A stretch of 64,000 nucleotides of DNA from a virus (IMGVR_UViG_3300020138_000006:1-64000); one strand, 5' to 3'. Shown: positions 1 through 64,000, numbered from the stretch's first letter. A program made the numbers and translations. Notes: a model not told the origin generated them from the letters alone.

Positions 1-229
1 TGGTCCTCTCGCGCGATAGAACCGCGAAGGATTTTCGATTAACGGGTCCCTGCGCTCGCCGGGAGGGTGGAATCCGTCGTCGATGCCTGCGGCATCGTCG
101 GACCACTAGCGCGGCTTAGCTCGGCGTCCCTAGACTCACGGACAGCGGAGCTCTTGGACCCGGTCGGGTGGGGAGAGTTTCCCGGAGTTTTGCACCACCC
201 TTCACTGCGACCACGAGGAGAGTCCAAGC

Positions 230-583
230 ATGGCTACACGGGTGACGTACGAGGTCCACGATGATCTGACGGGAGAGCCGGGCGCCAAGACGGTGTTCTT
301 CTCGCTCGGCACGCAGGTGTACGAGATCGACCTGGTCGACGGGGAGTCACGTCTCGCAGAGGTCTTGGCCCCGTTCATCGCGGCCGGCCGCAAGTCGGCG
401 TCGCAACGGATGCGCAGGACTCCGGCTCAGGCTGCCACGGAGGAGCGCGCCGCCTACAACCAGCAGGTCAGGCAGTGGGCGCACAGCAACGGGCTGAAGG
501 TGTCGAAGCGGGGTCGGATCTCTGAGGATCTGATCCGTCAGTTCGAGGAGAGCCGTCAGCGGCATGGGGGCAAGCGGGCGTAG
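230..583 (+). CDS. lsr2: Lsr2-like nucleoid-associated DNA-bridging protein
   Basis: N-terminal DDLTG..TVFFSLGTQVYEIDL dimerisation motif and C-terminal VRQWAHSNGLKVSKRGRI AT-hook; RBS GAGGAG. Confidence 0.92.
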   Translation: MATRVTYEVHDDLTGEPGAKTVFFSLGTQVYEIDLVDGESRLAEVLAPFIAAGRKSASQRMRRTPAQAATEERAAYNQQVRQWAHSNGLKVSKRGRISEDLIRQFEESRQRHGGKRA

Positions 584-586
584 CAC

Positions 587-618
587 CGGGGGGCCTTCCG
601 GTCCGAGCGTGGCCCCCG
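587..618 (+). terminator. Putative intrinsic terminator hairpin after lsr2
   Basis: CGGGGGGCC ... GGCCCCCG stem just after the stop codon; no U-tract. Confidence 0.4.
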
Positions 619-682
619 ACTCTGGAGGCTCCGCTCTTGTCGGCACCCGGACGCCGCGACTTTAGCGAGTGCGCGTGTCCGT

Positions 683-735
683 CTACTGCAACACCTACTG
701 CAACACCAGCTTGGCAGTAGGTGTTGCAGTAGGTG
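683..735. repeat. Tandem 12-mer CTACTGCAACAC with inverted copies
   Basis: CTACTGCAACAC twice (683-706); a 19-bp inverted repeat 683-701/714-732. Confidence 0.85.
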
Positions 736-946
736 CCCTGCTCCCGTATGGTCTTCCCAACGCCCCGGAACCGTCCCTGTAACCACCTCGCGTGGTCGAT
801 CAGACGGCCGGGGCTTCGCCTTGTCTGGCTTCGCCCGCACGGCGGGCATGTTGACCGACACCGCCCCTCGCGCGCGATGCGTTTTCCACGGCCGCGCAAA
901 ACGCACGGTGTCGCCATCTGCACCACCGGTCGTGTGGACTTGACGG

Positions 947-1228
947 GTGAACATCGCGCGCGTGCCCGACCGGCCAGAGGTCCGTCGCGGCGTAGGAGAC
1001 CGAATCGCGGACGCCCTTCCGATCGGCGGCGACCACTTCCAGATCGGCCTGGAGGTCAGGGTCGTCGACGTCGACGGGTGCACGTGCGTTCTTCGACGGC
1101 ACGCAGTTCTCGTCCACATCGGGAAGCGGCGGGTTCGCACGTTCCCGTTCTTCAGGATCCCGGGCAGGGTTCTTGCCGAACTGTGGGATCCGCGCGACGG
1201 GTTCGAGCACGTGAACGAAGGGCTTTGA
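947..1228 (+). CDS. Hypothetical protein (93 aa)
   Basis: Fills the space directly upstream of the sigma gene with a 1-nt gap. Confidence 0.5.
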   Translation: MNIARVPDRPEVRRGVGDRIADALPIGGDHFQIGLEVRVVDVDGCTCVLRRHAVLVHIGKRRVRTFPFFRIPGRVLAELWDPRDGFEHVNEGL

Positions 1229-1229
1229 G

Positions 1230-2036
1230 TTGGCGACGGAGCGGTACGACCCCGATCGAGAACTTCTCCCGGAGCGTTGGGCTCAGGCGAAGTCAGGCGA
1301 ATCAGCCGCAGTCGCCTGGCTGGTGGAGAGGTACCACTGGCTGGCACTGAAGGTCGCGCGAGCGAAGCCGGTGCCGCCGCACTTCGACCGTGAGGACGTC
1401 GTGTCGTGGGCGAACATGGGCCTGTTCGATGCGGTACGCAAGTTCAAGCCAGAGCAGAACTCTGACGGCAAGCTCCACGAGCACTTCATCGGTTTCGCGA
1501 CGCTGCGGATCCACGGGGCGATCCTCGACGGGATGAAGGCACCCGGCCAGTCATGGGCGACCCGTGAGGTGTGGCGTCAGCACCGTCGGGTGAAGGAGGC
1601 CGAGGAGGCGCTGGAGCAGCTTCACGGTCGGCTGGTGTCCCGTGCTGAGGTTGCAGAGCATCTCGGTGTCGAGGAGCGGGAGATGCCGGTGTTCCGCCAG
1701 CAGATCCCACTCTCGGCAGTGGGGGACGGGGGACTGGATGCCAGCGAGGAACCGATCCCGCACGAGTTCTTCCATGACACGGACACCCCGAGCGACATTG
1801 TCGAGGTCTCGGCCATCGCGGATCGCTTGGCGTGGGCCCTGTCGTTCTTGTCGGACGAGGATCAGGCCTTCATGGCGGACGGGTACGTGCGCGGGGTCGC
1901 CGACTCGGACATCGCAGACCGGTACGAGATCCCGCTGGCGGCTGTGCGTCCACGTCGGGCAGCGATCTTCAACCGGATGTTGGAGCTCCTGAGCCTGTCC
2001 GATCCGTCGAGTGCTGTGCCTGTACCCAGGAGGTGA
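1230..2036 (+). CDS. RNA polymerase sigma factor, FliA/WhiG (sigma-28)-like
   Basis: Region 2 motifs DREDVVSWANMGLFDAVRKF and FATLRIHGAILDGMK, region 3 EVAEHLGV, region 4 HTH DIADRYEIPLAAV. Confidence 0.88.
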   Translation: MATERYDPDRELLPERWAQAKSGESAAVAWLVERYHWLALKVARAKPVPPHFDREDVVSWANMGLFDAVRKFKPEQNSDGKLHEHFIGFATLRIHGAILDGMKAPGQSWATREVWRQHRRVKEAEEALEQLHGRLVSRAEVAEHLGVEEREMPVFRQQIPLSAVGDGGLDASEEPIPHEFFHDTDTPSDIVEVSAIADRLAWALSFLSDEDQAFMADGYVRGVADSDIADRYEIPLAAVRPRRAAIFNRMLELLSLSDPSSAVPVPRR

Positions 2037-2037
2037 C

Positions 2038-2292
2038 ATGGCACGCAACCGCGCACGTACCGCTCAGGTGCGACCCGCGCCCTTCATGCCGTCCGTCGAG
2101 GCCACGGCCGAGCTCGGGGAGAACTCTGAGGTCGAGGAGGTCGAGGTCGAGGACGACGAGGCACAGGACACGGCTCGTGAGCTCGGCTCTGTCGTGACGG
2201 AGCGGGCGGTGCCCTTCGAGGTTCGACCGGACGGATCCATCGCGCACTTCGCCCACGCGAGCGCGCAGATCGCACGAGAGGTGGGCAGCTAG
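2038..2292 (+). CDS. Small acidic hypothetical protein
   Basis: ATG after AGGAGG; acidic EVEEVEVEDDE tract; abuts next gene. Confidence 0.6.
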   Translation: MARNRARTAQVRPAPFMPSVEATAELGENSEVEEVEVEDDEAQDTARELGSVVTERAVPFEVRPDGSIAHFAHASAQIAREVGS

Positions 2293-2720
2293 TGACCGAC
2301 TACCCGTACGCGGGCGACACGACCAAGGTCGCTCCGAACCAGCCGTACAAGGGCACGGGCCTCGGTCCGCACACCGAGACGGCGAACCCCGGCATCACGT
2401 ACTCGCAGGAGCCGGACGTGCTGGGCCGCTACCGGGCCAAGCCCGACGTCGAGATCGAGGTCGAGATCGAGGACGCCTCGCTCGACATCGCGGCCACCGC
2501 GCAGATCACGGTCTCGGCGACGATCAACCCCGGCGAGGGCTACGAGCCCATCGAGAAGGACGTCACCGAGAACTCCACCTACGAGTCGTCGGACGACGAG
2601 GTGGCCACGGTCTCGGCGGACGGCCTGGTTACTGCCGTCGGCGAGGGCACGGCGACGATCACCGTCACGTACGCCGGCGCCACCGAGGAGGTTGAGGTCA
2701 CGGTCGTCGACCCGACGTGA
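2292..2720 (+). CDS. Ig-like (Big_2) domain protein, probable virion decoration
   Basis: YESSDDEVATVSADGLVTAVGEGTATITVTY is the Big_2 signature. Confidence 0.85.
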   Translation: MTDYPYAGDTTKVAPNQPYKGTGLGPHTETANPGITYSQEPDVLGRYRAKPDVEIEVEIEDASLDIAATAQITVSATINPGEGYEPIEKDVTENSTYESSDDEVATVSADGLVTAVGEGTATITVTYAGATEEVEVTVVDPT

Positions 2721-2739
2721 CGCGCGCAACTCGGCACAC

Positions 2740-2776
2740 ACAGAAGGGTCTCGGGCACTGCCCGGGGCCCTTCTGT
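2740..2776 (+). terminator. Intrinsic terminator hairpin
   Basis: ACAGAAGGGTCTCGGGCA-C-TGCCCGGGGCCCTTCTGT long stem. Confidence 0.7.
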
Positions 2777-2823
2777 TGTCGATGCCCGAGGTACCCGAGT
2801 ACGCCGAGAGAGGGACGTGGGCA

Positions 2824-3603
2824 GTGGCTGCAACGAACAACGGCTGGCCGGTCGTCGGCTCGACAGCCGTCACCCGCGCCTACTACGCGGGCGACCGCGA
2901 CGGTGCGCTCGTCCTGAAGGGCGACGTGCAGACCGCCTTCGGGTGGCTCGTCCAGCAGATCCACACCCGAGTCGAGCCGGTCACGGTGGTCAACGGGTGG
3001 CGGTCGGCAGCGGACAACGTTGCTGCGGGCGGTGCGGCGGGTTCCAATCACCAGTCCGGCACCGCCCTGGACATCAACGGCCATCTGCACCCGTACGAGG
3101 CAAAGCTCCCTGCCAGCCAGCGGGGCACGCACTACCGCTCGGGGTGGAACTCGTCTCAGATCGCGGCGATCCACCAGATCTTGTCGGAGTCGGGCGGGCT
3201 GTTCTCGTGGGGTCTGAGCTACGGCTCCGGTTTCCGCGATGCCATGCACTTCGACATCACCAAGGGCCGCACGGCCGCCGACGTCGCGAAGTTCGTTGCG
3301 ACCATCACCAAGGAGACCGACATGCCGCTCACTCCGGCCGACATCGATGCCGTGCAGGCGGCTGCGCTGAAGGGGGTTTACGCGCTCTTCCAGCAGGCCG
3401 CAACTCGTGACACTCCCACCGGGCGGCAGTTCGGGGACTACGTCATCGCGATCCTCGACCCGCTCGTCACCGCACGCACGGCCGCCGCCCTCGACGAGAA
3501 GGCGCTGGCCGATGCTCTCGCCACGCGCGGCGTGACCGGCGTCGACCCTGCCGCTGTCGCGAAGGCCGTCGGGGACCTGCTCGCCAAGCGCCTGGTGTCG
3601 TGA
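2824..3603 (+). CDS. Endolysin, peptidase M15 family
   Basis: NGWRS..SNHQSGTALDIN..DAMHFDI zinc-peptidase motifs; next to holin; start moved to GTG 2824 after a purine-rich RBS. Confidence 0.88.
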   Translation: MAATNNGWPVVGSTAVTRAYYAGDRDGALVLKGDVQTAFGWLVQQIHTRVEPVTVVNGWRSAADNVAAGGAAGSNHQSGTALDINGHLHPYEAKLPASQRGTHYRSGWNSSQIAAIHQILSESGGLFSWGLSYGSGFRDAMHFDITKGRTAADVAKFVATITKETDMPLTPADIDAVQAAALKGVYALFQQAATRDTPTGRQFGDYVIAILDPLVTARTAAALDEKALADALATRGVTGVDPAAVAKAVGDLLAKRLVS

Positions 3604-3953
3604 ACGCTCCGGTCAGTCAGTCGTCCGTCGAGCCGATGACGCTCGGCGAGATCAGCCGCACGCTGACTCGCCTGGATGACGGCCAGAAGGAGCTCATCGC
3701 ACGGATCGACCTGATGCGCGGCGAGTTCGTGCACCGGGGCGAGTACGACCAGCGCTCAGTCTTCATCGACCGGGAGCTGCGTGACATCAAGGCCCGTGTC
3801 GACCGCGTAGAGGAAGGTGTCGCAGCCAACGCGGGCCGTTCTGGCTCCTCGGGCTGGACCATCGCGTCGGTCGTCATCGGTGGCGTCGTCGGGCTCGGGT
3901 CTGTCCTGACGCTGCTCATCACCCTCATGCGCATCATCCCCGACGTCCCGTAG
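3600..3953 (+). CDS. Lysis-cassette membrane protein (coiled coil plus C-terminal TM helix)
   Basis: Coiled-coil N-terminus, hydrophobic WTIASVVIGGVVGLGSVLTLLITLM; lies between lysin and holin. Confidence 0.7.
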   Translation: MNAPVSQSSVEPMTLGEISRTLTRLDDGQKELIARIDLMRGEFVHRGEYDQRSVFIDRELRDIKARVDRVEEGVAANAGRSGSSGWTIASVVIGGVVGLGSVLTLLITLMRIIPDVP

Positions 3954-3963
3954 GAGGACTCCC

Positions 3964-4179
3964 ATGTCTCAGCTCACCTCTCGCAAGTGGTGGTCGGCGG
4001 CAGCCGTCCGTGCGATCAAGACCGCGGCGCAGACCTTCATCGCCTCCGTCGCGACCGTGACCGTCCTCGGCGACGTGCCGTGGTCCGTCGTCGGCGGCAC
4101 CGTCGGGCTCGCCGCGCTGCTCTCCCTCGCGACGTCCCTCGGTGGCCTGCCCGAGGTCGACGACAGCACCGACGACTGA
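3964..4179 (+). CDS. Holin, r1t-like
   Basis: KWWSAAAVRAIKTAAQTFIA..GLAALLSLATSLGGLPEV typical of r1t holins; RBS AGGAGG. Confidence 0.85.
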   Translation: MSQLTSRKWWSAAAVRAIKTAAQTFIASVATVTVLGDVPWSVVGGTVGLAALLSLATSLGGLPEVDDSTDD

Positions 4180-4186
4180 CCAGGTG

Positions 4187-4234
4187 GACAAGAGCGGCCC
4201 GGCCCTGCTTCGGCAGGCGCGGGGCCGCTCTGTC
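4187..4234 (+). terminator. Intrinsic terminator hairpin after holin
   Basis: GACAAGAGCGGCCC ... GGGGCCGCTCTGTC stem. Confidence 0.6.
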
Positions 4235-4350
4235 GTCAAGGCGTGTCAGGCATCTAGGTTGCGGAGTTTGCAACAGTGGGTTCCTCTCCGCGCTGTCGCC
4301 CCTCTCGGGGACCAGGTCGATCCATCTCTGTAGACGAGGGAGGGACTCAC

Positions 4351-4728
4351 ATGGCGATCACGATCGGGACGCACGGGCTTATCGAGGACGGGCTCGTGTG
4401 GCGGGTGGCGGCCGGTGCGGACGCGACCGCGCGATTCGTGCTGTGGGACGACGACGAGCGCACGACCCCGACGGATCTGACGGGTGTGGCCGGGGCGTGC
4501 GAGGTCCGCACGAAGCTCGGCGGCACCCTCCTCGCCACCGCCGTCGTCACTGTCGATGGGCCCGCCGGCACGGTCGACGTGCACCTGCCCGCCGACGAGT
4601 CCATCGGGTGGTCCGCGCGCACCACGACCGCCGTCTTCGACGTCGAGCTCACCGCCGACGACGGGACCGTGACCCGACTGTGCACCGGGACCCTCGACAT
4701 CTCCCCCAACGCCACGACGGGAGCCTGA
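4351..4728 (+). CDS. BppU-N-like tail fibre adaptor / minor tail protein
   Basis: PTDLTGVAGACEVR..GTVDVHL..AVFDVEL..VTRLCTGTLDISPNAT pattern; precedes the collagen-like gene. Confidence 0.6.
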   Translation: MAITIGTHGLIEDGLVWRVAAGADATARFVLWDDDERTTPTDLTGVAGACEVRTKLGGTLLATAVVTVDGPAGTVDVHLPADESIGWSARTTTAVFDVELTADDGTVTRLCTGTLDISPNATTGA

Positions 4729-4729
4729 T

Positions 4730-5413
4730 GTGGGCGTCATCGTGATCGACGGAGGCAACCCCGCCACCGTCGACGTCGTCGTCACACCCGCCGCCGCCGT
4801 CGACGTCCTCGCACCACGCGGCCTGCCCGGCGCCAAGGGCGCCCCCGGCGACCAGGGCCCCAAGGGCGACCCCGGCACCGACGGTGCACCAGGCCAGGAC
4901 GGCCAGGACGGCGCGTCCGCGTACGAGCTCGCGCTCGCGGCTGGCTTCGACGGGTCCCTGCAGGACTGGCTGGCGTCCCTCGTCGGCCCGCAGGGCGACC
5001 CCGGCCAGGACGGTGCCCCGGGCGAGGACGGCGCTCCCGGCCGCGACGGCGTCGACGGCCAGGACGGTACTCCCGGAGCCCCCGGCGCTGACGGCGAGGA
5101 CGGGCTCACGCCGACGTTCACGGTCGGCACGGTCACGACCGGTGCACCGGGCACGGACGCCGAGGTCGCCGTGACGGGCGGCCCGGACTACGAGCTCTCG
5201 TTCACGATCCCGCGCGGCGCGCAGGGCGACCCGGGTACGGGTGGTGGCGGGGGCGCCGACGACGAGGCTGTCGCGGCTCTCGTCGGCGATGCGGGGTCGG
5301 AGACGGGTGCGGCGCTGCGGGCGCTGTTCGCGCAGATCTGGCGTGGGACGCAGGCCGAGTACGACGCCCTGAGCGAGTACGACTCGATGACGCTGTACGT
5401 GGTGGTGGGCTGA
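4730..5413 (+). CDS. Collagen-like tail fibre protein
   Basis: Gly-X-Y repeats (GAKGAPGDQGPKGDPG...) and C-terminal QIWRGTQAEYDAL..TLYVVVG fibre motif. Confidence 0.85.
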   Translation: MGVIVIDGGNPATVDVVVTPAAAVDVLAPRGLPGAKGAPGDQGPKGDPGTDGAPGQDGQDGASAYELALAAGFDGSLQDWLASLVGPQGDPGQDGAPGEDGAPGRDGVDGQDGTPGAPGADGEDGLTPTFTVGTVTTGAPGTDAEVAVTGGPDYELSFTIPRGAQGDPGTGGGGGADDEAVAALVGDAGSETGAALRALFAQIWRGTQAEYDALSEYDSMTLYVVVG

Positions 5414-6711
5414 TGGGTATCGCGGCGGACCGTCTCTACCTCGGTGAGGACCTCATCTTCGACTCGTCCACGAGCGAGCAGCACGAGGTCGTCGACATCT
5501 TCGATCGACTCACGGTCGGACCTGACTACGCGGTACTCAACTCGCTGGCCGAGGGCTCGGCCGTGACGGCTGCGATCAGCCCTTTCGGGACGTTCACCGT
5601 CGGGGGGTACGCCCCGATGGCTGTGCGGGACACGGGCAGGTCGGACAGCTTGGTCACGCTGCGGCTCGGGGTCGGCCCCCAGCTGCAGCTCCACCCCCGG
5701 GTGATCGACGTCAACAACTGGATCGGGTGGATGCCGTCGTCGGGGCGCCTGCGGCTCCGGGTCGCCGGCGTGTCGACTGACTCGACGAAGGTCGCGACGG
5801 CCGCGGAGAGCGGCGACTTGATCGACATGCTCACTCGTGAGGACGGCGCCGCCATCTACCGGAACGGCGCCATCCTCCTCGTGATCGACGACCCACGGTT
5901 CGCTGCAGCGACCAGGGTTGGATTCGGCTCGGGAGGCGCCTCGGGGTCCGCAGCGATCTCGACGATGCGGGTGAGCGCCGCACCGAAGGCTCCGACTCTC
6001 GCGGGCGTCGACGCGCAGATCGACGCGGCGACTTCGGTCGAGGACTACGCCGCGGCGCTCGGGCCTGCGCTCGCGTGGGCGGGCGCGTCGTTGCAGATCC
6101 ACACGACCGCCAGCGGCTACTTCTCCGGCAGCTTGAGCCTGTCGGACCCGTCACTGAGGGCATCCGCGAAGGCCGTCGCGCGCTGCCTGGTGCGCCTACC
6201 GTGGCGGTTTCGCTCCGGGCCGCAGCCGTGGGTGCTGCACATCGGCGCCGACCTTCGCTCCGGCGGGAGCTCCGCGTCGGGCCTGACCGTCTCGGACGTC
6301 GATCTCTACATCGCGGTGCCGCCGACAGCGGCGCAGTACGACACCGTCACCTCTGACGATGCGGCCGCGCGGGACCACGTCCTGCACCACGAGCTCGGGC
6401 ATCTCGTCCACATGCGTTCGTCGGCTCCCGGGGCCTCGGCGCTGTCGGCGGCGGTGACGGCCGCGAACCCTCCCGGGTTCTCGTACGGCGGTAGTGCTGT
6501 CGGGGGACCGCGCCCGACAGGCTTCTGCCGCGGCTATGGCACCCAGAACGTGAACGAGGACATCGCCGACGTCATCGGCTGGCTGATGACACCGGCCCTG
6601 CGTGACCAGCTCGACACCTGGTGCGAGACCGACTCGTACCTCGCAACGAAGGTCGCCGCCGTGCGCGCGTTCATGCATGGGCTCGGGTGGGGCACCGGCT
6701 ACTGGTCCTAG
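5413..6711 (+). CDS. Putative virion protein: beta-rich N-terminus plus C-terminal zincin metallopeptidase
   Basis: HHELGHLVH (HExxH) followed by GYGTQNVNEDIA (third-ligand Glu); 1-nt overlap with the collagen gene. Confidence 0.7.
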   Translation: MGIAADRLYLGEDLIFDSSTSEQHEVVDIFDRLTVGPDYAVLNSLAEGSAVTAAISPFGTFTVGGYAPMAVRDTGRSDSLVTLRLGVGPQLQLHPRVIDVNNWIGWMPSSGRLRLRVAGVSTDSTKVATAAESGDLIDMLTREDGAAIYRNGAILLVIDDPRFAAATRVGFGSGGASGSAAISTMRVSAAPKAPTLAGVDAQIDAATSVEDYAAALGPALAWAGASLQIHTTASGYFSGSLSLSDPSLRASAKAVARCLVRLPWRFRSGPQPWVLHIGADLRSGGSSASGLTVSDVDLYIAVPPTAAQYDTVTSDDAAARDHVLHHELGHLVHMRSSAPGASALSAAVTAANPPGFSYGGSAVGGPRPTGFCRGYGTQNVNEDIADVIGWLMTPALRDQLDTWCETDSYLATKVAAVRAFMHGLGWGTGYWS

Positions 6712-6758
6712 AGCCGACGCCCGCGCCGGTTCTTGAAGACCACCACAGGAGGAGACCG

Positions 6759-6836
6759 ATGGGGAGCTTGACGACGAACAACGGCTGGGCGATCGTCGGA
6801 TCAGCCTCCGTCACGCGCGTCTACCTCGCGGGCTAG
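6759..6836 (+). pseudogene. 25-codon ORF homologous to the endolysin N-terminus
   Basis: MGSLTTNNGWAIVGSASVTRVYLAG aligns with endolysin AATNNGWPVVGSTAVTRAYYAG; strong RBS AGGAGGAG. Confidence 0.65.
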
Positions 6837-6840
6837 GGCA

Positions 6841-6865
6841 TTTTGCGCTACCGCGCAGATCTCAC
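6841..6865. promoter_or_regulatory. Degenerate copy of the GCGCTAGCGC motif
   Basis: TTTTGCGCTACCGCGCAGATCTCAC at the junction of convergent operons. Confidence 0.5.
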
Positions 6866-7557
6866 GAAGCCTTCTTGACGAGGTTCGAGACGTAGTCGCT
6901 CGTCACCCCGAGCCGCGCGGCGATCTCCCCGTTCGACAGGCCGAAGGACGACAGGAACTTCGCCTCTGCGGCCTTCTCGGCCGACGAGAGGCCCCGAGAG
7001 AGCAGCCCACCCTTCCCGTCCCACAGCGGGTCGTGCAGAAGGTCCTGGTCGTACTCCTCGGCCCGCTTCCACCCCTTGCCGCGTGCGTACGCACGGCAGT
7101 GCGGGCTCGGGCCGTCCCGGTACGCGAACTCGTCGAGCCACTCGATCATTTCTTCGACGAACGGGCGCGTGCAGGTGTCGGACTTCACGTACACCTCTCG
7201 CGGGAGGTGGCGCTTCGCACTCCAGCCAGCCGCCGCCATGCAGTGGATACGGATCTTCGTTGCCGCGCTAGAGATGAGGTAGACGCTCTCCTGGGGCAGG
7301 TTCGGCAGGGTCCGGAGCTTCTCGATGGTCGACGGGTACACGTACCTGCTCTGCCCTGTCTTGACCTTCCAGATCACCGAGGTGTGCAGGCCTGCCGCAC
7401 GGGCGAGGGCGAAGTGCGACAGGTTGTGCTTCTCCATCTGCCGCTCGATGAGCTCCCGCGCTGTCTCGATGGGCTGGTACCACTGCCAGTCGGGGTTCTC
7501 CAGGCGCCGCAGCTTGCGGTACTTGGCGTTGGCGTACTTCTGCGGCCGGGTGGTCAT
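6862..7557 (-). CDS. HTH DNA-binding protein (XRE-like N-terminal HTH and a C-terminal HTH)
   Basis: NLSHFALARAAGLHTSVIWKVKTG and GLSNGEIAARLGVTSDYVSNL; start moved to ATG 7557. Confidence 0.7.
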   Translation of the reverse strand: MTTRPQKYANAKYRKLRRLENPDWQWYQPIETARELIERQMEKHNLSHFALARAAGLHTSVIWKVKTGQSRYVYPSTIEKLRTLPNLPQESVYLISSAATKIRIHCMAAAGWSAKRHLPREVYVKSDTCTRPFVEEMIEWLDEFAYRDGPSPHCRAYARGKGWKRAEEYDQDLLHDPLWDGKGGLLSRGLSSAEKAAEAKFLSSFGLSNGEIAARLGVTSDYVSNLVKKAS

Positions 7558-7772
7558 TCGCGGCTCGCTCGGGTCGGCGCACTCTCGGCCAGGGGGTGGG
7601 TCAGCCGGCACGTCTGGCGGACGGGGTGCTGTGCGATCGGGGCGTCGATCTCTGCGTCGGGGCAGACGGCGTGCTTCCATGCCTGGTCCTCGTCGGCGCG
7701 GATCAGGTCGCCGGGCTGCCAGCGCTCGCCACAGTCGGGGCAGATGCCGGAGTAGCGGGCCATGAGCGTCAT
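7554..7772 (-). CDS. Small Cys/His-rich hypothetical protein
   Basis: ARYSGICPDCGERW..WKHAVC zinc-binding pattern; 4-nt overlaps. Confidence 0.65.
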   Translation of the reverse strand: MTLMARYSGICPDCGERWQPGDLIRADEDQAWKHAVCPDAEIDAPIAQHPVRQTCRLTHPLAESAPTRASRE

Positions 7773-8014
7773 CGACCGTCCTCCGTCGTCAGGTGCTTGT
7801 CGAGCAAGCGGACCGTCGAGCAGGGCCAGGTGCTGCGGCAGTGGTCACACAAGTCAGGGAACTCGGTCTGCCCGAACGTCACGAAGTCGCCCAGTCGCCA
7901 CGGTCGCCGCCTGTGCAACGCCCGGATCGCGTCCACGGCTGCGGTCAGGCGTCGCACTTCGGCCACGAGACGCGGCACGTTTTCCAGGTCGGCGGCTGTC
8001 AGTGGGTCGCTCAT
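7769..8014 (-). CDS. Hypothetical phage protein
   Basis: LCDHCRSTWPCSTVRLL motif of small actinophage proteins; ATG 8014. Confidence 0.65.
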   Translation of the reverse strand: MSDPLTAADLENVPRLVAEVRRLTAAVDAIRALHRRRPWRLGDFVTFGQTEFPDLCDHCRSTWPCSTVRLLDKHLTTEDGR

Positions 8015-8934
8015 CGTGCTTCCTTCCACTCGGCGACCTGGCGGGAGACGACGACGCCGTCTCGCGTGTGCATGTTGGCGGCGAACCACCGCGCGGACCC
8101 CTCACCCGCGCTCGGCTCGATCACGGTCGTCCACGGCCAGCGGACACCCCACTCGGTCGTCGCCTCGGGGAGCAGCGCTAGCACGGCGTCGGCACATTCG
8201 CACCACTCTTCGCGCCACGAGTCGGGCAGGTCATCCCATGCGGTCAGACCGTCCGGGAAATCTCCTACCCCCCGTCGGTGCTCGTACAACGTCCGCGCAA
8301 CGACCTCACGGTCCGACCCGGTCACAGCGCCGCCCCCCACCATGCCGCACCGATCCCGAGCGAACCCGGCCTCGATGATCTTGTCGGCGTAGAACGAAGC
8401 ATCCCCACGACTGATCTCGTGGGTGCCGTCGCTGTTGTCGGAGATGGTCACCAGGTAGTTCCTGAGGAACAGGCGGTCCTCAGGATTCACGGGGTGTACG
8501 ACCTCGCCGCTCACGGCAGCACGGGTGCCGGACTCGGTCGGGATGGGCACCAGGGCGGGGCGGTGCTTGCGGACGACGGCGAGGACGGCGAGCGCGACGT
8601 GCTCGTCCCCGACGCCCCAGCCCAAGAACCGCTCTCCGCAGCGGCAGTCGATGAAGGGCTCGCCGTTGAGCAGCCTGCCGGTCGGGGCGAGGACATGCTC
8701 CAAGAGCACCGATACCACCGCCCCGACCACGGCCTCCTCGTCCCACACGGGAGCGGCAGCGGCACGGAGCCGCTTGACCTCGGCCTCGGCGGCGTCGAGC
8801 GCGTCAAGCAAGACTTCCCAACAGACCGGGCACTCAAACTCTGGCGATTCGTACTCCAAGGCACGCCTCCCATTCTCCGGTGTACTCCCCGCGCTTTCCT
8901 TGCCGAGCGCGAGCGGGTCAGTCTGGTCAGTCAC
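8011..8934 (-). CDS. Mosaic hypothetical protein
   Basis: Long ORF in a tightly overlapping leftward operon; start moved to GTG 8934. Confidence 0.6.
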   Translation of the reverse strand: MTDQTDPLALGKESAGSTPENGRRALEYESPEFECPVCWEVLLDALDAAEAEVKRLRAAAAPVWDEEAVVGAVVSVLLEHVLAPTGRLLNGEPFIDCRCGERFLGWGVGDEHVALAVLAVVRKHRPALVPIPTESGTRAAVSGEVVHPVNPEDRLFLRNYLVTISDNSDGTHEISRGDASFYADKIIEAGFARDRCGMVGGGAVTGSDREVVARTLYEHRRGVGDFPDGLTAWDDLPDSWREEWCECADAVLALLPEATTEWGVRWPWTTVIEPSAGEGSARWFAANMHTRDGVVVSRQVAEWKEAR

Positions 8935-9706
8935 TGGTGATCTCCTGTCGGGCGAGCCAGTCGGCGGCACGGTTCGTGACGCCGAACTTCTCGCGGATGA
9001 GGTTGACGCAGCGGGCGCGCTCCTCGGTGCGCTCGCGGTGCCGCTGGTCACGGACCCGCTCGACTTCGGCCAGGACGTCGTCGCGCTCCCTCATCACGTC
9101 GGCCGCGATCTTCTCAGCGGACGCGATGCGCTCGCTCATCGTGGCCTCCCGGTTCGTCAGCGCCGCCCGCAGCCGCTCGACCTCAGCCTCAGCGGCGTCG
9201 AGCGCGGTGAGCACAGCGGTCAGGTCGCGCCCGGCACTCGCTATGAAGATCGCGTCGGGGTGACGGATGCCAACGACGTCGGCCCGGTAGACCCTGGGGT
9301 CCTCGCGGGTGGTGGCTTCGGGCGCAACCTCGTAGACGGCGAGATCGCGCGCGTCGACGAGCGCGAGGTCACCGATGAGCTGGAGCCGGGGGTCCTGCAT
9401 GGGCTCGCCGAAGCTGTCGACGGCCCAGTCGGCGACGACCTGCTCAGGGTCGCCTAGTCCATACTCCTCGGCCGAGGAGCGGACCCGGTCGGCGGCGGGG
9501 CCGAGGATCGAGCGATCCTCGTGGCCGATGGAGAGCACCACACGGCGACCAGCGCCGGAGACCCAGGTCGCGAGGTAGGGCTCGCCCATGTCGGTATTTC
9601 CGGCCCAGTGCCAGGACGCGGCATTGGTCGCTGCCGCCAGTCGGGCGCGGATCTCGTCGCAGTCCTCACGGGACAGCCCGGTCACCGCGCCGAAGTCCCC
9701 GCTCAT
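8927..9706 (-). CDS. Hypothetical protein, Ead/Ea22-like
   Basis: EIRARLAAAT..WHW and HPDAIFIASAGRDLTAVLTALDAAEAEVERLR pattern. Confidence 0.6.
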   Translation of the reverse strand: MSGDFGAVTGLSREDCDEIRARLAAATNAASWHWAGNTDMGEPYLATWVSGAGRRVVLSIGHEDRSILGPAADRVRSSAEEYGLGDPEQVVADWAVDSFGEPMQDPRLQLIGDLALVDARDLAVYEVAPEATTREDPRVYRADVVGIRHPDAIFIASAGRDLTAVLTALDAAEAEVERLRAALTNREATMSERIASAEKIAADVMRERDDVLAEVERVRDQRHRERTEERARCVNLIREKFGVTNRAADWLARQEITSD

Positions 9707-10098
9707 GGCAGCACCACGTCGTGCACGTCAGTGATGTCCTCGGCGCCGTGGACGTCCCGTCCGACGACCTGTGCGGCGGTGACGTAGGGGAGCTCGGTGC
9801 TGTACGAGACCATCACGATCTGGTCCGGCACGCCGCGCACCGTCGCTCGGAAGCGAGTGCCCGGGATCGTCGGGATGGATGTCGTCGGTGCGGGCTTGTG
9901 CGCGCGGACGCGGACGAAATCCGCAGGCTCGCCGTAGCTCCAGCGGATCACCTGGCCCGCTGCGCACAGGTGATTCCCATTCTCGGTCACCTCGTGCCAG
10001 ACCTTGATGCTCAGCCAAGGGTCGCTGATGCTCCAGCGCACGTCGATCTTCACCAGGTCCCCGGGCTTGATCTTGGTCACGTCGATCTCGTTGCTCAC
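9703..10098 (-). CDS. Hypothetical protein
   Basis: Operon-consistent ORF with a 4-nt overlap. Confidence 0.65.
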   Translation of the reverse strand: MSNEIDVTKIKPGDLVKIDVRWSISDPWLSIKVWHEVTENGNHLCAAGQVIRWSYGEPADFVRVRAHKPAPTTSIPTIPGTRFRATVRGVPDQIVMVSYSTELPYVTAAQVVGRDVHGAEDITDVHDVVLP

Positions 10099-10101
10099 CG
10101 C

Positions 10102-10332
10102 TCAGTCCTCCTTCTCGTGGGGGTTGACGAAGCGTGGTCCGTCGTCGCCTCCGACGCCCTGTCGGAGACCGTCGCGGAAGCCCTTATCCCACGCGAGGGC
10201 CCTGATCGCACGGTCATGCGCAGCGAGCCACCGGTCAAACTCGGCATGCTCTGTGTTGGCGTGACGAGACATCCGGCTGTACGAGCCCCGCACCTCATCG
10301 GTCGTCGGCGTGTAGTCATCCACGCTTGTCAC
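10102..10332 (-). CDS. Hypothetical phage protein
   Basis: AEFDRWLAAHDR..AWDKG motif common in actinophages. Confidence 0.7.
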   Translation of the reverse strand: MTSVDDYTPTTDEVRGSYSRMSRHANTEHAEFDRWLAAHDRAIRALAWDKGFRDGLRQGVGGDDGPRFVNPHEKED

Positions 10333-10642
10333 CCTTCTTGTCGAGGTAAGGGTTGTCGTCCAGCGACGTCACGACGATGTCGTCGTTGTTCAGTGCGGCC
10401 AGCTGCTGGGTGTCGAACAGGTACGAGTAGCCCTCGTCCCATGCTTCGGCCTTGACAGCTCGCAGCCAGGCGGTCTTCTCCAGCAGTTCCACCTGCTTCC
10501 CGTCGGTGCAGAAGGGCCAGAGTGAGGCCAGCACCTTCGGGCACCGAGGGTTACTGGCGCACGTGCAGTCGTAGCCACCGTCCCCGACCTCAGGGCAGAC
10601 ACCACAGCATCCAGCGGGTCGGTCGTTTCGGTTGTCGCTCAT
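10316..10642 (-). CDS. Cys-rich hypothetical protein
   Basis: ATG 10642 after GAGGAGGA; CCGVC..YDCTC..C motif. Confidence 0.6.
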   Translation of the reverse strand: MSDNRNDRPAGCCGVCPEVGDGGYDCTCASNPRCPKVLASLWPFCTDGKQVELLEKTAWLRAVKAEAWDEGYSYLFDTQQLAALNNDDIVVTSLDDNPYLDKKGDKRG

Positions 10643-10654
10643 GAGCTCGTCCTC

Positions 10655-10683
10655 CTCTTGTGGTGTGCACTCTTGTGGTGTGC
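10655..10683. repeat. Direct repeat CTCTTGTGGTGTGC x2
   Basis: 14-bp exact repeat with a 15-bp period, next to the RBS of the leftward operon. Confidence 0.75.
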
Positions 10684-10915
10684 GTGGCTTCCGGGTTCCG
10701 ACGATGGACGGGCGAGGCACGAGCGAGCCCCGTTCACCCGTGGGCCACGGACTGGGGACCACTCGCGCGTCCCAGGTCCTGCGGAACTGGATCTGCCGTT
10801 CGGCTTCACCGCTCACCCATGCGCTCCGATCCAGAGTTGTGTTTCATGCAACAGGATGGTGTACGCGCTCGCGATCGACCTAGCCCCTGCGTTTTCCGCG
10901 CCCGTGGAAACCTAT

Positions 10916-10941
10916 GAGATTTGCGCTAGCGCGGAGATCTC
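10916..10941. promoter_or_regulatory. Palindromic motif, putative operator
   Basis: GAGATTTGCGCTAGCGCGGAGATCTC in the divergent intergenic region. Confidence 0.65.
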
Positions 10942-10984
10942 ACGGTGTTGCCTGTCGATCGGGAGCCGCTCTAGGCTCGGCATC

Positions 10985-11155
10985 CACGGGGGCAGGGGGC
11001 AAGGGGCAGGGCGCAGCTCACAACCCCGTAGGGGCTTGGAGCTCGGAGCGAGCGAAGCGAGTCCCGAAAGCGCAGAGGGTCGGACTTCGGGCCCGCCTTC
11101 GGCGGGCATTGCCGCCGCGCCTGACGGCGCGTCGGACTCGGGCTTCGCCCTCGTG
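10985..11155. other. Hairpin-dense non-coding element (structured RNA, or origin/packaging site)
   Basis: Stems GCCCGCC-TTC-GGCGGGC, CGCGCC-TGAC-GGCGCG, GGGC-TTC-GCCC and CCCC-GTA-GGGG, plus a GAGCGAGCGAAGCGAG tract; no credible ORF. Confidence 0.4.
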
Positions 11156-11242
11156 TCTTTGGATACACATGATGCTGCAGGAAGAACTGGTCTAGATCAG
11201 TAAGTACGCGTGCGCGTGCGCGCGCGAGGGAGAGGGGTCCGC

Positions 11243-12115
11243 GTGAGTGCCTACGGGAAGAGCTTCGCCGCACCGCCGCGCCCGGCCCCCGTCGGGTCCG
11301 CCCGAGTGCCTCGACGCCAGGCCGTCAACGCGGCCCCGAAGGTCCAGGCCCATCCGATGCTGAAGTGGCGCGTCGTCGGGCTTCACGGCTTCTCGGCCCC
11401 GGTGCTTGCTCGCACGGGCCTCCAGGCGTCGGATTCGATTGCGTCAGGCATGGTCCTGAGCGATGACATCGTCGCCATCGTTCCGAACGGCCACACGGGC
11501 AGCGAGCCTGTGACTGAGCTCTGGTCGTCGGACATGACGCGGTTCGTCGGCGATCCGTGGGATGCAGAGTCCGGGCAGTCGACCCTGCTGCGAGACGTCG
11601 CGGTCCGCACCCGTGTGGTTGAAGGACGCGAGCTGGCGGAAGGGAAGGCGGCCGCGAGGGAGACCTTCGTGTCGAACAACGCCTGGGGCGGCATTTCCCC
11701 TTGGCCGAATGTGGTGGCGAGCGTGCGGCGCCTGCCTGGGGCATTCGTCTTGCCTGTGGAGATCTCTACTAGGCCGCGCACCATCGCTCACTACGTGAAC
11801 GCCCTGGCCGCGCTTCAGTCCGCTGAGGCCGGCACCTCGGATGGCCACCCGTTGTCCACTCGGCTCCTCGCGCAGTGGCAGAAGCACATCGAAGCTGTCC
11901 GCGCCGCCATTCCCCTTGCCGAGATGGCTCTGCCTGGGCTCCGCGAGGGAGACGGGCGCCCTGGGGACGGGGCAGACATGACTCTGGAGAAGGCGCTGAG
12001 TCTGCGTGATGCGCGCGCCGTCCGGGGGTGGCTGAACGCAGCGCGCATGGTCGTCAGGGCGTCCGAGCCTGAGATCTCCAGAGGCGTGCGCGCGTCCTTC
12101 GATCTCGGCGGATGA
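11243..12115 (+). CDS. Hypothetical protein, first gene of the rightward packaging operon
   Basis: GTG after GGGAGAGGGG; about 290 codons. Confidence 0.65.
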   Translation: MSAYGKSFAAPPRPAPVGSARVPRRQAVNAAPKVQAHPMLKWRVVGLHGFSAPVLARTGLQASDSIASGMVLSDDIVAIVPNGHTGSEPVTELWSSDMTRFVGDPWDAESGQSTLLRDVAVRTRVVEGRELAEGKAAARETFVSNNAWGGISPWPNVVASVRRLPGAFVLPVEISTRPRTIAHYVNALAALQSAEAGTSDGHPLSTRLLAQWQKHIEAVRAAIPLAEMALPGLREGDGRPGDGADMTLEKALSLRDARAVRGWLNAARMVVRASEPEISRGVRASFDLGG

Positions 12116-12181
12116 CGTTTTCCGCGACCGCTAAAATCTCACGGTCCCATCGTTGTGCGCAGTGCAACCCATGATTGACGC

Positions 12182-12931
12182 ATGGGTGGAAAGGGATCCG
12201 GTCGCAGACCTCGGGCCGAGACGATCGCACGCGAGATCGAGAAGCAGCGCGTGGTGGCGCAAGGCCAGGCGGCGGTTGCTGACGAGATGGAGTCCGAGCT
12301 GGAGTTCGTTCCGACTCCCGTCAAGCTCCAGTACGTGAAGCAGCCGACCGGGTCCACCATCCAGGTGCAGGGGGACGCTGAGAGGGAGTTCTACGAGCGT
12401 CAGCGCGACAACTACATGCAGCAGTACAAGTTCACCGAGGTGTCGGACCTGTCGGACCTCGACGCGCTGCTCCTGCACGAGACGCTGGACTTCCGTTACA
12501 CCTCTCAGCTTGCCAGCGGCAAGGCCTACGACGGCAGGGCGCTGGTGTTCGGCGAGGAGGAGCAGTTCCGCCAGAACAAGCTCGCCGAGGCGAAGGTCAT
12601 CGGAGACCTGAAGCGTCAGCTCGGCATCACGCGCGCGGCCCGCGACCAGCAGCAGGGGAACGTCGCGGACTACATCCGCGAGCTCCAGCGCAGAGCCAAG
12701 GAGTTCGGCGTCTACCGCGACGAGCAGAGATCGTTGTCCATCTCTTTGATGAAGGAACTGGAGTCCATCGTCACGACCTGGCAGCGCTCGAACGAGACTG
12801 AGCGGCGCGTCGTCGGCATCGAGACCGAGGCTGACATCGTCACGTGGATCCTGGACACGATGCTCCCCAGGCTTCACGCGTTCGAGGCGGCGTTCCTTGC
12901 GGAGCAGAAGAAGTGGCGGGCCGACCTGTGA
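12182..12931 (+). CDS. Putative terminase small subunit
   Basis: N-terminal MGGKGSGRRP; helical; upstream of terminase large subunit. Confidence 0.55.
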   Translation: MGGKGSGRRPRAETIAREIEKQRVVAQGQAAVADEMESELEFVPTPVKLQYVKQPTGSTIQVQGDAEREFYERQRDNYMQQYKFTEVSDLSDLDALLLHETLDFRYTSQLASGKAYDGRALVFGEEEQFRQNKLAEAKVIGDLKRQLGITRAARDQQQGNVADYIRELQRRAKEFGVYRDEQRSLSISLMKELESIVTTWQRSNETERRVVGIETEADIVTWILDTMLPRLHAFEAAFLAEQKKWRADL

Positions 12932-13482
12932 GCGAACCATGGAGGGACCACTTCGACGATCTGCCGCCGTCGTTCCATCGGCTGCTCGCAGACCTCATGG
13001 TCGAGGCACAGGCGGTCCCGGGGAGGCGGGCGGCCAGGAAGGTCAACCCCGACGGCGAGTCCATGCAGGACATCGTGAACGTCGTCTATCCGAGGCGGTC
13101 GGTGAAGCCCTTCGGTGAAGCGCTGAAGGATGCCACGAAGTACAGCCAGGGGGCCGTGGCGCATCTCGCCGGCATGAACCGGGGCAACCTCGCTCGGATG
13201 GTCGCGGGCCAGGAGCCCTTTACGAAGGACAAGATCGAGCGCATCGCTCGTGCGATCCGCGTCGACCCGGCCTACTTCCACGAGTACAGGGTCCTGGCCA
13301 TCCACGAGATGATCGATGCGGTCCTGTCTCCTGAGCAGAGCCTGCGCCTGTTCGGCCCGACAGAGCCAGATCACCGCGAGCAGCCGCGACCGAAGGGTCT
13401 GAACGCTCCGGACGGGTTCCGGCTCGTTGGCAAGAGCGCTGTTGCCAACGCCGCAACGAGGCGTCGAGCGGCTAGCGCATGA
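12928..13482 (+). CDS. XRE/Cro-C1-type HTH protein
   Basis: YSQGAVAHLAGMNRGNLARMVAG..KIERIARAIRVDPAYF; GTGA overlap. Confidence 0.75.
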   Translation: MSEPWRDHFDDLPPSFHRLLADLMVEAQAVPGRRAARKVNPDGESMQDIVNVVYPRRSVKPFGEALKDATKYSQGAVAHLAGMNRGNLARMVAGQEPFTKDKIERIARAIRVDPAYFHEYRVLAIHEMIDAVLSPEQSLRLFGPTEPDHREQPRPKGLNAPDGFRLVGKSAVANAATRRRAASA

Positions 13483-15107
13483 CCGCGCTCGCACAACTGA
13501 CTGACGAGGAAGAGGCCCTCTTCCAGATCCTCATGGATCCGACCGGCGTCGACATCGCCGAGTTCCTCCTGGAGGACATGGACACCACTGGTGACCCGCT
13601 TCGCTTGTGGCCGTTCCAGTGGCCCTGGACGCACTCGGGCGAAAAGTACGAGGTCGACCAGCTGGCCCGACAGACAGGCAAGAGTCAGAGCGTCGTCTGG
13701 AAGGCGATGGCCCATGCGTTCCAGAACCCGGGGCAGGAGATGCTGCTCGTCGCCCCGCAGCTCAACCACCTCGAACTGCTCACGGCCAAGATCGAGCAGG
13801 CGTTCAACGACGTCCGGCTCCTCAACGAGATGCGGCCCAAGACTGCGTCGAAGGGCCTGAAGAAGAGCCCCCACTGGCAGATGACCTTCCTCAACGCGGC
13901 GCAGATCATCTCCCGACTGGCGTCCTCTCCGGCTGCGATGAAGGGCCCACACCCTGTCGTGATCGAAGGGGACGAAGTTCAGGATTGGATCTACGAGTCG
14001 TATCTAGAACTCATTGAAACGGTAAAGACGAACCACCCGAACATGTCCTGGCGGATGCACGGCGTGTCGAAGGGTGTCGGGCGCGACCTCCACTTCCGCC
14101 TCACCCAGGGGGAGATCGATGGGTCGAGCTTCCATGTCCACCACTACATCGCGGCACACCGCCCGACCTGGACGGACGAGGAGCGCCAGGCGAAGATCAA
14201 GCAGTACGGCGGCGACGAGTCCCACCCGGACTACCAGCGCAACGTGCTCGGTTTGCCAGCCGACGCCGGGACGACACTGTTCGTTGCTGCGCGCCTCATG
14301 GCGTGCGTCCGCATACAGGAGTCCGAGTGGGCGGTGGAGTACAACAACGATGTCTACCGGTGCGTCAAGATCTCTGACGCACTCTTGACGCGGGTCCGCA
14401 AGCACGGGCAGGAGATCGAGAGCCTCATCGACGTCCCCATCTCGCACCTGCGCGACGAGTACGTGTCGTACTGGGCGGGTGCTGACATCGGCTTCACGAA
14501 CGACCCGACTGAGATTCTCGTCTTCGGCACGACCCGCAAGGGCGTTGACCGCCTTCTGCTGCGAGTGCAGCTGGAGCGCATCACGGCCAAGGATCAGGTC
14601 GCTGTGGTCAAGTTCCTGTTCGACTCCTACGGCTCGAAGCTGAAGCGCTTCGGCCTGGACCGCACGGGCGTCGGGCTGCCGCTCTTCCAGGACCTGAGGG
14701 ACGTCAAGGACATCTCGTCGCGCGTCGTGGGCTACAACTTCTCCGAGAACCGCGCAGTGGAGTTCGATGATCGCGACCTGAAGCCGGGGGAGAAGCAGGA
14801 GGACCTCGTCATCAAGCGCAACATCAAGGATCACGCGACCGACCTGCTTCGCAAGAGCGTCGACCAGCAGAAGCTGGAGCTCCCGTACGACAAGGACATC
14901 CTCACCGAGTGGGGTGGAGCCACCTCCTACATCATCAAGACGAACCCGGATGACGACGGGACGAAGCGTCGCTATGGCGGCGGGTCCCTGCACACGCTGG
15001 ACGCAGCTCGGATGTACGCGGCAGCCAAGGGGCTGATGGCCATCGAGGAGATGCTGAACGCCGTGCCCAAGCAGGAGGACGTCATCGACCAGTTCGTCTA
15101 CTTCTGA
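13479..15107 (+). CDS. Terminase large subunit
   Basis: Walker A LARQTGKS, Walker B IEGDE, nuclease GADIG and HTLDAARM. Confidence 0.9.
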   Translation: MTALAQLTDEEEALFQILMDPTGVDIAEFLLEDMDTTGDPLRLWPFQWPWTHSGEKYEVDQLARQTGKSQSVVWKAMAHAFQNPGQEMLLVAPQLNHLELLTAKIEQAFNDVRLLNEMRPKTASKGLKKSPHWQMTFLNAAQIISRLASSPAAMKGPHPVVIEGDEVQDWIYESYLELIETVKTNHPNMSWRMHGVSKGVGRDLHFRLTQGEIDGSSFHVHHYIAAHRPTWTDEERQAKIKQYGGDESHPDYQRNVLGLPADAGTTLFVAARLMACVRIQESEWAVEYNNDVYRCVKISDALLTRVRKHGQEIESLIDVPISHLRDEYVSYWAGADIGFTNDPTEILVFGTTRKGVDRLLLRVQLERITAKDQVAVVKFLFDSYGSKLKRFGLDRTGVGLPLFQDLRDVKDISSRVVGYNFSENRAVEFDDRDLKPGEKQEDLVIKRNIKDHATDLLRKSVDQQKLELPYDKDILTEWGGATSYIIKTNPDDDGTKRRYGGGSLHTLDAARMYAAAKGLMAIEEMLNAVPKQEDVIDQFVYF

Positions 15108-15163
15108 TCCGGCTCGTTCCGCTTCGTTTTCGGTCGAGTGACCAGGGTGTGCCAGCAGGAAGC

Positions 15164-15583
15164 GTGAGTCCGGGATCTCTGTTCCGCCGTGATGTCCCTG
15201 CGGCGGAGCCTGACGCGCCCGAGTCCGAGTTCCAGCCCATCGCGGGATCCACCGCGAGCACGGGCATCGCGCCGCTCGGAGCCGGACTCGGTTCGCGGCA
15301 GGACATCCAGGCCGAGCTCGACGCCATCGCTCAGAGCATCCGGGGCTTCCACCTCCTGCCGCCCGACACGGTGCTGCGCCTTTGCTCGGCATACGGGGCG
15401 CGACTGTCGGAGCTCTCGGTCCTCCTGCACCGGAGCGAGATGGCGGGGAACCGCAACTACGTGCGCATCCGGACGATGCAGGTCGGCATCTTCGCCGAGC
15501 AGATCGAGTTCCAGTTCAAGGTCCACAGCAGGCTCGTGGAGCTGCAGCGTCAGGACATCGCGATGCTTGGGGGTGCTGTCTGA
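15164..15583 (+). CDS. Hypothetical helical protein between terminase and portal
   Basis: Operon-consistent ORF with a TGATG junction. Confidence 0.6.
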   Translation: MSPGSLFRRDVPAAEPDAPESEFQPIAGSTASTGIAPLGAGLGSRQDIQAELDAIAQSIRGFHLLPPDTVLRLCSAYGARLSELSVLLHRSEMAGNRNYVRIRTMQVGIFAEQIEFQFKVHSRLVELQRQDIAMLGGAV

Positions 15584-17238
15584 TGCCGGCGATCGACACC
15601 GGCGAGGTCGGGGTGGGCTGGGAGAACCAGTCTGATCTCCCAGACTGGCAGGTGCTCCCCACGGTCCGTGAGATCGCTTCCCAGTTGCAGTCGTGGGTCC
15701 GGGAGAACCGTGCCCAGCGCGGCCAGAACGGCTTCTGGATGCGCACGAAGTACGCCACGAAGGACACGCCGTACGAGGTGATGAGGACGGCCAAGCGTGC
15801 CGTTCAGGACGACGACATCGTCTCCGCTGCGTTCGACGTCACCGAGGCGTTGACCCTGCAGGGGGTCGGGTGGGAGGACGCCGACGTTGCATCGGCCGAC
15901 ATCCTCAACCAGATCTCGGCCGACATCGACCTCGACACCTATGCGCGCAGTGCGTACCGAGATCTGGCGACCTACAGCCAGGTCGTCAGTGCCGTCTGGT
16001 GGGAGACGCGCGAGATGAAGCCGCGCGTCCGCTCGGGGGCGAAGCGGACGAAGACCGGGGCCCAGGCACCAGGTCGCAAGTCGTACAGCCTGGTCGTGCC
16101 TACGAAGATCATCACCCTCGACCCCATGCACGTCGTGCCGATCGGCAACCGGTACTTCGGCGAGGACCGGCTCGCGTGGCACGCCACGGATGAGCTCCTC
16201 GAAGCGTGGGCGGGCGTCGACAACGGGACGGTCAACGACGCGACGCTCTCGAACCTCTTCATCGGCCGGTACACGCCGAGCGAGGACGAGAAGGAGTGGA
16301 TGGGCGACGCGGGGATCGACACCTCGAAGCTCATGGAGCTCAATCCGCGGTCTGTCTGGCGGCACACCGCGACCCGGTCGAAGTACGAGCTCTTCCCGGA
16401 CTTCCGCATGCGCAGCATCTTCCGTCTGCTCGACATGAAGCAGCAGCTCATGGAGTCGGATCGGGTCATGCTGGTCGGCGCCGCCAACTACCTGCTCATC
16501 GTGAAGAAGGGCACCGACGCGCAGCCGGGTACCGCGAAGGAGATCGCTGCGCTGCAGCAGAACTTCTCGGTCATGGCCAAGCTGCCGGTCATCGTCTCCG
16601 ACCACCGCCTGGAGATCGAGATCGTCTCCCCGAAGCTCGACCTGACGCTCGTCGACAAGAAGTACGACCTCCTCGACGGCAGGATCCTCGCGAACCTGTT
16701 CCGTGCGCCCGAAGTCAACTCTGGCGCACGCGGTGACCAGACGGCGGGTACCACCTCACGGATGATGGCGCGCCATCTGGAGAACCAGCGACACATGCTC
16801 CGACGGAGCATCGAGAGGCACATCGGCCAGGAGGTCTGGCGCCGTAACAGGCGAGCCTTGGACGACTTCTCGGACCAGGCTCCCTCGCTCGTGTTCATGC
16901 CCCGACACGTACAACTCGACAACGACTCGCAGTTCACCCAGCTCGTGATGGCTGCCCGTCAGCAGCGCGACCTGTCTCGCGAGTCGTTCCTGGAGTTCAT
17001 GGGTTACGACCAGGCGGCCGAGGCGCGTCGTGTCGAGCGCGAGGCAGTGGAGTACGACGACATCTTCAAGACGGTCGTTCCGTTCTCGAAGGCCGGTGAC
17101 GGGGGCGACGGGGAGCCGAGTGCAGTCGCTGGCGCCCGCGGCGGCCGTCCGCAGGGCGGTGGGTCTTCGCCCAGGTCGGCGCAGGGTCAGGTCAAGAAGC
17201 GCACCGCATCCGGTGCGCCGTCCGTCGGAGGTTCGTGA
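15583..17238 (+). CDS. Portal protein (putative)
   Basis: About 550 aa, positioned after the terminase and before protease, scaffold and capsid. Confidence 0.75.
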   Translation: MPAIDTGEVGVGWENQSDLPDWQVLPTVREIASQLQSWVRENRAQRGQNGFWMRTKYATKDTPYEVMRTAKRAVQDDDIVSAAFDVTEALTLQGVGWEDADVASADILNQISADIDLDTYARSAYRDLATYSQVVSAVWWETREMKPRVRSGAKRTKTGAQAPGRKSYSLVVPTKIITLDPMHVVPIGNRYFGEDRLAWHATDELLEAWAGVDNGTVNDATLSNLFIGRYTPSEDEKEWMGDAGIDTSKLMELNPRSVWRHTATRSKYELFPDFRMRSIFRLLDMKQQLMESDRVMLVGAANYLLIVKKGTDAQPGTAKEIAALQQNFSVMAKLPVIVSDHRLEIEIVSPKLDLTLVDKKYDLLDGRILANLFRAPEVNSGARGDQTAGTTSRMMARHLENQRHMLRRSIERHIGQEVWRRNRRALDDFSDQAPSLVFMPRHVQLDNDSQFTQLVMAARQQRDLSRESFLEFMGYDQAAEARRVEREAVEYDDIFKTVVPFSKAGDGGDGEPSAVAGARGGRPQGGGSSPRSAQGQVKKRTASGAPSVGGS

Positions 17239-18092
17239 TGACCGAGTCCATCGCAGAGATCAGGAACCGGCTCCGTCGCAGCCAGCAGTCGGTTCGGGTG
17301 GCTCCTGTCGCGCCCGTGTCGACGGCGAGCCCTGCGCCGGTCTCTGCGGTAGCGCAGGCAGAGACGCACTCCTCCGCGTTCGCGATCGAGGATGCGGGCA
17401 AGACGATCATCGCGACCGCTGTCGAGATGTCGTCGGCCCAGAGCTCCGACTTCTACCTGGACTTCCGGGGTCGCCTCGTCGAGGCCGAACGGGCCAACGG
17501 GAACGGTGCGTTCTGGACGCAGGGCGATCTGCAGTTCGGCCTTCCGAGTGTCGCCTATGGGCCGCTCAACTGGGGGCACGATCCGAAGGCGGTCGTCGGC
17601 ACGCTCCTCGACCCGTACCTGGTCTCGGCCGAGCAGGCTGCGGCATCCGGCCTGGGCCCTCACATCCAGACCGGCGCCCGGTTCTGGTCGTATCTCGACC
17701 CGAGCAAGGCGAACGCTCTCCGTTCGTTCATCGAGCAGGGCAGGGCGTGGCTCTCGATGGAGTGCATCGCGCAGGGCGTGGAGTGCGTCGGGCCCAACGG
17801 CTGCGGTCGCATGAACGACTACATCGCGGCGACGAACCGCACGAAGGACGCGTGCGAGCATGTCCGCGAGCGCTCGTCGTGGCGTCGCATGTTCAACCCC
17901 GTCTTCCAGGGTGCCGCCGTGATCGTTCCGCCGCAGCGCCCGGGCTGGGCGAACGCGGAGATCACCGAGGTGGTGCAGCAGGCGGAGCGTCAGCTGGAGG
18001 CGGCTTCGGCGCCGATCGATGGCTTGTCTGACGAGGACGCGGTCGCGATGGTGACGTCGATCCTACAGTGGTCGCGCCGCTCTCAGGCGTGA
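17235..18092 (+). CDS. Capsid maturation protease (putative)
   Basis: PLNWGHD..VVG and WLSMEC His/Ser motifs; synteny. Confidence 0.6.
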   Translation: MMTESIAEIRNRLRRSQQSVRVAPVAPVSTASPAPVSAVAQAETHSSAFAIEDAGKTIIATAVEMSSAQSSDFYLDFRGRLVEAERANGNGAFWTQGDLQFGLPSVAYGPLNWGHDPKAVVGTLLDPYLVSAEQAAASGLGPHIQTGARFWSYLDPSKANALRSFIEQGRAWLSMECIAQGVECVGPNGCGRMNDYIAATNRTKDACEHVRERSSWRRMFNPVFQGAAVIVPPQRPGWANAEITEVVQQAERQLEAASAPIDGLSDEDAVAMVTSILQWSRRSQA

Positions 18093-18096
18093 TGCG

Positions 18097-18117
18097 TTCT
18101 CCCCGCTAGCGCAAATC
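18097..18117. promoter_or_regulatory. Palindromic motif copy upstream of scaffold/capsid genes
   Basis: TTCTCCCCGCTAGCGCAAATC. Confidence 0.6.
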
Positions 18118-18210
18118 GCAACACCTTCTTGCCGGTTCTCCAGAACCCTGTCGAGTGCTCCTCGCGAAGGCCCGTGGGCCTGAACTTCCAGACACGAGGA
18201 GGAATGGCTC

Positions 18211-18762
18211 ATGGCGATGCCCGAGCTGGCCGTCCCGCGAGAGACGGCGTCTGCTGCGCCTCGGGAGGTGGCTGAGGAGCGCACCTTCAAGGAGGACGAG
18301 CTCACGGCGATCCTCGCGGATCGCGTGGCCCGAGAGACCGCATCGAAGGACGAGGAGATCTCGGCCCTGAAGGCCAAGGTCGAGTCGCTGGAGACCGAGA
18401 AGTCGGAGCTTCAGACGAAGCTCGACGTCGAGGTCGCTCGCGCCGAGAAGGCGGAGAAGGACTTCGAGGACCACAAGGCCGAGGAGGCCCGCAAGGTCGA
18501 GGTCGCCGCTCGCAAGGACGAGCGCGTCAAGAAGGTGCGTGAGGTGGCCAGCCACCTGAAGCCGGAGTTCTTCTCCGACGAGCGTGCCGAGCGTTGGGCC
18601 GCGATGGAGACCGCCGCATTCGACGGCTACATCGCCGATCTGAAGGACGCCTCCGGCAGCAAGACCGGCGCGTCCCGTGAGACCGCCGAGCAGACCGCGA
18701 TGGGCGGCGCGACGCCGGAGCCGATCTCCGGCGCCAAGTTCTACGACTTCCTGGAGGGCTGA
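18211..18762 (+). CDS. Scaffolding protein (putative)
   Basis: Highly charged coiled coil upstream of the capsid genes; RBS GAGGAGG. Confidence 0.7.
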   Translation: MAMPELAVPRETASAAPREVAEERTFKEDELTAILADRVARETASKDEEISALKAKVESLETEKSELQTKLDVEVARAEKAEKDFEDHKAEEARKVEVAARKDERVKKVREVASHLKPEFFSDERAERWAAMETAAFDGYIADLKDASGSKTGASRETAEQTAMGGATPEPISGAKFYDFLEG

Positions 18763-18763
18763 C

Positions 18764-19276
18764 GTGAGCGACTACGGGCTCAACTTCGGTTTCCGCCGCG
18801 ACGAGCCCTCCGTCAAGGAGGGCCGCTACCGCGTCCCGGCATCGGGCGACTTCCGCATCGGTGACCTCGTCACCGTCGACTTCACGAACCCCGGCTTCGT
18901 CACGAAGGCGGCAGCGAACGCGCGCTTCGAGGGCGGGGTCACGGGCCTCCTGATCCAGGAGGAGGGCTGGCACCCCTCGGTGTACGCGGCCCCGATCGTC
19001 GACTCGTTCGGTCGCGGCAAGGCCATCAACGGCCAGCCCGCTGCGATCTACACGGGCGACGGCCTGAAGATCTGGCTCCGCAACACGGGCTCCCAGACCC
19101 GTCCCGACGGCCGCCAGATCAGCTCGGTCACGGTCGTCGACCTCACGAGTGTCGTCCTCGGCGACCTCCTGAAGTGGGACGGCGCCAAGTGGGCGCGGAC
19201 CACGACCGACAGCCAGGGCGCCCTTCGGGTCGTCGGGCTGGAGGACAACTACGTCGAAGCCGTCGTTCGCGGCTGA
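18764..19276 (+). CDS. Capsid decoration/cement protein (putative)
   Basis: Beta-rich gene of about 170 aa directly before the major capsid gene. Confidence 0.55.
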   Translation: MSDYGLNFGFRRDEPSVKEGRYRVPASGDFRIGDLVTVDFTNPGFVTKAAANARFEGGVTGLLIQEEGWHPSVYAAPIVDSFGRGKAINGQPAAIYTGDGLKIWLRNTGSQTRPDGRQISSVTVVDLTSVVLGDLLKWDGAKWARTTTDSQGALRVVGLEDNYVEAVVRG

Positions 19277-19290
19277 GAGAGGGGAACACG

Positions 19291-20256
19291 ATGGCTACTT
19301 CTGTGCTGTCGCGCATGGCATCGATGATGCCGCGACGGGAGTTCGCCTCGCAGCAGCTCCGCGAGCAGTACGAGGCCGCGAAGCGGGCGCTGAACGAGGA
19401 GGCCAAGGAGAACTGGGGCAACCAGACCTGGCACCGCGAGCAGGCCGCGCTCGTCGCGACGAAGATCGACCAGGGGTTCAAGAACGAGAACATCCTCTCG
19501 TCCTACATCCCCACGCAGAACGTCGGCGCGGCCGACCAGGTCTTCATCGAGGAGACCCGCGGGATGAAGGTCTTCTGGACCGCCCGCAACGGTCAGGTCG
19601 ACCAGTCGCAGATCAAGACCGAGTCCTGGGAGATGTCCCGGGAGACGCTCGGCTGGCACGTCTCCGAGTTCGAGGACAACTGGGAGAACGACTACGCCAA
19701 GATGGTCTCGACGCTGGTCAACTTCGCCGGCCAGCGTGAGGTCGCCGAGGTGAACCGTCGGATCTTCACGGCCCTCCAGGAGGCGGTGAGCAGCGCTTCC
19801 CCGTACTACGAGGACGCGTCGTCGACCGGTCTGACGCCGGCCGTGCTCAACCCCCTGCTGTCGGAGGTGGCGGACAACCCGCCCGCGAGCAACGTGGACT
19901 TCGCTCTGCCGCTCGCGATCGTGGGTCGCGCCGCCGCGATCGACCAGATCTCGGACTTCCCGAACTTCGCCAGCGAGGCTCGGGAGGAGATCCGCCTGCG
20001 GGGCCGCCTCGGCGTCTACCGTGCCGCGAACATCGTTCGCGTCACGAACTGGACGGACGAGGAGAACCTGCCGTACATCCCCGACGACGAGGTCTTCATC
20101 CTCGGCGGTGACTACGGCCGGTTCGTGAACTACGGCGGCTCGAAGGTCCGCGTCTGGACCGAGAACGAGACCGAGCACCTTCACCACAAGTCGCGGCGCG
20201 ACGTCGGCGTGGCGATCTTCCGCCCGCAGTACGTCCGCCGGATCAAGGTGGCGTGA
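19291..20256 (+). CDS. Major capsid protein
   Basis: 321 aa; HK97-like layout; followed by a strong terminator. Confidence 0.8.
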   Translation: MATSVLSRMASMMPRREFASQQLREQYEAAKRALNEEAKENWGNQTWHREQAALVATKIDQGFKNENILSSYIPTQNVGAADQVFIEETRGMKVFWTARNGQVDQSQIKTESWEMSRETLGWHVSEFEDNWENDYAKMVSTLVNFAGQREVAEVNRRIFTALQEAVSSASPYYEDASSTGLTPAVLNPLLSEVADNPPASNVDFALPLAIVGRAAAIDQISDFPNFASEAREEIRLRGRLGVYRAANIVRVTNWTDEENLPYIPDDEVFILGGDYGRFVNYGGSKVRVWTENETEHLHHKSRRDVGVAIFRPQYVRRIKVA

Positions 20257-20276
20257 TCGGCCGAGTCGGGTCGTAG

Positions 20277-20312
20277 GCAGGGCCCCTGCACCTTCGGGTG
20301 TGGGGGCCCTGC
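20277..20312 (+). terminator. Intrinsic terminator after the capsid gene
   Basis: GCAGGGCCCC..CAC-CTTCGG-GTG..GGGGCCCTGC stem. Confidence 0.7.
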
Positions 20313-20347
20313 CGTGTCGATCGCAAGGAGCGACGAAGGGAGCCGAC

Positions 20348-20599
20348 ATGGCCAAGTACACGGTGGGCAACACGCCGGTCAACCTGGGCGAGGGCGCCCA
20401 GCTCATCCAGAACCTCGGCACGGGGACTCTCTACATCGGCGGCGCTGACGTTGCCACGACGACCGGTGTGCGCGTCAACGCCGGTGAGGCGCTCGTCGTC
20501 GGTGCCGGTGGAGGCCTGTGCTTCGGCATCTCGGACGGTTCGGCCGACGTCAGGACGCGAGCCGGGGCGCTCGGGATGGTCGCTGTCGCGAGCGCCTGA
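20348..20599 (+). CDS. Small beta-rich virion-associated protein
   Basis: LIQNLGTGTLYIGGADV..GVRVNAGE pattern; RBS AAGGGAG. Confidence 0.65.
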   Translation: MAKYTVGNTPVNLGEGAQLIQNLGTGTLYIGGADVATTTGVRVNAGEALVVGAGGGLCFGISDGSADVRTRAGALGMVAVASA

Positions 20600-20695
20600 G
20601 ACTGCTCACGGATCGACCCTCCGAGTTCTGTGCCCGGGGGGTCGATCTCTGTCTGTAGCGCCACTGGCGCCGGAACTGGGATCTAGGAGGAACAG

Positions 20696-21205
20696 ATGAG
20701 CGAGACCGGGGTCGAGACGACCTACAACGCCTTCGAGGTGGAGACCTGGGAGAAGAACACGCCGGGCGGCGTGTGGATCCTGTCCCTGAACGCTCGGGGT
20801 GACGAGCGACCGAAGCGGATCAAGGGCCCTTCCGGCTACCGCTTCAAGGTGCAGACCCGTGAGCGTGAGGCCAGCGGCGCCCGCTTCGTGTACCCGGCTC
20901 AGGACCCGTTCCTGAATGGCACGTTCAAGCGGGTCGACGTCAAGCCCGAGGCGGTCGTCCAGAAGGTCGAGGGCTACGACGTCGAGAACGCGCTCAGCGA
21001 CGCGGATCTCCTGGCGCTCCTGACGTCGACGGGCAACGCCTTCCAGTCGCGGGTCAAGAAGCTCACGGAGCGCAACGTGCGGCGCCTCGCGGATCTGTTC
21101 GAGGACGACGACAGCCGCGACCTCGCCAAGCGGTCCCAGGTGGACTTCGTGAAGCAGTACATCGCGGAGAACTACGCCAAGAGCGTCGTCATCACCGAGG
21201 ACTGA
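20696..21205 (+). CDS. Hypothetical structural-region protein
   Basis: RBS AGGAGG; 169 aa. Confidence 0.75.
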   Translation: MSETGVETTYNAFEVETWEKNTPGGVWILSLNARGDERPKRIKGPSGYRFKVQTREREASGARFVYPAQDPFLNGTFKRVDVKPEAVVQKVEGYDVENALSDADLLALLTSTGNAFQSRVKKLTERNVRRLADLFEDDDSRDLAKRSQVDFVKQYIAENYAKSVVITED

Positions 21206-21275
21206 CACATCTCCTCGGCCCCGGAGCGGGTCAGCGACTCCGGGGCCGAGGCCCTGCAGGTCGAGTGGAGCGAAC

Positions 21276-21752
21276 ATGACGGACTTCAACGATCTCGTGG
21301 GCTCGTTCCAGCGCGAGGTGGCCCTCCCGGGGTCGTTCGCAACGACGTTCCCCCTGATGACCGACTCTGTCATCGTCGCAACCCTGATGGACGCATTTGC
21401 CGAGGCGCAGCTCGACGGCTTCTTCCACACGATGTCGCTGGACGTGGACAACGAGTCCGTGTCCCCGGACCTGAGCATCGCTGGCGGTGCCCTTGTCGTC
21501 ATCTACGCGGGCATCCGGGTCTTGCGCCAGCAGATCCTCGCGGCAGGCTCGCGGATGGTGGCCAAGGCGGGTCCGGTGGAGTACCAGACGGAGCAGAGCG
21601 CCTCTGTCGCGAAGACGATCCTCGATCAGCTGCTGGCGCGTCGCAAGGAGCTCCTCACCACCACCGCGGCTACGCCGGTCTACCAGATCGACGGATACGC
21701 GGCTCGCGGGCTCGGCGGCTTCGCTGCGTACGAGTTCCCCAGGGGGTACTGA
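21276..21752 (+). CDS. Head-to-tail adaptor (putative)
   Basis: Helical 158 aa; synteny after the capsid genes. Confidence 0.55.
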   Translation: MTDFNDLVGSFQREVALPGSFATTFPLMTDSVIVATLMDAFAEAQLDGFFHTMSLDVDNESVSPDLSIAGGALVVIYAGIRVLRQQILAAGSRMVAKAGPVEYQTEQSASVAKTILDQLLARRKELLTTTAATPVYQIDGYAARGLGGFAAYEFPRGY

Positions 21753-22204
21753 TGGCTCTCACGCTCCCTTCGTTCCCCGCCGCGGCCGTCCGCGAGAACC
21801 TGCGCATCCCGATGCGCATGGGCCTCCCGCAAGACGAGGCCATGTGGCCGGAGTTCGTCACGCTGTCGGTTTCCGCTAGCGGGGAAACCGACAGTCACGG
21901 CGTCCCCTGGGACCCCCGGGAGTCGATCGAGTCGACGAGCACCAGCGTGCGTCCCGTCTGCGCGATGGAGTGGCGTTCTGGCGGTGCGGATACGCACAAC
22001 TTCGGGGTCACCGACGCGGCGGAGATCGTCTTCACACTCCTCGACGAGGAGTGGGCGCAGGTCGAGGGGTTCACCTACGTCAACGTGCGGCCGACCCTCT
22101 CGGGGGACCCGGTGCAGTTCCACTTCGTTCGCGTCCTGCAGGCGCTGAACCTCGACTCGGTCGGCGTGTGGCAGGTGCTCTGCAGCACGGAGGACACGCA
22201 GTGA
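21752..22204 (+). CDS. Head-to-tail stopper (putative)
   Basis: Beta-rich 150 aa; synteny. Confidence 0.5.
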   Translation: MALTLPSFPAAAVRENLRIPMRMGLPQDEAMWPEFVTLSVSASGETDSHGVPWDPRESIESTSTSVRPVCAMEWRSGGADTHNFGVTDAAEIVFTLLDEEWAQVEGFTYVNVRPTLSGDPVQFHFVRVLQALNLDSVGVWQVLCSTEDTQ

Positions 22205-22698
22205 CACGCTTCGCCAGCCGGTACATCAAGCACTCGGTGGTGCAGGCGATCGAGACGTTCCTGGATGAGTTCGGATGGACTGGCACCACGCCGAACTTCG
22301 GCACCACGCCCGTCGCTGTCATCGATCGCGAGCCGTCGAAGGATGATCTCGTCGCGACCGCTGGCAACACCGTGTTCGTCTCGTTCGGCGTCGAGGACGA
22401 CCACCAGGACCTGCAGCTCGGCAGCGGGCTGCTCGAACGAGAGACGGTCTTCTTCGTCGACGTCGTCGGTCGGGACTCTTCAACCGCCCAGCTCATCGCG
22501 GAGGACTTGCGCGATCGAGTGACCGGGATCCGGGGCGGAACCCGCTACCTGCGACCGACCGACCACCAGGGCGCAGAGCTCCCGGGCTACCTGTGCGAGT
22601 TCGTGAACGTCATCATGCACGAGCCTCGTGGCGACCGGAAGAACTGGGTCACCGTGGACGGTGACGTCAGGGTCCAGTTCCCGGGGGAGGAGTCGTGA
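22201..22698 (+). CDS. Tail terminator-like protein (putative)
   Basis: FFVDVVGRDSSTAQLIAEDLRD pattern; GTG 22201. Confidence 0.55.
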   Translation: MTRFASRYIKHSVVQAIETFLDEFGWTGTTPNFGTTPVAVIDREPSKDDLVATAGNTVFVSFGVEDDHQDLQLGSGLLERETVFFVDVVGRDSSTAQLIAEDLRDRVTGIRGGTRYLRPTDHQGAELPGYLCEFVNVIMHEPRGDRKNWVTVDGDVRVQFPGEES

Positions 22699-22955
22699 GC
22701 GACCCCTCGTCGGACCTCCTGACCCGTCAGCGCCGTCGCCTCGTTGCGAGCATCCTCGGCCATGCGGAGCGGGAGTTCTATCCCCAGCTCACGGAGCGTC
22801 AGCGTGAAGCCTTCCGCGAGAAGGTCCTTCAGGCGGCGGCAGCTTTCGGCGACCTAGCCACCGACCTCATCCGCGTCCAGTCGTCCGGCGTGTGGGTCAA
22901 CGACGACGTCCTGGAGATCCTCGCCGAGATCAGCGAGCAGAGCCGGAACCGCTGA
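22695..22955 (+). CDS. Hypothetical protein
   Basis: Overlapping junctions on both sides. Confidence 0.65.
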   Translation: MSDPSSDLLTRQRRRLVASILGHAEREFYPQLTERQREAFREKVLQAAAAFGDLATDLIRVQSSGVWVNDDVLEILAEISEQSRNR

Positions 22956-23728
22956 TGTCTGCGCCCAAGCTTCAGATTCGCTTCCCGCTCGACGACACCG
23001 GTCTGGCGATCTCGCTGTGGGTGTCGTCGACGACGGACAGGGGCTTCTTCGCTCAGCTCCAGAAGACCGAGACGCGCTACTCGTGGAACAGGGTCATGGC
23101 CACGATGCAGAAGTTCTACGCGCAGGCGGCGCAGGAGCTCAACGAGCTCGCGGTGGAGGAGTTCAAGAAGAGCCGCAAGCGGCCGGGCGTGTCGACGAAG
23201 CGCCTAGAGAAGGCGCTTGTGGATCCGCGCAACATGCGCATCCTCCAGGACGGGTACCGTGTCGGGTATGGCCGGTTCATGAAGACGAGTGAGGCGCGCT
23301 ACTGGCGTCAGATCGACGAGGGCACGACGGTCCATGTCGGCCGCCTGCTTCCGGCCGGACTGTGGGGGGCGTCTCTCAACGGCCGTTGGGCGGTGAGTGA
23401 GAAGGGCAACCGCTACGCGCTGACGAAGCCGCCGTATGCCCTGCCGGGAAAGTCGACCGGTGGTAAGTTCCAGCCGCTGTCGACGGCGACCAAGTCAGGC
23501 GTCCGCAGCGCGCGAGCGGAGTGGCGCCGTGACGGGGGCGAGGGGAGGTTCCCTCCTCGGCCGAGGATTCGCCGGGAGATCGAGGCGGAGCACTACTACC
23601 ACCGTGCGTATCTGCGGTGGTCGCGCACAAACCGCCCACTGAACCTGCTCGTCGCCGTCATGCGTGCAGAGTTCCGCTGGACGCAGCCGATCCGCTCGTA
23701 CGACCAGCTGATGGCGGCCCTGACCTAG
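22955..23728 (+). CDS. Neck/tail completion protein, HK97 gp10-like (putative)
   Basis: Basic protein with YWRQIDEGT and HYYHRAY motifs; synteny. Confidence 0.5.
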   Translation: MSAPKLQIRFPLDDTGLAISLWVSSTTDRGFFAQLQKTETRYSWNRVMATMQKFYAQAAQELNELAVEEFKKSRKRPGVSTKRLEKALVDPRNMRILQDGYRVGYGRFMKTSEARYWRQIDEGTTVHVGRLLPAGLWGASLNGRWAVSEKGNRYALTKPPYALPGKSTGGKFQPLSTATKSGVRSARAEWRRDGGEGRFPPRPRIRREIEAEHYYHRAYLRWSRTNRPLNLLVAVMRAEFRWTQPIRSYDQLMAALT

Positions 23729-24216
23729 AGGTTGTGGCTGAACAGGGACTCGGGCACCTGCTGCAGTGCGTCGCGCATCGTCGCGACCCAGTCGGAGATC
23801 TTCTCGCGGCTCTGCGTGGCCAGAGCGTCGCCGATCTTCCAGTCCGCCATGTCGGGATTCGGGCGTTCGGTCCCGTCGCACATCCACGACCATGCTTCGA
23901 CGGTTGCCGCTGCGTCGTGGCGGATCTTCCCGACACCATTCAGGACCGCTGCGGGCGTCGGCTCGTTCAGGCCGTCGAACAGGTCCGCGAGGCGCCTCAT
24001 CGATGGTTCGTTGAAAAGGTCCGGCGCGGCAGGGCTCTCGGTGAGGTACTCGAACAGCGCAGCGTCTTCCACCCTGCCCTGGAGGGCTTGCGACGAGATA
24101 ACCATCTGTGTCTGCTGCCGAAAGATGAAGAGGTCCGTGTACTGGACCTGGCTCACGGCCATGTCCGCCCACCGGGCGACCTCGTGGATGCTCGCGGGGA
24201 CCTCGCGCTCGTTCAT
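23725..24216 (-). CDS. Opposite-strand accessory (moron-like) gene in the structural region
   Basis: Protein-like 163-aa ORF filling the gap between neck and major tail genes; start uncertain (24216 or 24249). Confidence 0.6.
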   Translation of the reverse strand: MNEREVPASIHEVARWADMAVSQVQYTDLFIFRQQTQMVISSQALQGRVEDAALFEYLTESPAAPDLFNEPSMRRLADLFDGLNEPTPAAVLNGVGKIRHDAAATVEAWSWMCDGTERPNPDMADWKIGDALATQSREKISDWVATMRDALQQVPESLFSHNL

Positions 24217-24260
24217 GCCGACATCTTCGTGCGCGAGGGGACGGCACATCAAGGCGTTGC

Positions 24261-24280
24261 GATCTCCGCGCTAGCGCAAA
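24261..24280. promoter_or_regulatory. Palindromic motif copy upstream of the major tail gene
   Basis: GATCTCCGCGCTAGCGCAAA. Confidence 0.65.
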
Positions 24281-24371
24281 GCGCTTGCTGACACGGCTAC
24301 CTCGATGTCGAGTGCACCGGTTGACGACATCGGGCCCGCCCTCGGGCCTAGAGAGGCTTGGAGGTTAGCCC

Positions 24372-25862
24372 GTGGCTCTGAAGGCCGGAAGCCTGGTTAG
24401 CGTCGCCAACGGCGAGGTGCTCCTGGAGCGCCTGCAGTCTGGCGGCCCCGGGACCCTGAACATCCCCAAGGAGAAGATCTACGAGCTCGGCAACTACGAG
24501 TCCGTCGCGACCGTTCGCGACACTCCCGAGCTGACCTTCTCGCTGGAGTCGTACGACGTCTCGCTCGACACCGAGCAGGCCCTCGTCGACGCCACCACCG
24601 CAGACATGCTGCAGAACGGCATCGATCTCGCGAAGTCGAAGCCGCTCAACGTCGCGCAGAACTGGAAGCCGGGCAAGAAGCTCGCCGACCCGTTCCGTGC
24701 GGTCGCTGGCGTCGGGCTGCCGTACCTGACGATCGAGTCGGCGAGCTACCGGTTCGGCGTGCGCGACAACGCGACGCAGACGTTCTCGCTGAAGTCCGAC
24801 TCGATCTACTTCTGTGGGTCGCCGGTCTACATCGACCGCTACCAGGGCTCCGGCGTCGCGGGCCAGACGTGCGTCACCACGCACCCCGGCCTGCCCTACA
24901 CGGACGCCAACGGCACGCGTCGCATCCTCGCTGTCACGGCTGGCCTGAACCGCCTCACCGAGGGCCCCGACTACACGGTCGCGTACGGGACCCTGTCGGA
25001 CAACGCGGCCATCGCGACGGTGACGATCACCCAGGCGGTGCCCGCGACCGAGTCGATCCACATCACCTACCACTCGCCGGACCCGATCGACTACCCGCAG
25101 ACGGTGCACACTCCCGCGACGCTGAAGCCCGCCGCCGTCAAGGGCCGCGACATCGACATCTACGTCGGCGGCTACGACCCGGACGACCCCGTGAGCTCGG
25201 CAGCGAACAAGCTCACCGGCATCCAGGACATCACGATCGAGTGGCGTGTCACGCAGGAGGAGGAGCGTGAGATGGGCAACCCCAACGCCGTCTCGCGCGA
25301 CTTCGACGTGCCGACGGTGTCGGGGACGGTCACGTTCCAGCCCCGCAACGTCAGCGACCTGATGGCCAAGCTCCGCAAGATCACGGGTGTCGTCGACCAG
25401 GACGCCGCGATCGGCCCGGACGTGGCAGCCCTCCTGCCGCTCGACGTCGTCATCAAGGACGCCGAGTCGGGTGGCGCCACGTTGAAGCGCTTCAGCATCC
25501 CGGATGCACGCTTCTCGGTGCCCGGCTACAACCCCCGCGTCGAGCAGAACGTCTCGCTCTCGCTGGAGTGGGAGTCGGACACGGGGGCGATGACGATCTA
25601 CCGCGACCTCGGGGGCCCGGTCGTCACCGGCCTGTCGGCTGCGACCGGCGAGGAGGACGACGAGATCACGATCTCCGGCGTCAACTTCATCGGCGTCACG
25701 GGCGTCAAGTTCGGTGCCACGGCTGCGGCGGACTTCACGGTCGACAACCACCGCCAGATCACGGTCACCGTCCCGGCGGGGACCGGCTCGGTCGACGTCG
25801 CGGTCACGACGGCGATCGGCACCAGCGAGGCGAACGACGACACGGAGTTCACGTACGCCTGA
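24372..25862 (+). CDS. Major tail protein with a C-terminal IPT/TIG domain
   Basis: EKIYELGNYESV tube motif; C-terminal PVVTGLS..GDEITISGVNF..VKFGAT..DNHRQITVTVPAG. Confidence 0.8.
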   Translation: MALKAGSLVSVANGEVLLERLQSGGPGTLNIPKEKIYELGNYESVATVRDTPELTFSLESYDVSLDTEQALVDATTADMLQNGIDLAKSKPLNVAQNWKPGKKLADPFRAVAGVGLPYLTIESASYRFGVRDNATQTFSLKSDSIYFCGSPVYIDRYQGSGVAGQTCVTTHPGLPYTDANGTRRILAVTAGLNRLTEGPDYTVAYGTLSDNAAIATVTITQAVPATESIHITYHSPDPIDYPQTVHTPATLKPAAVKGRDIDIYVGGYDPDDPVSSAANKLTGIQDITIEWRVTQEEEREMGNPNAVSRDFDVPTVSGTVTFQPRNVSDLMAKLRKITGVVDQDAAIGPDVAALLPLDVVIKDAESGGATLKRFSIPDARFSVPGYNPRVEQNVSLSLEWESDTGAMTIYRDLGGPVVTGLSAATGEEDDEITISGVNFIGVTGVKFGATAAADFTVDNHRQITVTVPAGTGSVDVAVTTAIGTSEANDDTEFTYA

Positions 25863-25878
25863 CCTACCGGTCCGGCGT

Positions 25879-25923
25879 GAAGGCCGGTCGAGTGCCTTGC
25901 AAGACGGGCCTCGACCGGCCTTC
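25879..25923 (+). terminator. Terminator hairpin after the major tail gene
   Basis: GAAGGCCGGTCGAG ... CTCGACCGGCCTTC 14-bp stem. Confidence 0.7.
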
Positions 25924-25962
25924 GTCGTAGGAACTGGGTAGTACCGGGATCAGGAGGGCCAG

Positions 25963-26805
25963 ATGGCCAGCAAGGCGCTGCAGCGCATCCAGAAGATCTT
26001 CCAGCGCGGAGAGCTCGTCATCCTGGGCGAGGGCGACGATCGCGTCTTCCTGTGGGTCGCGAAGCTGAACGCGATGGAGAAGGAAGAGGCCAACCTCGAC
26101 GGCCGCTCCGCCCGTGCCATGCGCATGCTCGCGTTCGACCGCTCGGAGGAAGAGCAGGCGTCCCTGCAGATCCTCCTGGAGCGCACCGACGATCGCGAGA
26201 TCATGGAGGCACTCCTCAACCGCAAGGCGCCCGAGCTCTACATGCAGGCTGAGGACGAGATCCGCTCCGAGGACGCGTGGAAGGAGCGCCTGGAGGCGAT
26301 CGACCGCGCGAGTCTCCTCGCAGACCGACCCGCCTCCGAGGAGGAGAAGTCTCTGGCGGTCGACCTGCTCCTGGAGTACCAGCGGGAGATCGAGAAGCGT
26401 CACCGCAAGGCGCTGCAGGCGGAGCGCCGGTCGTTCAACGACATGGACCGTGCCGAGCTGGAGGACGCGTACCGCAAGCAGTGGCGGGAGATGCTCGGCG
26501 CTACCGCCTTCCACGAGGCCAGGCGACAGACGGAACTCTGGCTCTCGCTGCGCGAGTGCACGGTGGACGTCGACGCGGATGGGCCGGTCATGTCGACTCT
26601 CGTCGTGGGGGAGCGGCTTCTGGACGAGCGGGCTGACGTGCTCTCCCTCCCGGACGAGGTCATCGCCCAGGTCGTCGCCGCCTTCGAGCGCGAGATGTCG
26701 GCCCGTGACGCGGGAAACTCGGACGCACCGGCGGCTTCCTCCGTGTCGTCGGTGCAGCGAAGCGTGGAGGAGGACTCGAAGCCCTCTACCCCGACGGAGA
26801 TGTGA
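25963..26805 (+). CDS. Tail assembly chaperone (G)
   Basis: Lies between major tail and tape measure genes; contains a slippery site. Confidence 0.8.
   Translation: MASKALQRIQKIFQRGELVILGEGDDRVFLWVAKLNAMEKEEANLDGRSARAMRMLAFDRSEEEQASLQILLERTDDREIMEALLNRKAPELYMQAEDEIRSEDAWKERLEAIDRASLLADRPASEEEKSLAVDLLLEYQREIEKRHRKALQAERRSFNDMDRAELEDAYRKQWREMLGATAFHEARRQTELWLSLRECTVDVDADGPVMSTLVVGERLLDERADVLSLPDEVIAQVVAAFEREMSARDAGNSDAPAASSVSSVQRSVEEDSKPSTPTEM
26712..26718 (+). other. -1 programmed frameshift site G GGA AAC
   Basis: X XXY YYZ in the chaperone frame; the -1 frame is open from 26712 to 27047. Confidence 0.85.
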
Positions 26806-27047
26806 CCAAGGCCGGTTGGGACCTCATGGAGGCGATCTCCGCCGCGATGGTCGTCCTCGGCTTCTTCGAGTTGCCTGCCGAGGACCAGCCGCCGGAGCAC
26901 TACTGGCATTCGCGCGAGCTCGTCGATGAGTGGTTCGTCTCCGTGAAGGCGCGCTACGAGCGGAAGGCGAAGGGCCTGGAGTCGATCGAGACCTCTGTAA
27001 GCGAAGACGACTTCGTGAACGAGGAAGTGGCCGCGCTGCGCGGCTGA
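26802..27047 (+). CDS. Tail assembly chaperone frameshift extension (T part of GT)
   Basis: In frame with the -1 product starting at 26712. Confidence 0.8.
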   Translation: MTKAGWDLMEAISAAMVVLGFFELPAEDQPPEHYWHSRELVDEWFVSVKARYERKAKGLESIETSVSEDDFVNEEVAALRG

Positions 27048-27068
27048 ACTGGAACGGGGGTCGTTGCC

Positions 27069-30000
27069 GTGGCTGAGGCCGAGGACGTCTACAAGGTCAG
27101 CGCCGAGTACGACGGCAAGGGCGCGTTCGACCGGTTCGCCGCTGACCTCGAAGGCATCTCGACCGACGTCCAGAAGGCGCTCGAAGGACTGGTCCGCGCG
27201 GGCGCCCCCAAGGGCCGCATGGCCGAGATGGGCGGCGCCGCAGGCAAGGCCTACGCCGACGCTATCCGCACGGCGGTGACCAAGGGTCTGCAGTTCCTCG
27301 ACGACTCGGTCTTCGGGAGCTCCGTCGCGAGAGGGTCCGGGCTCAGCCGGTTCGAGGGTGGTGGGCGCGCCTTCCGGCAGATGGAGCAGGCGGCCAACCG
27401 CCTGAAGAACCAGACGCTCATGGACACCTGGGGGCGCCCCAACCAGGACCTGCAGCGCTATGTCGACAGGCTGCAGGAGGCCGAGCGCCGGACTCGGCAG
27501 ATCACGGCCGGGAACTACTCGCTCCTGGGCATGCAGGAGCGGCTGCAGCGGATCCCGACCTTCACCGAGCGCGAGACGCGGGCCCTGGCATCGGCCCCAC
27601 TGTCGGACCGGACGCGCGAGGCCCTGGCTCAGGCATCCGCGCACACGATTGCCCCAACGGCCTACGCCGCCCCTCCGCCCAGGCCGTTCACGCCAGACCT
27701 TTCCGGTCGAAATGCACCGGCGCAACTGTTCGTCCGGGCGATCAACGACGAGTCGAACACGGCACCCGCCAAGCAGAAGTTCATGGACGCGGCCAACCAG
27801 TTCGGCTTGACTGCGTCCGAGGCCCGGAAGACGGCGGCCGACTACGCGGAGCTCGGGAAGCAGATCCGTGCGGAGGCTGCCGCGCACAAGGCGCAGCAGG
27901 AGGCGCTGCAGCAGGCGCGTCGCGCAGACCTGGACGCACGCACGACGCGCAACTCCCGGTCGGTGCAGATTCGGCCCGGCACAGACTCCTGGCGGTCTTT
28001 CGACGACCCCGAGATGCTGGCGGCGGCTGCGGCCGGGCAGAGGGCGACCTTCGGTTCGTACGAGTCGAACTCTCCGGCGGACGTACGCCGCCTGCGCGCT
28101 GCGATCCAGGAGCTCGGCAAGCTCCCTGTCACGCTGGAGAGTCTTGGCCTGAAGTCAGGGGAGTCGGTTCGCCTCGGCAGTGGCACGGCGGCGCGCCAGC
28201 GGCAGAACTACTACCTCGGCAGCTATCGGGAGAACATCGAGGCCACCCGGCTGCGAGAGCTGGAGGAGATCAGGACTCGCGGACAGCTCCCCATCACGGC
28301 GAAGTCGCTGGGGATCGAGCCGGGGGAGTCGGTTCGGCTCAACTCGACGGTCGGCGAGCGCCAGCGGCAGAACTACTACCTCGGCAGCTATCGGGAGAAC
28401 ATCGAGGCCACGGCTCAGCGCGAGAAGGCCGAGCGCGCCGCCGCCGTATCCGCAGAGCGCGAGCAGCGCGCGGCCGAGAGGCGTGCCGCCCGCGAGGAGG
28501 CGGCTGCCCGAAAGGCGGAGGCTGCAGCCAACACCCCGCAGGCCAGGTCTCGTGCCGGCGGGTTCAAGGACCAGTTCCTGTACGGCTTCGGCGTCGGGGA
28601 CGACGAGCGGCCTTTCGGCGAGATGGTCGGCCAGACCGCTCGCATTTCGCTGTTCTACGGTGCCGCCTACCGAGGCCTCAGCCTGCTGCAGCAGGGGCTG
28701 GAAGGGGCCGTCCAGGAGACGCTCGCGTACGAGGACGCGCTGACTAACCTCAACGTCGTCACGGGCCGCGCGCGGTCTTCCAACGAGGGCCTCGCCACTG
28801 CGCTCGGCGACATCGCGACCGCTGCCGGGTTCAACCCGTCGCAAGGTGTTGAGCTCGGCGCACGGGCCATCGGCCTGTACGGCGTCGCCGACGCGAGCCG
28901 TGAAGACCAGGACCGGGCCCTCGATCTTGCCACCCGTGTCGCGACGCAGATGGCCCGGGTTTCGGGCGCGGACGCCACCCTCACGCAGACCCAGCTCGCA
29001 GGTGCGCTGCGCTCACTTGGGTGGGGCATCGAGCGACTGCCCGAGCTCCAGGACACCATCTCGTACATCTCGCGGCAGACCGGCCAGGCTCCCACCGAGC
29101 TTCTCGGCGCCGTCTCGAACATCGCGACCCTCGGTACGCAGGCGGGCTTCACGCCACAGATGCTCGCGGCCCTTGTGGCTCAGGTCGGCACGACAACCGG
29201 CCAGAACCCTGAGGCGACGGCTGGACAGTTCCGCCAGCTCCTGTCGCGCAACGCGTCGGAGATCGCCCCGAAGGCGTCCGACATCGTCGGGGTCGACCTG
29301 TCGGGCATGGACCTGCAGCAGATCTTCGCCACGGTCTCGCAGCTCTCCCTGTCGACTGACCAGCTCAACCGCTTCGCCTCGCTCTTCGGCAAGGGCGGGT
29401 CGCAGCAGGTTGCCACGATCCTGACGCAGCAGTACGGGACCGTGCAGTCCCTCGGCGCCCAGGCGCAGGACGCTCGCGGTTACGGGCAGGAGGCGTTCGA
29501 GCGGACGATGGACTCCATCGGCAACCGGCTCCGAGAGCTGGGCGCCCAGGTGGTCGGGTTCGGTGTCAAGCTCGTCGAGTCGGGTGTCGTCGACTGGATC
29601 GCCGCGATGGTCGTCGCGGCGCAGAACCTGGTCAACGCGGGCACGCGTGTGCTCGACCTCTTCAACGAACTCCCGCGCCCGATCCGGTCAATCGGCCTCG
29701 CGCTGGGCGAGCTCTATGCTACGGCTCTGCTGTGGCAGCGACTGTCCACGGGCAAGGCGGCGGGTGCACTGGCGTCCCCGTTCATGGCGCGCGCTTCGCA
29801 GGCGGTCATCGGGGCGGCGAACCTCGACTTCGGCAAGGTCGACTGGAAGAACCTGCCGAAGTCGATCGGCGACTCGGTCTCCCGCGCCACACGCCTGACG
29901 GGCGGTCGGGGAGCAGTCGTCGATCCGCGCATGAGCGCCAACCCGGTCCTCGGGGGGCTGCAGCGCCGCACTGGGCTCACGACCCTCGGCCTCGGAGTCG

Positions 30001-32405
30001 CGGCCGGGGCCGCTCTCTATGTCGCCGGGAGCGTCGGCTCGTCGTACAACACGAACCGGGAAGCCGCTCGCGCCATCGAGGAGAACCGGTCGGTCCTCGC
30101 GAGCGCTCAGGACGCGGCGAGCCTGCGCAATGCGGCGGCGCAAGCGCGGAACGCGGCTGACGAACTGCAGAAGCAGACGCTCTCTGGATTGGACGTCGGC
30201 GACTTCGGGTCCCTGCTCTCCTCGGCGTTCAACTCGATGACCCTCGGGTCCGACATCAGCGAGCTGAACAAGATCTCCGACAAGGCCAGCCAGGCCGCGG
30301 ACGAGCTCGACAAGGCGCGGCAGGGCGCCGCACTGTCTTCCGACCGCTACTTCGGCGGCGACTTCTCGGGTGAGGGTATCGCTGCGGGCATCCAGGCGAT
30401 GGCCGACTCCGGCATGACCGCCTCGCAGCAGATGGACGTCCTGCGCGGCGCTCTCGACCGAGTCGCATCGGGCGCAGAGAGCACCGCGGACGCCGTCGCG
30501 GTGCTCTCTTCTGCTCAGGTTCCCTACGCGTCGCGTCTCCTCGCGCGCGGAGTGAGCTCTGCCGTCGACGAGGCGAGCCAGTTCGCCGGGACTCGCGCTG
30601 ACGCGCTCCAGGACGCGGCGAACGTGTACTTCCCCGAGAACCCGTTCGAGCACGGCGACGACAAGTTCCGTGACTCGCAGAAGCTGCTGAACCTCAGCGC
30701 GGACGCCCAGACCGCCCTGACTGACCAGCTCAACGGCGTCTTCGCCGATCTCCTCCCGACGCTCCTGAGTGACGGCGTCATCGACGACGACGAGCTCGCT
30801 CAGATCCGGAAGGAGGCGGTGGTCGAGGCCTCGCGGAACATCCCGGACCTGGGGTCTCTCGACCCCGAGACGGCCGAAGCGTTCCGCACGATGATCTACT
30901 CGCGGATCGCCGGGGTTCTGCGCCAGTTCTCGCCCGAGGCCGTCGCGACCGACCCCGCCGCGTTCGTGCAGACGTCCCTGGCGAGCGCTGAGGCGACAGC
31001 AGGCGCCCAGGCCCTCTTCGGCGGTTCTGCCGTCGGGGTTGCGACGAACAGGCTGTCCACCCTGCGGCGAGACCGCCAGACCCTCGTCAACCAGATCGCG
31101 ACCTCCGGTACTCCGATCACCGGGGACCAGATCAACGCCCTGCGGGAGTTCGACAACGCGATCCGCGAGAGTGTGAACAACCTCGTCGACGCACGGATCG
31201 CGCGCGTCGACCAGCTTCTTGCGGTGACGCAGTCCAGCCTCGCGACCGACGACATCACGGGTCGTCTGCAGGCTGAGCGTGACGCCATCGTCCAGAAGCT
31301 CGACATCGCGCGCGAGCAGTCGAACAAGGACGCGGCAGCGGCGGCGTCTGCCGCGATGGGGCATGCGGAGTGGACCCCGGTCGACTCGTCCGTGCAGGAC
31401 GCGCAGATCGCAGCCTTCGCCAACAACGAGCGGGCGATGGCGCAGAACGCGCTCACCACCCGCCAGTCGCAGCGGCTGTCGGGCGTGTGGGGGGGCGATG
31501 CGATCGGCCAGGCCGCCGCGCAGATCGCCAACGCACAGGACGCGCTCTCGCACGCGACTTCCGGTGAGTCTGCGTGGTGGGACGCGAAGGGCGCCCTGAA
31601 CCAGGCTCAGTACGCCTACACCCAGGCTGTCGTCAGCCGCCAGAACGCGGAGGCTTCGGCGGCCGTCGCCGGCAACCGCTCGGAGCTCGTGCAGGCGCAG
31701 GTCTCGATCGCGAACGCGCAGCGCACTCTGGCGGCTCAGCGGGCAGGGACTGAGCCCTACTACAACGCCCTGGCCCAGCTACGGGAGGCTCAGGCCAGCC
31801 TGGCGACGGCAGAACTCGCCCAGAGTGACCGGCTGAAGCGGCTCAACTCGGACCTGACGGACCCTGTCGAGCAGGCGCTGCTCGACGTCAAGCGGGCCCA
31901 GGCGCAGCTCCAGCAGGACAGCCGCTCGGGCCAGGGAGCGGACATCATCGCGCAGGACCGCCTCGACCTGCAGGGCGCCGAGAACCAGGCCGAGGCCGCG
32001 GCGTTCAACCAGCGGATCTCCGACCTGCAGACGAACGAGCAGCTCGGTCGCATCACGCAGACCGCCTACATGAGCTACCTGCAGTCTGAGCACGACCGCC
32101 TGTCTGCCATCGCGGACCGGACGCGCCAGCAGCAGGAGCAGCTCAACCAGGTCGACCAGCTGATGAAGGCGGCGGCTGACCAGATCCAGGGTCAGTGGAA
32201 CATCGGCAACATCGAGCTGCCGACGATTTACGAGGTCCGTCGCGCGATGCAGTCGGGTGCTCCGACGTCGGTCAACGACTACTCGAACTCGAACAACACG
32301 GTCACCGTCAACGGCGCCGACTTCCAGGCGGTCGTGGAGTGGCTGCAGCAGGCGCTCGGCACCGGCGCTCGTGTGGTGACACCTACCTCGACCCGGAGGG
32401 TGTAG
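27069..32405 (+). CDS. Tape measure protein
   Basis: 1778 aa, Ala-rich and helical, downstream of the tail chaperones. Confidence 0.92.
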   Translation: MAEAEDVYKVSAEYDGKGAFDRFAADLEGISTDVQKALEGLVRAGAPKGRMAEMGGAAGKAYADAIRTAVTKGLQFLDDSVFGSSVARGSGLSRFEGGGRAFRQMEQAANRLKNQTLMDTWGRPNQDLQRYVDRLQEAERRTRQITAGNYSLLGMQERLQRIPTFTERETRALASAPLSDRTREALAQASAHTIAPTAYAAPPPRPFTPDLSGRNAPAQLFVRAINDESNTAPAKQKFMDAANQFGLTASEARKTAADYAELGKQIRAEAAAHKAQQEALQQARRADLDARTTRNSRSVQIRPGTDSWRSFDDPEMLAAAAAGQRATFGSYESNSPADVRRLRAAIQELGKLPVTLESLGLKSGESVRLGSGTAARQRQNYYLGSYRENIEATRLRELEEIRTRGQLPITAKSLGIEPGESVRLNSTVGERQRQNYYLGSYRENIEATAQREKAERAAAVSAEREQRAAERRAAREEAAARKAEAAANTPQARSRAGGFKDQFLYGFGVGDDERPFGEMVGQTARISLFYGAAYRGLSLLQQGLEGAVQETLAYEDALTNLNVVTGRARSSNEGLATALGDIATAAGFNPSQGVELGARAIGLYGVADASREDQDRALDLATRVATQMARVSGADATLTQTQLAGALRSLGWGIERLPELQDTISYISRQTGQAPTELLGAVSNIATLGTQAGFTPQMLAALVAQVGTTTGQNPEATAGQFRQLLSRNASEIAPKASDIVGVDLSGMDLQQIFATVSQLSLSTDQLNRFASLFGKGGSQQVATILTQQYGTVQSLGAQAQDARGYGQEAFERTMDSIGNRLRELGAQVVGFGVKLVESGVVDWIAAMVVAAQNLVNAGTRVLDLFNELPRPIRSIGLALGELYATALLWQRLSTGKAAGALASPFMARASQAVIGAANLDFGKVDWKNLPKSIGDSVSRATRLTGGRGAVVDPRMSANPVLGGLQRRTGLTTLGLGVAAGAALYVAGSVGSSYNTNREAARAIEENRSVLASAQDAASLRNAAAQARNAADELQKQTLSGLDVGDFGSLLSSAFNSMTLGSDISELNKISDKASQAADELDKARQGAALSSDRYFGGDFSGEGIAAGIQAMADSGMTASQQMDVLRGALDRVASGAESTADAVAVLSSAQVPYASRLLARGVSSAVDEASQFAGTRADALQDAANVYFPENPFEHGDDKFRDSQKLLNLSADAQTALTDQLNGVFADLLPTLLSDGVIDDDELAQIRKEAVVEASRNIPDLGSLDPETAEAFRTMIYSRIAGVLRQFSPEAVATDPAAFVQTSLASAEATAGAQALFGGSAVGVATNRLSTLRRDRQTLVNQIATSGTPITGDQINALREFDNAIRESVNNLVDARIARVDQLLAVTQSSLATDDITGRLQAERDAIVQKLDIAREQSNKDAAAAASAAMGHAEWTPVDSSVQDAQIAAFANNERAMAQNALTTRQSQRLSGVWGGDAIGQAAAQIANAQDALSHATSGESAWWDAKGALNQAQYAYTQAVVSRQNAEASAAVAGNRSELVQAQVSIANAQRTLAAQRAGTEPYYNALAQLREAQASLATAELAQSDRLKRLNSDLTDPVEQALLDVKRAQAQLQQDSRSGQGADIIAQDRLDLQGAENQAEAAAFNQRISDLQTNEQLGRITQTAYMSYLQSEHDRLSAIADRTRQQQEQLNQVDQLMKAAADQIQGQWNIGNIELPTIYEVRRAMQSGAPTSVNDYSNSNNTVTVNGADFQAVVEWLQQALGTGARVVTPTSTRRV
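28193..28411 (+). repeat. 54-bp exact direct repeat within the tape measure gene
   Basis: 28193-28246 equals 28358-28411 (RQRQNYYLGSYRENIEAT); 165-bp period. Confidence 0.85.
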
Positions 32406-32839
32406 TGGCAGTCCTGAAGTGGAAGATCGTGGACCCGTCGGACGCGAACCCGGCGACCAACACGTACAACTTCATGTGGAACCCGAGCGAGATGTCGTCT
32501 CCGTTCCCCGAGCGGTCGGTGACCGTCTCGTCGGCCGTCGCGCCTGACGGGCAGTCGGTTCTCTGGGAGGGCGCAACTCAGCCCGTGCAGTTCACCTTCC
32601 GGGGCACGACCCCGAACGCTACGCAGTACGAGGCGCTGCGCGAGTGGGTGTACGAGCGTCGGGGGCGCATGTACCTGTACGACCACTTCGGACGCCGGAT
32701 GCTCGTGGTGTTCAAGAAGTTCGACCCGACGCCGGGGGCGAAGGCCAGGCCGGGGCGGTACTGGTACCACAGCTACACGGTCACCGCGCTCGTGCTCGCG
32801 ATCACAGCGCCCACCGTCGGAGACGGGGGTTACGCCTGA
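32405..32839 (+). CDS. Distal tail / minor tail protein
   Basis: YNFMWNPSEMS motif; directly follows the tape measure gene. Confidence 0.7.
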   Translation: MAVLKWKIVDPSDANPATNTYNFMWNPSEMSSPFPERSVTVSSAVAPDGQSVLWEGATQPVQFTFRGTTPNATQYEALREWVYERRGRMYLYDHFGRRMLVVFKKFDPTPGAKARPGRYWYHSYTVTALVLAITAPTVGDGGYA

Positions 32840-35142
32840 TGCGCCGCGTTCCTGAGCACTTCGAGAAGCTCTGGCAGGCCGGTGACTTCTCAGGGCCCAA
32901 CAAGGCCACGCGTCGCGTCACGATCCAGCGACCGCTGATGCGGCTCGACTCGTTCGAGCTGATGACGACCTACCGTCGTGTGTCCGCGGTCTACGGCGCC
33001 GTGCCGTCGTCGAACCCGTACCCGTCGGGCATCGATCCCACCAAGGGCGAGCGCGTGACGCAGACGTACGCGGACTACCTGTTCACCGCCCCCGGGGCCC
33101 CGATGGAACTCCCGAACGTGTCGAGCATCTCGTGGACCCGCTCTGTCGACGTCGACACCGCTCAGGCGACCATCGAGTTCTGGAACAACCAGCCACTCCC
33201 GGTCGGCCAGCGCCCGAAGAACGGCGAGCTCGATCAGCCCGGCTACTTCTCTCCCGGTCGTGGCACTTCGCCGTTCTCGTCACGCTGGGACCACAAGCCG
33301 AACGACTGGACCGGTCTCCTCATGCCGGACAACATCCTGCGCACCTACGAGGGGTGGGGGAGCGACAACCCGGAGAGCGCCGGCATTGGCGGGGACGGCT
33401 ACGTGCCGCCCGAGAAGGACTCGCGACTCGTCCTTACTGGTGTGTGGATCATCGACAGCGTCGAGATGACCGCACTCGGCAGCGTCGTCGTCACGGCGCG
33501 CGATCCGGGCAGGCTCCTGCTCGACCACTCCGCGATGATCCCTGTCATTCCTGACGACTTCTACCCGGTCACGTTCAAGGACTGGGGTGACAAGGTCACC
33601 GTTCTGTCGAAGCGCCAGGAGGACTACCGAGCCACCCAGGTCGACCGTGTGAACGCGACGCACCGGGGCTCCGGCAACGACCTGTGGCCCGAGAGTGCCT
33701 ACACAGGAGCGAAGGTTTACGGGCACTCCAGCACTCATGCCCTGGATGGGAAGCAGCAGACCTACTACCTGTCGGTCGGCAACCCGAGCCCGGGGTACCG
33801 GTCGGCCTACGAGTACGTCGACGTCAATGTCGACGCGACGATCAGCGAGGTGCGCTTCACGACCGTCAAGTCTGGGTACAACGCGTACGTCTCGATCAAG
33901 ACGCGCGACGGCTGGGTCAACGGCAAGACGATGCCTTACCGCCGGGACGGTCGCGGTCGGTACGAGGAGGGCGTCCCGTACGTTGCGTCGAAGGGCGGCC
34001 TGAAGGGCGAGGGTACCCACACGATCAGCTTCAAGCCGGTCGAGCGGGCGACGATGGTGCGCCTGTGGCTCGGCAACCTGCCGAACTTCGGGCTCCCCGG
34101 GGCGAAGTACCGCGCCGGGATCCGGGAGATCCAGGTCTGGGGTCCGCGTGCAGTCACGCGCAAGCGTACGGTGGTCGACTCGAACCAGGTCGGACTGACG
34201 CCGGGCCCTGCAGGATCGAACCCGGGCCGCTGTCAGGACTACACCGATATCGTCAAGCTCTTCTGCGCCTGGGCCGGTCTGTACTGGCCGCAGGGTGGCT
34301 ACGAGGCCATGTCGGACGGCTCCATCCGTGCCCTGTCCCCGAAGAAGCCCGACAGGGTCCTCGGGGCGGGGGTGCAGGGTCGTGTGTGGGGCGACTTCCA
34401 GGCGACGGGGACCGCTCCGGTCGCGGAGATCGTCGCGAGCGCCTTCGACAAGAAGACACTCATGGACGGCGTCCGGTACGTCGCAGACATCCTCGGCTTC
34501 GGGTTCTGGTTCGACGAGACGGGCGCCGCTCAGTGGCGACTGCCCAACATCTGGGGCCGTGGGAACTGGATCAACGGGACGGCGAGCAGCCCGGGTCGTA
34601 CGAACGAGGTCGTGACGATCGACGAGCGCAAGACGATCATCGGCCTGAGCGCGACGATCCAGTCGGCGAACGTGCGCGAGGGCGTGTTCGTCGCCAACCC
34701 GGTCGGCAAGTTCGCCGCGATGGTCCCCGGGTACAACCCGAACCCCACCGGGCTGCGCCGGGTCGGCGGCTGGACGGACCAGCACTTCGAGAGCGTCGAC
34801 GAGGCCCGCGTCATGGCAGACCTCGTCACGGTGCGCCAACTTTTCCGCTACCGCCAAGATCGCATCACGATCCCAGCGCACCCGGCGATCCAGATCGACG
34901 ACCAGGTGCGCATCTTCGAGCGTGTCACGTCGGAGGGGTACTACCACTACGTGCAGGGCATCTCGTCACAGAACGATGCCCAGAACGGACAGTGGACCTA
35001 CACCCTGCAGACCCACTGGTTGGGTGACGACCCGAACGGGAAGTGGGCATTCGACAAGTCCGCACTGTCCTCCGTGACGATCGCGCATGTCGATGCGCTA
35101 CAGGGAGGAACCGAGTACGTCCGGGCGGGGCTGGAGGGGTGA
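32839..35142 (+). CDS. Tail tip/baseplate hub protein with a discoidin-like insert
   Basis: WTRSVDVDTAQATIEF, VVVTARDPGRLLLD and IQIDDQVRIFE hub motifs; internal HALDGKQQTYYLS..IREIQVW. Confidence 0.7.
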   Translation: MRRVPEHFEKLWQAGDFSGPNKATRRVTIQRPLMRLDSFELMTTYRRVSAVYGAVPSSNPYPSGIDPTKGERVTQTYADYLFTAPGAPMELPNVSSISWTRSVDVDTAQATIEFWNNQPLPVGQRPKNGELDQPGYFSPGRGTSPFSSRWDHKPNDWTGLLMPDNILRTYEGWGSDNPESAGIGGDGYVPPEKDSRLVLTGVWIIDSVEMTALGSVVVTARDPGRLLLDHSAMIPVIPDDFYPVTFKDWGDKVTVLSKRQEDYRATQVDRVNATHRGSGNDLWPESAYTGAKVYGHSSTHALDGKQQTYYLSVGNPSPGYRSAYEYVDVNVDATISEVRFTTVKSGYNAYVSIKTRDGWVNGKTMPYRRDGRGRYEEGVPYVASKGGLKGEGTHTISFKPVERATMVRLWLGNLPNFGLPGAKYRAGIREIQVWGPRAVTRKRTVVDSNQVGLTPGPAGSNPGRCQDYTDIVKLFCAWAGLYWPQGGYEAMSDGSIRALSPKKPDRVLGAGVQGRVWGDFQATGTAPVAEIVASAFDKKTLMDGVRYVADILGFGFWFDETGAAQWRLPNIWGRGNWINGTASSPGRTNEVVTIDERKTIIGLSATIQSANVREGVFVANPVGKFAAMVPGYNPNPTGLRRVGGWTDQHFESVDEARVMADLVTVRQLFRYRQDRITIPAHPAIQIDDQVRIFERVTSEGYYHYVQGISSQNDAQNGQWTYTLQTHWLGDDPNGKWAFDKSALSSVTIAHVDALQGGTEYVRAGLEG

Positions 35143-35612
35143 TGGCGGCAACCTTCTTCGAGCTCATCGTCGCGGAGCAGGGGCGCAACGCGCAGCGCGA
35201 GACCTCGCGCGAGAATGCCGGTCGGCTGGCCTACTCGATCCACAAGCAGGACTCCAAGGGGGTCGGCTACTTCCAGGTGCAGAAGCCCATCCCGTTCGAT
35301 GTGGCCTTCACCGAGGAGCCCGTCATGTTCACGGGTGCGGCGATCATCGATCCCGTCCCGGCTGGCTGGTACCCGCCCGCCGCAGGCGCGTCGGTCTGGC
35401 AGTGGCAGCGCAACCCGAAGGGCAACTACACGGGCGCCTGGGTGGCGTTGTGGGTCCGGATGGAGCCCGCCGACGCGGTCTCGCCGACTCCGCCGCCGAT
35501 CCGGATCCAGCACCACCTCATGTTCATGGGCGACGCTTACAAGGATCTCGGTAACGAGGTCTCCACGGATGCCCAGCTGCTCAGCCCGCGCCGGGCCGGA
35601 TTCGGGAGTTGA
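35142..35612 (+). CDS. Minor tail protein
   Basis: Operon-consistent; PIPFDVAFTEEP. Confidence 0.65.
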   Translation: MAATFFELIVAEQGRNAQRETSRENAGRLAYSIHKQDSKGVGYFQVQKPIPFDVAFTEEPVMFTGAAIIDPVPAGWYPPAAGASVWQWQRNPKGNYTGAWVALWVRMEPADAVSPTPPPIRIQHHLMFMGDAYKDLGNEVSTDAQLLSPRRAGFGS

Positions 35613-35613
35613 C

Positions 35614-36816
35614 ATGGCAGGACTGACCTCGCGCTTCCGGTTCAACAAGTTCGGCGGCGGTACGCCCGGGACGATCGCGGACAATGCCCAGAAGTTCACT
35701 GGCGCCGACCGCGACGCGATCGACCGCTTGCTCGCCCAGACGGAGCGCCACGACCATCATCTGCGCGCACCGAGCGCGACGCTCGCTACGGCACCGACCG
35801 CAGAGCTCGCTTCGGACGATGGCGTCCTGGTCGGTGGGGAGACCTACTACTACCGGTTCTCTGTCGTTGGTTCCGACGGTACGGAGACGGTCGCCTCGCC
35901 GGAGGTTGCCGTCGCCACCCCGGAGCCGCTGGTCGCTCCGGGCATTCCGGAGCTCTGGGTCGACAGCGTGAGCGCCGAGGGCGATCTGGCGGGGATCTAC
36001 TACTACGCCCTGACGGCACTGCGGGGGGCTGAGGAGTCGATCCTGGGCCCGCTCGGCACCATCTCGGTCGTGGCGCCGGACGGAGCGGTGACCATCGGGC
36101 TCCCGGACTTCGGCGAGGCGGACGGTCTGCGCATCTGGCGCATGGGCATGAACGACCCGGGGTGGACTCGGGTCACCACGATCAACGCCGACGACGGAGT
36201 GACAGAGTTCGTCGACGACGGATCCGTCCCGCCCGACCCGTGTGCGTGCGATCCGGCGAATCTGCCCCCGACGGGGTTCAACAACGGCGTCGCGGTGTAC
36301 CGCATCGAGGTGACCCTCCCTGAGGATGTCGACCTCAGCACCGCGTCCGCATGGCGCCTCTACCGGTCGACGGTCTCCGGTCAGTACGCGACTGCGAGTC
36401 TCGTCCACGAGGTCGTGGAGACCCAGGACGAGTGGGACGAGGAGTCGCCCCTCATGCGGTCCTGGAGTGACGTCGGTGACCCGCTGGTCGACGGCAGCCC
36501 CCTGGACTTCGAGGCCAACATGGCTTTCGCCCCGTACGTGTTCGACGGTGGCGCTGAGCTCCCGGACCCGAACGGCTACCCCGAGCGGTACCCGTTCCTG
36601 CTCGGCAACGAGCTCTGCGCCCTCGTCGACGGACAGTGGGCCCTCGTGGCGGGCGGAGGCGGAGGGTCGAGCGCTGCGATCCCGGGGCCGACCATCCTGA
36701 CCAGCCCCAGTGGCGACCGGTTCGTGCTCACTGTCGACGACCTCGGCGCACTTGCCGCCACGCCGACCCTGCTTCCTGGCCCGCCGACCGCTCCGCAGAA
36801 TGTGACGGTGTCCTGA
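35614..36816 (+). CDS. Minor tail protein with FN3-like beta domains
   Basis: ETYYYRFSVVGSDGTET and YYYALTALRGAEES; ends PTAPQNVTVS. Confidence 0.7.
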   Translation: MAGLTSRFRFNKFGGGTPGTIADNAQKFTGADRDAIDRLLAQTERHDHHLRAPSATLATAPTAELASDDGVLVGGETYYYRFSVVGSDGTETVASPEVAVATPEPLVAPGIPELWVDSVSAEGDLAGIYYYALTALRGAEESILGPLGTISVVAPDGAVTIGLPDFGEADGLRIWRMGMNDPGWTRVTTINADDGVTEFVDDGSVPPDPCACDPANLPPTGFNNGVAVYRIEVTLPEDVDLSTASAWRLYRSTVSGQYATASLVHEVVETQDEWDEESPLMRSWSDVGDPLVDGSPLDFEANMAFAPYVFDGGAELPDPNGYPERYPFLLGNELCALVDGQWALVAGGGGGSSAAIPGPTILTSPSGDRFVLTVDDLGALAATPTLLPGPPTAPQNVTVS

Positions 36817-37628
36817 TGGCTCTGCCTGAGATCGCGTACGACGTCGACATCGCCAACATCGAGGCCGACGACGAGGACGTGCTCGCGACGTTCACCTTGG
36901 ACGGGGGCGAGTGGACTGCGGCGAGCACCACGACATACCGCCTCGATGACGCCGGCCGCGCATACCTGGAGGTCGCAGAGCAGGGGCCCTTCACCTCGGT
37001 GTCTTTCGATGCGACCTACCCGGTGACGTGGGTGGTCGTCGGGACGTTCGACGTGCCGGACACCCTGTACACCTCCACCGGCCAGAACATGGCCGCCGTC
37101 TCCGGGTACATCAACGGTGTCGAGGACGGCATGGAGTGCACCTTCAACGGCGTCGCGGTGACCTCGCTCTTCGAGCGCGACTCGAAGGCTGTTCTGATCT
37201 GGACGGCCGATGGGGACACGAACGCGGCACGCGCCTATGTCAACGGGGCGCTCGTCTCGGAGACCACCCTCAGCCCTTACCTCGGCGCGCCGACTCCTAC
37301 GGTCCTGCCGGGATACTCGAAGATCTACCGGGCCTTCGCACTGGACCACACGGTCGACCAGACGGAGGTCGACTCGCTGGTCGCCGAGCTACAGGACCTG
37401 TACTTCCTGGAGGACCGCACGGTGTCCTGGGAGGCCCCGGCCGCGACCTCCTCGCCCCTGACCGGGTACCTGGTCCGCTTCGTGGAGTCGGGTGTCGTCA
37501 CCGACCACGAGGTCGCGCCGACCGAGACCGATGTGGTCGTGCGGTACGGCGGAGGGGACGCAGTGGTGGCGGTGTTCGCCAAGAGTGCGGCCGGGATCTC
37601 AGCGCCCGCAGAGACGACGCTGCCGTGA
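36816..37628 (+). CDS. Minor tail protein, LamG-like plus C-terminal FN3 remainder
   Basis: ARAYVNGALV..IYRAFALDHTVDQTEV (LamG-like), then TVSWEAPA..LTGYLV..VFAKSAAGISAP. Confidence 0.65.
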   Translation: MALPEIAYDVDIANIEADDEDVLATFTLDGGEWTAASTTTYRLDDAGRAYLEVAEQGPFTSVSFDATYPVTWVVVGTFDVPDTLYTSTGQNMAAVSGYINGVEDGMECTFNGVAVTSLFERDSKAVLIWTADGDTNAARAYVNGALVSETTLSPYLGAPTPTVLPGYSKIYRAFALDHTVDQTEVDSLVAELQDLYFLEDRTVSWEAPAATSSPLTGYLVRFVESGVVTDHEVAPTETDVVVRYGGGDAVVAVFAKSAAGISAPAETTLP

Positions 37629-38842
37629 GCGTTCAGCACGTCGCCTACGGGGGAGTCCCCTGGTTCGAGCCCCCGGGTGCCGACTTCCTCCAGGTGTGGT
37701 CGCTCGTCGACTTCGGCTCCGGCTACTTCGGCGTACTTCAGGGTGTCAACGTGGGGGACGGCTCTTCGCCGCCTGCCAAACTCACCGTCTTGCACGTCTC
37801 GGACCCTTCGACCGTGCTGGCTTCGACCGAGCTGACCGGGACCAAGCTCTTCAGCGGGGCGGCGGTCGCACTGGGCCCTGGTCGGGCCGTTCTGTGCGTT
37901 GGAAGCGGGCAGTACGAGAGCGGCCCGGGGGTCTACCTCGTCGAGTTCGACTCCCGGGCGCGGACCTTGCGGCTCTCCGAGGTCCTACAGCTCCCCGCGG
38001 TGGACAACTTCACGCCGTTCTTCGTCGAGGTGATCTTCGTGTCCGGGGCGCCTCACGTCCTCACGTGGGACGTGAGCGGTCTGCACATCGTGCGCCTCAC
38101 GGTCAGCCCGACCGGGCTCCAGGCGGGGCGTTGGAACCGCGTCTCCAGCTCACTCTTCAGCGAGGGTGTCGACAACGGGGTAACCACCTTCCATGCCGTC
38201 AACCAGGAGATCCGCGCCATCTTCTATGACGGTGGAGTTTGGAGCCCGGAGGGAACCTCGCCGATCGAGGCAAGGGTTGCCCGCTTCAGGGCCGACGGCT
38301 CGGGGCTGCGCGTCTCGCGAGTCTCCACCGGTACGCAACCATCCTTCAGTGGCTTCAGGATCGGCAACCCCCACATCCAGGGCGAGACGGCACGCTTCCT
38401 GTTCGACGACTACGACGACGACGGTCTTGTCATCCGCGTCTGCGAAGTGACGAGGGATGGTGCCCGGGTCGTCGCCAGGCTCCGCGACTCCGTCCCTCGG
38501 GTGCCGGTCGAGAACCCTGGTGGCGACTACTGGCGACGCTCCAGCGCGGTGCGCGGGCACAGTGCGAACGCCGTCCCCATGCTGCCGGTCACCTTCAGCG
38601 GTGGAGACGCCGCCCCTGATGGTTTTGAGTGCATCGGCCTCTATAGCCAGCCGGGCATGTCACGCGCGGACCACAACCTCGCCAGCCTCGGCATGGCATC
38701 GTTGAGCGGGGGGTACATCGTCGAGATCACGAACTTGCTGACGGTCGGCGACCCTGGCGACCTGATGATGCATACGTGGCGGGTCACCCCGGACTACAAC
38801 CTCACGGCGGGTGAGGTGCGGACCAAGGGCTACTTCTCGTGA
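37625..38842 (+). CDS. Putative receptor-binding / beta-rich tail protein
   Basis: About 405 aa of repeated beta strands; last large tail gene. Confidence 0.6.
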   Translation: MSVQHVAYGGVPWFEPPGADFLQVWSLVDFGSGYFGVLQGVNVGDGSSPPAKLTVLHVSDPSTVLASTELTGTKLFSGAAVALGPGRAVLCVGSGQYESGPGVYLVEFDSRARTLRLSEVLQLPAVDNFTPFFVEVIFVSGAPHVLTWDVSGLHIVRLTVSPTGLQAGRWNRVSSSLFSEGVDNGVTTFHAVNQEIRAIFYDGGVWSPEGTSPIEARVARFRADGSGLRVSRVSTGTQPSFSGFRIGNPHIQGETARFLFDDYDDDGLVIRVCEVTRDGARVVARLRDSVPRVPVENPGGDYWRRSSAVRGHSANAVPMLPVTFSGGDAAPDGFECIGLYSQPGMSRADHNLASLGMASLSGGYIVEITNLLTVGDPGDLMMHTWRVTPDYNLTAGEVRTKGYFS

Positions 38843-39105
38843 TCGAGGTGCGCCCGTTCGAGGGCGGTGGCTACCTCGTCAAGACCGAGGGTGGGGTGCA
38901 TCTCGTGGTGCGTCCGCTCTCGCGTCTCTTTCGGCTCGTCGAGGTGCCGGAGACCAACATGCGGGACTGCTGGCGGTACTGGTGCTTCCCAAGCTTCGCT
39001 GCAGCGGTTCTTGCGGCTGACGTCTGGACGCCGTCCCCGGACTCTGAGCCTGTCGGGTGGAGTCGTAGTGGCGGGGCCCGTCAGGCGTACGACTTGGACG
39101 AGTAG
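38839..39105 (+). CDS. Hypothetical protein
   Basis: 4-nt overlap; RYWCF..W..EPVGWSR. Confidence 0.65.
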   Translation: MIEVRPFEGGGYLVKTEGGVHLVVRPLSRLFRLVEVPETNMRDCWRYWCFPSFAAAVLAADVWTPSPDSEPVGWSRSGGARQAYDLDE

Positions 39106-39341
39106 TCCATCTCGATGGGGGCCCCGCTCTTCGCGGGGATGTGAATCGTCAGCGTCCCGGCGACACCCTCTTCGGCAAGAGCGCTGACGGCGACCTGCAG
39201 GTTGAACAAGCTCGCGGGCCGTACCCGGTCCATCTGCTCCGACGACCCGAGCAGTGCGAGGTACTTGCGCGCTCGCTCACCCGCTCGATCACCTGCCGCC
39301 TGGTTGCCGATCGTCTTGTCTCGATTCGTTGCCGAGTTCAC
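39081..39341 (-). CDS. Hypothetical protein, divergent from the early operon
   Basis: Protein-like ORF; start uncertain. Confidence 0.45.
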   Translation of the reverse strand: MNSATNRDKTIGNQAAGDRAGERARKYLALLGSSEQMDRVRPASLFNLQVAVSALAEEGVAGTLTIHIPAKSGAPIEMDYSSKSYA

Positions 39342-39437
39342 AACGCATCCCTTCGATCCTCTGCGCGTCCGTCCGTGGAGTCTGCCCGAGCCGGACGCGG
39401 ACTCCAAGCCTGTCGGCCGAGAGGGTCGATCTGATCG

Positions 39438-39484
39438 TTTTCCGCGCTAGGGGAGATCACTGCGATTTGCGCTAGCGCGGAAAA
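39438..39484. promoter_or_regulatory. Paired palindromic motif copies upstream of the replication operon
   Basis: TTTTCCGCGCTAGGG (39438-52) and GATTTGCGCTAGCGCGGAAAA (39464-84); a TTGCGC-N19-TAGTGT promoter-like pair follows. Confidence 0.6.
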
Positions 39485-39681
39485 AGTCAGGACTTGCGCC
39501 GCTGTCAGTGGTCGCGGCTAGTGTCCTCGGCACAGCGACATCACGACCCGAGAAGCGGGTCAGGCATCCGCCGGGGGATCCGGGGAGCTCGCCACCGAAG
39601 CAACGGCTGAGGGCGGCACTGAACCAGACGTAAAGCGCGTCGGTTCGGTGCCGCCCTTGTTGCGTTTCAAGGGAGAACGAC

Positions 39682-39912
39682 TTGTCCGTCCACACCAGTC
39701 CTCGAACCCTCCGCCAGAAGGTCACAGACGGGGCCCGCCAGCGCATGGCCACTTCCATCGCACGTGTCACCGTGCAGCGTGGTCAGGAGCTGCTCGCTCA
39801 GCTCCCGCCCGCCCAGGTCGCGGAGTACCTGCAGACCCAGGACGCACGCATCCGTCGACTCGTCGGCGAGTACGGCTTCGACGGCCGCAGCGTCACGGCG
39901 GTGTCGCGATGA
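39682..39912 (+). CDS. Hypothetical protein
   Basis: TTG after AAGGGAG; 4-nt overlap with next gene. Confidence 0.55.
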   Translation: MSVHTSPRTLRQKVTDGARQRMATSIARVTVQRGQELLAQLPPAQVAEYLQTQDARIRRLVGEYGFDGRSVTAVSR

Positions 39913-40511
39913 GCTGTCCCGAAAACGTCGCCTGGGTGCGCAACGAGGACCTCTCGCTGGTCGCGCTCGTCTCTGCCCTCATCACGTCGCGGGGCGACGC
40001 TCTGTCGAGCCCCACCGTCGAGCACGACAAGCACTACGCCAGGGTCAGCGTCGGCCTGGCTCACCTCATTCAGGAGTCTTACGGCGTCGCCCCTCTGATG
40101 CTCGCCTTGGGCCGCGAGGCGGCGGAGGCGCTGAAGCTGCTGGACGGCGAACTGAAGTTCAGCGATGCCGTGCTGTTCCAGGAGGAGGGTGTCTGGACCT
40201 GGCGCTACATCGGCGACGTCGACGACGAGGGCGCCGTCGGCCAGTTCCGCAAGGCCTTGCGCCTCATCGTCCAGGCGACCACGTTCAGCGAGGTCCTGCA
40301 CCTGCACCCTTCTGAGGCCCCTGCCGAGGATCGTGCACTCGTCACGGCGTGGATCAACGAGGTCTGCTCGGTCGAGTACCCGTGCAGCCTGGCCGGCCAG
40401 ATGGCGGCGATCGTCGCCGGGCTCCACGGCCACCTCTACCAGCGCATCGCGCACGCCAGCGAACTGTCCAAGGCGGCTCAGGACGCCATGGACGAAGGCG
40501 GGCAGCCGTGA
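39909..40511 (+). CDS. Hypothetical protein
   Basis: Operon-consistent ORF of 200 aa. Confidence 0.65.
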   Translation: MSCPENVAWVRNEDLSLVALVSALITSRGDALSSPTVEHDKHYARVSVGLAHLIQESYGVAPLMLALGREAAEALKLLDGELKFSDAVLFQEEGVWTWRYIGDVDDEGAVGQFRKALRLIVQATTFSEVLHLHPSEAPAEDRALVTAWINEVCSVEYPCSLAGQMAAIVAGLHGHLYQRIAHASELSKAAQDAMDEGGQP

Positions 40512-41731
40512 AGCTCTGGGGCCGCAAGGCGGCCACCCACACGACCCAGCCCATCGGCTTCGACGCGATCGACCTGTTCGCAGGCGTCGGATGGGACGCT
40601 GCCGCGCGCGAGCTCGGCATGAACGTCCTCGGTTTCGATCTCGACAAGGACGTCGTCAAGCTCCGCCGTGCAGAGTCCATGCCGACCGTCAAGGTCAACC
40701 TCTGGGAGTTCCTCCCCAGTGACCTCGTTCTGCCGTTCCGTGGCCTCATCGCCTCGCCGTCGTGCAAGAAGTATTCGGTCGCGGGCAAGAAGGAAGCCCA
40801 CCCGGAGCTCGTCCGCATCCTGGCGGCCGTCCCACTCGTCGCCGCGGGAAAGCCGGTGCAGGATGTCCTGAAGGGCATGGACCCCGAGGCGGCCCTCGTG
40901 CTCGCGCCCCTGGCATGGGCTGTCCACCATCGCCCCGAGTGGATCGCGCTGGAGCAGGTCAAGGAGGTCCTCCCCGTGTGGGAGGCCATCGCCGACGCGC
41001 TGCGCGCACGCGGCTACTCGGTCGACACCGGCTTGCTGTCCGCCGAGCAGTACGGCTCGGGTCAGCAGCGAGTGCGCGCCGTCCTGGTGGCGAACCGCAC
41101 GACCGAGGTCACGCTGCCCAAGCCGACGCACTCGACCTACTACAACCGCAACCCGCAGAAGCGGGATCCGGGCGTCAAGGACTTCGTCACGATGGCAGAG
41201 GTCCTGGGATGGGACCCGCGCGACCGCGTGGGGTTCGCCCGACGTGCCGACCGAGCCGACTCCGTCGAGATCGATGGCGCCTTGTACCGCGCCCGAGACC
41301 TTCGAGAGGCGGGTCTCCCGGCACAGACGGTGACGGAGAAGGCCCGATCGTGGCAGCGGTTCGTGGCGGGTGACAACACGGTCGAGCCGCAGGAGGCCCT
41401 GAACCCGCCGAAGGACTCGGACAACGAGCGTCCGGAGTGGCCGTACGTACGTCCGGCCACGACCGTCGTCGCCTCGTTCCGGCCTGACGTCATCGCGGCG
41501 CCGGGCTACCGCAAGCCGGGTGACGGCCCCCGCCAGAACGCACCCGGTTCGGTGCGCGTCACCGTGCAGGAGACGGCCAGGCTCCAGTCCTTCCCGGACG
41601 ACATCGACTGGTCGGTCCTGTCCAAGACGGCCGCTCACAAGCTCATCGGCAACGCCGTCGACGGCTGCGTTGCGCGCGCAGTCCTGCTGTCTGCGCAGGG
41701 CATCGATCACACCCAGGAGGACCAGGCATGA
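40508..41731 (+). CDS. DNA cytosine-5 methyltransferase
   Basis: DLFAGVGW (motif I), ASPSC (IV), EQV (VI), QQRVR (VIII), RLQSFP (IX), IGNAV (X). Confidence 0.88.
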   Translation: MKLWGRKAATHTTQPIGFDAIDLFAGVGWDAAARELGMNVLGFDLDKDVVKLRRAESMPTVKVNLWEFLPSDLVLPFRGLIASPSCKKYSVAGKKEAHPELVRILAAVPLVAAGKPVQDVLKGMDPEAALVLAPLAWAVHHRPEWIALEQVKEVLPVWEAIADALRARGYSVDTGLLSAEQYGSGQQRVRAVLVANRTTEVTLPKPTHSTYYNRNPQKRDPGVKDFVTMAEVLGWDPRDRVGFARRADRADSVEIDGALYRARDLREAGLPAQTVTEKARSWQRFVAGDNTVEPQEALNPPKDSDNERPEWPYVRPATTVVASFRPDVIAAPGYRKPGDGPRQNAPGSVRVTVQETARLQSFPDDIDWSVLSKTAAHKLIGNAVDGCVARAVLLSAQGIDHTQEDQA

Positions 41732-42696
41732 ACGTGAAGTACCTCGCCCCCGCACTGGCCCTGGCCGGTGTACTCGTCGCCACCCCGGCGTTCGCCGGAG
41801 GGTCGGACGGTCCCACCCCGTACGACGTCGGCCGCTCGGGCCTCACGTTCCCGCAGCCGCTGAAGGCGCACGGCCACATCAACGTGCGCACCGACGACGG
41901 CGTGACCCACGGCCTGCACATGGACCCGAACAACGGGCACCCTGGCGGTTCGTGGGTCGGTGAGACGTTCATCCCGTGGTCGGCGTTCGGCATCACCGAA
42001 GGCTGCATCGTGTGGGTGCAGTGGAGCGGTGCGAACGAGCACTTCGGTGAGGGTGGCCAGAAGCCGGTCTGCCTGAAGAAGTCGCACCACACCAAGAAGC
42101 CGCACCACACCAAGGAGCCCGAGCCGTGCCCCACGACGGAGCCCACGACGGAGCCCACGACGGAGCCCACGACGGAGCCCACGACGGAGCCCACGACGGA
42201 GCCGACCGAGGAGCCGACCGAGGAGCCGACCGAGGAGCCGACCGAGGAGCCGACCGAGGAGCCGACCGAGGAGCCGACGCAGAGCCCCGAGCCGGAGCCC
42301 ACGGTCAGCCCGACTCCGGGGCCGACGGCCGAACCCAGCCCCGAGCCGACCGTGGCGCCCGAGCCCGAGCCGACCGTCGGGCCAACCGAGGAGCCCACCG
42401 GGGTTCCTACGCAGAGCCCGGAGCCGACCACGAAGCCGACGCCGCAGAACTCTCCCGCGCCCGCTCCCGAGCCCGATGGCGCCTCTACGGCAGCCCCAGT
42501 CCCCGCATCATCGCCATCGACGACTTCGACCCAGACGCCTTCCTCGGTGAAGCCGGTGACGAAGGCCGCGCGGGTCGGGACGGTCGCTGAGCTCGCCGAG
42601 ACCGGCAACGACACGCTCGGCAACATCCTCGTCGGGATCTTCCTGCTGGGCTCCGGGGCCTTCCTCTACCTCGCAGCGAAGGTGGGGAAGCGTTGA
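41728..42696 (+). CDS. Secreted, sortase-anchored (LAETG) surface protein with a Pro/Thr/Glu stalk
   Basis: Signal peptide; PTTE and PTEE repeats; LAETG plus TM helix plus KVGKR sorting signal. Confidence 0.85.
   Translation: MNVKYLAPALALAGVLVATPAFAGGSDGPTPYDVGRSGLTFPQPLKAHGHINVRTDDGVTHGLHMDPNNGHPGGSWVGETFIPWSAFGITEGCIVWVQWSGANEHFGEGGQKPVCLKKSHHTKKPHHTKEPEPCPTTEPTTEPTTEPTTEPTTEPTTEPTEEPTEEPTEEPTEEPTEEPTEEPTQSPEPEPTVSPTPGPTAEPSPEPTVAPEPEPTVGPTEEPTGVPTQSPEPTTKPTPQNSPAPAPEPDGASTAAPVPASSPSTTSTQTPSSVKPVTKAARVGTVAELAETGNDTLGNILVGIFLLGSGAFLYLAAKVGKR
42130..42273 (+). repeat. 12-bp tandem repeats (CCCACGACGGAG x6, CCGACCGAGGAG x6)
   Basis: Read directly; encodes PTTE6-PTEE6. Confidence 0.9.
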
Positions 42697-42995
42697 TGGC
42701 TCTGAAGATCAACGTCGCGCTGGATCGTCGGAGCGCCGAGCTCGTCGCCCTCGGTCGGGCCGTGGCCCTCATGGCCGACGTCCACCTCCCGAAGGCCACG
42801 GCGCGTTCGGTTCTGGAGATGGCCCGCGCTACCCGGCACGCCCTGGAGGCCGGCGAGTACGACTACGCGGTAGACATCCTGGCAGAGCTTTACCGACGCC
42901 TGGAGGACGAGGACACCGCGTCGTCGAACCTCGTCAAGGCGAAGGCGTCGGCCCTCGTCGTCGACATCAACAAGTGGCAGCGGGTGTCGTCGTGA
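42696..42995 (+). CDS. Hypothetical helical protein
   Basis: TGATG junction. Confidence 0.65.
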   Translation: MALKINVALDRRSAELVALGRAVALMADVHLPKATARSVLEMARATRHALEAGEYDYAVDILAELYRRLEDEDTASSNLVKAKASALVVDINKWQRVSS

Positions 42996-43321
42996 GCGGG
43001 GAGGTCTGGGACGAGTACGGCGCCCGGTGGGGCGAGGTCATCGAGACCGCCTCCGGATCGCTGATCGTGCACAAGGCGGAAAGCTGCAAGCTCTTCGACT
43101 TCGCATGCTGTGTCCACAATCCCTCTGACCACCCGCTCGCGACGGCGCAGCTCAACTGGCGCAGCGACCGTGACCTCATGGAGCGGATCTGCTCGCACGG
43201 CATCGGGCACCCAGACCCGGATGACATCGCGTTCCGGCGGTGGGTGCTTGCCAAGCCGGCCGAGTGGGTATCGGCGCAGGCCGTGCATGGCTGTGACGGC
43301 TGCTGCAGGGGCGCGCGATGA
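42992..43321 (+). CDS. Cys/His-rich conserved phage protein
   Basis: CCVHNPSDH..ERICSHGIGHPDPD..HGCDGCC motif. Confidence 0.75.
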   Translation: MSGEVWDEYGARWGEVIETASGSLIVHKAESCKLFDFACCVHNPSDHPLATAQLNWRSDRDLMERICSHGIGHPDPDDIAFRRWVLAKPAEWVSAQAVHGCDGCCRGAR

Positions 43322-44241
43322 GGATCCGCCAGTCCGACCTCGCCTCGTTCCAGCGCTGCGCCCAGCAGGTCAAGCTGAAGGAGCAGGCGAAGGAGCAGGG
43401 GTGGCACGAGCCGATCCTTTCCGCGACGGCCGCCGGAACGGTCATGCACTACGCCTTCCAGACTCTGCAGAAGCTCCATCACGAGGGCCGAGAGGACGCA
43501 CTCGATGTCGCTATCGCGACTCTCCAGCGTTACTGGGACCCGAGCAACATCTCGATGATCTCCGAGGGCCCGGTCGACGTCTGGATCGCGAACGACACCT
43601 ACCACGGGATGCTTCGTCGACACACGGAGAACCTGAAGGCCGCTGATGCCTGGATCCGCAGGGACAAGTCGATCCTGCTTTCGATCGAGCACACCTTCGA
43701 CGTGCCGATTGTGATCGACGGCGAGGAGCACACCCTTCACGGAACTGTCGACCGTCTCTGCTTGCGCATGATCTCGGGCAGGCCGGTCCTCGGGGTCGAT
43801 GACCTGAAAACCTGGCGGAAGAAGCACTACTACCTGGACTCCAACACTCAGGCGACCGTGTACTCGTACGCCTCGTTGCAGCCCGAGTTCTGGAACTCCT
43901 TCTACGAGGACGAGACCGTCCTGGAGTCGTTCCATGAGGTGGTCGAGCGGCTTTCCGCCCGGGGTCTCCAGCTCTACCAGGGCCTCAGGAAGGACCTGAC
44001 GGTCATTCCCCGTAGGGCGCGGTTCCTGCGGGCGTGGGACGGCTTCGAGGTCAACGACGCGGGGTGGCGCGAAGAGCCTCACTTCGCACGGATGCGGGCA
44101 CAGCTGCGCGAGTACATCGCCGCCCGTCGTGCGGGCGTCTACCCGCTGACGGTGGACGGGTCCATCTGCCGTTTCTGCCCGTTCAACCTTGGCATCTGCG
44201 GCGACGTACCCGGCCCGCAGCGCCAGGAGGGCATCGCATGA
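43318..44241 (+). CDS. PD-(D/E)XK exonuclease (RecB/Cas4-like)
   Basis: GTVMH, LHGTVDRL..VDDLKT, QATVYS; Cys cluster C..CPF..IC. Confidence 0.85.
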   Translation: MRIRQSDLASFQRCAQQVKLKEQAKEQGWHEPILSATAAGTVMHYAFQTLQKLHHEGREDALDVAIATLQRYWDPSNISMISEGPVDVWIANDTYHGMLRRHTENLKAADAWIRRDKSILLSIEHTFDVPIVIDGEEHTLHGTVDRLCLRMISGRPVLGVDDLKTWRKKHYYLDSNTQATVYSYASLQPEFWNSFYEDETVLESFHEVVERLSARGLQLYQGLRKDLTVIPRRARFLRAWDGFEVNDAGWREEPHFARMRAQLREYIAARRAGVYPLTVDGSICRFCPFNLGICGDVPGPQRQEGIA

Positions 44242-44510
44242 ACGACCAGATCGCGGCGCGCACCGGTGGCCTGAATGTCACCTATGCCGAGTTCGAGGAG
44301 GCTCTGTGGCGCCGCCACTACGCCTCACGGTCCATCTCGGTCGGCGAGCGCGAGGCCCGCATCCAGGAGCTCATCGCCGCATACCTAGCCGAGGGCGAGC
44401 TCGAAGACGCTCTGCAGGCGCTCGCGGTCGAACTGGTCCTCTACCGCAACGACATGCTCACGACACCTATCGCATTCGATCTGACCGAGAAGAACCCGGA
44501 GAAGGACTGA
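44238..44510 (+). CDS. Hypothetical protein
   Basis: Overlapping junctions. Confidence 0.6.
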   Translation: MNDQIAARTGGLNVTYAEFEEALWRRHYASRSISVGEREARIQELIAAYLAEGELEDALQALAVELVLYRNDMLTTPIAFDLTEKNPEKD

Positions 44511-45724
44511 TGGCGCTCGTTATCAAGAGTGCCGGCCTCGATGACTACCTCGACGAGGCCGGCGGCACGACCAACCTGAAGGCACTCATCCTCGGGCGGC
44601 CTGGAAGCGGCAAGACGCGTTCGAGCGCGTACTGGTCCAAGCCGCTGCTGATCGACTGTGAGCGCAGCCGTTCCGTCGTCGCCGACCTCGGGATGCCCTA
44701 CGTCGAGGTCCTCAGCGAGGCCGAGGTCGACGAGTTCATCCGCGAGCTCGGCAAGTGGACGCGGGACAAGAAGTCGGGCAAGGAGGTCGCCTACGAGACC
44801 CTCGTCCTCGACACGGTCGACGGCCTGCAGGACCGGCTGGTCGCCGCGTATCTCGCCAGGACGGGCAAGCAGAAGCTCGACGCGATGGGTGGCGACTACG
44901 ACGCCATCAACGGGCCGGTCGAGCGACTCATCAACGCTCTGAAGGACTCGCCGTTCAACGTCATCGTGAACGTGCACCTGAAGGAGGTCGGCCAGTTCGT
45001 CAAGAGGGGCGAGACGGCGACGGCGGCCCTGGGCGAGGACACGATCCGCACGGCCCAGTCCTGGGGGATCGCGCTTCGGGGTGGCATCCGAGAGAAGATC
45101 CCTGGCTGGTTCGACCTCGTCGGGTGCATCGAGAACTCGTGGGGTCTGAATGGGACCGAGAAGATCGTCAACCGGCACATCCGCTGGCAGCCCACGCCCG
45201 AACTCCCGATCCTGAAGGACCGCCTGTACGCGTTCCCTCGTAAGACGCCGGTGAACTTCGAGAGCGCCGACTACGAGCGCCTGGTCGGCTACATCAAGGC
45301 GAAGTCGGAGCGGATCAGACCGACGGCGGTCGTCGAGGAGATCGGCGAGCCGGACAAGGCGGTCGGGCCCGACATCAAGAGCGGCCCGGTCTCGCCGAAC
45401 CCGTCGGGCGTGCTGCCGAAGCCGCGCCTCCCCAAGGCCGAGCCCGCCGAGAAGCCCGCCGAGAAGCCTGCCGAGGGGGCTGCTGAGCAGGCGGCCAAGG
45501 CGTCCGAGCAGGCGCCGGTCGAGAAGGCCGTCGGGCAGGTCTCCGAGTCACTCGGCGGCGAGGTCGTTGCCGTCGAGTCGAGCTGGGAGGAGCGAGTCGA
45601 GGCCGTCGAGTCGGTCGATGCGGCCCACGAGCTGTGGAACCAGGCGTACGCAGCGGGAGCACTGACCAGCGATCTGAAGGCGGCGATCATCATGCGCGTC
45701 GCCGCGCTCAACAAGAAGTCCTGA
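44510..45724 (+). CDS. AAA_24/Sak4-like recombination ATPase
   Basis: GRPGSGKT Walker A, LVLDTVDGL Walker B; follows the exonuclease. Confidence 0.82.
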   Translation: MALVIKSAGLDDYLDEAGGTTNLKALILGRPGSGKTRSSAYWSKPLLIDCERSRSVVADLGMPYVEVLSEAEVDEFIRELGKWTRDKKSGKEVAYETLVLDTVDGLQDRLVAAYLARTGKQKLDAMGGDYDAINGPVERLINALKDSPFNVIVNVHLKEVGQFVKRGETATAALGEDTIRTAQSWGIALRGGIREKIPGWFDLVGCIENSWGLNGTEKIVNRHIRWQPTPELPILKDRLYAFPRKTPVNFESADYERLVGYIKAKSERIRPTAVVEEIGEPDKAVGPDIKSGPVSPNPSGVLPKPRLPKAEPAEKPAEKPAEGAAEQAAKASEQAPVEKAVGQVSESLGGEVVAVESSWEERVEAVESVDAAHELWNQAYAAGALTSDLKAAIIMRVAALNKKS

Positions 45725-45766
45725 CCCGAAACCGGAAACAGGAAGAACGAGAGAGAGAAGAGAGAG

Positions 45767-46249
45767 ATGCCCAAGGGGACCGCAGAGCAGGGTCGCACCT
45801 ACTGGCAGGACGAGGGGACATTCCCCGCGCTGCTGAAGTCGTGCGAGGAGGAGGTCATCAAGTACCAGCTGAAGTCCAACCACGCGAAGGTGAAGCGCGG
45901 CGAGGCGTCCGTCGGCGAGTGGGACGAGTTCTCCCGCTGGAACTGGACCTGGGAGCTGTTGGAGGGCGACCACGAGGCGACCGAGATCGTCGTCCGCACG
46001 CGCCCCTCGATCGAGATCGAGGGCAAGTCCCTCGCTCGCGAGGCGTACGAGGCGCTGTCGGGCCAGCAGTTCGAGCTCGGCCAGGACTACGACACCGACC
46101 TCGTCGTCGGCCTGAAGGCGCGGCTCGTCCTCGCGCACAAGCCGCCGCGTGTCGACGGTGACCGCACCTTCTACGACACCGAGGTCACGGAGGTCCTGCC
46201 CGCCCTCGACGAGGAGTCGCGCCCGCTGTACGACAAGCCGCCTTTTTAG
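45767..46249 (+). CDS. Putative single-stranded DNA-binding protein
   Basis: OB-like beta pattern with a C-terminal DKPPF tail; follows the recombinase. Confidence 0.6.
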   Translation: MPKGTAEQGRTYWQDEGTFPALLKSCEEEVIKYQLKSNHAKVKRGEASVGEWDEFSRWNWTWELLEGDHEATEIVVRTRPSIEIEGKSLAREAYEALSGQQFELGQDYDTDLVVGLKARLVLAHKPPRVDGDRTFYDTEVTEVLPALDEESRPLYDKPPF

Positions 46250-46261
46250 GGCATATCGGAC

Positions 46262-46699
46262 ATGAACAGTCATCCTGCCGCTCGGGAGCCAATCCCCGAC
46301 CGAGTCGCTCAGCGTGCACTCGCGAGGTTCACTGCGGACGAGTCCGGGTGTCACATCTCGACCTACTCGGTCGGGAGCCACGGGTACGCGCAGATCGGTT
46401 GGGGCGGACGGTCGCGTGGCATGACCACCGCCCACCGAGCGGCATGGGTGGCTGTTCACGGACAGATCCCCGAGGGAATGACTGTCGACCACATCTGCAA
46501 GGTCAGGCGGTGCGTGAACGTCCGGCACTTGCGCCTCCTCTCGAACTTCGAGAACGCGCGCCGGACGAACGGCAACGACTGGCCCTTGGGGGAGTGCGTC
46601 AACGGACACCCCAACTCTGAGCTCCGCAAACGCGGGGCGAAGTGGGTCTGCGGTATCTGCGCGGCTGAGTGGCAGCGCAGATACCGCAGCAGAAAGTAG
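46262..46699 (+). CDS. HNH endonuclease
   Basis: TAHRAAW..IPEGMTVDHICKVRRCVNVRHL..NFEN. Confidence 0.9.
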   Translation: MNSHPAAREPIPDRVAQRALARFTADESGCHISTYSVGSHGYAQIGWGGRSRGMTTAHRAAWVAVHGQIPEGMTVDHICKVRRCVNVRHLRLLSNFENARRTNGNDWPLGECVNGHPNSELRKRGAKWVCGICAAEWQRRYRSRK

Positions 46700-46826
46700 A
46701 GACCAGCCGGACCGGCGTCAACGTCAGCCCCCAACCTCCCTGGACGGGTTGGTCACGGCAGCGATGGCGAAGGAGCAGGGTGCCTTTCCCTTTGCACTGA
46801 TCTCGCCAGCGCCGGTCCGGCGCCTG

Positions 46827-46848
46827 TTTCCCCGCTAGCGCAAAACGC
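46827..46848. promoter_or_regulatory. Palindromic motif copy upstream of primase-helicase
   Basis: TTTCCCCGCTAGCGCAAAACGC. Confidence 0.6.
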
Positions 46849-46860
46849 AAGGAGAGTCCG

Positions 46861-48813
46861 TTGTCCGACCTCGATGTCCGGTCCTACCTGCGAGGTAAGG
46901 GCCTGGAGACACGCACCTCTGGCAAGGAGGTGATCGTGCCGTGCTTCTTCCTCTGCGGAGAGCCAGGGAACTCCCGCAAGAAGAAGCTCTACATCAGCTC
47001 CGAGCATGGAGCGCACTCGTGCAAGGTGTGCGGCACGGAGGGCGGATGGCGGGCGATCCTGGAGCACTTCGGGGATCAGATCGAGGGGACTGCGGCCGCT
47101 AAGCCGTCGCGGCGCCTCGCGATCAACGAGGAGTACGTCAGGGCGTGCCAGGACGCTTTGATGCGGAACAAGGCCGCCCTGACGTACCTCTTCGATCGCG
47201 GTCTCACCTTGGAGACCATCGAGACGGCCCGGCTCGGGTACGCCCCGAAGAACGTGGCTGTCGTGGAAGGCCTGCCTTCCGCACTGAAGCCAGGGGGCTT
47301 CACCCGCCAGGAGCTGCGCGATTCCGGCCTGCTCACCGCGTCGGGCAAGGACTTCCACTCCGGCCGGCTCATCATCCCCTACCTGTCCTCAGGGCAGGTT
47401 CTGCAGGTGCGCGGCCGTGCGCTCGACCCTGCAGACAAGATCAAGTACGCGACGCCTCCAGGTGAGCCGGTCCGGCTCTACAACTCCGACGCCTTGCGAG
47501 GCGCCGAGTCCGCCCTCATCTGCGAGGGCGAGATCGACCTGCTCGTGCTGCAGCAGACCCTCCAGTCTTCCCCGGACGTGCGCGCTCGCAACATCGGCGT
47601 CGTCGCGATCCCCGGGGCCCAGTCTCTGCCGGGCGGCAAGGAGGAGTTCGCGGACTACTTCGAGGACGTCCGCCGCGTCTACATCGGGTTCGACAACGAC
47701 AACGCCGGGAAGCAAGGTGCGGTCAAGGTCAAGGACCTGATGGGGACGAAGGGCCGGATCGTCGAGCTCACCGGCGACGACAAGGACTGGGCCGAGTACA
47801 TCGTCAATGGCACCCACGGGTGGCAGGACGTCATGTCGCTCGTCGTCGAGGCCGACATGCGCGGGAAGCGGGTGTTCTCGGTCGGGGAGTCGCTGCTCTC
47901 GTTGCGCAAGCTGGAGCAGGCCGCGCCGGGCATCAAGACGGGGTTCGCAACCCTCGACGCTCTGATCGCCCCCGGCCTTCTGCCGGGGCAGGTGACGGTG
48001 CCTGTCGCCAAGTCAGGAAACGGCAAGAGCGTGTTCCTCGCGAACATCTGCTGGTACACGCGCGACATCCCGTCGATGATGCTGACGCTGGAGCTGACGA
48101 AGGAGGAGACGGCCAAGCGCCTGCTGCGCATCGGCCGCTTCCACGACCCGGTGCTCGACGAGCGGGCGTTGGACCAGGCGTTCCCCCTGCTTGCGATCGT
48201 CGATGAGAACCGACTCGGGCCCGAGGACTTCGACGTGCTCATCGAGGAGTACGCGGAGCAGCACGGCGAGCGCCCCAGGCTGATCCACGTCGACTACCTC
48301 GGCTACTACTCGCGCGGTCAGCACGGCAAGGACCAGTACGAGAAGTCGACGAACGCCATCATGCAGCTGAAGGAGATGGCCAAGAAGCACCAGGTGCACG
48401 TCATCGTGCCGAGCCAGGTGAACCGCGGCCAGAAGCAGGGCGAGCTCATCGACATGGACTCGATGCGCGACTCCGGTGCCGTCGAGGAGACCGCTGACTT
48501 CATCTTCGGGATCTCCCGTCCGCACATGTCGGGCAACCTCGCGAAGGCCACCGGTAACGGCTCCGTCGCGGCCGAGATGAAGGTCAACCTCCCCAAGTCC
48601 CGGCACGGCAATGCGAACCGTGTGGTGAGCGTCTACATGGGCCCGCACTCGCTCGCGATCGTCGACGGGACTGACCGGAAGGCGGTCGCGGTCGTCGAGC
48701 AAGAGGTCGACTCCTACAACCGAGGCGAGACGTACCCGGAGTACCTGGCACGGCGCCAGAAGTCAGCGTGGCTTGCTCGTCAAGGCGAACTCGACACGGG
48801 GGGTGCGCGATGA
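46861..48813 (+). CDS. DNA primase-helicase (zinc finger, TOPRIM, DnaB-like)
   Basis: CFFLC..CKVC, ICEGEID, GFDNDNAG, AKSGNGKS, HVDYL, SQVNR, SMRDSGAVEETAD. Confidence 0.92.
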   Translation: MSDLDVRSYLRGKGLETRTSGKEVIVPCFFLCGEPGNSRKKKLYISSEHGAHSCKVCGTEGGWRAILEHFGDQIEGTAAAKPSRRLAINEEYVRACQDALMRNKAALTYLFDRGLTLETIETARLGYAPKNVAVVEGLPSALKPGGFTRQELRDSGLLTASGKDFHSGRLIIPYLSSGQVLQVRGRALDPADKIKYATPPGEPVRLYNSDALRGAESALICEGEIDLLVLQQTLQSSPDVRARNIGVVAIPGAQSLPGGKEEFADYFEDVRRVYIGFDNDNAGKQGAVKVKDLMGTKGRIVELTGDDKDWAEYIVNGTHGWQDVMSLVVEADMRGKRVFSVGESLLSLRKLEQAAPGIKTGFATLDALIAPGLLPGQVTVPVAKSGNGKSVFLANICWYTRDIPSMMLTLELTKEETAKRLLRIGRFHDPVLDERALDQAFPLLAIVDENRLGPEDFDVLIEEYAEQHGERPRLIHVDYLGYYSRGQHGKDQYEKSTNAIMQLKEMAKKHQVHVIVPSQVNRGQKQGELIDMDSMRDSGAVEETADFIFGISRPHMSGNLAKATGNGSVAAEMKVNLPKSRHGNANRVVSVYMGPHSLAIVDGTDRKAVAVVEQEVDSYNRGETYPEYLARRQKSAWLARQGELDTGGAR

Positions 48814-49097
48814 GCGGACCAGCGCTGTACGTCCTGAAGGAGCCGGTCGAGGCGTGGTTTCTGCCCGCCTGGAGGGGAAGAGGCTTCGAGGAAGACCCGG
48901 AACTCCAAGAGATCGCGGAATGGTGCGGCGGCGAGGTGATGCGCGGGATGGGAATCCATGTGCGAGTCCGCGGCACCAAGCGGCTCGTATTGGGCGGCGT
49001 TTGGCTCGTGAAGGCGAACGGCATTCTGGACGTGATGGGAAACCCGGACTTTCAAGAAACGTACGAGAAGAAGGAGGATTGCGATGTCGATGCGTGA
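48810..49097 (+). CDS. Hypothetical protein
   Basis: EIAEWCGGEV..GVWLVKANG pattern. Confidence 0.65.
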   Translation: MSGPALYVLKEPVEAWFLPAWRGRGFEEDPELQEIAEWCGGEVMRGMGIHVRVRGTKRLVLGGVWLVKANGILDVMGNPDFQETYEKKEDCDVDA

Positions 49098-49635
49098 CGA
49101 CAATCTACGGCTGACCCTGATGAAGGCGGTCGCGGACACTGTCGCGAAGTTCATGGCGGAGGCTCGCGAGCAGCGCCTGCCCGACCTCCTGGACTTCTAC
49201 GACGACAACGGGAGCAAGTCGCTCAGCGTTCGGCTGCCCGACGGAACGAAGGTCGCCACGATCTCGCTGCCCGAGAAGAAGGAGTTCTTCGAGGTCACCG
49301 ACAAGGTGGCGTTCCTGACGTGGGCGCGCGAGCACCACCCGGAGTGGATCGAGACGGTCGTCGTCCCGCCGCAGCCGGAGATCACGTACGAGGAGGTCAG
49401 CGAGACCCAGGCGAACCGCTACCTGAAGGGCCTCGCGCACCAGGGCGACGTCGCGTTCGACGGCAAGACGGGTGAGGTCGTCGACGGCGTCACCTACCAC
49501 CCCAAGGGCCGGCCGACGTCGTTCTCGGTGCTGTGGGAGGGCGAGGGCAAGGAGCGCATCATCGACGCTTGGCGCACCGGCCAGCTCGCCGAGATCGTCG
49601 GCACGGACGTGTTGCCGCAGATCGAGGGGTTGTGA
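49084..49635 (+). CDS. Hypothetical phage protein
   Basis: SVRLPDGTKVATISL..VTDKVAFLTWAREHHP. Confidence 0.75.
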   Translation: MSMRDDNLRLTLMKAVADTVAKFMAEAREQRLPDLLDFYDDNGSKSLSVRLPDGTKVATISLPEKKEFFEVTDKVAFLTWAREHHPEWIETVVVPPQPEITYEEVSETQANRYLKGLAHQGDVAFDGKTGEVVDGVTYHPKGRPTSFSVLWEGEGKERIIDAWRTGQLAEIVGTDVLPQIEGL

Positions 49636-49871
49636 TGGTGACGCAGTCGGAGCGGGATGCTGTCGCCCGCCGCCACCCGAACATCCCGCAGGACGGCCTG
49701 TTCGACCAGAACGAGGTGCCGACGCCCACGCCGCAGAGCGTCTACGACACCTCGAAAGGACGCTGCCGCGAAGGCATCGTCATCGCCGGCCGCTGGTTCC
49801 AGTGCTCCCTCGCGGAGGAGCACGAGGGCTGGTCGCACGGGAGTGTCGAGGCAGAGGCCATCTGGAAGTGA
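49635..49871 (+). CDS. Small hypothetical protein
   Basis: TGATG junction; C..C..HEGWSH. Confidence 0.65.
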   Translation: MVTQSERDAVARRHPNIPQDGLFDQNEVPTPTPQSVYDTSKGRCREGIVIAGRWFQCSLAEEHEGWSHGSVEAEAIWK

Positions 49872-50296
49872 CCGCGCCGACGGACACCACCGTCTACGAC
49901 GAGCTCTACCGGCTCTTCGGTCTCGGTGACTACGTCGGCGACGGAAGCGACTGGTTCAAGTACCGCGCCGTGCAGGCCTCACGGATCAAGAGGACGCGCG
50001 AGAAGCGGGGGGTCGAACCGTTCGAGCTCATCCAGGCGGCGCGCTGGTGCAGGAGCCAGGGCATCTGGATCTACGAGCACTGGGAGATCTACGAGCACCT
50101 GCCTGCGGCGAAGCGAGCGGCAATCGCCAAGGCGGTCGAAGCCGAGACGGCAGACATTGACGCAGCGATCGACGAGGCGCTCGAAGGGATGGACCGGGAC
50201 AGCGTCTGGTTCACCCGGCTGATCCGAGCATCACCGGACATGCGAGAGGAGGTGTACCGGCAGTGGCAGGAGTCGTCATCCCCTTCCCTCGCCTGA
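49868..50296 (+). CDS. Hypothetical protein
   Basis: GTGA junction. Confidence 0.65.
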   Translation: MTAPTDTTVYDELYRLFGLGDYVGDGSDWFKYRAVQASRIKRTREKRGVEPFELIQAARWCRSQGIWIYEHWEIYEHLPAAKRAAIAKAVEAETADIDAAIDEALEGMDRDSVWFTRLIRASPDMREEVYRQWQESSSPSLA

Positions 50297-50535
50297 AGGA
50301 CTGCAGCAAGTGCGTCTACGCGGTCGGCCACGCCACGGGGCGTCCGTGGTGCACCCAGTACATGGAGGACATCGGTGGTGAAGAAGGCCCCTGGGCGGGC
50401 CCCTCGCTGGAGGCCGAAGCCTGCGAGTTCTACGAGCCGTCCGGCGAAGCAGGACGCGCTGGCGGGTCGTCGACACCGGCACGGCTGCACGATCTGCAGC
50501 GCCACGTACGAAGACGCGTGCGTGCGCCCGGGTGA
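50263..50535 (+). CDS. Cys-containing hypothetical protein
   Basis: RBS AGGAGG; DCSKC..WC..ACEFYE. Confidence 0.55.
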   Translation: MAGVVIPFPRLKDCSKCVYAVGHATGRPWCTQYMEDIGGEEGPWAGPSLEAEACEFYEPSGEAGRAGGSSTPARLHDLQRHVRRRVRAPG

Positions 50536-50755
50536 GAACGGGCGGTGCACCGAGTGCAGGGATGTCCCGTACGGCCCTCCGGTGTGGGAGCAGAACTTGC
50601 GCCCCATCGAGTGCTGTGCGGGCGCGAGAGAAGCGACACCCGAGGAGCGGGTGACGTACCTACTCGGCGGTGAGGCCGAGTGGTGGATCTGCCCGAAGTG
50701 CTTTCGGCCCCAGATCTACAAGCCAGGTAACACGAGGAGCAAAGGATGGCAGTGA
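50375..50755 (+). CDS. Cys-rich hypothetical protein
   Basis: RBS GGAGG; CTIC, CTEC and CPKC motifs; overlaps the previous ORF. Confidence 0.55.
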   Translation: MVKKAPGRAPRWRPKPASSTSRPAKQDALAGRRHRHGCTICSATYEDACVRPGENGRCTECRDVPYGPPVWEQNLRPIECCAGAREATPEERVTYLLGGEAEWWICPKCFRPQIYKPGNTRSKGWQ

Positions 50756-51171
50756 TGACGGAGGACACGGTGGACATGGTCGAGGAGCCGATCGGCGACT
50801 ACGACCCGCGCCTGGACACGGGCTCGGAGGACTTCGACGAGGCTCTCGCGCAGCTCGCTGCGGGTGCGCCGACGTTCGAGCAGGAGGAGCAGGGCCAGCC
50901 CGAGAAGCGCTTCTTCGAGGGCAAGCCGGTCGAGGCGACCCAGATCAAGATCACGGGTGTCTCCGGCCTGGACGAGCGCTACAACGGCGTCGAGATCAGT
51001 CTGCACGACCGGGTCCGCCTGGTCGTCGAGGCCCGGGTCACGCGCGTCTCGCACGGGCTCGACAAGGACTCGCGCATCGTGCGTCTTCAGGAGCTGAAGG
51101 CCACGCAGGTCGACATCGTCCCGTGGAACCCGATGGACGAGACGGACGACGGGATCCTGCGCGATGTCTGA
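50746..51171 (+). CDS. Hypothetical acidic protein
   Basis: Operon-consistent ORF. Confidence 0.7.
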   Translation: MAVMTEDTVDMVEEPIGDYDPRLDTGSEDFDEALAQLAAGAPTFEQEEQGQPEKRFFEGKPVEATQIKITGVSGLDERYNGVEISLHDRVRLVVEARVTRVSHGLDKDSRIVRLQELKATQVDIVPWNPMDETDDGILRDV

Positions 51172-51397
51172 CGGCTACGTGGACGCCGGCGGCGGGCTCG
51201 TCGTCACCCCCCGCTTCGGGCGGTGGAACGACGAGAAGCGCATGTACGACCCGGACCTGGCCTGCCGCGCCGTCAGGACGCGGTACCTGAAGAACCGGCC
51301 GACGGTCCTGAAGGACGGCGAGATGGTCATCAAGATCGAGGCGAAGATCCCGGCCTCGGCCTTCACACCCAGGCTCAGCGCCGAGGTCACGTTCTGA
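51164..51397 (+). CDS. Hypothetical protein
   Basis: Overlapping junctions. Confidence 0.6.
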   Translation: MSDGYVDAGGGLVVTPRFGRWNDEKRMYDPDLACRAVRTRYLKNRPTVLKDGEMVIKIEAKIPASAFTPRLSAEVTF

Positions 51398-51903
51398 TGC
51401 GTGTCCTCGCGATCGACCCTGGCAACAAGGAGAGCGGGTGGGTCGTCGTCGATGCGGCGACCCACCGCCCGCTCGCCTTCGACAAGACCGACAACGACGT
51501 GCTGCTCGGCTGGCTCTACACCACCGGGACGCTCGGCGTGAGTCGGGTTCCGGAGTTCGATCACGCGGCGATCGAGATGGTGGCGTCTTACGGCATGGCT
51601 GTTGGCGCTGAGGTCTTCGAGACCTGCGTCTGGATCGGCCGCTACTACGAAGCGTTCCGCAGGGCCCACATGTCCCCGCCGACGCTCATCAAGCGGCAGC
51701 CGGTCAAGCTCCACCACTGCCACAGCCCGAAGGCGAACGACTCCAACGTCCGTCAGGCGCTCGTCGACCGGTTCGCACCGGGCGAGAAGAACTTCGGGAA
51801 GGGCACGAAGGCCAACCCGGGGTTCTTCTACGGCTTCAGTGCCGACGTGTGGCAGGCGTACGCGCTGGCGGTCTACGCCGTCGACACGATGGAAACGTCG
51901 TGA
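51397..51903 (+). CDS. RuvC-like Holliday junction resolvase
   Basis: VLAIDPG..SGW, AAIEMV, DVWQAYALA (RNase H fold acidic residues). Confidence 0.82.
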   Translation: MRVLAIDPGNKESGWVVVDAATHRPLAFDKTDNDVLLGWLYTTGTLGVSRVPEFDHAAIEMVASYGMAVGAEVFETCVWIGRYYEAFRRAHMSPPTLIKRQPVKLHHCHSPKANDSNVRQALVDRFAPGEKNFGKGTKANPGFFYGFSADVWQAYALAVYAVDTMETS

Positions 51904-52043
51904 GTCGCCGCAAGGCGTTGCGCGCGCCGGAGGAGGTGCAGGCGGATCGGCAGCGGGAGCAGAAGGCCCGTGCGGACCGCAACCGGGCGATGAGAGCCCG
52001 CAGGAAGGTCGCCAAGAGGCGCGCGCAGAGGAAGTGGCAGTGA
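51900..52043 (+). CDS. Small basic protein
   Basis: GTGA junction; Arg/Lys-rich, 47 aa. Confidence 0.55.
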   Translation: MSRRKALRAPEEVQADRQREQKARADRNRAMRARRKVAKRRAQRKWQ

Positions 52044-52055
52044 ACAGGAGGAGCG

Positions 52056-52382
52056 ATGGGCAGGTCGGTGGGTAGCGCGGCGTTCACCCCGAAGGAGTAC
52101 CGCTTCATCGCACGCACCGATGGCTCCCAGATGTGCGTCAACTACCCGGAGATGTGGTTCTCCGAGAACACGGGCGAGATGAAGGAGGCGAAGCGAGCCT
52201 GCGGCACGTGTCCCTTCATGCTGGGCTGTCGGCTGGAGGGGCTCATCAACGGCAACAACGGCGTGTGGGGCGGCTTGTCGCACGTCGACCGGAAGCGCAT
52301 GGGGGCGACCGAACGCGAGCGGGAGATCAACCGCCTGCAGCGTGAGATTTCCGCTAGCGCTAAGAAGAATCAGGTGGCCTAG
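52056..52382 (+). CDS. whiB: WhiB family transcription factor
   Basis: C..PEMWF..AKRACGTCPFMLGC..GVWGG; four Cys. Confidence 0.92.
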   Translation: MGRSVGSAAFTPKEYRFIARTDGSQMCVNYPEMWFSENTGEMKEAKRACGTCPFMLGCRLEGLINGNNGVWGGLSHVDRKRMGATEREREINRLQREISASAKKNQVA

Positions 52383-52386
52383 AACG

Positions 52387-52626
52387 ATGGACAAGGAACT
52401 GATCGTCGTTAGTCTCGGCTTCCACGACGAGGGGATCGAGATCACGATCAACGATCCCGGCGAGCAGCGGGCGGGGATCGACGTGGCTCACAACTACTTC
52501 GTGGACTACGAGAGCGAGTCCTTCGGCATGAAGGCGCGCGACCTCCTGGAGGAGGTCATGAGCTTCGCGGACGACATCCACTACGGATGGAAGCGGGCTC
52601 CCAAGCGAAAGGAGGATGGCGAGTGA
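52387..52626 (+). CDS. Hypothetical protein
   Basis: Operon-consistent ORF. Confidence 0.6.
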   Translation: MDKELIVVSLGFHDEGIEITINDPGEQRAGIDVAHNYFVDYESESFGMKARDLLEEVMSFADDIHYGWKRAPKRKEDGE

Positions 52627-53048
52627 AGATCTACATCTCAGGCCCGATGACGGGCATCCCTGAGTTCAACGGGCCCGCGTTCATGGAGGCCGCCCGGCTT
52701 CTGCGCGAACGTGGACACCTGGTCTTCTGTCCTGCCGAGGAGGACCTGAAGGGCGGGCTCGACTGGCACGGCATGACAGGCAAGGAGTCGCCGGAGGAGC
52801 GGGGCTTCGATCTTCGCGCCGCCCTCTTCGCCGATCTGCGGTGGATCGCCCTGGAGGCCGAGGCCATCTGCCTTCTGCCGGGGTGGCGGAACTCCCGGGG
52901 CGCCCTTGCCGAGCTGGCCCTTGGCGCGGCCCTGGACATCCCCGCGGGGAGCATCGAGGACTTCACTTCCGGCGGCGAGCTGGAGAGCGAGCTTGCCTCG
53001 GCACGCAGGTACATGCGCCTCTGGCGCGCGGCTGGTGACGCGGCGTGA
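52623..53048 (+). CDS. DUF4406 / nucleoside 2-deoxyribosyltransferase-like protein
   Basis: KIYISGPMTGIPEFN..PA..DLRWI..AEAICLLPGWRNSRGALAE. Confidence 0.8.
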   Translation: MKIYISGPMTGIPEFNGPAFMEAARLLRERGHLVFCPAEEDLKGGLDWHGMTGKESPEERGFDLRAALFADLRWIALEAEAICLLPGWRNSRGALAELALGAALDIPAGSIEDFTSGGELESELASARRYMRLWRAAGDAA

Positions 53049-54013
53049 GCATCCTCATCGGTCTCAGTGGCAAGAAGGGCTCCGGCAAGGACACCGCTGC
53101 CGACGCGCTCGTGCACGACTTCGGCTACGAGCGGCACGCGTTCGCCAGCCGCTTGAAGGCGGCCGTCACGCGCCTCGACCCGATCATCGACGTCGACGAC
53201 GAGGGCATCTACCGGTACGCCTCAGCGGTCGTTGACCACGGGGAGGAGCGTGTCAAGGCATGGCCGGAGGCGCGGCGCCTCCTGCAGCGCATGGGTACCG
53301 AGGTCGGCAGGGACCTCTTCGGTGACAGCTTCTGGGTCGACCAGACGATGCGCGACGTGGACGCCTCCGGGACCCCCGTCGTCATCACGGACGTGCGCTT
53401 CCCGAACGAGGTCCAGGCCATCCGGGAGCGAGGAGGCATCGTCGTCCGCATCGAGCGCGACGGACTTCCAGAAGACGCTCACCCGTCCGAGCACGCCCTG
53501 GACGACTACACATTCGACGTGGTCATCCAGAACGAGGGGACCGTCGACGAGTTCAAGCGGGACGTCTCGGAGCGCTTGTCGTCCCTCATCGACTCGTACG
53601 GGGGCAAGTCCGCGCGCGCACCGCAGGACCCTGTCCATGCGAACTGCGGTCGCGCGGACCAGTCTGGTCGCGGCATGAACTTCAACGCCTACCAGGCGGC
53701 TACTCGTTCGACGGCCATCTACCCGGAGGCCGGTTCTGGCAGCCCTCTCGCTCTCGCGTACGTCGGGCTGGGGCTGGGGGAGTCGGGTGAGGTGCAGGGC
53801 AAGATCAAGAAGATCATCCGCGACGACTACGGTGTCATCTCGAAGGAGAAGGCGCTCGCTATCGCGGCAGAGGCTGGCGACCTGTTGTGGTACGTCGCGC
53901 GCCTGGCCGACGAGCTCGGCATCCCTCTGAGCAACATCGCCGAGGGCAACCTCGCGAAGCTCTACGACCGGAAGAACCGCAACGTGCTCGGGGGGTCCGG
54001 CGATGAGCGCTGA
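53045..54013 (+). CDS. dNMP kinase fused to a MazG-like nucleotide pyrophosphohydrolase
   Basis: GLSGKKGSGKDT..RRLLQRMGTE..ITDVRFPNE, then in frame FNAYQ..GESGEVQGKIKK..EAGDLLWY..NLAKL. Confidence 0.88.
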   Translation: MSILIGLSGKKGSGKDTAADALVHDFGYERHAFASRLKAAVTRLDPIIDVDDEGIYRYASAVVDHGEERVKAWPEARRLLQRMGTEVGRDLFGDSFWVDQTMRDVDASGTPVVITDVRFPNEVQAIRERGGIVVRIERDGLPEDAHPSEHALDDYTFDVVIQNEGTVDEFKRDVSERLSSLIDSYGGKSARAPQDPVHANCGRADQSGRGMNFNAYQAATRSTAIYPEAGSGSPLALAYVGLGLGESGEVQGKIKKIIRDDYGVISKEKALAIAAEAGDLLWYVARLADELGIPLSNIAEGNLAKLYDRKNRNVLGGSGDER

Positions 54014-54206
54014 CGCCACCTTCATCCTGGGTCTGCCGACCGCCGACTACCAGCTCAACATCAACGTCGCGTACATCGTCTCGTTTGCGGAGTACGAGAC
54101 TCAGGATGGGCAGAAGCAGGTCAGGCTCGTGATGACGAACGGCACGCACGACCTGCTGATGAGTCGCGACGCCTTCATCGAGCGCTTCCGTCGGGCGATT
54201 CACTGA
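54003..54206 (+). CDS. Hypothetical protein
   Basis: Operon-consistent ORF. Confidence 0.6.
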   Translation: MSADATFILGLPTADYQLNINVAYIVSFAEYETQDGQKQVRLVMTNGTHDLLMSRDAFIERFRRAIH

Positions 54207-54385
54207 TGAGGTCGCCGGTGAAGCCTGTGATCGATCCCTCGGTTGAGATCGCATACCTGCACTGGCTCGCGGAGGAGGCGGTGGTCTCAGCGCCCGGGAC
54301 GATCGCCTGGCGTCTCGCGGCGCACGGTTGGTTGATGGGCCGGGCGACTCGCCTGACGAGCACGACCAAGAAGAAGGAGAAGTGA
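54206..54385 (+). CDS. Hypothetical protein (59 aa, below the ORF-track cutoff)
   Basis: TGATG start; MRSPVKPVIDPSVEIAYLHW..KKKEK; fills the gap exactly. Confidence 0.5.
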   Translation: MRSPVKPVIDPSVEIAYLHWLAEEAVVSAPGTIAWRLAAHGWLMGRATRLTSTTKKKEK

Positions 54386-54386
54386 G

Positions 54387-54695
54387 ATGGACGCACTGGA
54401 GTCGCTCGCCCTCGCCCTCATGCTCGGGGGCGCCGGGGCCTGCATCGCGGCGCTGGTGATCATGGGGGTTCTCTTGATCGTTCCCGCCACGGACAGGGTG
54501 GAGAAGGAGGTCCTGAACGGGCTGGACACTGCGAACGCGTTCGTGATGTACACCTACTGCGCCTGCAGTCTCGCGCTCGCCACCATCTATGCAGGTCGAG
54601 GCTCGTGGGCCGTTGCGGCCGTCCTTGTGGGAACTGCGGTACTCGTCTGGCTGAACACCCGCAAGCACACGCGGGGCACCAAGGAGGAGGACTGA
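54387..54695 (+). CDS. Membrane protein
   Basis: Three hydrophobic segments. Confidence 0.7.
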   Translation: MDALESLALALMLGGAGACIAALVIMGVLLIVPATDRVEKEVLNGLDTANAFVMYTYCACSLALATIYAGRGSWAVAAVLVGTAVLVWLNTRKHTRGTKEED

Positions 54696-54979
54696 TGGAC
54701 GACTTGCAGATCTCTCCCGCCGTGCGCGCGATGCTCGCTGGAGGGACATCCGCCACGGCGCCGCTCGTCGAGTTCGTGGAGGCGTACTCCGTGGACGACA
54801 ACCTGTGGTGGAAGACCGACTGCGGCCACCACCAGAACCTGTTCGAGGAGGCGTGTGATCGCCTGGAGGTCGCACTCAGCAAGCTGGAGGCGATCCGGCG
54901 CGTCCTCGACACGGAGCCGATCGGGTGGCGAGACCTGCGCGAGCCGATCAGGGCGGTGCTTGACGGGGTGACGGCATGA
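54695..54979 (+). CDS. Hypothetical protein
   Basis: RBS GGAGGAGG; TGATG junction. Confidence 0.65.
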   Translation: MDDLQISPAVRAMLAGGTSATAPLVEFVEAYSVDDNLWWKTDCGHHQNLFEEACDRLEVALSKLEAIRRVLDTEPIGWRDLREPIRAVLDGVTA

Positions 54980-55503
54980 AGCGCATCGCAGGGCGGGTCC
55001 TCGTCGGGATCCGTGAGCCCCTGGGAGGGGCTCTCCGTCGCGGGTACAAGGACTTCTCCGGGAAGCACTCGCAGATCGAGTACGACGACGGGGACGACGT
55101 CCAGCCAGCAGGTCTGGCCGAGGCGAACATCTACACCTCACAGATCCGCGACGACCCCAGGGGTCGGCACATGGTGATCTTGGACCTGGACGTGCCCGTC
55201 CAGGTGTTCCACTCGGCCAACCCGGGGCACAGTCACCTCTACATCGAGAAGCCCGTCGACGCTGACGACTACTTCCACCTGATGGGTCTGCTCGTCAGGA
55301 TGGGCATCGTCGAGCAGGGGTACCTGGGAGCTTCGCTCAGTCGTGGGTACGGGGTCCTGCGTGCTCCGTGGATGCCGAAGAAGAAGGTGACTCGACCCCT
55401 GGGGGGACTCCTCGCGGAGGAGGCGCGCAGGAAGGCTGAGGAAGCCCGCGAGTCCCAGTTGTTGGCAGACGCCATGGCCTACAAGGCTCTGCTGGCGGCA
55501 TGA
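54976..55503 (+). CDS. Conserved phage protein
   Basis: HMVILDLD..HSANPGHSHLYI..GY..S..RG..LRAPW. Confidence 0.7.
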   Translation: MKRIAGRVLVGIREPLGGALRRGYKDFSGKHSQIEYDDGDDVQPAGLAEANIYTSQIRDDPRGRHMVILDLDVPVQVFHSANPGHSHLYIEKPVDADDYFHLMGLLVRMGIVEQGYLGASLSRGYGVLRAPWMPKKKVTRPLGGLLAEEARRKAEEARESQLLADAMAYKALLAA

Positions 55504-55504
55504 G

Positions 55505-57190
55505 TCACGCGGCGTGATGACGCAGGTCAAGCAACTGAGACACCGTGTGGATAACGGCGAAGTCCCCCTCCGGACACGACTTATCCACACCACCCGAGGC
55601 CAGGGCTTCCGCGAGGAGGCTCTGGCCTTCGTGGTTGTAGATGAGGCGCAGTCCGAGGCCGGCGTAGACCTCGGCCTTCCGCTCGGGGGTCGCCGTGCGC
55701 AGCAGGCCAGCCATGCCACCCACCCGCTCGATGAGCTCGGCCACCTGCTCGGCCGAGAGGGCGTCCTGGGGGCACGACGTGTCGGCGATGCGCCGCTTCA
55801 GATCAGCCACCTGCGCCTCACGCTCCGCCAGCGCCTTCGTGATGGCGTCGGAGATGGTGCCGGATTCGATGACGGACACCAGGTTAGAGACCTTGTCCTG
55901 GGCGTCCCGGAGATGCTTGCGCAGGAGGCCGAGCCCTGCTGGTGGCTGTGCAACCTCCTGCGTGGAGGCCAGCCACTCGGGGTCAGCCAGGGTGTTGACG
56001 ATCCAGTCGTCGACGACCTTCTCCAGCCGGTCGGCGCTCACCGAGACGGTCTTTGGGTGCTGAAGGTCAGCGGGAAGGGAGCGACGGCCCCGGGTGTCGC
56101 AGCGGTAGAGGACTCCCCAGGGGCGCTTCTCTGCCTGCATCCGGTGCTCGCACGCGGCGCAGTAAAGCATCCCGCGCATCGGGTAGGTGTTGACGGTGGT
56201 GCGTGGCTTGCGGCTCCCGGGTGCGCCAGGGTGCGCGAGACGGTCTTGCACGGCGGCGATGGTCTGTTCGTCCACGAGGGCTTCGTGCGTGCGCTCAGCG
56301 GGCCGTACCCAGCCTTCCTGGCCCTTCCAGCGCATCCGCGTCTCGTACCCGGCGGCGATGTCGTCGAGGTCCAGGAGTCGCTCGAACTTCTCCTGCTTCC
56401 CCCAGACGCGGGTGCCGGAGTAGGTGGGGTTGGCGAGGATGGCCCGCACGGCGCTGTGCGACCAGCCTCGGGGGTCCCGGTGGGAGTTACGGGCCCGGTC
56501 GTGCTGGGACGGGGATGGGATGCCTTCGGCGGTCAACAGGTCGGCGATCCCACGGAAGCCTGTGCCGGCGATGTAGAGGTCGAAGATGCGCGTCACGACG
56601 GTGGACGTGACTGGGTCCGGCGCGAGCTTGTGTGCGCGCTGCCCGGAGGCGGCCTTGGCTGGGTTCGGGTGGGGCCCGGCGTCGACGAGCATGTACCCGT
56701 AGGGTGGGCGACCGCCGAGGTGCCGATCGGTTGTGGCGGCGAGGGCTTCCATCGAGGCTCGGGTGCGGATGCGGATGCGGGAACGCTCGCCCTTCGCCAT
56801 CCCGCCGAACATCGTCATCATCATCTCGTGCAGGTCGGAGTCGGGTTCGACGAGGCCTCCGACGTCGGGGATGAACAGCGAGACCCCGTGGTGGGTCAGC
56901 AGGGGGAACGTCAGGGAGAACTGGTTGCCGTAGAAGGCACGCTGGGGTTCTCCGACGACGACACCGTCGAACCGACGGTCAGCACGTGCTGCTTCCGCGA
57001 GGAGCTCGGCGGCTTGGGGGCGCCTCTTCCACGGGATGGAACGCGACTGCCCGATGTCGAAGAACTCGACGCTGACGGCATGCCCGAGGGACCGTACGCA
57101 GTCCAGGGCTCGTCGGATCTGCCATTCGCGGGAGGCTTCGGGGTCCTGTGCGTCTTCCGTCGACACGCGGCCGTAGAAGGCGAGGTCCAT
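55505..57190 (-). CDS. Large serine recombinase (integrase)
   Basis: AFYGRVSTEDAQ catalytic Ser, GGRPPYGY, recombinase domain, zinc ribbon YCAAC..YRC, coiled coil. Confidence 0.95.
   Translation of the reverse strand: MDLAFYGRVSTEDAQDPEASREWQIRRALDCVRSLGHAVSVEFFDIGQSRSIPWKRRPQAAELLAEAARADRRFDGVVVGEPQRAFYGNQFSLTFPLLTHHGVSLFIPDVGGLVEPDSDLHEMMMTMFGGMAKGERSRIRIRTRASMEALAATTDRHLGGRPPYGYMLVDAGPHPNPAKAASGQRAHKLAPDPVTSTVVTRIFDLYIAGTGFRGIADLLTAEGIPSPSQHDRARNSHRDPRGWSHSAVRAILANPTYSGTRVWGKQEKFERLLDLDDIAAGYETRMRWKGQEGWVRPAERTHEALVDEQTIAAVQDRLAHPGAPGSRKPRTTVNTYPMRGMLYCAACEHRMQAEKRPWGVLYRCDTRGRRSLPADLQHPKTVSVSADRLEKVVDDWIVNTLADPEWLASTQEVAQPPAGLGLLRKHLRDAQDKVSNLVSVIESGTISDAITKALAEREAQVADLKRRIADTSCPQDALSAEQVAELIERVGGMAGLLRTATPERKAEVYAGLGLRLIYNHEGQSLLAEALASGGVDKSCPEGDFAVIHTVSQLLDLRHHAA
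55545..55590. other. Putative attP inside the integrase 3' end
   Basis: GTGTGGATAA / TTATCCACAC inverted arms around AAGTCCCCCTCCGGACAC, which resembles a tRNA-Leu T-loop and acceptor 3' end. Confidence 0.7.
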
Positions 57191-57342
57191 CAGTCGACCT
57201 CCTGCTGGACAGCCTCCTGCAGGAGCTTCAGCAGCGCGCGGCCTGCCTTGTCGGGTGGCGTGTACGCCACTGGGGGCACGAACCGGACGTCACGAGAGAC
57301 GGCTTCGTTCCATGTCTTGTCGTGCTTGTTCTGCTCCGCCAT
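57190..57342 (-). CDS. Small protein translationally coupled to the integrase
   Basis: Stop overlaps the integrase ATG; RBS GGAGG-like end; AGRALLKLL helix. Confidence 0.55.
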   Translation of the reverse strand: MAEQNKHDKTWNEAVSRDVRFVPPVAYTPPDKAGRALLKLLQEAVQQEVD

Positions 57343-57384
57343 GTCCGCATGGTCGGCGACGCGACGGTGGTCTGTCACGCCGGT

Positions 57385-57410
57385 GAGATCTCCGCTACAG
57401 CGCAAAACGC
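57385..57410. promoter_or_regulatory. Motif variant in the divergent integrase control region
   Basis: GAGATCTCCGCTACAGCGCAAAACGC. Confidence 0.5.
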
Positions 57411-57484
57411 AGGCGCGTGACTTGTGCACCAGGCTCCTTCACCATTCAGACATGACCTGTTTCAGCACGTCGATCGCCTGCAGT

Positions 57485-57586
57485 GTGAAGCGCGCGCTGA
57501 CGGTGGCCGTGATCGGCCTGGTTGCCTATGTCGCTCTTGCGGTCGCCGTGACTGGCACCGTCCTGCAGCTCGCCGAGGAGGACTGA
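57485..57586 (+). CDS. Small membrane protein (about 33 aa)
   Basis: KRALTVAVIGLVAYVALAVAVTGTVLQL single TM helix; start uncertain. Confidence 0.5.
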   Translation: MKRALTVAVIGLVAYVALAVAVTGTVLQLAEED

Positions 57587-57588
57587 CG

Positions 57589-57897
57589 GTGCGCAACATC
57601 CCGCCGCTCTACCACTGGTCGCCGTCGCGGAACCGGACCTCGATCCGACGCGAGGGTCTGCGACCGACGTGCCCGCACATGGGTCGCCTGACCGTCTGTC
57701 TCGGGATTTCCCCGGCGGAGGCGTGGGCCTTGTCCGGCGCTCATCGACCCGAGGAGGGCCCGTGGGACCTGTGGCAGGTTCACGTGGCTGACACGCCCGT
57801 GTTCAAGAGTCCGCACTGGGGGCGTTACGCAGAGCTGCGCATCCCACGGCAGATCGACCCGGTCGGCTTGGTCTACGTCGGGAGCAGGGGACGGTGA
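57589..57897 (+). CDS. ADP-ribosyltransferase-fold (ART/Tpt1-like) small protein
   Basis: LYHWSPSRNRTSIRREGLRP..VCLG..P..AW..L..V..AELRI..I.P. Confidence 0.55.
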   Translation: MRNIPPLYHWSPSRNRTSIRREGLRPTCPHMGRLTVCLGISPAEAWALSGAHRPEEGPWDLWQVHVADTPVFKSPHWGRYAELRIPRQIDPVGLVYVGSRGR

Positions 57898-58208
57898 AGG
57901 CGACCGAGATACCGCCCGCATCCAGGGAGGCCGTGCATCAGCGGGACCAGCGCTGCTGCCGGTTCTGCGGACGGGGCGATCTGCGGCTGGAACTGCACCA
58001 CATCGTGTACCGCTCCCAGGAGCGCAACAACCATGACCCGGGGAACCTGATCTCCCTGTGCTACGGGTGCCACCGCCGAGCTCACACATACCCGAATACG
58101 GTGCGGCCGGCCCTGCAGGCGGTGGTCTTGACGCCCTGGCAGACCGGTGCGGCTTGGCTCCGGCACCAGGGGATCGACCTGGCTTCGCTGTCGGGCGGGA
58201 CGTTGTAG
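57894..58208 (+). CDS. HNH endonuclease
   Basis: RDQRCCRFCG..LELHHI..R..GNLISLCYGCHRRAH. Confidence 0.9.
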   Translation: MKATEIPPASREAVHQRDQRCCRFCGRGDLRLELHHIVYRSQERNNHDPGNLISLCYGCHRRAHTYPNTVRPALQAVVLTPWQTGAAWLRHQGIDLASLSGGTL

Positions 58209-58225
58209 GCCGGGCAGAAACACGA

Positions 58226-58266
58226 AAAGCGCCCCACCGCCGTTCGATCTGGCGGTGGGGCGCTTT
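58226..58266. terminator. Bidirectional intrinsic terminator
   Basis: AAAGCGCCCCACCGCC ... GGCGGTGGGGCGCTTT between convergent genes. Confidence 0.85.
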
Positions 58267-58269
58267 CTG

Positions 58270-58686
58270 CTACTCGAACTCTTCGGGTGTGAGGTGGACG
58301 GGGTGGTCGCGGGGGAGGCTGCACACGTCGCTGCCGCCGTCGCGCATCACCATCGCGCCGCAGAGGTCGCCGTCTGCGGCGCGGGGCGCCTCCCAGGCAT
58401 GGGGCTCCTCGACGTCCGTGCTCTTGGCCTCGCTCTTGACTTCCTTGCGGTAGTCCTGCAGCGGCAGGGTCGGGATCGCTCGAACGGCCAGGATCGCCTT
58501 CTCCAGGTCGTCTCGGTCGCGACGGGCGACGGCAAGGTTCCGCTCGGCGGTTGCCAGCTGGTAGCGGGCCACGATGAGGTCGTTCTCGGCCTTGCTCACG
58601 GCGTCGCGCGCAGGCCGGCGCGCTCCTTCCAGGGACTTCAGCGCGAGGTCCTTGCCGCGCCCTCCGCCGACTGCCTCGATCTTCAC
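58270..58686 (-). CDS. Coiled-coil hypothetical protein
   Basis: Heptad N-terminus; C-terminal C..C..H. Confidence 0.65.
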   Translation of the reverse strand: MKIEAVGGGRGKDLALKSLEGARRPARDAVSKAENDLIVARYQLATAERNLAVARRDRDDLEKAILAVRAIPTLPLQDYRKEVKSEAKSTDVEEPHAWEAPRAADGDLCGAMVMRDGGSDVCSLPRDHPVHLTPEEFE

Positions 58687-58883
58687 TCTGTGACCTCACC
58701 TTCGGTTTCAGGACTGACGTAGTGCTCGAAGAGGAACTCGTCCTCGGCAGTCGACGGCCCGCGACCTGTCCTCGTGACCACCGTCTTCAGCACTCGATAG
58801 GGCATGTTCAGGGGCAGGACGACGGGGTGGCCCCTGTCGCCCTTGATGTGGAACTCGTGGCGCACTCGGGAATCCGGGATCAC
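58683..58883 (-). CDS. Hypothetical protein
   Basis: 4-nt overlaps. Confidence 0.55.
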   Translation of the reverse strand: MIPDSRVRHEFHIKGDRGHPVVLPLNMPYRVLKTVVTRTGRGPSTAEDEFLFEHYVSPETEGEVTE

Positions 58884-58978
58884 TCTGCCACCCCCTCGTG
58901 GGGAGCTGAGGTGTTCTGCACGATCGCCAGTGTTTCGTGGAGGATGCGAAGCTGTGCTTCGGTAAACTCGACCCTCAC
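58880..58978 (-). CDS. Very small hypothetical protein (32 aa)
   Basis: MRVEFTEAQLRILHETL...; fills the gap with GTGA overlaps on both sides. Confidence 0.45.
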   Translation of the reverse strand: MRVEFTEAQLRILHETLAIVQNTSAPHEGVAE

Positions 58979-59220
58979 GGTCTGACCGTGCCTTTCTCGA
59001 CCTGCCATGCCTCAGTCCTCCTCGGTCTCGAACCCATTCGCCGTTGCCCAGAGTTCCCAGACTTCACGCGCGAGGGAGAGCTTGTCGTGCCCGTAGAAAT
59101 CACCCCACGAATGATCCAGCCGTACCCGCTGGGGAACATCTGGCCGATGCAGGCGCCGCTCTCGCGGTCGTACAGATCCCCGTTGAGCTTCAGGACGTAA
59201 GGCTTCTTTCCCCAGCTCAC
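58975..59220 (-). CDS. Hypothetical protein
   Basis: GTG 59220 after GAGGGGGA. Confidence 0.5.
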   Translation of the reverse strand: MSWGKKPYVLKLNGDLYDRESGACIGQMFPSGYGWIIRGVISTGTTSSPSRVKSGNSGQRRMGSRPRRTEAWQVEKGTVRP

Positions 59221-59582
59221 TCCCCCTCTTCTCCTCGGACCGCTGCGAGGACGTCGGGCGCGAGGGCGTAGCGCGCGAGGTGCTTGTCCACCGCGGGCTG
59301 CAGCCACTCGGGCAGAGCGAGACCCCTGCTGGAGATCCCGTAGTTGGTCCAGCGCTTACCCACCTCCTGGGCCCCCAGTGTTCCGTCCTTCTTCAGGTTC
59401 GACCCGCGGATCGAGACATGGGTCACCTGCGCCCCGTCGTCCACGATCACGAGGGTGTCGGGGCGGAAGGTGCGGCGAGCTCCGTAGTCGTCCTGCATCT
59501 CCGGCCCATCTTCGATCGCGTACGTGGCGGAGTTGCTGTAGTCGCTCCGGTGGAATGTCTGGTCGAACGTGGTCATTTCCAT
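59217..59582 (-). CDS. Hypothetical protein
   Basis: Operon-consistent ORF. Confidence 0.65.
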   Translation of the reverse strand: MEMTTFDQTFHRSDYSNSATYAIEDGPEMQDDYGARRTFRPDTLVIVDDGAQVTHVSIRGSNLKKDGTLGAQEVGKRWTNYGISSRGLALPEWLQPAVDKHLARYALAPDVLAAVRGEEGE

Positions 59583-59800
59583 CCCTTCTCTCGGGCGAGG
59601 TTCATCACGGCCTCGACGATCGGGCCGGTATCGATGTCCGGGGCCGCGTTGTCGATCGCCTCGGCGATCTCCTCACGGACCCTCTTGCGCCGCCGCAGCG
59701 CGGCGGTGTGCTTGAAGGTCGGGAACCTCTCCTCGACCAAGTCTTCCGTCCACTCGGTGGACGAAGGGACGATCCCCGCGTTGAACGGCTCGCGGCCCAT
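59573..59800 (-). CDS. Hypothetical protein
   Basis: TGATG junction with ruvB. Confidence 0.6.
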   Translation of the reverse strand: MGREPFNAGIVPSSTEWTEDLVEERFPTFKHTAALRRRKRVREEIAEAIDNAAPDIDTGPIVEAVMNLAREKGWK

Positions 59801-60816
59801 CAGTCGGCCGCCAGTTCCATCGCGCGATCGAGACCCTCAGGGGTGAGCTCCCGGCCCTGAGCGCAGATCCGGATGTACCCCTTCTGCAGGAGCAGCTTCT
59901 CGGTGTGACGCGGGAACGTCGGCTCACCGAGCGCCTGTGCGATCGTCTTCTCGCCGGCACGTCCTGACGGGGAGATCGCCAGGACACTGAGGAACTCCTG
60001 CGCGGTGCGGTCGAGACCGTCGTGCGTCAGCTTCGACCAGGCGAACATCTTGTCCATCGGGTAGCAGTTCGTCACCCAGGAGTCGACCGGCTGCGGGTAG
60101 TCGAGGATCGAGTCCCGCAGGATCCGGACGAGCTGGGTGATGACGCGAGGGTTCTTGTTCGACGCCGAGACGATCGCCTCACGGTTGAACTCGCCAGGCG
60201 GCTGCAGCCCGACCTCGCGGAACAGCCGACGGCCCATGAGGTCGACGATCTTGTCGGCCTCCTCGTCCGTGTACGACTCCAGTACGGGCTTCACCGTGAA
60301 CCTGGACAGCACCGCCTCGGGCAGCTTCTGCGCGTCGGTCGTCGCCCCGATCACCGTGACCTTCGGGACGGAGTGCACACCGGCGGGTGTGACGATGACG
60401 CCGTCCTGGAGGAACGACAGGAGCCACTCGGACTTGGCGCGACCGCCCGAGACCATGAGGTGGATCTCGTCGAGGAAGAGGATGTCGCCGTCCTGCATGG
60501 CGCTGAGGGCGCGCAGTGCGTCGTTGACGTCGACGGCGCCCTGGAGCTCGGCCAGGCCGACGTCCAGGTCCTGTGCGATGAGTCGCACGAGCGCGGACTT
60601 GCCGATGCCGGCCTGGCCGGAGGCGATCAGCGTGTGGTCCATGCGGGTCTTGCGGATCTTCGCGGACCGTGCTGCCGCTCGCAGGAAGGCCTTCGCCTCG
60701 GACTGTCCGACGTAGGCGTCCCAGGTGCGGGGGTAGTCGGTGCCGTCGAAGAGGGCGTCGCCACGCTTGACCGTGGACGCTGCTCGCGCCGCGAGGCGCT
60801 CTCGCATGCTCGCCAT
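59800..60816 (-). CDS. ruvB: Holliday junction branch-migration AAA+ ATPase RuvB-like
   Basis: YVGQ..HTL..GQAGIGKS..GDILFLDEIH..IGATT..SRF..PR..RILRD..GLD..LGE..LLQKGYI..GR. Confidence 0.88.
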   Translation of the reverse strand: MASMRERLAARAASTVKRGDALFDGTDYPRTWDAYVGQSEAKAFLRAAARSAKIRKTRMDHTLIASGQAGIGKSALVRLIAQDLDVGLAELQGAVDVNDALRALSAMQDGDILFLDEIHLMVSGGRAKSEWLLSFLQDGVIVTPAGVHSVPKVTVIGATTDAQKLPEAVLSRFTVKPVLESYTDEEADKIVDLMGRRLFREVGLQPPGEFNREAIVSASNKNPRVITQLVRILRDSILDYPQPVDSWVTNCYPMDKMFAWSKLTHDGLDRTAQEFLSVLAISPSGRAGEKTIAQALGEPTFPRHTEKLLLQKGYIRICAQGRELTPEGLDRAMELAAD

Positions 60817-61271
60817 CAGATCCCCTCCTCGTCGGGGAAGAGGTCCAGGCCGGCCGCCAGCACGACGGAGCTGATGTCCGCCACGTACCCACCATCGATG
60901 AACTCCGCCACGATGTACGTGTTGTTGAGCTTCTCCGCAAGGATGGACGACGGCTCATGTCGCTCCACACTCGCAGTCAGGTGCACCGTGACGGTGTCAG
61001 GGCGCGCTGCCTCCTTCAGGAGGGCGAGCGAGCGGTGGTCATCGGACGAGGTGTCCTCGACCGAACCACGAGGCAGCGTGGACCCGACCTGCAGGTCTGG
61101 GTGCATGGCGGCGAGCACCTCCAGTCGAGCGATGGCCCGGCTGGCGATGCGCAGTTCGGTGTCGAAAGTCGAGATCGGTGTGTCGGGACGGGCCCGCTCC
61201 ATCTGCAGGGTGAGTGCGGCGAGCGCGTTGCGAGCGGCTTCGAGCCGGGCTTCCAGTGTCATGTGGGTCAT
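60816..61271 (-). CDS. Hypothetical protein
   Basis: Operon-consistent ORF. Confidence 0.6.
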   Translation of the reverse strand: MTHMTLEARLEAARNALAALTLQMERARPDTPISTFDTELRIASRAIARLEVLAAMHPDLQVGSTLPRGSVEDTSSDDHRSLALLKEAARPDTVTVHLTASVERHEPSSILAEKLNNTYIVAEFIDGGYVADISSVVLAAGLDLFPDEEGI

Positions 61272-62251
61272 GCTGCTCCCTTCTCCAGGAACTTCTTGGC
61301 CAGTTCGGCCAGCGACTTGTTGAGGACGTCGACGTTCGCACCGGTCATGGTGATCTGGTCACCGAGCAGCGACGAGTAGCGTTCGGCGCGGTCGACGAGC
61401 GCGCGATGCTGGCTGAGCAGCCGGGCGTAGAGCTTGGGTGTCGGGTTGTTGCGGGCCTTGCTGATGGCCTCGATGAGGTCGAGGATGTCGCGGTCGTTCT
61501 CTTCGCGGAACGCGAGCACGAGCCGGTCTCGCTGGTCAGCGAGGTCGACGAGCGGGACCAGGTCGATGTGACAGCCCTCCAGGGTGGAGATCGCACGGGA
61601 GAACCGATGCAGCTCGTCGGCATGAGCGATGGGCACGAAGTGCACGCTGGGCTTGAGCTGCACCGACTCCAGCGCGTTGCGGAGGTGGTCGAGGATCATG
61701 GAACGCACCTTGGCGCCGTCGAGCGCCTCGCGATACCGCGTGTAGTCGTTCTTGATCCGTGCGAGGAACGGCTTCAGCCGCTCTCGTTCGAGTTCGGAAG
61801 AGTCGGGGGCGATCTTCCAGAACGGGCCACGCGCGCTCTCCTCGTCGATGATGCCGTTGCGACGCACCGGCCTGTGCAGCTGGATCTCTCCCAGCCGCTC
61901 CCAGTCGGTCAGGCGGTGACCGCCGTCGTCGCGCTTGTGACGCATGACCTGGCGCGCGATGACCTCAGGGTTGAGCACTGAGACCTCCTCCAGGCGGATG
62001 ACGGCCGTGACTTGTGCGGACAGTGGGAACTGGTACTTCTCGTTGCGACCGCCCGTGGCCTTCTTGAAGGCGTTGACGGCGCCGGTGGTGTCCGGCACCC
62101 GGACGTGCTCCAGGTCGTTCTGTCTGAACGCCTCGATCAGGGCGTCGCGGTCGTGTTCGCCGTCCGCCCCGGTGGACAGCGCGATGTAGCCGAGCAGGGC
62201 GTCCTCTGGGAGCCGGCCCGATGATGTCAGGTACTTGCTCAGCGCGCTCAT
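61268..62251 (-). CDS. Conserved hypothetical protein, DUF3150/DUF6744-like (vWA-AAA associated)
   Basis: LLGYIALS..AFKKAT..SVHFVP..helical C-terminus; lies after a vWA gene; RBS AGGAGG. Confidence 0.5.
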   Translation of the reverse strand: MSALSKYLTSSGRLPEDALLGYIALSTGADGEHDRDALIEAFRQNDLEHVRVPDTTGAVNAFKKATGGRNEKYQFPLSAQVTAVIRLEEVSVLNPEVIARQVMRHKRDDGGHRLTDWERLGEIQLHRPVRRNGIIDEESARGPFWKIAPDSSELERERLKPFLARIKNDYTRYREALDGAKVRSMILDHLRNALESVQLKPSVHFVPIAHADELHRFSRAISTLEGCHIDLVPLVDLADQRDRLVLAFREENDRDILDLIEAISKARNNPTPKLYARLLSQHRALVDRAERYSSLLGDQITMTGANVDVLNKSLAELAKKFLEKGAA

Positions 62252-62274
62252 GCGCCCTCCTTTCTGCAGGCACG

Positions 62275-62311
62275 ACGAAGGCCCCCGGGTTCGTGCTCCG
62301 GGGGCCTTCGT
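62275..62311 (-). terminator. Hairpin between the vWA gene and the downstream gene
   Basis: ACGAAGGCCCCCGG ... CCGGGGGCCTTCGT. Confidence 0.65.
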
Positions 62312-62323
62312 GAGGTGGTGTGG

Positions 62324-63784
62324 CTACGTCTGCCGCATGATGTCGCGGACCTGGGAGACGTCCGTCAGGTCCGCGACCGTCCGAACGTCGTCAGAGAGCT
62401 TCGCGAGCATGTCCGGGCGCCCGCCCCACCCGGAAGTGACGTAGACGCCGTACACGTGCACAGACAAGCGCTTGCGGGTCTCGTTCCACTCGTCGAGGAA
62501 CGAGATGTTGCCGCCGTCGCCGTCGGTGATGAACACGATGTCCGGGCGGGACGTGCTCGACTCCTTGACGATGTCCAGGGCCCGCCGCAGCGGCTTGTTG
62601 AACTGCGTGCCGCCGTTGATGAAGCCCTCGGCCATGTCGAGGACATGGTCACGGACCATGCGCCCGCCCGGGAAGGAGAACTCGCGGAGCTGGTTGTGGT
62701 CGCTGCCGAACCCGATGTAGTGGAAGTCGCGCTTCTGACGACCGGCCTGGTCGAGCAGGGCGAGAGACAGGCCCTTGGCCCACATCTCACCCGCGCCACT
62801 CATCGAGCCGGACTCGTCCGCGACGACCACGATCGGACCCTTGCCCTCCCGCTCCCTGCCGCGCAGCTCCTTGACAAGGAGCCCGCGATCGACGAAGCGA
62901 CGCCAGAAGTCGTCCTCCGTCTCCGGGGTTGCGAGGTTGACCATCTCCTGTGTCGTCAGACGCATGAGGTCGTCCCCGAGCTCGACACCGACCGTCTCAT
63001 CGGCGCCGTCCGTGGAGCGGCGTCGGTACTCGGCTGACGCCAGCGCACGGAAGGCGCCGATGAGAGAGGCGAACTTGCGGAGCTTGTCGCTGGACAGTCG
63101 CTTCGCGAGCGCTGCCCGGTCGGCGAAGTTCATCCGTTGCAGGTCGCCCGCGTCGACCCCGTACGAGCTTGCGGCCTGCTGCTGCTCGTCGAGCTCCTTC
63201 TCGGCGTCGTTGATGGCCCTGCGCAGCCCGCTGCGGCTCGCTGCCGACTGCGCCTGCGCCTGCTCCTGAAGATCCTCCAGGGCCTGTTGGGCCTCCTGGG
63301 CCGCCTGGTCGGCAGCCTCCTGCTCCTCCTCGGAGGTCGCGTTGTCGGCTGCCTCGCGAGCGGCCTCGACGGCCTCCTGAGCCGCCTTGGCCCGTTCGCG
63401 GAGCTCGCCAGCACGCTCCAGGGCATCCCTGAGCGCCGGCTCCAGCGCGAGGAGTCCCGCCGCCGAACCGTAGTTGTCCGAGACGGTGTACTCCCGCAGT
63501 CGCTCCAGCTCCGGCAACGAGGCGATGTCCTCGGCCACCTGTCGGTTCGGCAGGTGGGTCGCCTTCATCTCCTCGGGCGACCGAAGGGATGGCCCCCGCT
63601 TGGCCAGGAGCTGGAAGACGTCGTGCGCGAAGTCCTCCGCGTAGTCGTACTTCGCTTGCAGGCCCTTGACCGTGTCGTTGAGCTTCTCGGACTGTTCACG
63701 GACCTCGTCCCACATCGCCCGGTCGAACCGGTCGGTGGGGACGGCGTCCGTGTGCTCCTGCTCCGGGTCGAAGAACCCCCACAC
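62324..63784 (-). CDS. vWA (ViaA/CoxE-like) domain protein
   Basis: VELGDDLMRL..E, MIDAS DESGSM, GGTQFNKPL, IVFITDG; start moved to GTG 63784 after AAGGAG. Confidence 0.88.
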   Translation of the reverse strand: MWGFFDPEQEHTDAVPTDRFDRAMWDEVREQSEKLNDTVKGLQAKYDYAEDFAHDVFQLLAKRGPSLRSPEEMKATHLPNRQVAEDIASLPELERLREYTVSDNYGSAAGLLALEPALRDALERAGELRERAKAAQEAVEAAREAADNATSEEEQEAADQAAQEAQQALEDLQEQAQAQSAASRSGLRRAINDAEKELDEQQQAASSYGVDAGDLQRMNFADRAALAKRLSSDKLRKFASLIGAFRALASAEYRRRSTDGADETVGVELGDDLMRLTTQEMVNLATPETEDDFWRRFVDRGLLVKELRGREREGKGPIVVVADESGSMSGAGEMWAKGLSLALLDQAGRQKRDFHYIGFGSDHNQLREFSFPGGRMVRDHVLDMAEGFINGGTQFNKPLRRALDIVKESSTSRPDIVFITDGDGGNISFLDEWNETRKRLSVHVYGVYVTSGWGGRPDMLAKLSDDVRTVADLTDVSQVRDIMRQT

Positions 63785-63785
63785 G

Positions 63786-64000
63786 TCAGAACTCCTTGAC
63801 GGAGTCGACCGGGATGCCGAGGTAGCCGAGGGCAACGGCTCGGATGTCGCGGACGACGACCTTGACCTGCTTGGCCGTCACGGAGTCGGGGGGGAGCTTG
63901 TCAGCCTTCTGCCACAGGAGCGTGGCCTTCCCGTTGGCCTCGGTGGCAGCCCCGAGGAGCTTGTCGCTGGCCTCGCCCTTGCGGGCCTTCAGGTTGGCCA
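63786..64000 (-). CDS. C-terminal end of an upstream gene (possibly a MoxR/RavA-like AAA+ ATPase), truncated by the window edge
   Basis: Open helical frame ending VDSVKEF-stop just before the vWA gene; identity inferred only from adjacency. Confidence 0.45.
   Translation of the reverse strand, partial: ANLKARKGEASDKLLGAATEANGKATLLWQKADKLPPDSVTAKQVKVVVRDIRAVALGYLGIPVDSVKEF

Follow-up and report, generated by a model that had tools for sequence, protein, structure and literature searches.

Genome-wide control networks are already known from other phages. In Cluster A mycobacteriophages such as L5, one phage protein (gp71) acts at many sites throughout the genome, located between genes and within operons, and these stoperators were proposed to stop transcription during elongation as well as at initiation; their motifs track immunity groups. 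Streptomyces phage phiC31 carries in its intergenic DNA well over 12 copies of a conserved 17-bp inverted repeat, which is bound by repressor c, a large repressor encoded near the integrase. Controller (C) proteins of restriction-modification systems bind as dimers to a pair of neighbouring dyads beside a promoter and are able both to activate and to repress. KorB of plasmid RK2, a ParB-family protein, has 12 palindromic OB operators at variable distances from promoters, some of them immediately upstream of the -35.

Cluster O mycobacteriophages (Corndog) contain 34 copies of a 17-bp palindromic repeat, TGTTCGGNNNCCGAACA, of which the binder was not identified (PMC4351075). Cluster A stoperators are described, in an excerpt of the same source (PMC4351075), as 13-bp asymmetric sites that a monomer binds and that follow the direction of transcription.

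Another motif is described here from an uncultured, temperate phage with a genome of 81 kb and high-GC bacteria as hosts. It is a many-copy dyad of 28 bp, occurring far above chance, mostly intergenic and at positions common to relatives. The window, i.e. the whole stretch of DNA that was analysed, comprised 64,000 nucleotides.

Definition and abundance of the motif

The repeat unit consisted of a 12-nt arm, a 4-nt centre (usually GCTA) and a second 12-nt arm, with TGMGWTYTCCGC-GCTA-GCGCAAAWCKCA as the consensus in this phage. Fourteen copies were present in the window and 17 in the whole genome (80,879 bp), where sites 65161, 71692 and 74670 lay beyond the window. An earlier note on this DNA had announced a genome-wide palindromic motif built on a perfect 10-bp palindrome; the motif proved to be real and near-palindromic, but the perfect 10-bp palindrome is particular to this phage and is not the unit. 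The six copies considered good in that note all scored as members of the 28-bp motif (PWM), as did five of the six degenerate ones; the region 4285-4299, with a best PWM score of -2.6, is no member, and the supposed half copy at 39438 turned out to be a full site (39434-39461). Sites 21865-21892, 65161, 71692 and 74670 and the weak 34837-34864 had been missed.

Exact words and PWMs were both enriched over shuffled sequences. GCGCTAGCGC occurred three times (10923, 24268 and 39469) against 0.22 expected and CGCTAGCG seven times against 1.35, counts that were not reached in any shuffle. The first PWM gave 37 strand-hits in the phage against 4.6 in Markov shuffles. A PWM trained solely on other phages recovered eight sites in this genome (0.9 in shuffles), and cross-trained PWMs recovered 16 sites in G002 and 15 in G003, both against 0.1 in shuffles. 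As for placement, 13 of the 17 sites were not wholly within genes, non-coding DNA representing ~10-11 % of the genome (binomial P ~4e-8). The genome avoided CTAG about five-fold, yet ten of its 14 GCTAGC words fell in motif sites. Outer arms held G-WWW-C even at the cost of complementarity, as illustrated by GAAAC on both sides.

Conservation in related phages

Four to five related uncultured phages displayed a sister motif, CGATTCCTGC-GCTA-GCAGGAATCG, in 17-20 copies per full genome (20 sites in G003); the relatives shared ~65 % large-terminase identity. At least eight syntenic site positions were common to relatives, though the motif version differed, and the motif changed in concert between lineages. 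The more distant L179 displayed a third version, a 28-30-bp dyad CGACGTTCTGA-N6-TCAGAGCGTCG repeated at least four times in 22 kb, while a crude search detected no repeated motif in the distant L175, L176 and L178, which encode an XRE homologue. Site 71692 of the phage under study corresponded to the relatives' version and the other 16 sites to its own. The GCTA centre was co-directional with transcription in 17 cases and anti-directional in ten, with flips at syntenic sites.

Many palindromic, mostly intergenic copies could also represent a small element, selfish or related to recombination, or sites connected with restriction-modification. The core holds GCTAGC and GCGC, and a C5 cytosine methyltransferase gene (40508-41731) follows the second tandem pair (see below) here, in G002 and in L164. 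This origin appeared extremely improbable: a mobile element would scatter, whereas the positions were syntenic across phages; G003 has no methyltransferase orthologue; centres devoid of CTAG or GCGC were common among sites; and Pfam scans revealed neither a transposase nor a REP-associated tyrosine transposase.

Gene context of the sites

Sites at sigma, packaging and head genes, none of them assigned to a strand, were the following:

878..905, no strand, motif site with centre GGCC (PWM 31.1)
6837..6864, no strand, motif site at a convergent gene boundary (PWM 31.9)
12114..12141, no strand, motif site by the stop of a 290-aa gene (PWM 31.8)
18093..18120, no strand, motif site after a head gene (PWM 37.8)

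The first separates the Lsr2 gene (230-583) from an operon of a small gene and the sigma factor (947-2036), which is preceded by syntenic sites in G002 (23261) and G003 (26108). Site 6837..6864 begins directly past the stop codon of 6687-6836 and extends into the 3' end of the dual-HTH gene, which lies on the minus strand (6862-7680). Site 12114..12141 overlaps the stop of 11243-12115, the start (12182) of a small-terminase-like gene of 249 aa following 40 nt on; its position was also occupied in G001 (4871), G002 (33717), G003 (38408) and L167/L174 (6163). Site 18093..18120 begins with the base next to the stop codon of a head gene of 285 aa (17235-18092), with a scaffold-like gene 90 nt on.

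Further single sites were found at structural, primase, WhiB and integrase genes:

21865..21892, no strand, motif site within structural gene 21752-22204, in a variable loop (PWM 28.7)
24258..24285, no strand, motif site before a tail gene (PWM 34.7)
34837..34864, no strand, weak motif site within tail gene 32839-35142 (PWM 27.6, genome's own model only)
46822..46849, no strand, motif site before the primase-helicase (PWM 29.8)
52343..52370, no strand, motif site in the final codons of the WhiB gene (PWM 30.0)
57384..57411, no strand, motif site in a divergent region preceding the leftward serine-integrase operon 55505-57345 (PWM 34.0)

The membership of 34837..34864 is doubtful. The structural gene of site 21865 carries in G002 that phage's own motif version at homologous codons (45795). 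The 496-aa tail gene (24372-25862) starts 86 nt past site 24258..24285, which has syntenic counterparts in G001 (17321), G002 (48842) and G003 (52142). Between the end of site 46822..46849 and the TTG that starts the primase-helicase gene (46861-48813) are 11 nt, with space for a Shine-Dalgarno sequence alone; this position was kept 9-10 nt before the start in G002 (70870, directly following a tRNA-Leu) and G003 (72788). Site 52343..52370 lies within the WhiB gene (52056-52382), and a conserved gene of 79 aa has its ATG (52387) 16 nt further on; counterparts of the site in G002 (76283) and G003 (79129) showed orientation flips between phages. At the integrase, G003 displayed a site 104 nt before a serine integrase and G002 a site adjoining a tyrosine integrase. 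The location before packaging, capsid, tail, replication, primase and integrase units, as initially reported, was borne out by these gene contexts.

Tandem pairs and promoter-like elements

Two pairs of sites and a gene linked to one of them deserve separate mention:

10888..10915, no strand, tandem pair 1, distal weaker member with centre GCCC (PWM 28.3)
10915..10942, no strand, tandem pair 1, proximal strong member (PWM 39.0)
39434..39461, no strand, tandem pair 2, distal member (PWM 29.4)
39461..39488, no strand, tandem pair 2, proximal strong member (PWM 36.4)
39081..39341, minus strand, small conserved gene with a core of ~50 aa, always next to tandem pair 2 (present in six phages)

Pair 1 occupied a 600-bp divergent intergenic region, with 27 bp between partners. 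Five nt past its proximal member stood TTGCCT (10948-10953), separated by an 18-nt spacer from TAGGCT (10972-10977), a rightward promoter-like element. Similarly, TTGCGC (39494-39499) was found 5 nt past the proximal member of pair 2, followed by a 19-nt spacer and TAGTGT (39519-39524); this block is the conserved predicted promoter of the replication module and aligned without gaps in four phages. A promoter-like element abutted the site in six of 124 site flanks and at none of 4000 random positions. Pair 2 recurred with its 27-bp spacing in G002 (64292/64319), G003 (67681/67708) and L164 (6368/6395), and altogether five phages displayed tandem pairs with constant 27-bp spacing and a constant distance to a conserved promoter-like block. 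The small leftward gene 39081-39341 starts 92 nt from the distal member of pair 2, and its product gave no sign of a DNA-binding fold (AF2 pLDDT 75, no match in the fold search).

That the motif is, or contains, a promoter for the phage's own sigma factor (1230-2036) would agree with sites standing before most transcription units and with a sigma-70-family gene kept in all full-length relatives. Promoters are directional, however, while the orientation of the sites was mixed and flipped at syntenic positions, and a 28-bp dyad is unlike a -35/-10 pair. Site-to-start distances ranged from 9 to more than 300 nt, with no fixed value, and the primase and 79-aa genes offer no room for a start site plus leader. 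The conserved GTCGAGTG box downstream of sites was located at 5 to 29 nt and was also encountered without a motif site. A sigma-factor promoter was consequently judged highly improbable.

Double-stranded DNA or RNA hairpin

RNase III sites between T7 genes and REP elements are comparable hairpins, and the motif sites could likewise act as RNA or single-strand hairpins, be it terminators without U-tract, RNase III-type processing sites or stabilisers of mRNA ends. A 12-4-12 dyad is foldable, several G002 copies formed perfect 12-bp stems (-20 to -25 kcal/mol) and one G002 site lay directly 3' of a tRNA gene; moreover, many sites began at most 3 nt from a stop codon, and canonical U-tract terminators were no more frequent in the window than in shuffles.

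Against such a role, Watson-Crick pairs between arms were no more numerous than under shuffled arm pairing in four of four genomes, compensatory changes being absent from all. Mean folding energy was -9.5 kcal/mol in this phage, the level of random genomic 34-mers (-9.2), and -11.0 against -9.1 in G003, likewise taken as background; only G002 was clearly higher (-13.1 against -8.7). Site 21865..21892 was the only copy in the phage to form a near-perfect hairpin (-24 kcal/mol), and the conserved primase site paired at only six of 12 positions. The terminator scan, which looked for a U-tract after the stem, called none of the motif sites. The loop would read GCUA or UAGC in the transcript, flipping at syntenic positions; the promoters abutted by the tandem pairs lie downstream of them; and with a terminator 10 nt ahead of its start, the primase gene would have no promoter. 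Lack of covariation, background-level hairpins and orientation flips argue that double-stranded sequence was conserved rather than an RNA fold, which makes a hairpin function very unlikely. Together with the concerted change in relatives, these same observations are the reason why the network of operator- or stoperator-like sites for a dimeric regulator, put forward in the earlier note, withstood the tests as a probable reading, with the unit enlarged from 10 to 28 bp.

Candidate binding protein

The best of the binders proposed so far was an XRE protein:

12913..13482, plus strand, candidate binder of 189 aa with a Cro/C1-type HTH domain (Pfam HTH_31, E 1e-6)

Its Pfam HTH_31 score was 29.3 bits (cut-off 27), and the five helices of HTH_3/HTH_31 were recognized. 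The AF2 core reached pLDDT 90-96 and had C.AhdI, C.BclI, 434 Cro and P22 c2 as best fold matches, with a Foldseek probability of 1.00 to C.AhdI, 434 Cro and P22 c2 and a TM of up to 0.73 on target. A homologue was found in every relative. The start of helix 3 followed the motif class, reading NRGN in the phage under study, NPG[STN] in the clade with the sister motif and NVAS in L179, a link which, with three lineage-level classes, is confounded with phylogeny; other helix-3 residues varied inside a clade with one motif. The gene belongs to the late packaging operon, where it is flanked by the small-terminase-like gene and the large terminase; this is an unusual setting for a master regulator. 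From sequence and modelled structure, this Cro/C1-type protein is put forward tentatively as the most likely binder of the dyads.

The dual-HTH protein (6862-7680), also suggested previously, is an unlikely binder: it is not conserved, having no detectable homologue in G002, which has the same motif as G003, and it displayed a weak HTH_ParB match (E 0.003). Neither WhiB nor Lsr2, the other proteins named, is known as a reader of long GC-rich palindromes.

Five phages shared one motif version although their integrases differed and the genes of their presumed immunity regions were unrelated, which suggests that the binder is probably a conserved developmental regulator and not the immunity repressor. 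The same stability across phages with differing presumed immunity regions and integrases would also be expected if the phages exploited a transcription factor or nucleoid protein of their actinobacterial host, motif versions then mirroring different hosts. The phage binder is only a candidate, and the replication promoter by pair 2 is host-like (TGTCRGTG-N8-TAGNGT), in the manner of the RecA-independent DNA-damage promoter of mycobacteria. When 185,579 species genomes were scanned for the sister motif, however, the matches listed comprised scattered single ones in unrelated phyla but no genome or locus of an actinobacterium that had several sites. Furthermore, the single relatives-version site (71692) fits phage-borne drift better than host adaptation. 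A host protein is considered unlikely.

Proposed function

On balance, the dyads are probably operator or roadblock sites for one conserved, twofold-symmetric DNA-binding protein encoded by the phage, a proposal drawn from sequence patterns. The protein would recognize the inner half-sites (CCGC/GCGC here, CCTGC/GCAGG in relatives) through two consecutive major grooves, ~9 bp apart, and the outer G-W-W-W-C tracts via shape or minor-groove contacts. A strictly symmetric dimer does not account for the conserved non-palindromic GCTA centre.

The sites split the genome into ~15 transcription units. In both divergent control regions, site pairs 27 bp apart and abutting a -35-like hexamer span roughly -43 to -97, with predicted centres near -56 and -83; elsewhere, single sites stand directly after a stop codon or directly before a ribosome-binding site. 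Bound protein may then modulate initiation at both control regions and serve as roadblock or insulator between units. The location of the two promoter-linked pairs just upstream of a -35-like hexamer fits activation, whereas sites that precede a start codon by 9-16 nt are compatible only with a repressor or roadblock, and neither sign of action accounts for every site. The idea of activator sites for the phage sigma, also raised in the earlier note, was neither strengthened nor contradicted by these placements. If the proposal is true, one factor would control the replication, sigma, packaging, head, tail and integrase blocks.

Comparison with known systems

Cluster A stoperators and the present sites are alike in being numerous and dispersed across the genome. 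The latter are, however, 28-bp dyads with 12-nt inverted arms instead of asymmetric sites of ~13 bp, and their orientation is not tied to transcription (17 against 10, with syntenic flips). Unlike in Cluster A, one version is common to phages that differ in integrase and have no repressor candidate in common. With phiC31, this lineage has in common a temperate actinophage lifestyle and many intergenic inverted repeats, a likeness at the level of general description.

KorB operators resemble the present sites as a palindrome scattered over a replicon; a ParB N-terminal domain was not found among the phage proteins scanned with Pfam. C proteins (C.AhdI, C.BclI, C.Esp1396I) were the best structural matches of the XRE HTH domain (rmsd 1.4 A over 57 residues), and their tandem operators resemble the two 27-bp-spaced pairs. 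They have one operator region against 17 sites here and are ~80 aa long, while the candidate comprises 189 aa, including additional N- and C-terminal parts; the likeness is at fold level only (Foldseek E 5e-3).

The Cluster O repeat differs in sequence and architecture, as the present motif is not TGTTCGG-N3-CCGAACA and is arranged 12-4-12 instead of 7-3-7, with about half as many copies. Cluster O phages lack an integrase, whereas this lineage is temperate, and tandem pairs abut promoters in this phage, unlike in Cluster O. Both motifs are nevertheless dyads in tens of copies, mostly intergenic with some in genes, at similar positions in all members and with no meaningful orientation relative to transcription; given the differences in sequence and architecture, this resemblance is one of analogy and not of homology.

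Genome layout and relatives

The virus record comprised 80,879 bp with 67% G+C, the window being its first 64 kb. Gene calling by third-position GC gave 124 genes, and Pfam and PHROG scans gave the following layout of gene blocks:

230-583, Lsr2
1230-2036, sigma-70-family protein
after the sigma-70-family gene, lysis and tail-fibre genes
6862-7680, leftward, dual-HTH protein, last gene of a leftward block
11243 to 39105, packaging, head and tail block
13578-15107, large terminase
replication block: C5 methyltransferase (40508-41731), nuclease, RecA-like ATPase, primase-helicase (46861-48813), resolvase and WhiB (52056-52382)
55505-57190, leftward, serine integrase
long leftward arm, reaching the right end of the genome

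Megablast detected no close relative in the GenBank phage collection. The collection yielded only a 36% identical large terminase, that of Caudovirales GX15bay, a phage from which the site motif was absent. Large-terminase searches of species genomes gave no prophage relatives. Only three public runs contained this DNA. All three were of DNA and carried the label ant metagenome, a possible source, and no RNA runs with this DNA were listed. Five relatives came to light when the large terminase, the sigma factor, the XRE protein (a Cro/C1-type HTH protein) and a conserved leader sequence were used as queries; their large terminases were 51-67% identical to that of this phage:

Relatives carrying the sister motif
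G001, IMGVR_UViG_3300012974_000535, 34-kb fragment, 8 copies
G002, IMGVR_UViG_3300012827_000001, 84 kb with terminal repeats, 17 copies
G003, IMGVR_UViG_3300048577_000420, 87 kb, 20 copies
L164, Ga0182021_10010854, 10.8 kb, one pair
L167/L174, IMGVR_UViG_3300014502_000248, 26 kb, 5 copies (L174)

A 28-bp motif and its versions

Alignment of the copies in this phage yielded a 28-bp repeat unit, TGMGWTYTCCGC-GCTA-GCGCAAAWCKCA, with two symmetric 12-nt arms about a 4-nt centre. The perfect 10-bp palindrome of the earlier note is not the unit; it exists in this phage because the arms end and begin with GC. Both GCGCTAGCGC (three occurrences, 0.22 expected) and CGCTAGCG (seven, 1.35 expected) were over-represented. 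Counts of palindromes with 4-5-nt arms were swamped by codon periodicity and uninformative. With the first matrix there were 37 strand-hits, compared with 4.6 in shuffled sequences. The observation of the earlier note was confirmed and extended. The position matrix located 17 sites in the genome, 14 of them within the window (coordinates are those of the first base):

Window: 878, 6837, 10888, 10915, 12114, 18093, 21865, 24258, 34837 (weak), 39434, 39461, 46822, 52343, 57384
Beyond the window: 65161, 71692, 74670

Eleven of the twelve places originally recorded were members of the motif, the exception being 4285-4299 (score -2.6). Thirteen of the 17 sites lay outside genes although non-coding DNA made up only ~10-11% of the genome (P about 4e-8), in agreement with the mostly intergenic placement first described. 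The tetramer CTAG was under-represented about five- to ten-fold (52 against 245 expected in this phage, 24 against 232 in G003), yet GCTAGC hexamers were concentrated in the sites (10 of 14 and 7 of 8, respectively), which indicates selection for the sequence itself.

All five relatives displayed a sister motif, CGATTCCTGC-GCTA-GCAGGAATCG. With matrices trained exclusively on other genomes, G002 yielded 16 sites and G003 yielded 15 (0.1 in shuffles for both), and this phage yielded eight (0.9 in shuffles); site 71692 of this phage was itself of the relatives' version. The more distant relative L179 (IMGVR_UViG_3300045995_000532) carried a third dyad, CGACGTTCTGA-N6-TCAGAGCGTCG, in at least four copies within 22 kb (5700-6070, 17450-17479 and 19821-19850). 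Three of these copies were clustered ~2 kb upstream of the small-terminase-like gene, in a non-coding region that corresponds to the control region at 10.9 kb in this phage. The dyads of this phage, its relatives and L179 together identify the genome-wide dyad as a lineage trait whose sequence changes in concert. A crude search detected no repeated motif in the distant relatives L175, L176 and L178, and viral contigs searched with TCCTGCGCTAGCAGNAA and this phage's version returned only the known relatives and chance matches. The sites might possibly be bound by a host factor; the matches listed for species genomes scanned with TCCTGCGCTAGCAGNAA, however, were scattered single ones, and no genome among them contained several sites.

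DNA site or RNA hairpin

The results of four tests favour double-stranded DNA as the conserved entity. Watson-Crick pairing between arms did not exceed that of a control combining left and right arms of different copies (129 versus 131, 55 versus 54, 147 versus 152 and 135 versus 146 in four genomes). The G-W-W-W-C of the outer arms was kept even where GAAAC occupied both sides, a combination unable to pair. Folding energies of sites and random genomic 34-mers were equal in this phage (-9.5 versus -9.2 kcal/mol) and nearly so in G003; several perfect stems were encountered only in G002. Finally, the centre (GCTA or TAGC) followed no rule relative to transcription, with 17 co-directional and 10 anti-directional cases, and its orientation flipped between phages at the same position. 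A terminator scan called none of the sites, and Rfam gave no match in the whole window or in the conserved leader.

Syntenic positions

Many sites occupied equivalent places in different phages. This phage, G002, G003 and L164 all had a tandem pair, spaced by exactly 27 bp, beside a small leftward gene that is conserved (39081-39341 in the window); in such pairs the promoter-proximal copy was always the stronger. The site preceding the primase-helicase ended 9-11 nt before its start in three phages, and in G002 it began one base past a tRNA-Leu gene. This tRNA-Leu(CAA), at 70795-70868 (L015 10795-10868), directly preceded the site and the primase gene; no tRNA was found in the window, where the corresponding place was a 611-bp gap (46250-46860). 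Further sites lay between Lsr2 and the sigma operon, upstream of a 496-aa tail gene and just upstream of a 79-aa gene that comes after WhiB. A head-tail gene contained a site at homologous codons in this phage (21865) and in G002 (45795), and each copy followed the motif version of its own genome.

The integrase-adjacent site was kept despite a difference in integrase type, the relatives having swapped it:

55505-57190 of the window, serine integrase
729-1244 of G002, tyrosine integrase
84920-86578 of G003, serine integrase

In five phages a site coincided with the stop of a 290-aa gene and lay 40 nt upstream of the 249-aa small-terminase-like gene, the start of which (MGGxGSGRR) is conserved. 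The latter (12182-12931 in this phage) had a conserved ATG lacking a properly spaced Shine-Dalgarno sequence, 40 nt past the site in four phages. Since an A at -11 and a T at -7 were kept in three of the four, its message may be leaderless.

Synteny and the tests for a DNA site lend indirect support to the operator network of a dimeric regulator proposed in the earlier note.

Promoter-linked tandem pairs

Downstream of the tandem pair at 39434 and 39461, four phages had in common an ungapped block composed of a site, 5-6 nt, TTGCSN, 19 nt (including TGTCRGWG) and TAGWGT, then a conserved leader of ~170 nt ending in a terminator-like hairpin; in L164 the elements were arranged likewise, but the spacer was shorter by 3 nt. 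The geometry at the pair at 10888 and 10915 was alike (site, 5 nt, TTGCCT, 18 nt, TAGGCT). Promoter-like elements of this type were encountered within 12 nt of a site at six of 124 site flanks and at none of 4000 random positions. A scan for canonical sigma-70 promoters and U-tract terminators revealed no excess over shuffles. The predicted site centres, near -56 and -83, lie upstream of the -35, a placement typical of activators or of factors acting on polymerase alpha subunits. Sites 9-16 nt before the primase and 79-aa starts, those abutting stops and the intragenic one can only be roadblocks, insulators or repressor sites.

In the window, positions 39489-39681 comprised TTGCGC, 19 nt including TGTCAGTG, TAGTGT and the leader of ~170 nt, conserved in five phages. 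Just before the first replication gene this leader ended in the terminator-like hairpin GGGCGGCAC...GTGCCGCCC followed by a T run; it looks like an attenuator or a small RNA. The TGTCRGTG-N8-TAnnnT part resembles the mycobacterial RecA-independent DNA-damage promoter.

A second repeat, GTCGAGTG, was seen only on the + strand, where it occupied gaps in the head and tail block:

15133, 18150, 21260, 24307 and 25887 (first base, window), + strand, GTCGAGTG boxes

These boxes preceded gene starts by 8-76 nt and were kept at syntenic places in G001-G003, sometimes at a variable 5-29 nt after a palindromic site and sometimes alone. Either a late-promoter element used by the phage sigma or some start-associated signal could account for them. 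In an alignment of three sigma factors, that of G002 (23607-24368) was ~9 residues short in the helix-turn-helix of region 4.2; should the gap be genuine, this sigma may not read a -35 element.

Candidate binders

Binders were sought among proteins conserved wherever the motif occurs. The dual-HTH protein, one of the candidates initially named, had a 31% homologue in G003 and an unrelated protein at its position in G002; as these two phages have the motif in common and not the protein, it was rejected. Lsr2, the sigma factor and WhiB were conserved in the relatives, and none of them is known to read long GC-rich dyads. The small protein beside the 39434/39461 pair was conserved in six phages, with only two sequence homologues and an AF2 model that gave no fold match, and the 290-aa protein flanked by sites gave no Pfam, PHROG or Atlas lead. 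Scans of the phage proteins for a ParB/KorB-type binder found no ParB domain.

The XRE protein (12913-13482, + strand, 189 aa) is the best of the candidate binders initially named, being conserved and of Cro/C1 fold. It occurred in all the relatives, its gene lying in each between those for the small-terminase-like protein and the large terminase, and had at least 19 homologues in public data; two of 15 further homologues were on prophage-sized contigs. Its core was a confident Cro/C1-type HTH domain, with C.AhdI, C.BclI, 434 Cro and P22 c2 as top structural matches; no significant match among PDB sequences was found with profiles of the XRE or small-terminase-like family. The recognition helix began with NRGN in this phage and its closest homologue, with NPG[S/T/N] throughout the sister-motif clade and with NVAS in L179, which bears the third motif. 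This apparent tracking of the motif version, over three lineage-level classes only, is suggestive.

One motif version was common to phages with different integrases and no shared repressor candidate, and a classical immunity repressor therefore seems less likely as the binder than a conserved developmental regulator. In a bolder reading, which we consider rather improbable as a whole, the XRE protein would serve lineage-wide as 'punctuation' distinct from stoperator immunity. Made with the packaging genes, it would bind 17-20 sites, one at each boundary between units and one even within the head-tail gene, and switch the whole genome at once, for example by silencing transcription of the replication, integrase and sigma genes and removing polymerases ahead of packaging. 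The specificity of the protein would not change among phages whose integrases and immunity regions have been exchanged.

Comparison with known systems

The inverted repeats of phiC31 and the KorB operators of RK2 are analogies to such dispersed sites. The motif strings matched only primers and unrelated text in the searchable literature. Reports of dispersed palindromes of unknown function in actinophages reportedly date back to the Cluster O study, and we know of no binder named for them. The present lineage offers a tractable case, with three motif versions, fixed syntenic sites, two promoter-linked tandem pairs of conserved geometry and, as a candidate binder that can be tested, one conserved HTH protein. 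Confirmation would reveal a single factor coordinating about 15 transcription units in a large temperate phage, and would provide an operator-regulator pair that could be transferred to high-GC hosts. For now, the sites are a well-supported but ordinary example of a recurring theme.

Cluster A stoperators are alike in spirit; unlike the sites described here, they lack symmetry, have a set orientation and are recognised by an immunity repressor that binds as a monomer. Cluster O mycobacteriophages carry 34 copies of a 17-bp palindrome, mostly intergenic, syntenic among members and without an orientation rule, whose function was unknown and whose binder was unnamed (PMC4351075). Judged by analogy, this Cluster O palindrome is the nearest described thing to the sites of this phage.

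What the first reader, a model, noticed from the sequence alone, without database searches (positions are those of the whole stretch)
55505..55600. attP inside the integrase gene: a tRNA 3'-end-like core that would rewrite the integrase C-terminus on integration
Seen: the last codons of the serine integrase (..GVDKSCPEGDFAVIHTVSQLLDLRHHAA) overlap a 10-bp inverted repeat (55545-54 / 55581-90) around AAGTCCCCCTCCGGACAC (55560-77). Knowledge: this core resembles the T-loop and acceptor 3' end of actinobacterial tRNA-Leu (..GGTTCAAGTCCCCC..CGGACACCA, from recall); tRNA targets are typical of tyrosine integrases rather than serine ones. Inference: integration would restore the tRNA and replace the last 18 residues with antisense-tRNA-encoded CPEGDLNP... 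The free-phage form ends in -AA, like an ssrA/ClpXP degron. That gives a possible switch with an unstable integrase in the lytic form and a different one in the prophage, analogous to integration-dependent immunity phages but acting on the integrase itself.
Basis: partly seen in the sequence, partly recalled or inferred. Interest (0 to 1): 0.85.

Follow-up and report, generated by a model that had tools for sequence, protein, structure and literature searches.

The report
Serine-integrase attP inside its own gene
The phage's attachment site lies in the last codons of its own serine-integrase gene and copies the 3' end of a bacterial leucine tRNA gene, so integration should rebuild the tRNA and give the integrase a different tail; the idea that the lost tail is a degradation signal is untested.

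Summary
A perfect 10-bp inverted repeat (55545-54 / 55581-90) flanks an 18-bp core (55560-77) inside the last 29 codons of a 561-aa large serine integrase (55505-57190, minus strand).

The core equals the 3' end of actinobacterial tRNA-Leu(GAG): the last four T-loop bases, the T-stem 3' strand, the acceptor 3' strand, the discriminator and one more base. More than 120 genomes carry it.

Homologous integrases in Mycolicibacter, Nocardia, Oerskovia and Promicromonospora end on that tRNA in antisense. Attachment sites rebuilt from Nocardia junctions, and sites in other free elements, have the same layout: integrase tail, arm, core, arm.

So this is very probably attP. Integration should restore the tRNA and change the tail from ..CPEGD-FAVIHTVSQLLDLRHHAA to ..CPEGD-LNPHAR. 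One Nocardia homologue ends in exactly that way.

No prophage of this phage lineage was found, so the site is inferred and not seen in use.

The degron idea is weak. Seven of 100 ORFs of this phage end in -AA, and the nearest same-frame relatives have free-form tails ending -LAG and -QLP.

Serine recombinases at tRNA-Leu were noted in silico in 2011 for Mycobacterium conjugative elements. Mx8 is a tyrosine-integrase precedent for a tail that changes on integration. This is a new variant of a known kind.

The parts
55505..57190 (-). Large serine integrase gene, 561 aa (P0001). The stop codon is at 55505-55507.
   Evidence: ORF and translation. Pfam Resolvase 2.3e-12, Recombinase 3.4e-20 and Zn_ribbon_recom 8.2e-6. 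The N-terminus carries YGRVST. The closest homologues are 53-56% identical actinobacterial recombinases.
55545..55590 (.). Predicted attP: two 10-bp arms and a 26-nt spacer, lying wholly inside codons 534-549 of the integrase gene.
   Evidence: Perfect inverted repeat. The same arm-core-arm layout is seen at the integrase 3' end in L006, L139 and L136, and in the Nocardia attP sites rebuilt from junctions.
55545..55554 (.). attP arm on the far side from the integrase body (GTGTGGATAA on the plus strand). It encodes ..VIHT.. of the free-form tail.
   Evidence: Related same-frame elements have GTTATCCCGACC and CATATCCCCAAC at the same place.
55581..55590 (.). attP arm on the integrase-body side (TTATCCACAC on the plus strand). 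It encodes ..GVDK..
   Evidence: Integrated relatives in Oerskovia, Promicromonospora and an Actinoplanes genome bin have similar arms just before the tRNA.
55560..55577 (+). Common core, identical to the 3' end of tRNA-Leu(GAG): the last 4 nt of the T-loop, the T-stem 3' strand, the acceptor 3' strand, the discriminator and one more base.
55567..55569 (.). Likely crossover. The centre of symmetry is at 55567/55568; relatives are centred one base away.
   Evidence: Geometry of the repeat. Centres are CCGGAG|GGGG in L006 and CCGGA|GGGGG in L139 and the Nocardia attP sites. This is inferred, not shown.
55508..55561 (-). Codons 544-561 (FAVIHTVSQLLDLRHHAA), the tail that only the free form would have.
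   Evidence: After recombination with the commonest tRNA variant the frame reads LNPHAR and then stops (549 aa).
54976..55503 (+). Convergent phage gene (175 aa, phrog_10893). It ends 1 nt before the integrase stop, so there is no intergenic room for an attP.

Best explanation
Positions 55545-55590 are the attP of this temperate actinophage's large serine integrase, embedded in the 3' end of the integrase gene itself.

The target is the 3' end of a host tRNA-Leu(GAG) gene. The integrase would pair attP with the tRNA's T-arm and acceptor region and exchange strands near 55567-55569.

On the integrase side, the phage supplies CTCCGGACA. The tRNA is therefore rebuilt unchanged.

The integrase gene then reads antisense into the tRNA. 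Residues 544-561 (FAVIHTVSQLLDLRHHAA) are replaced by about six host-encoded residues (LNPHAR in most hosts). Excision would restore the long form.

What is shown, inferred or unknown:
- Shown: the sequence features, the match to the tRNA, and the behaviour of homologues.
- Inferred: that this phage uses the site.
- Unknown: whether the change of tail matters. I think it is mainly a by-product of an ancestral layout in which this integrase clade ends on its tRNA target, with at most a modulating effect.
For: 1. The protein is a complete large serine recombinase. It has no intergenic space downstream.
2. The 18-nt core equals the 3' end of tRNA-Leu(GAG). That sequence is found in at least 120 actinobacterial loci, and 80 of 82 matches lie in a tRNA-Leu(GAG) gene.
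3. Homologues end on that tRNA in antisense:
   - Mycolicibacter, with a 20-nt overlap.
   - Oerskovia and Promicromonospora.
   - 16 of the 120 tRNA loci carry a homologue at the tRNA, mostly in Nocardia.
   - 119 of 175 full-length homologues stop exactly on the motif VRRGT, VRGGT or VGGGT, whose stop codon comes from the T-loop.
4. A same-frame homologue, Nocardia L119, is 45% identical through residue 544 and ends ..CPEGDLNPHAR. That is the tail predicted for this phage.
5. Attachment sites rebuilt from Nocardia junction pairs have perfect or near-perfect arms around the same core with the same centre.
6. The free elements L006, L139, L129, L131, L137 and L138 carry the tRNA-like core at the integrase 3' end and no tRNA. 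In L006 and L139 it lies between 10-bp arms with one mismatch. L139 is a related phage.
7. Phage genes lie on both sides of the site. The same free form is found on 5 contigs from several samples.
8. In-silico recombination keeps a tRNA-Leu that ARAGORN detects.
Against: - No integrated copy of this phage lineage was found. The nearest integrase is only 56% identical, and exact junction patterns found nothing in viral or metagenome contigs.
- The host is unknown.
- The part of attB that lies outside the tRNA shows no clear match to the phage arms in any of about 120 loci.
- An 18-bp common core is long for a serine integrase, whose cores are usually 2-8 bp.
- The exact crossover cannot be placed within the shared 18 bp.
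Confidence: 0.82

Rival explanations
1. Degron switch. The free-form tail ending -RHHAA is an ssrA-like tag that makes the virally encoded integrase a substrate of ClpXP or a related protease. Integration removes the tag and stabilises the integrase. The integrase would thereby sense its own integration state.
For: - The tail is lost on integration.
- Four independent free-form tails in the family end in -AA: HAA here, LAA in P0101, PAA in P0083 and VAA in P0199 (with LVA in its relative P0106). None of the integrated forms does.
- C-terminal ssrA-like tags are known to control Int and repressor in integration-dependent-immunity mycobacteriophages (PMC4557955, PMC8092301).
Against: - 7 of 100 ORFs of this phage end in -AA, so the background is high.
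- About 4 of some 12-16 free-form tails ending in -AA is only nominally enriched, and the set was chosen after the fact.
- The closest same-frame relatives end -FRLAG (L006) and -DLQLP (the Nocardia L119 type).
- One Nocardia attP-like form differs from the integrated form by one residue only (VRRGN against VRRGT).
- HHAA lacks the hydrophobic residue before AA that is typical of ssrA (my recollection of the ClpX motif).
- Part of the tail is fixed by the attP arm at the DNA level.
Confidence: 0.18
2. The tail changes integrase activity or directionality, not stability, as reported for Mx8 IntP/IntX. The prophage form would have altered site preference or lower integration activity.
For: - Precedent in Mx8, where attP lies in the integrase gene and integration gives a new 3' end and altered activity (PMC6070905, citing Tojo 1996 and Magrini 1999).
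- The swap lies just after a C-terminal region conserved across the clade.
Against: - Tails differ greatly in length and sequence between lineages (0 to more than 70 residues). That argues against a conserved functional module.
- There are no data on this clade's C-terminal region.
Confidence: 0.1
3. The site is not the working attP. It would be a relic tRNA fragment or a chance repeat, and the true attP would lie elsewhere, for example upstream of the integrase gene at 57.2-57.9 kb. Alternatively, the arms are DnaA boxes or a terminator.
For: - Many serine-integrase phages keep attP upstream of the integrase gene (established knowledge).
- Ten-bp inverted repeats are not rare in this window.
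Against: - The region upstream of the integrase gene is filled with ORFs.
- No terminator-like site is found, and a 26-nt loop is not a terminator.
- Relatives have different arms at the same place (CACTACGCACACG, CCATATCCCCAA, AATGAGACAG, CCCGACCACC). That fits integrase-specific arms and not DnaA boxes.
- The repeat is centred on an exact 18-nt tRNA match at the position where homologues meet the tRNA.
Confidence: 0.05

Closest known systems
Serine-recombinase AICEs of Mycobacterium integrated in a tRNA-Leu gene (Ghinet et al. 2011, PMC3218068; Bordeleau et al. 2012, PMC3429521)
   Same: Same protein clade: Mycobacterium and Mycolicibacter homologues are 53-56% identical, and P0023 sits beside FtsK-type Tra and RepSA genes. 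Same target, the 3' end of tRNA-Leu(GAG).
   Different: Those are small conjugative elements, described only in the integrated state and only in silico. In the passages I read, the papers do not mention attP lying inside the integrase gene or a change of C-terminus. Here the carrier is an 81-kb tailed phage in its free form, and the reading frame across the tRNA differs (CPEGD.. against VRRGT).
Myxococcus phage Mx8 IntP/IntX (Tojo 1996; Magrini 1999; reviewed in PMC6070905)
   Same: attP lies inside the integrase coding sequence. Integration gives the integrase gene a new 3' end, so the prophage makes an integrase with a different C-terminus.
   Different: Mx8 integrase is a tyrosine recombinase, unrelated in fold and mechanism. 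This is a likeness in how it works, not membership.
Integration-dependent immunity of mycobacteriophages BPs, Brujita and Charlie (PMC4557955; PMC8092301)
   Same: Integration cuts a C-terminal extension off a phage protein. In those phages the extension carries an ssrA-like ..AA tag, and their integrase is also tagged.
   Different: There attP lies in the repressor gene and the integrase is a tyrosine recombinase. Here the gene that is cut is the serine integrase itself, no repressor is involved, and no degradation has been shown.
Classical phage serine integrases (Bxb1, phiC31, phiBT1 and others)
   Same: Domain make-up and a short attP with arms flanking a central crossover.
   Different: Those use attB sites in protein-coding genes with 2-8 bp common cores, and attP lies outside the integrase gene (PMC8092301 for Int-S prophages). 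Sequence identity to integrases of known phages is below 30%.
Filamentous phage phiRSM1 small serine recombinase at tRNA-Ser (cited in PMC3218068)
   Same: A serine recombinase that integrates at the 3' end of a tRNA gene.
   Different: It is a small resolvase-like enzyme of a Ralstonia inovirus and not a large serine recombinase. I did not test any relationship.

Membership tests
Large serine recombinase (serine integrase) | N-terminal resolvase catalytic domain with a serine nucleophile | tested here: met
   PF00239 at residues 4-152, E 2.3e-12. The motif YGRVST lies at residues 6-11.
Large serine recombinase (serine integrase) | Recombinase domain followed by a zinc-ribbon domain | tested here: met
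   PF07508 at 194-319, E 3.4e-20. PF13408 at 338-394, 26.5 bits against a cutoff of 25.3.
Large serine recombinase (serine integrase) | Short attP (about 50 bp) with inverted arms around a central crossover | tested here: met
   10-bp perfect arms at +/-14 to 23 from the centre at 55567/8. Relatives have the same layout.
Large serine recombinase (serine integrase) | Catalyses attP x attB recombination without host factors | not testable with these tools
   Needs an in-vitro or in-vivo assay.
tRNA-Leu-targeting actinobacterial serine-recombinase clade | Close homology to the Mycobacterium AICE recombinases | tested here: met
   53-56% identity over 93-94% of the length to Mycobacterium, Mycolicibacter and Cellulomonas proteins.
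tRNA-Leu-targeting actinobacterial serine-recombinase clade | In the integrated state the integrase 3' end overlaps the 3' end of tRNA-Leu(GAG) in antisense | tested here: inconclusive
   Met in homologues. No integrated copy of this phage was found.
tRNA-Leu-targeting actinobacterial serine-recombinase clade | attP carries the 3' part of the tRNA, so that the gene is restored | tested here: met
   18 of 18 nt identity that covers everything 3' of the centre. The tRNA is recovered after in-silico recombination.
Integrase remodelled by integration (Mx8 IntP/IntX type) | attP inside the integrase coding sequence | tested here: met
   The arms and core lie in codons 534-549.
Integrase remodelled by integration (Mx8 IntP/IntX type) | The prophage form has a different C-terminus | tested here: met
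   Predicted at 549 aa..CPEGDLNPHAR. The same ending is seen in the integrated homologues L119 and P0098.
Integrase remodelled by integration (Mx8 IntP/IntX type) | The two forms differ in activity | not testable with these tools
   Needs biochemistry.
Integrase remodelled by integration (Mx8 IntP/IntX type) | Tyrosine recombinase | tested here: not met
   This is a serine recombinase. It is an analogue, not a member.
Integration-dependent immunity (BPs type) | attP inside the repressor gene | tested here: not met
   attP lies inside the integrase gene. The convergent neighbour ends 42 nt before the arm.
ssrA-like C-terminal degron | C-terminal hydrophobic residue followed by Ala-Ala, conserved in the free forms | tested here: inconclusive
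   The tail ends HHAA. 7 of 100 ORFs of this phage end in AA. Free-form tails of relatives end LAA, PAA and VAA, but also LAG, RAG, RLA, LAS, VAF and QLP.
ssrA-like C-terminal degron | Protease-dependent instability | not testable with these tools
   Needs half-life measurements.
   Arms of relatives differ, for example CCATATCCCCAA, CCCGACCACC, CACTACGCACACG and AATGAGACAG.

The most novel reading that the evidence does not exclude
A large actinobacterial clade of large serine integrases is wired so that the host tRNA gene encodes the last residues and the stop codon of the integrated enzyme. The free (phage, plasmid or excised) form carries a private C-terminal extension. In several lineages, this phage included, that extension would be a protease tag, so the integrase is short-lived until it has integrated. 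This would be a self-sensing switch on the recombinase itself, the serine-integrase counterpart of integration-dependent immunity.
Probability: 0.15. Interest if true: 0.75.

Novelty: new variant of a known kind. Interest (0 to 1): 0.6.

Why it matters
- **A rule with a wider exception.** Serine integrases are usually said to avoid tRNA targets; the Islander paper says so outright (PMC4383910). The exception was known only from an in-silico note on Mycobacterium conjugative elements. Here a tailed phage shows the free-form site. The comparison shows that a large clade shares one design: attP inside the integrase gene, and a host tRNA that supplies the enzyme's last codons and stop. The clade holds hundreds of proteins and reaches Mycobacterium, Nocardia, Cellulomonas-like genera and Actinoplanes.
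- **Annotation.** The recurring VRRGT end is tRNA antisense and not a protein motif. Islands bounded by a serine integrase and a tRNA-Leu are real.
- **Tools.** The attB is a conserved tRNA-Leu(GAG) 3' end present across many actinobacterial genera. Such integrases could therefore be broad-host integration tools that do not disrupt a gene.
- **A cheap test.** If the tail affects stability or activity, this would be a new way for a recombinase to read its own integration state. That can be tested with three constructs.

Tried and rejected
- **Junction patterns.** Exact patterns covering attP plus attL (31 nt) and attP plus attR (27 nt) found nothing in viral contigs or metagenome contigs. This phage's own record may be left out of those scans.
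- **Close relatives.** Searches for the integrase in IMG/VR and in GenBank phages gave only 22-28% identical hits. The terminase has no known close relative either. No host could be inferred from either search.
- **Second junctions.** The second junction of the Mycolicibacter element is not within 5 kb. The Oerskovia prophage runs off its contig.
- **Host attB arm.** I looked for a host whose tRNA trailer resembles the phage arm at the 5-bp shift expected for attB. No convincing match appeared in about 120 loci.
- **Terminator reading of the repeat.** Rejected: no T-run, a 26-nt loop, and no hit in the scan.
- **DnaA-box reading of the arms.** Rejected as the main function because related elements have other arms.
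- **A tRNA gene in the phage.** There is none in the whole record.

Full report
**1. What is at the coordinates**

The window is the first 64 kb of an 80,879-bp IMG/VR virus record rated 97% complete. The left 55.5 kb is transcribed rightwards and the rest leftwards.

At the turning point, the minus-strand ORF 55505-57190 encodes a 561-aa protein. It has the three domains of a large serine recombinase.

A convergent phage gene (54976-55503, phrog_10893) stops one base before the integrase stop. There is therefore no intergenic DNA downstream of the integrase gene.

Genes on both sides are phage genes. On one side is a dNMP kinase-MazG fusion; on the other are an HNH endonuclease and a clamp-loader or RuvB-like ATPase. 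The same arrangement, with the same integrase, is on five contigs from several samples. The record is therefore the free, unintegrated form.

The core AAGTCCCCCTCCGGACAC is at 55560-55577 and is unique in the record. Neither the window nor the whole record has a tRNA gene.

**2. Is the core tRNA-like?**

Yes.
The genera include Cellulomonas, Cellulosimicrobium, Oerskovia, Isoptericola, Georgenia, Actinotalea, Promicromonospora, Nocardia, Corynebacterium, Actinoplanes and some Streptomyces.
- In 80 of 82 matches checked, it lies inside a gene that ARAGORN calls tRNA-Leu(GAG).
- Phage and tRNA are identical over exactly 18 nt and diverge on both sides.

**3. What relatives do**

The nearest proteins among 5.8 billion are only 56% identical, so there is no close prophage copy. 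The family is nonetheless very informative.

Nearly all top homologues stop on ..VRRGT..VRGGT or ..VGGGT. In a wider set, 119 of 175 full-length proteins do so. Others end in ..RGDLNPH....GGLEPPRP.. or ..GTRT(H/P).., which are the three antisense readings of a tRNA T-arm.

DNA contexts explain this:
- In Mycolicibacter minnesotensis, the integrase gene overlaps by 20 nt the 3' end of a complete antisense tRNA-Leu(GAG). The TGA stop is the complement of the T-loop.
- The same holds in an Oerskovia flava prophage-like element and a Promicromonospora conjugative element. Their last pre-tRNA bases (GTGTATAGAAAAGAG and TACGATAAAAG) resemble the phage arm GTGTGGATAAGTCG.
- Of the 120 tRNA loci, 16 carry a homologue at the tRNA, in three reading frames.
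- In the phage's own frame, Nocardia sp. CA-135398 (L119, 45% identical through residue 544) ends ..CPEGDLNPHAR. The metagenomic P0098 ends ..ACPEGDLNPHPR.

**4. Rebuilt attP sites**

In Nocardia asteroides the tRNA-side junction (L133) can be paired with a junction 37 kb upstream (L132). Together they give CGTGTGCGTAGTG-tctg-TGTCCGGAGGGGGA-gtcgac-CACTACGCACACG, a perfect 13-bp inverted repeat centred on CCGGA|GGGGG.

For the L119 lineage the pair gives TTGGGGTTATGG-tacg-core-actggc-CCATATCCCCAA.

Free forms show the same plan, with no tRNA beside them:
- L006: GGTGGTCGAG, 34 nt, CCCGACCACC.
- L139, a related phage: CTGTCGCATT, 32 nt, AATGAGACAG.
- L129, L131, L137 and L138 also carry a tRNA-like core at the integrase 3' end.

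The phage site (10-bp arms, 26-nt spacer, centre CCGGAG|GGGG) is a member of this series. This is the main reason to call it attP.

Several Nocardia chromosomes hold tandem arrays of such elements at the one tRNA. The hybrid junctions between them look like attP sites.

**5. Predicted outcome for this phage**

I recombined the phage at 55567/8 in silico with the Cellulomonas denverensis tRNA locus. One junction keeps a tRNA-Leu(GAG) that ARAGORN still detects.

The integrase frame then reads ..CPEGD-LNPHAR-stop, 549 aa, with the commonest tRNA variant (68 of about 120 loci). Other variants give LNPHALYGH and similar tails. The first residue that changes is F544.

**6. The degron idea**

The free-form tail ends -HHAA. 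Some free-form tails elsewhere in the family also end in Ala-Ala: YQTLAA, LWLPAA and VYVAA, with YLVA in a relative of the last.

Against that:
- Seven of 100 ORFs of this phage end in -AA, including the convergent neighbour (..KALLAA).
- The two closest same-frame relatives end -FRLAG and -DLQLP.
- Other free forms end -RLA, -LAS, -VAF and -RAG.
- One Nocardia attP-like form differs from the integrated form by a single residue.

The enrichment is at best nominal and was judged after the fact. I put the degron at under one in five. It remains cheap to test.

**7. Comparison with what is known**

- Ghinet et al. 2011 reported eight similar serine recombinases of Mycobacterium AICEs integrated in one tRNA-Leu gene, and called such targeting rare.
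- Work on Mycobacterium prophages finds serine integrases only in protein-coding genes, with 5-8 bp cores.
- The Islander paper states that serine integrases are not known to target tRNA genes.
- The concept of an attP inside the integrase gene that changes the integrase C-terminus is established for the tyrosine integrase of Mx8.
- My searches found no description of this layout for serine integrases. That is absence from a limited library, not proof.

**8. Verdict**

The attP, tRNA-Leu and tail-swap reading is well supported by comparison, but it has not been seen in action for this phage. The regulatory meaning is open.

It is a new variant of known kinds: the first free-form phage example I could find of the tRNA-Leu-targeting serine-integrase clade. 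It also shows that in this clade the host tRNA gene supplies the end of the integrated enzyme.

Noticed in passing
window 55545-55554 and 55581-55590: Both arms contain TTATCCACA, the classical DnaA-box sequence, which another reader had also noted. Related elements have different arms at the same place, so this is probably coincidence or a lineage-specific integrase motif. Same-frame relatives share (T/A)TATCC.
   Followed up: partly
window 54976-55503 (+): The convergent neighbour (175 aa, phrog_10893, with a weak sub-threshold AEP-primase-like hit) ends ..YKALLAA. That is a more ssrA-like end than the integrase's own. Its stop is one base from the integrase stop.
   Followed up: partly
window 55531-55543, and the tRNA trailers in L009-L128: Many Cellulomonas, Cellulosimicrobium, Oerskovia, Isoptericola, Georgenia and Actinotalea genomes share a conserved trailer CTCGTTGAGACAGCG right after tRNA-Leu(GAG). 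The phage has AACTGAGACACCG just outside its arm, on the other side of the crossover. The meaning is unknown.
   Followed up: no
L139:4500-4623 (related phage contig, SRR33471207): The arms of this phage's attP-like site (CTGTCGCA at -26 to -19) match the conserved host trailer (CTGTCTCA at -21 to -14). The shift is exactly 5 bp, the offset between attP and attB known for large serine integrases (my recollection). This hints that its host is a Cellulomonas-like genus. Only the one half-site matches.
   Followed up: partly
G007:C1:4460303-4734619 (Nocardia sp. CA-135398) and G009:C1:5777025-6061400: Tandem arrays of three or more elements, each with its own serine integrase, are stacked at one tRNA-Leu(GAG). 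The hybrid attP-like junctions between neighbours span about 270 kb in all. This implies that attL- or attR-like sites can serve as targets.
   Followed up: partly
window 57190-57429 (-): A 79-aa ORF with no family match ends where the integrase gene starts (overlapping codons). It is a possible partner of the integrase, such as a directionality factor or a regulator.
   Followed up: no
L111:204-7620 (Isoptericola sp. GXG9306): A 7.4-kb insert lies at the same tRNA-Leu. It is bounded by a 24-nt tRNA 3' fragment plus the duplicated trailer, and shows no match to this integrase. It is probably an island of another kind using the same tRNA.
   Followed up: no
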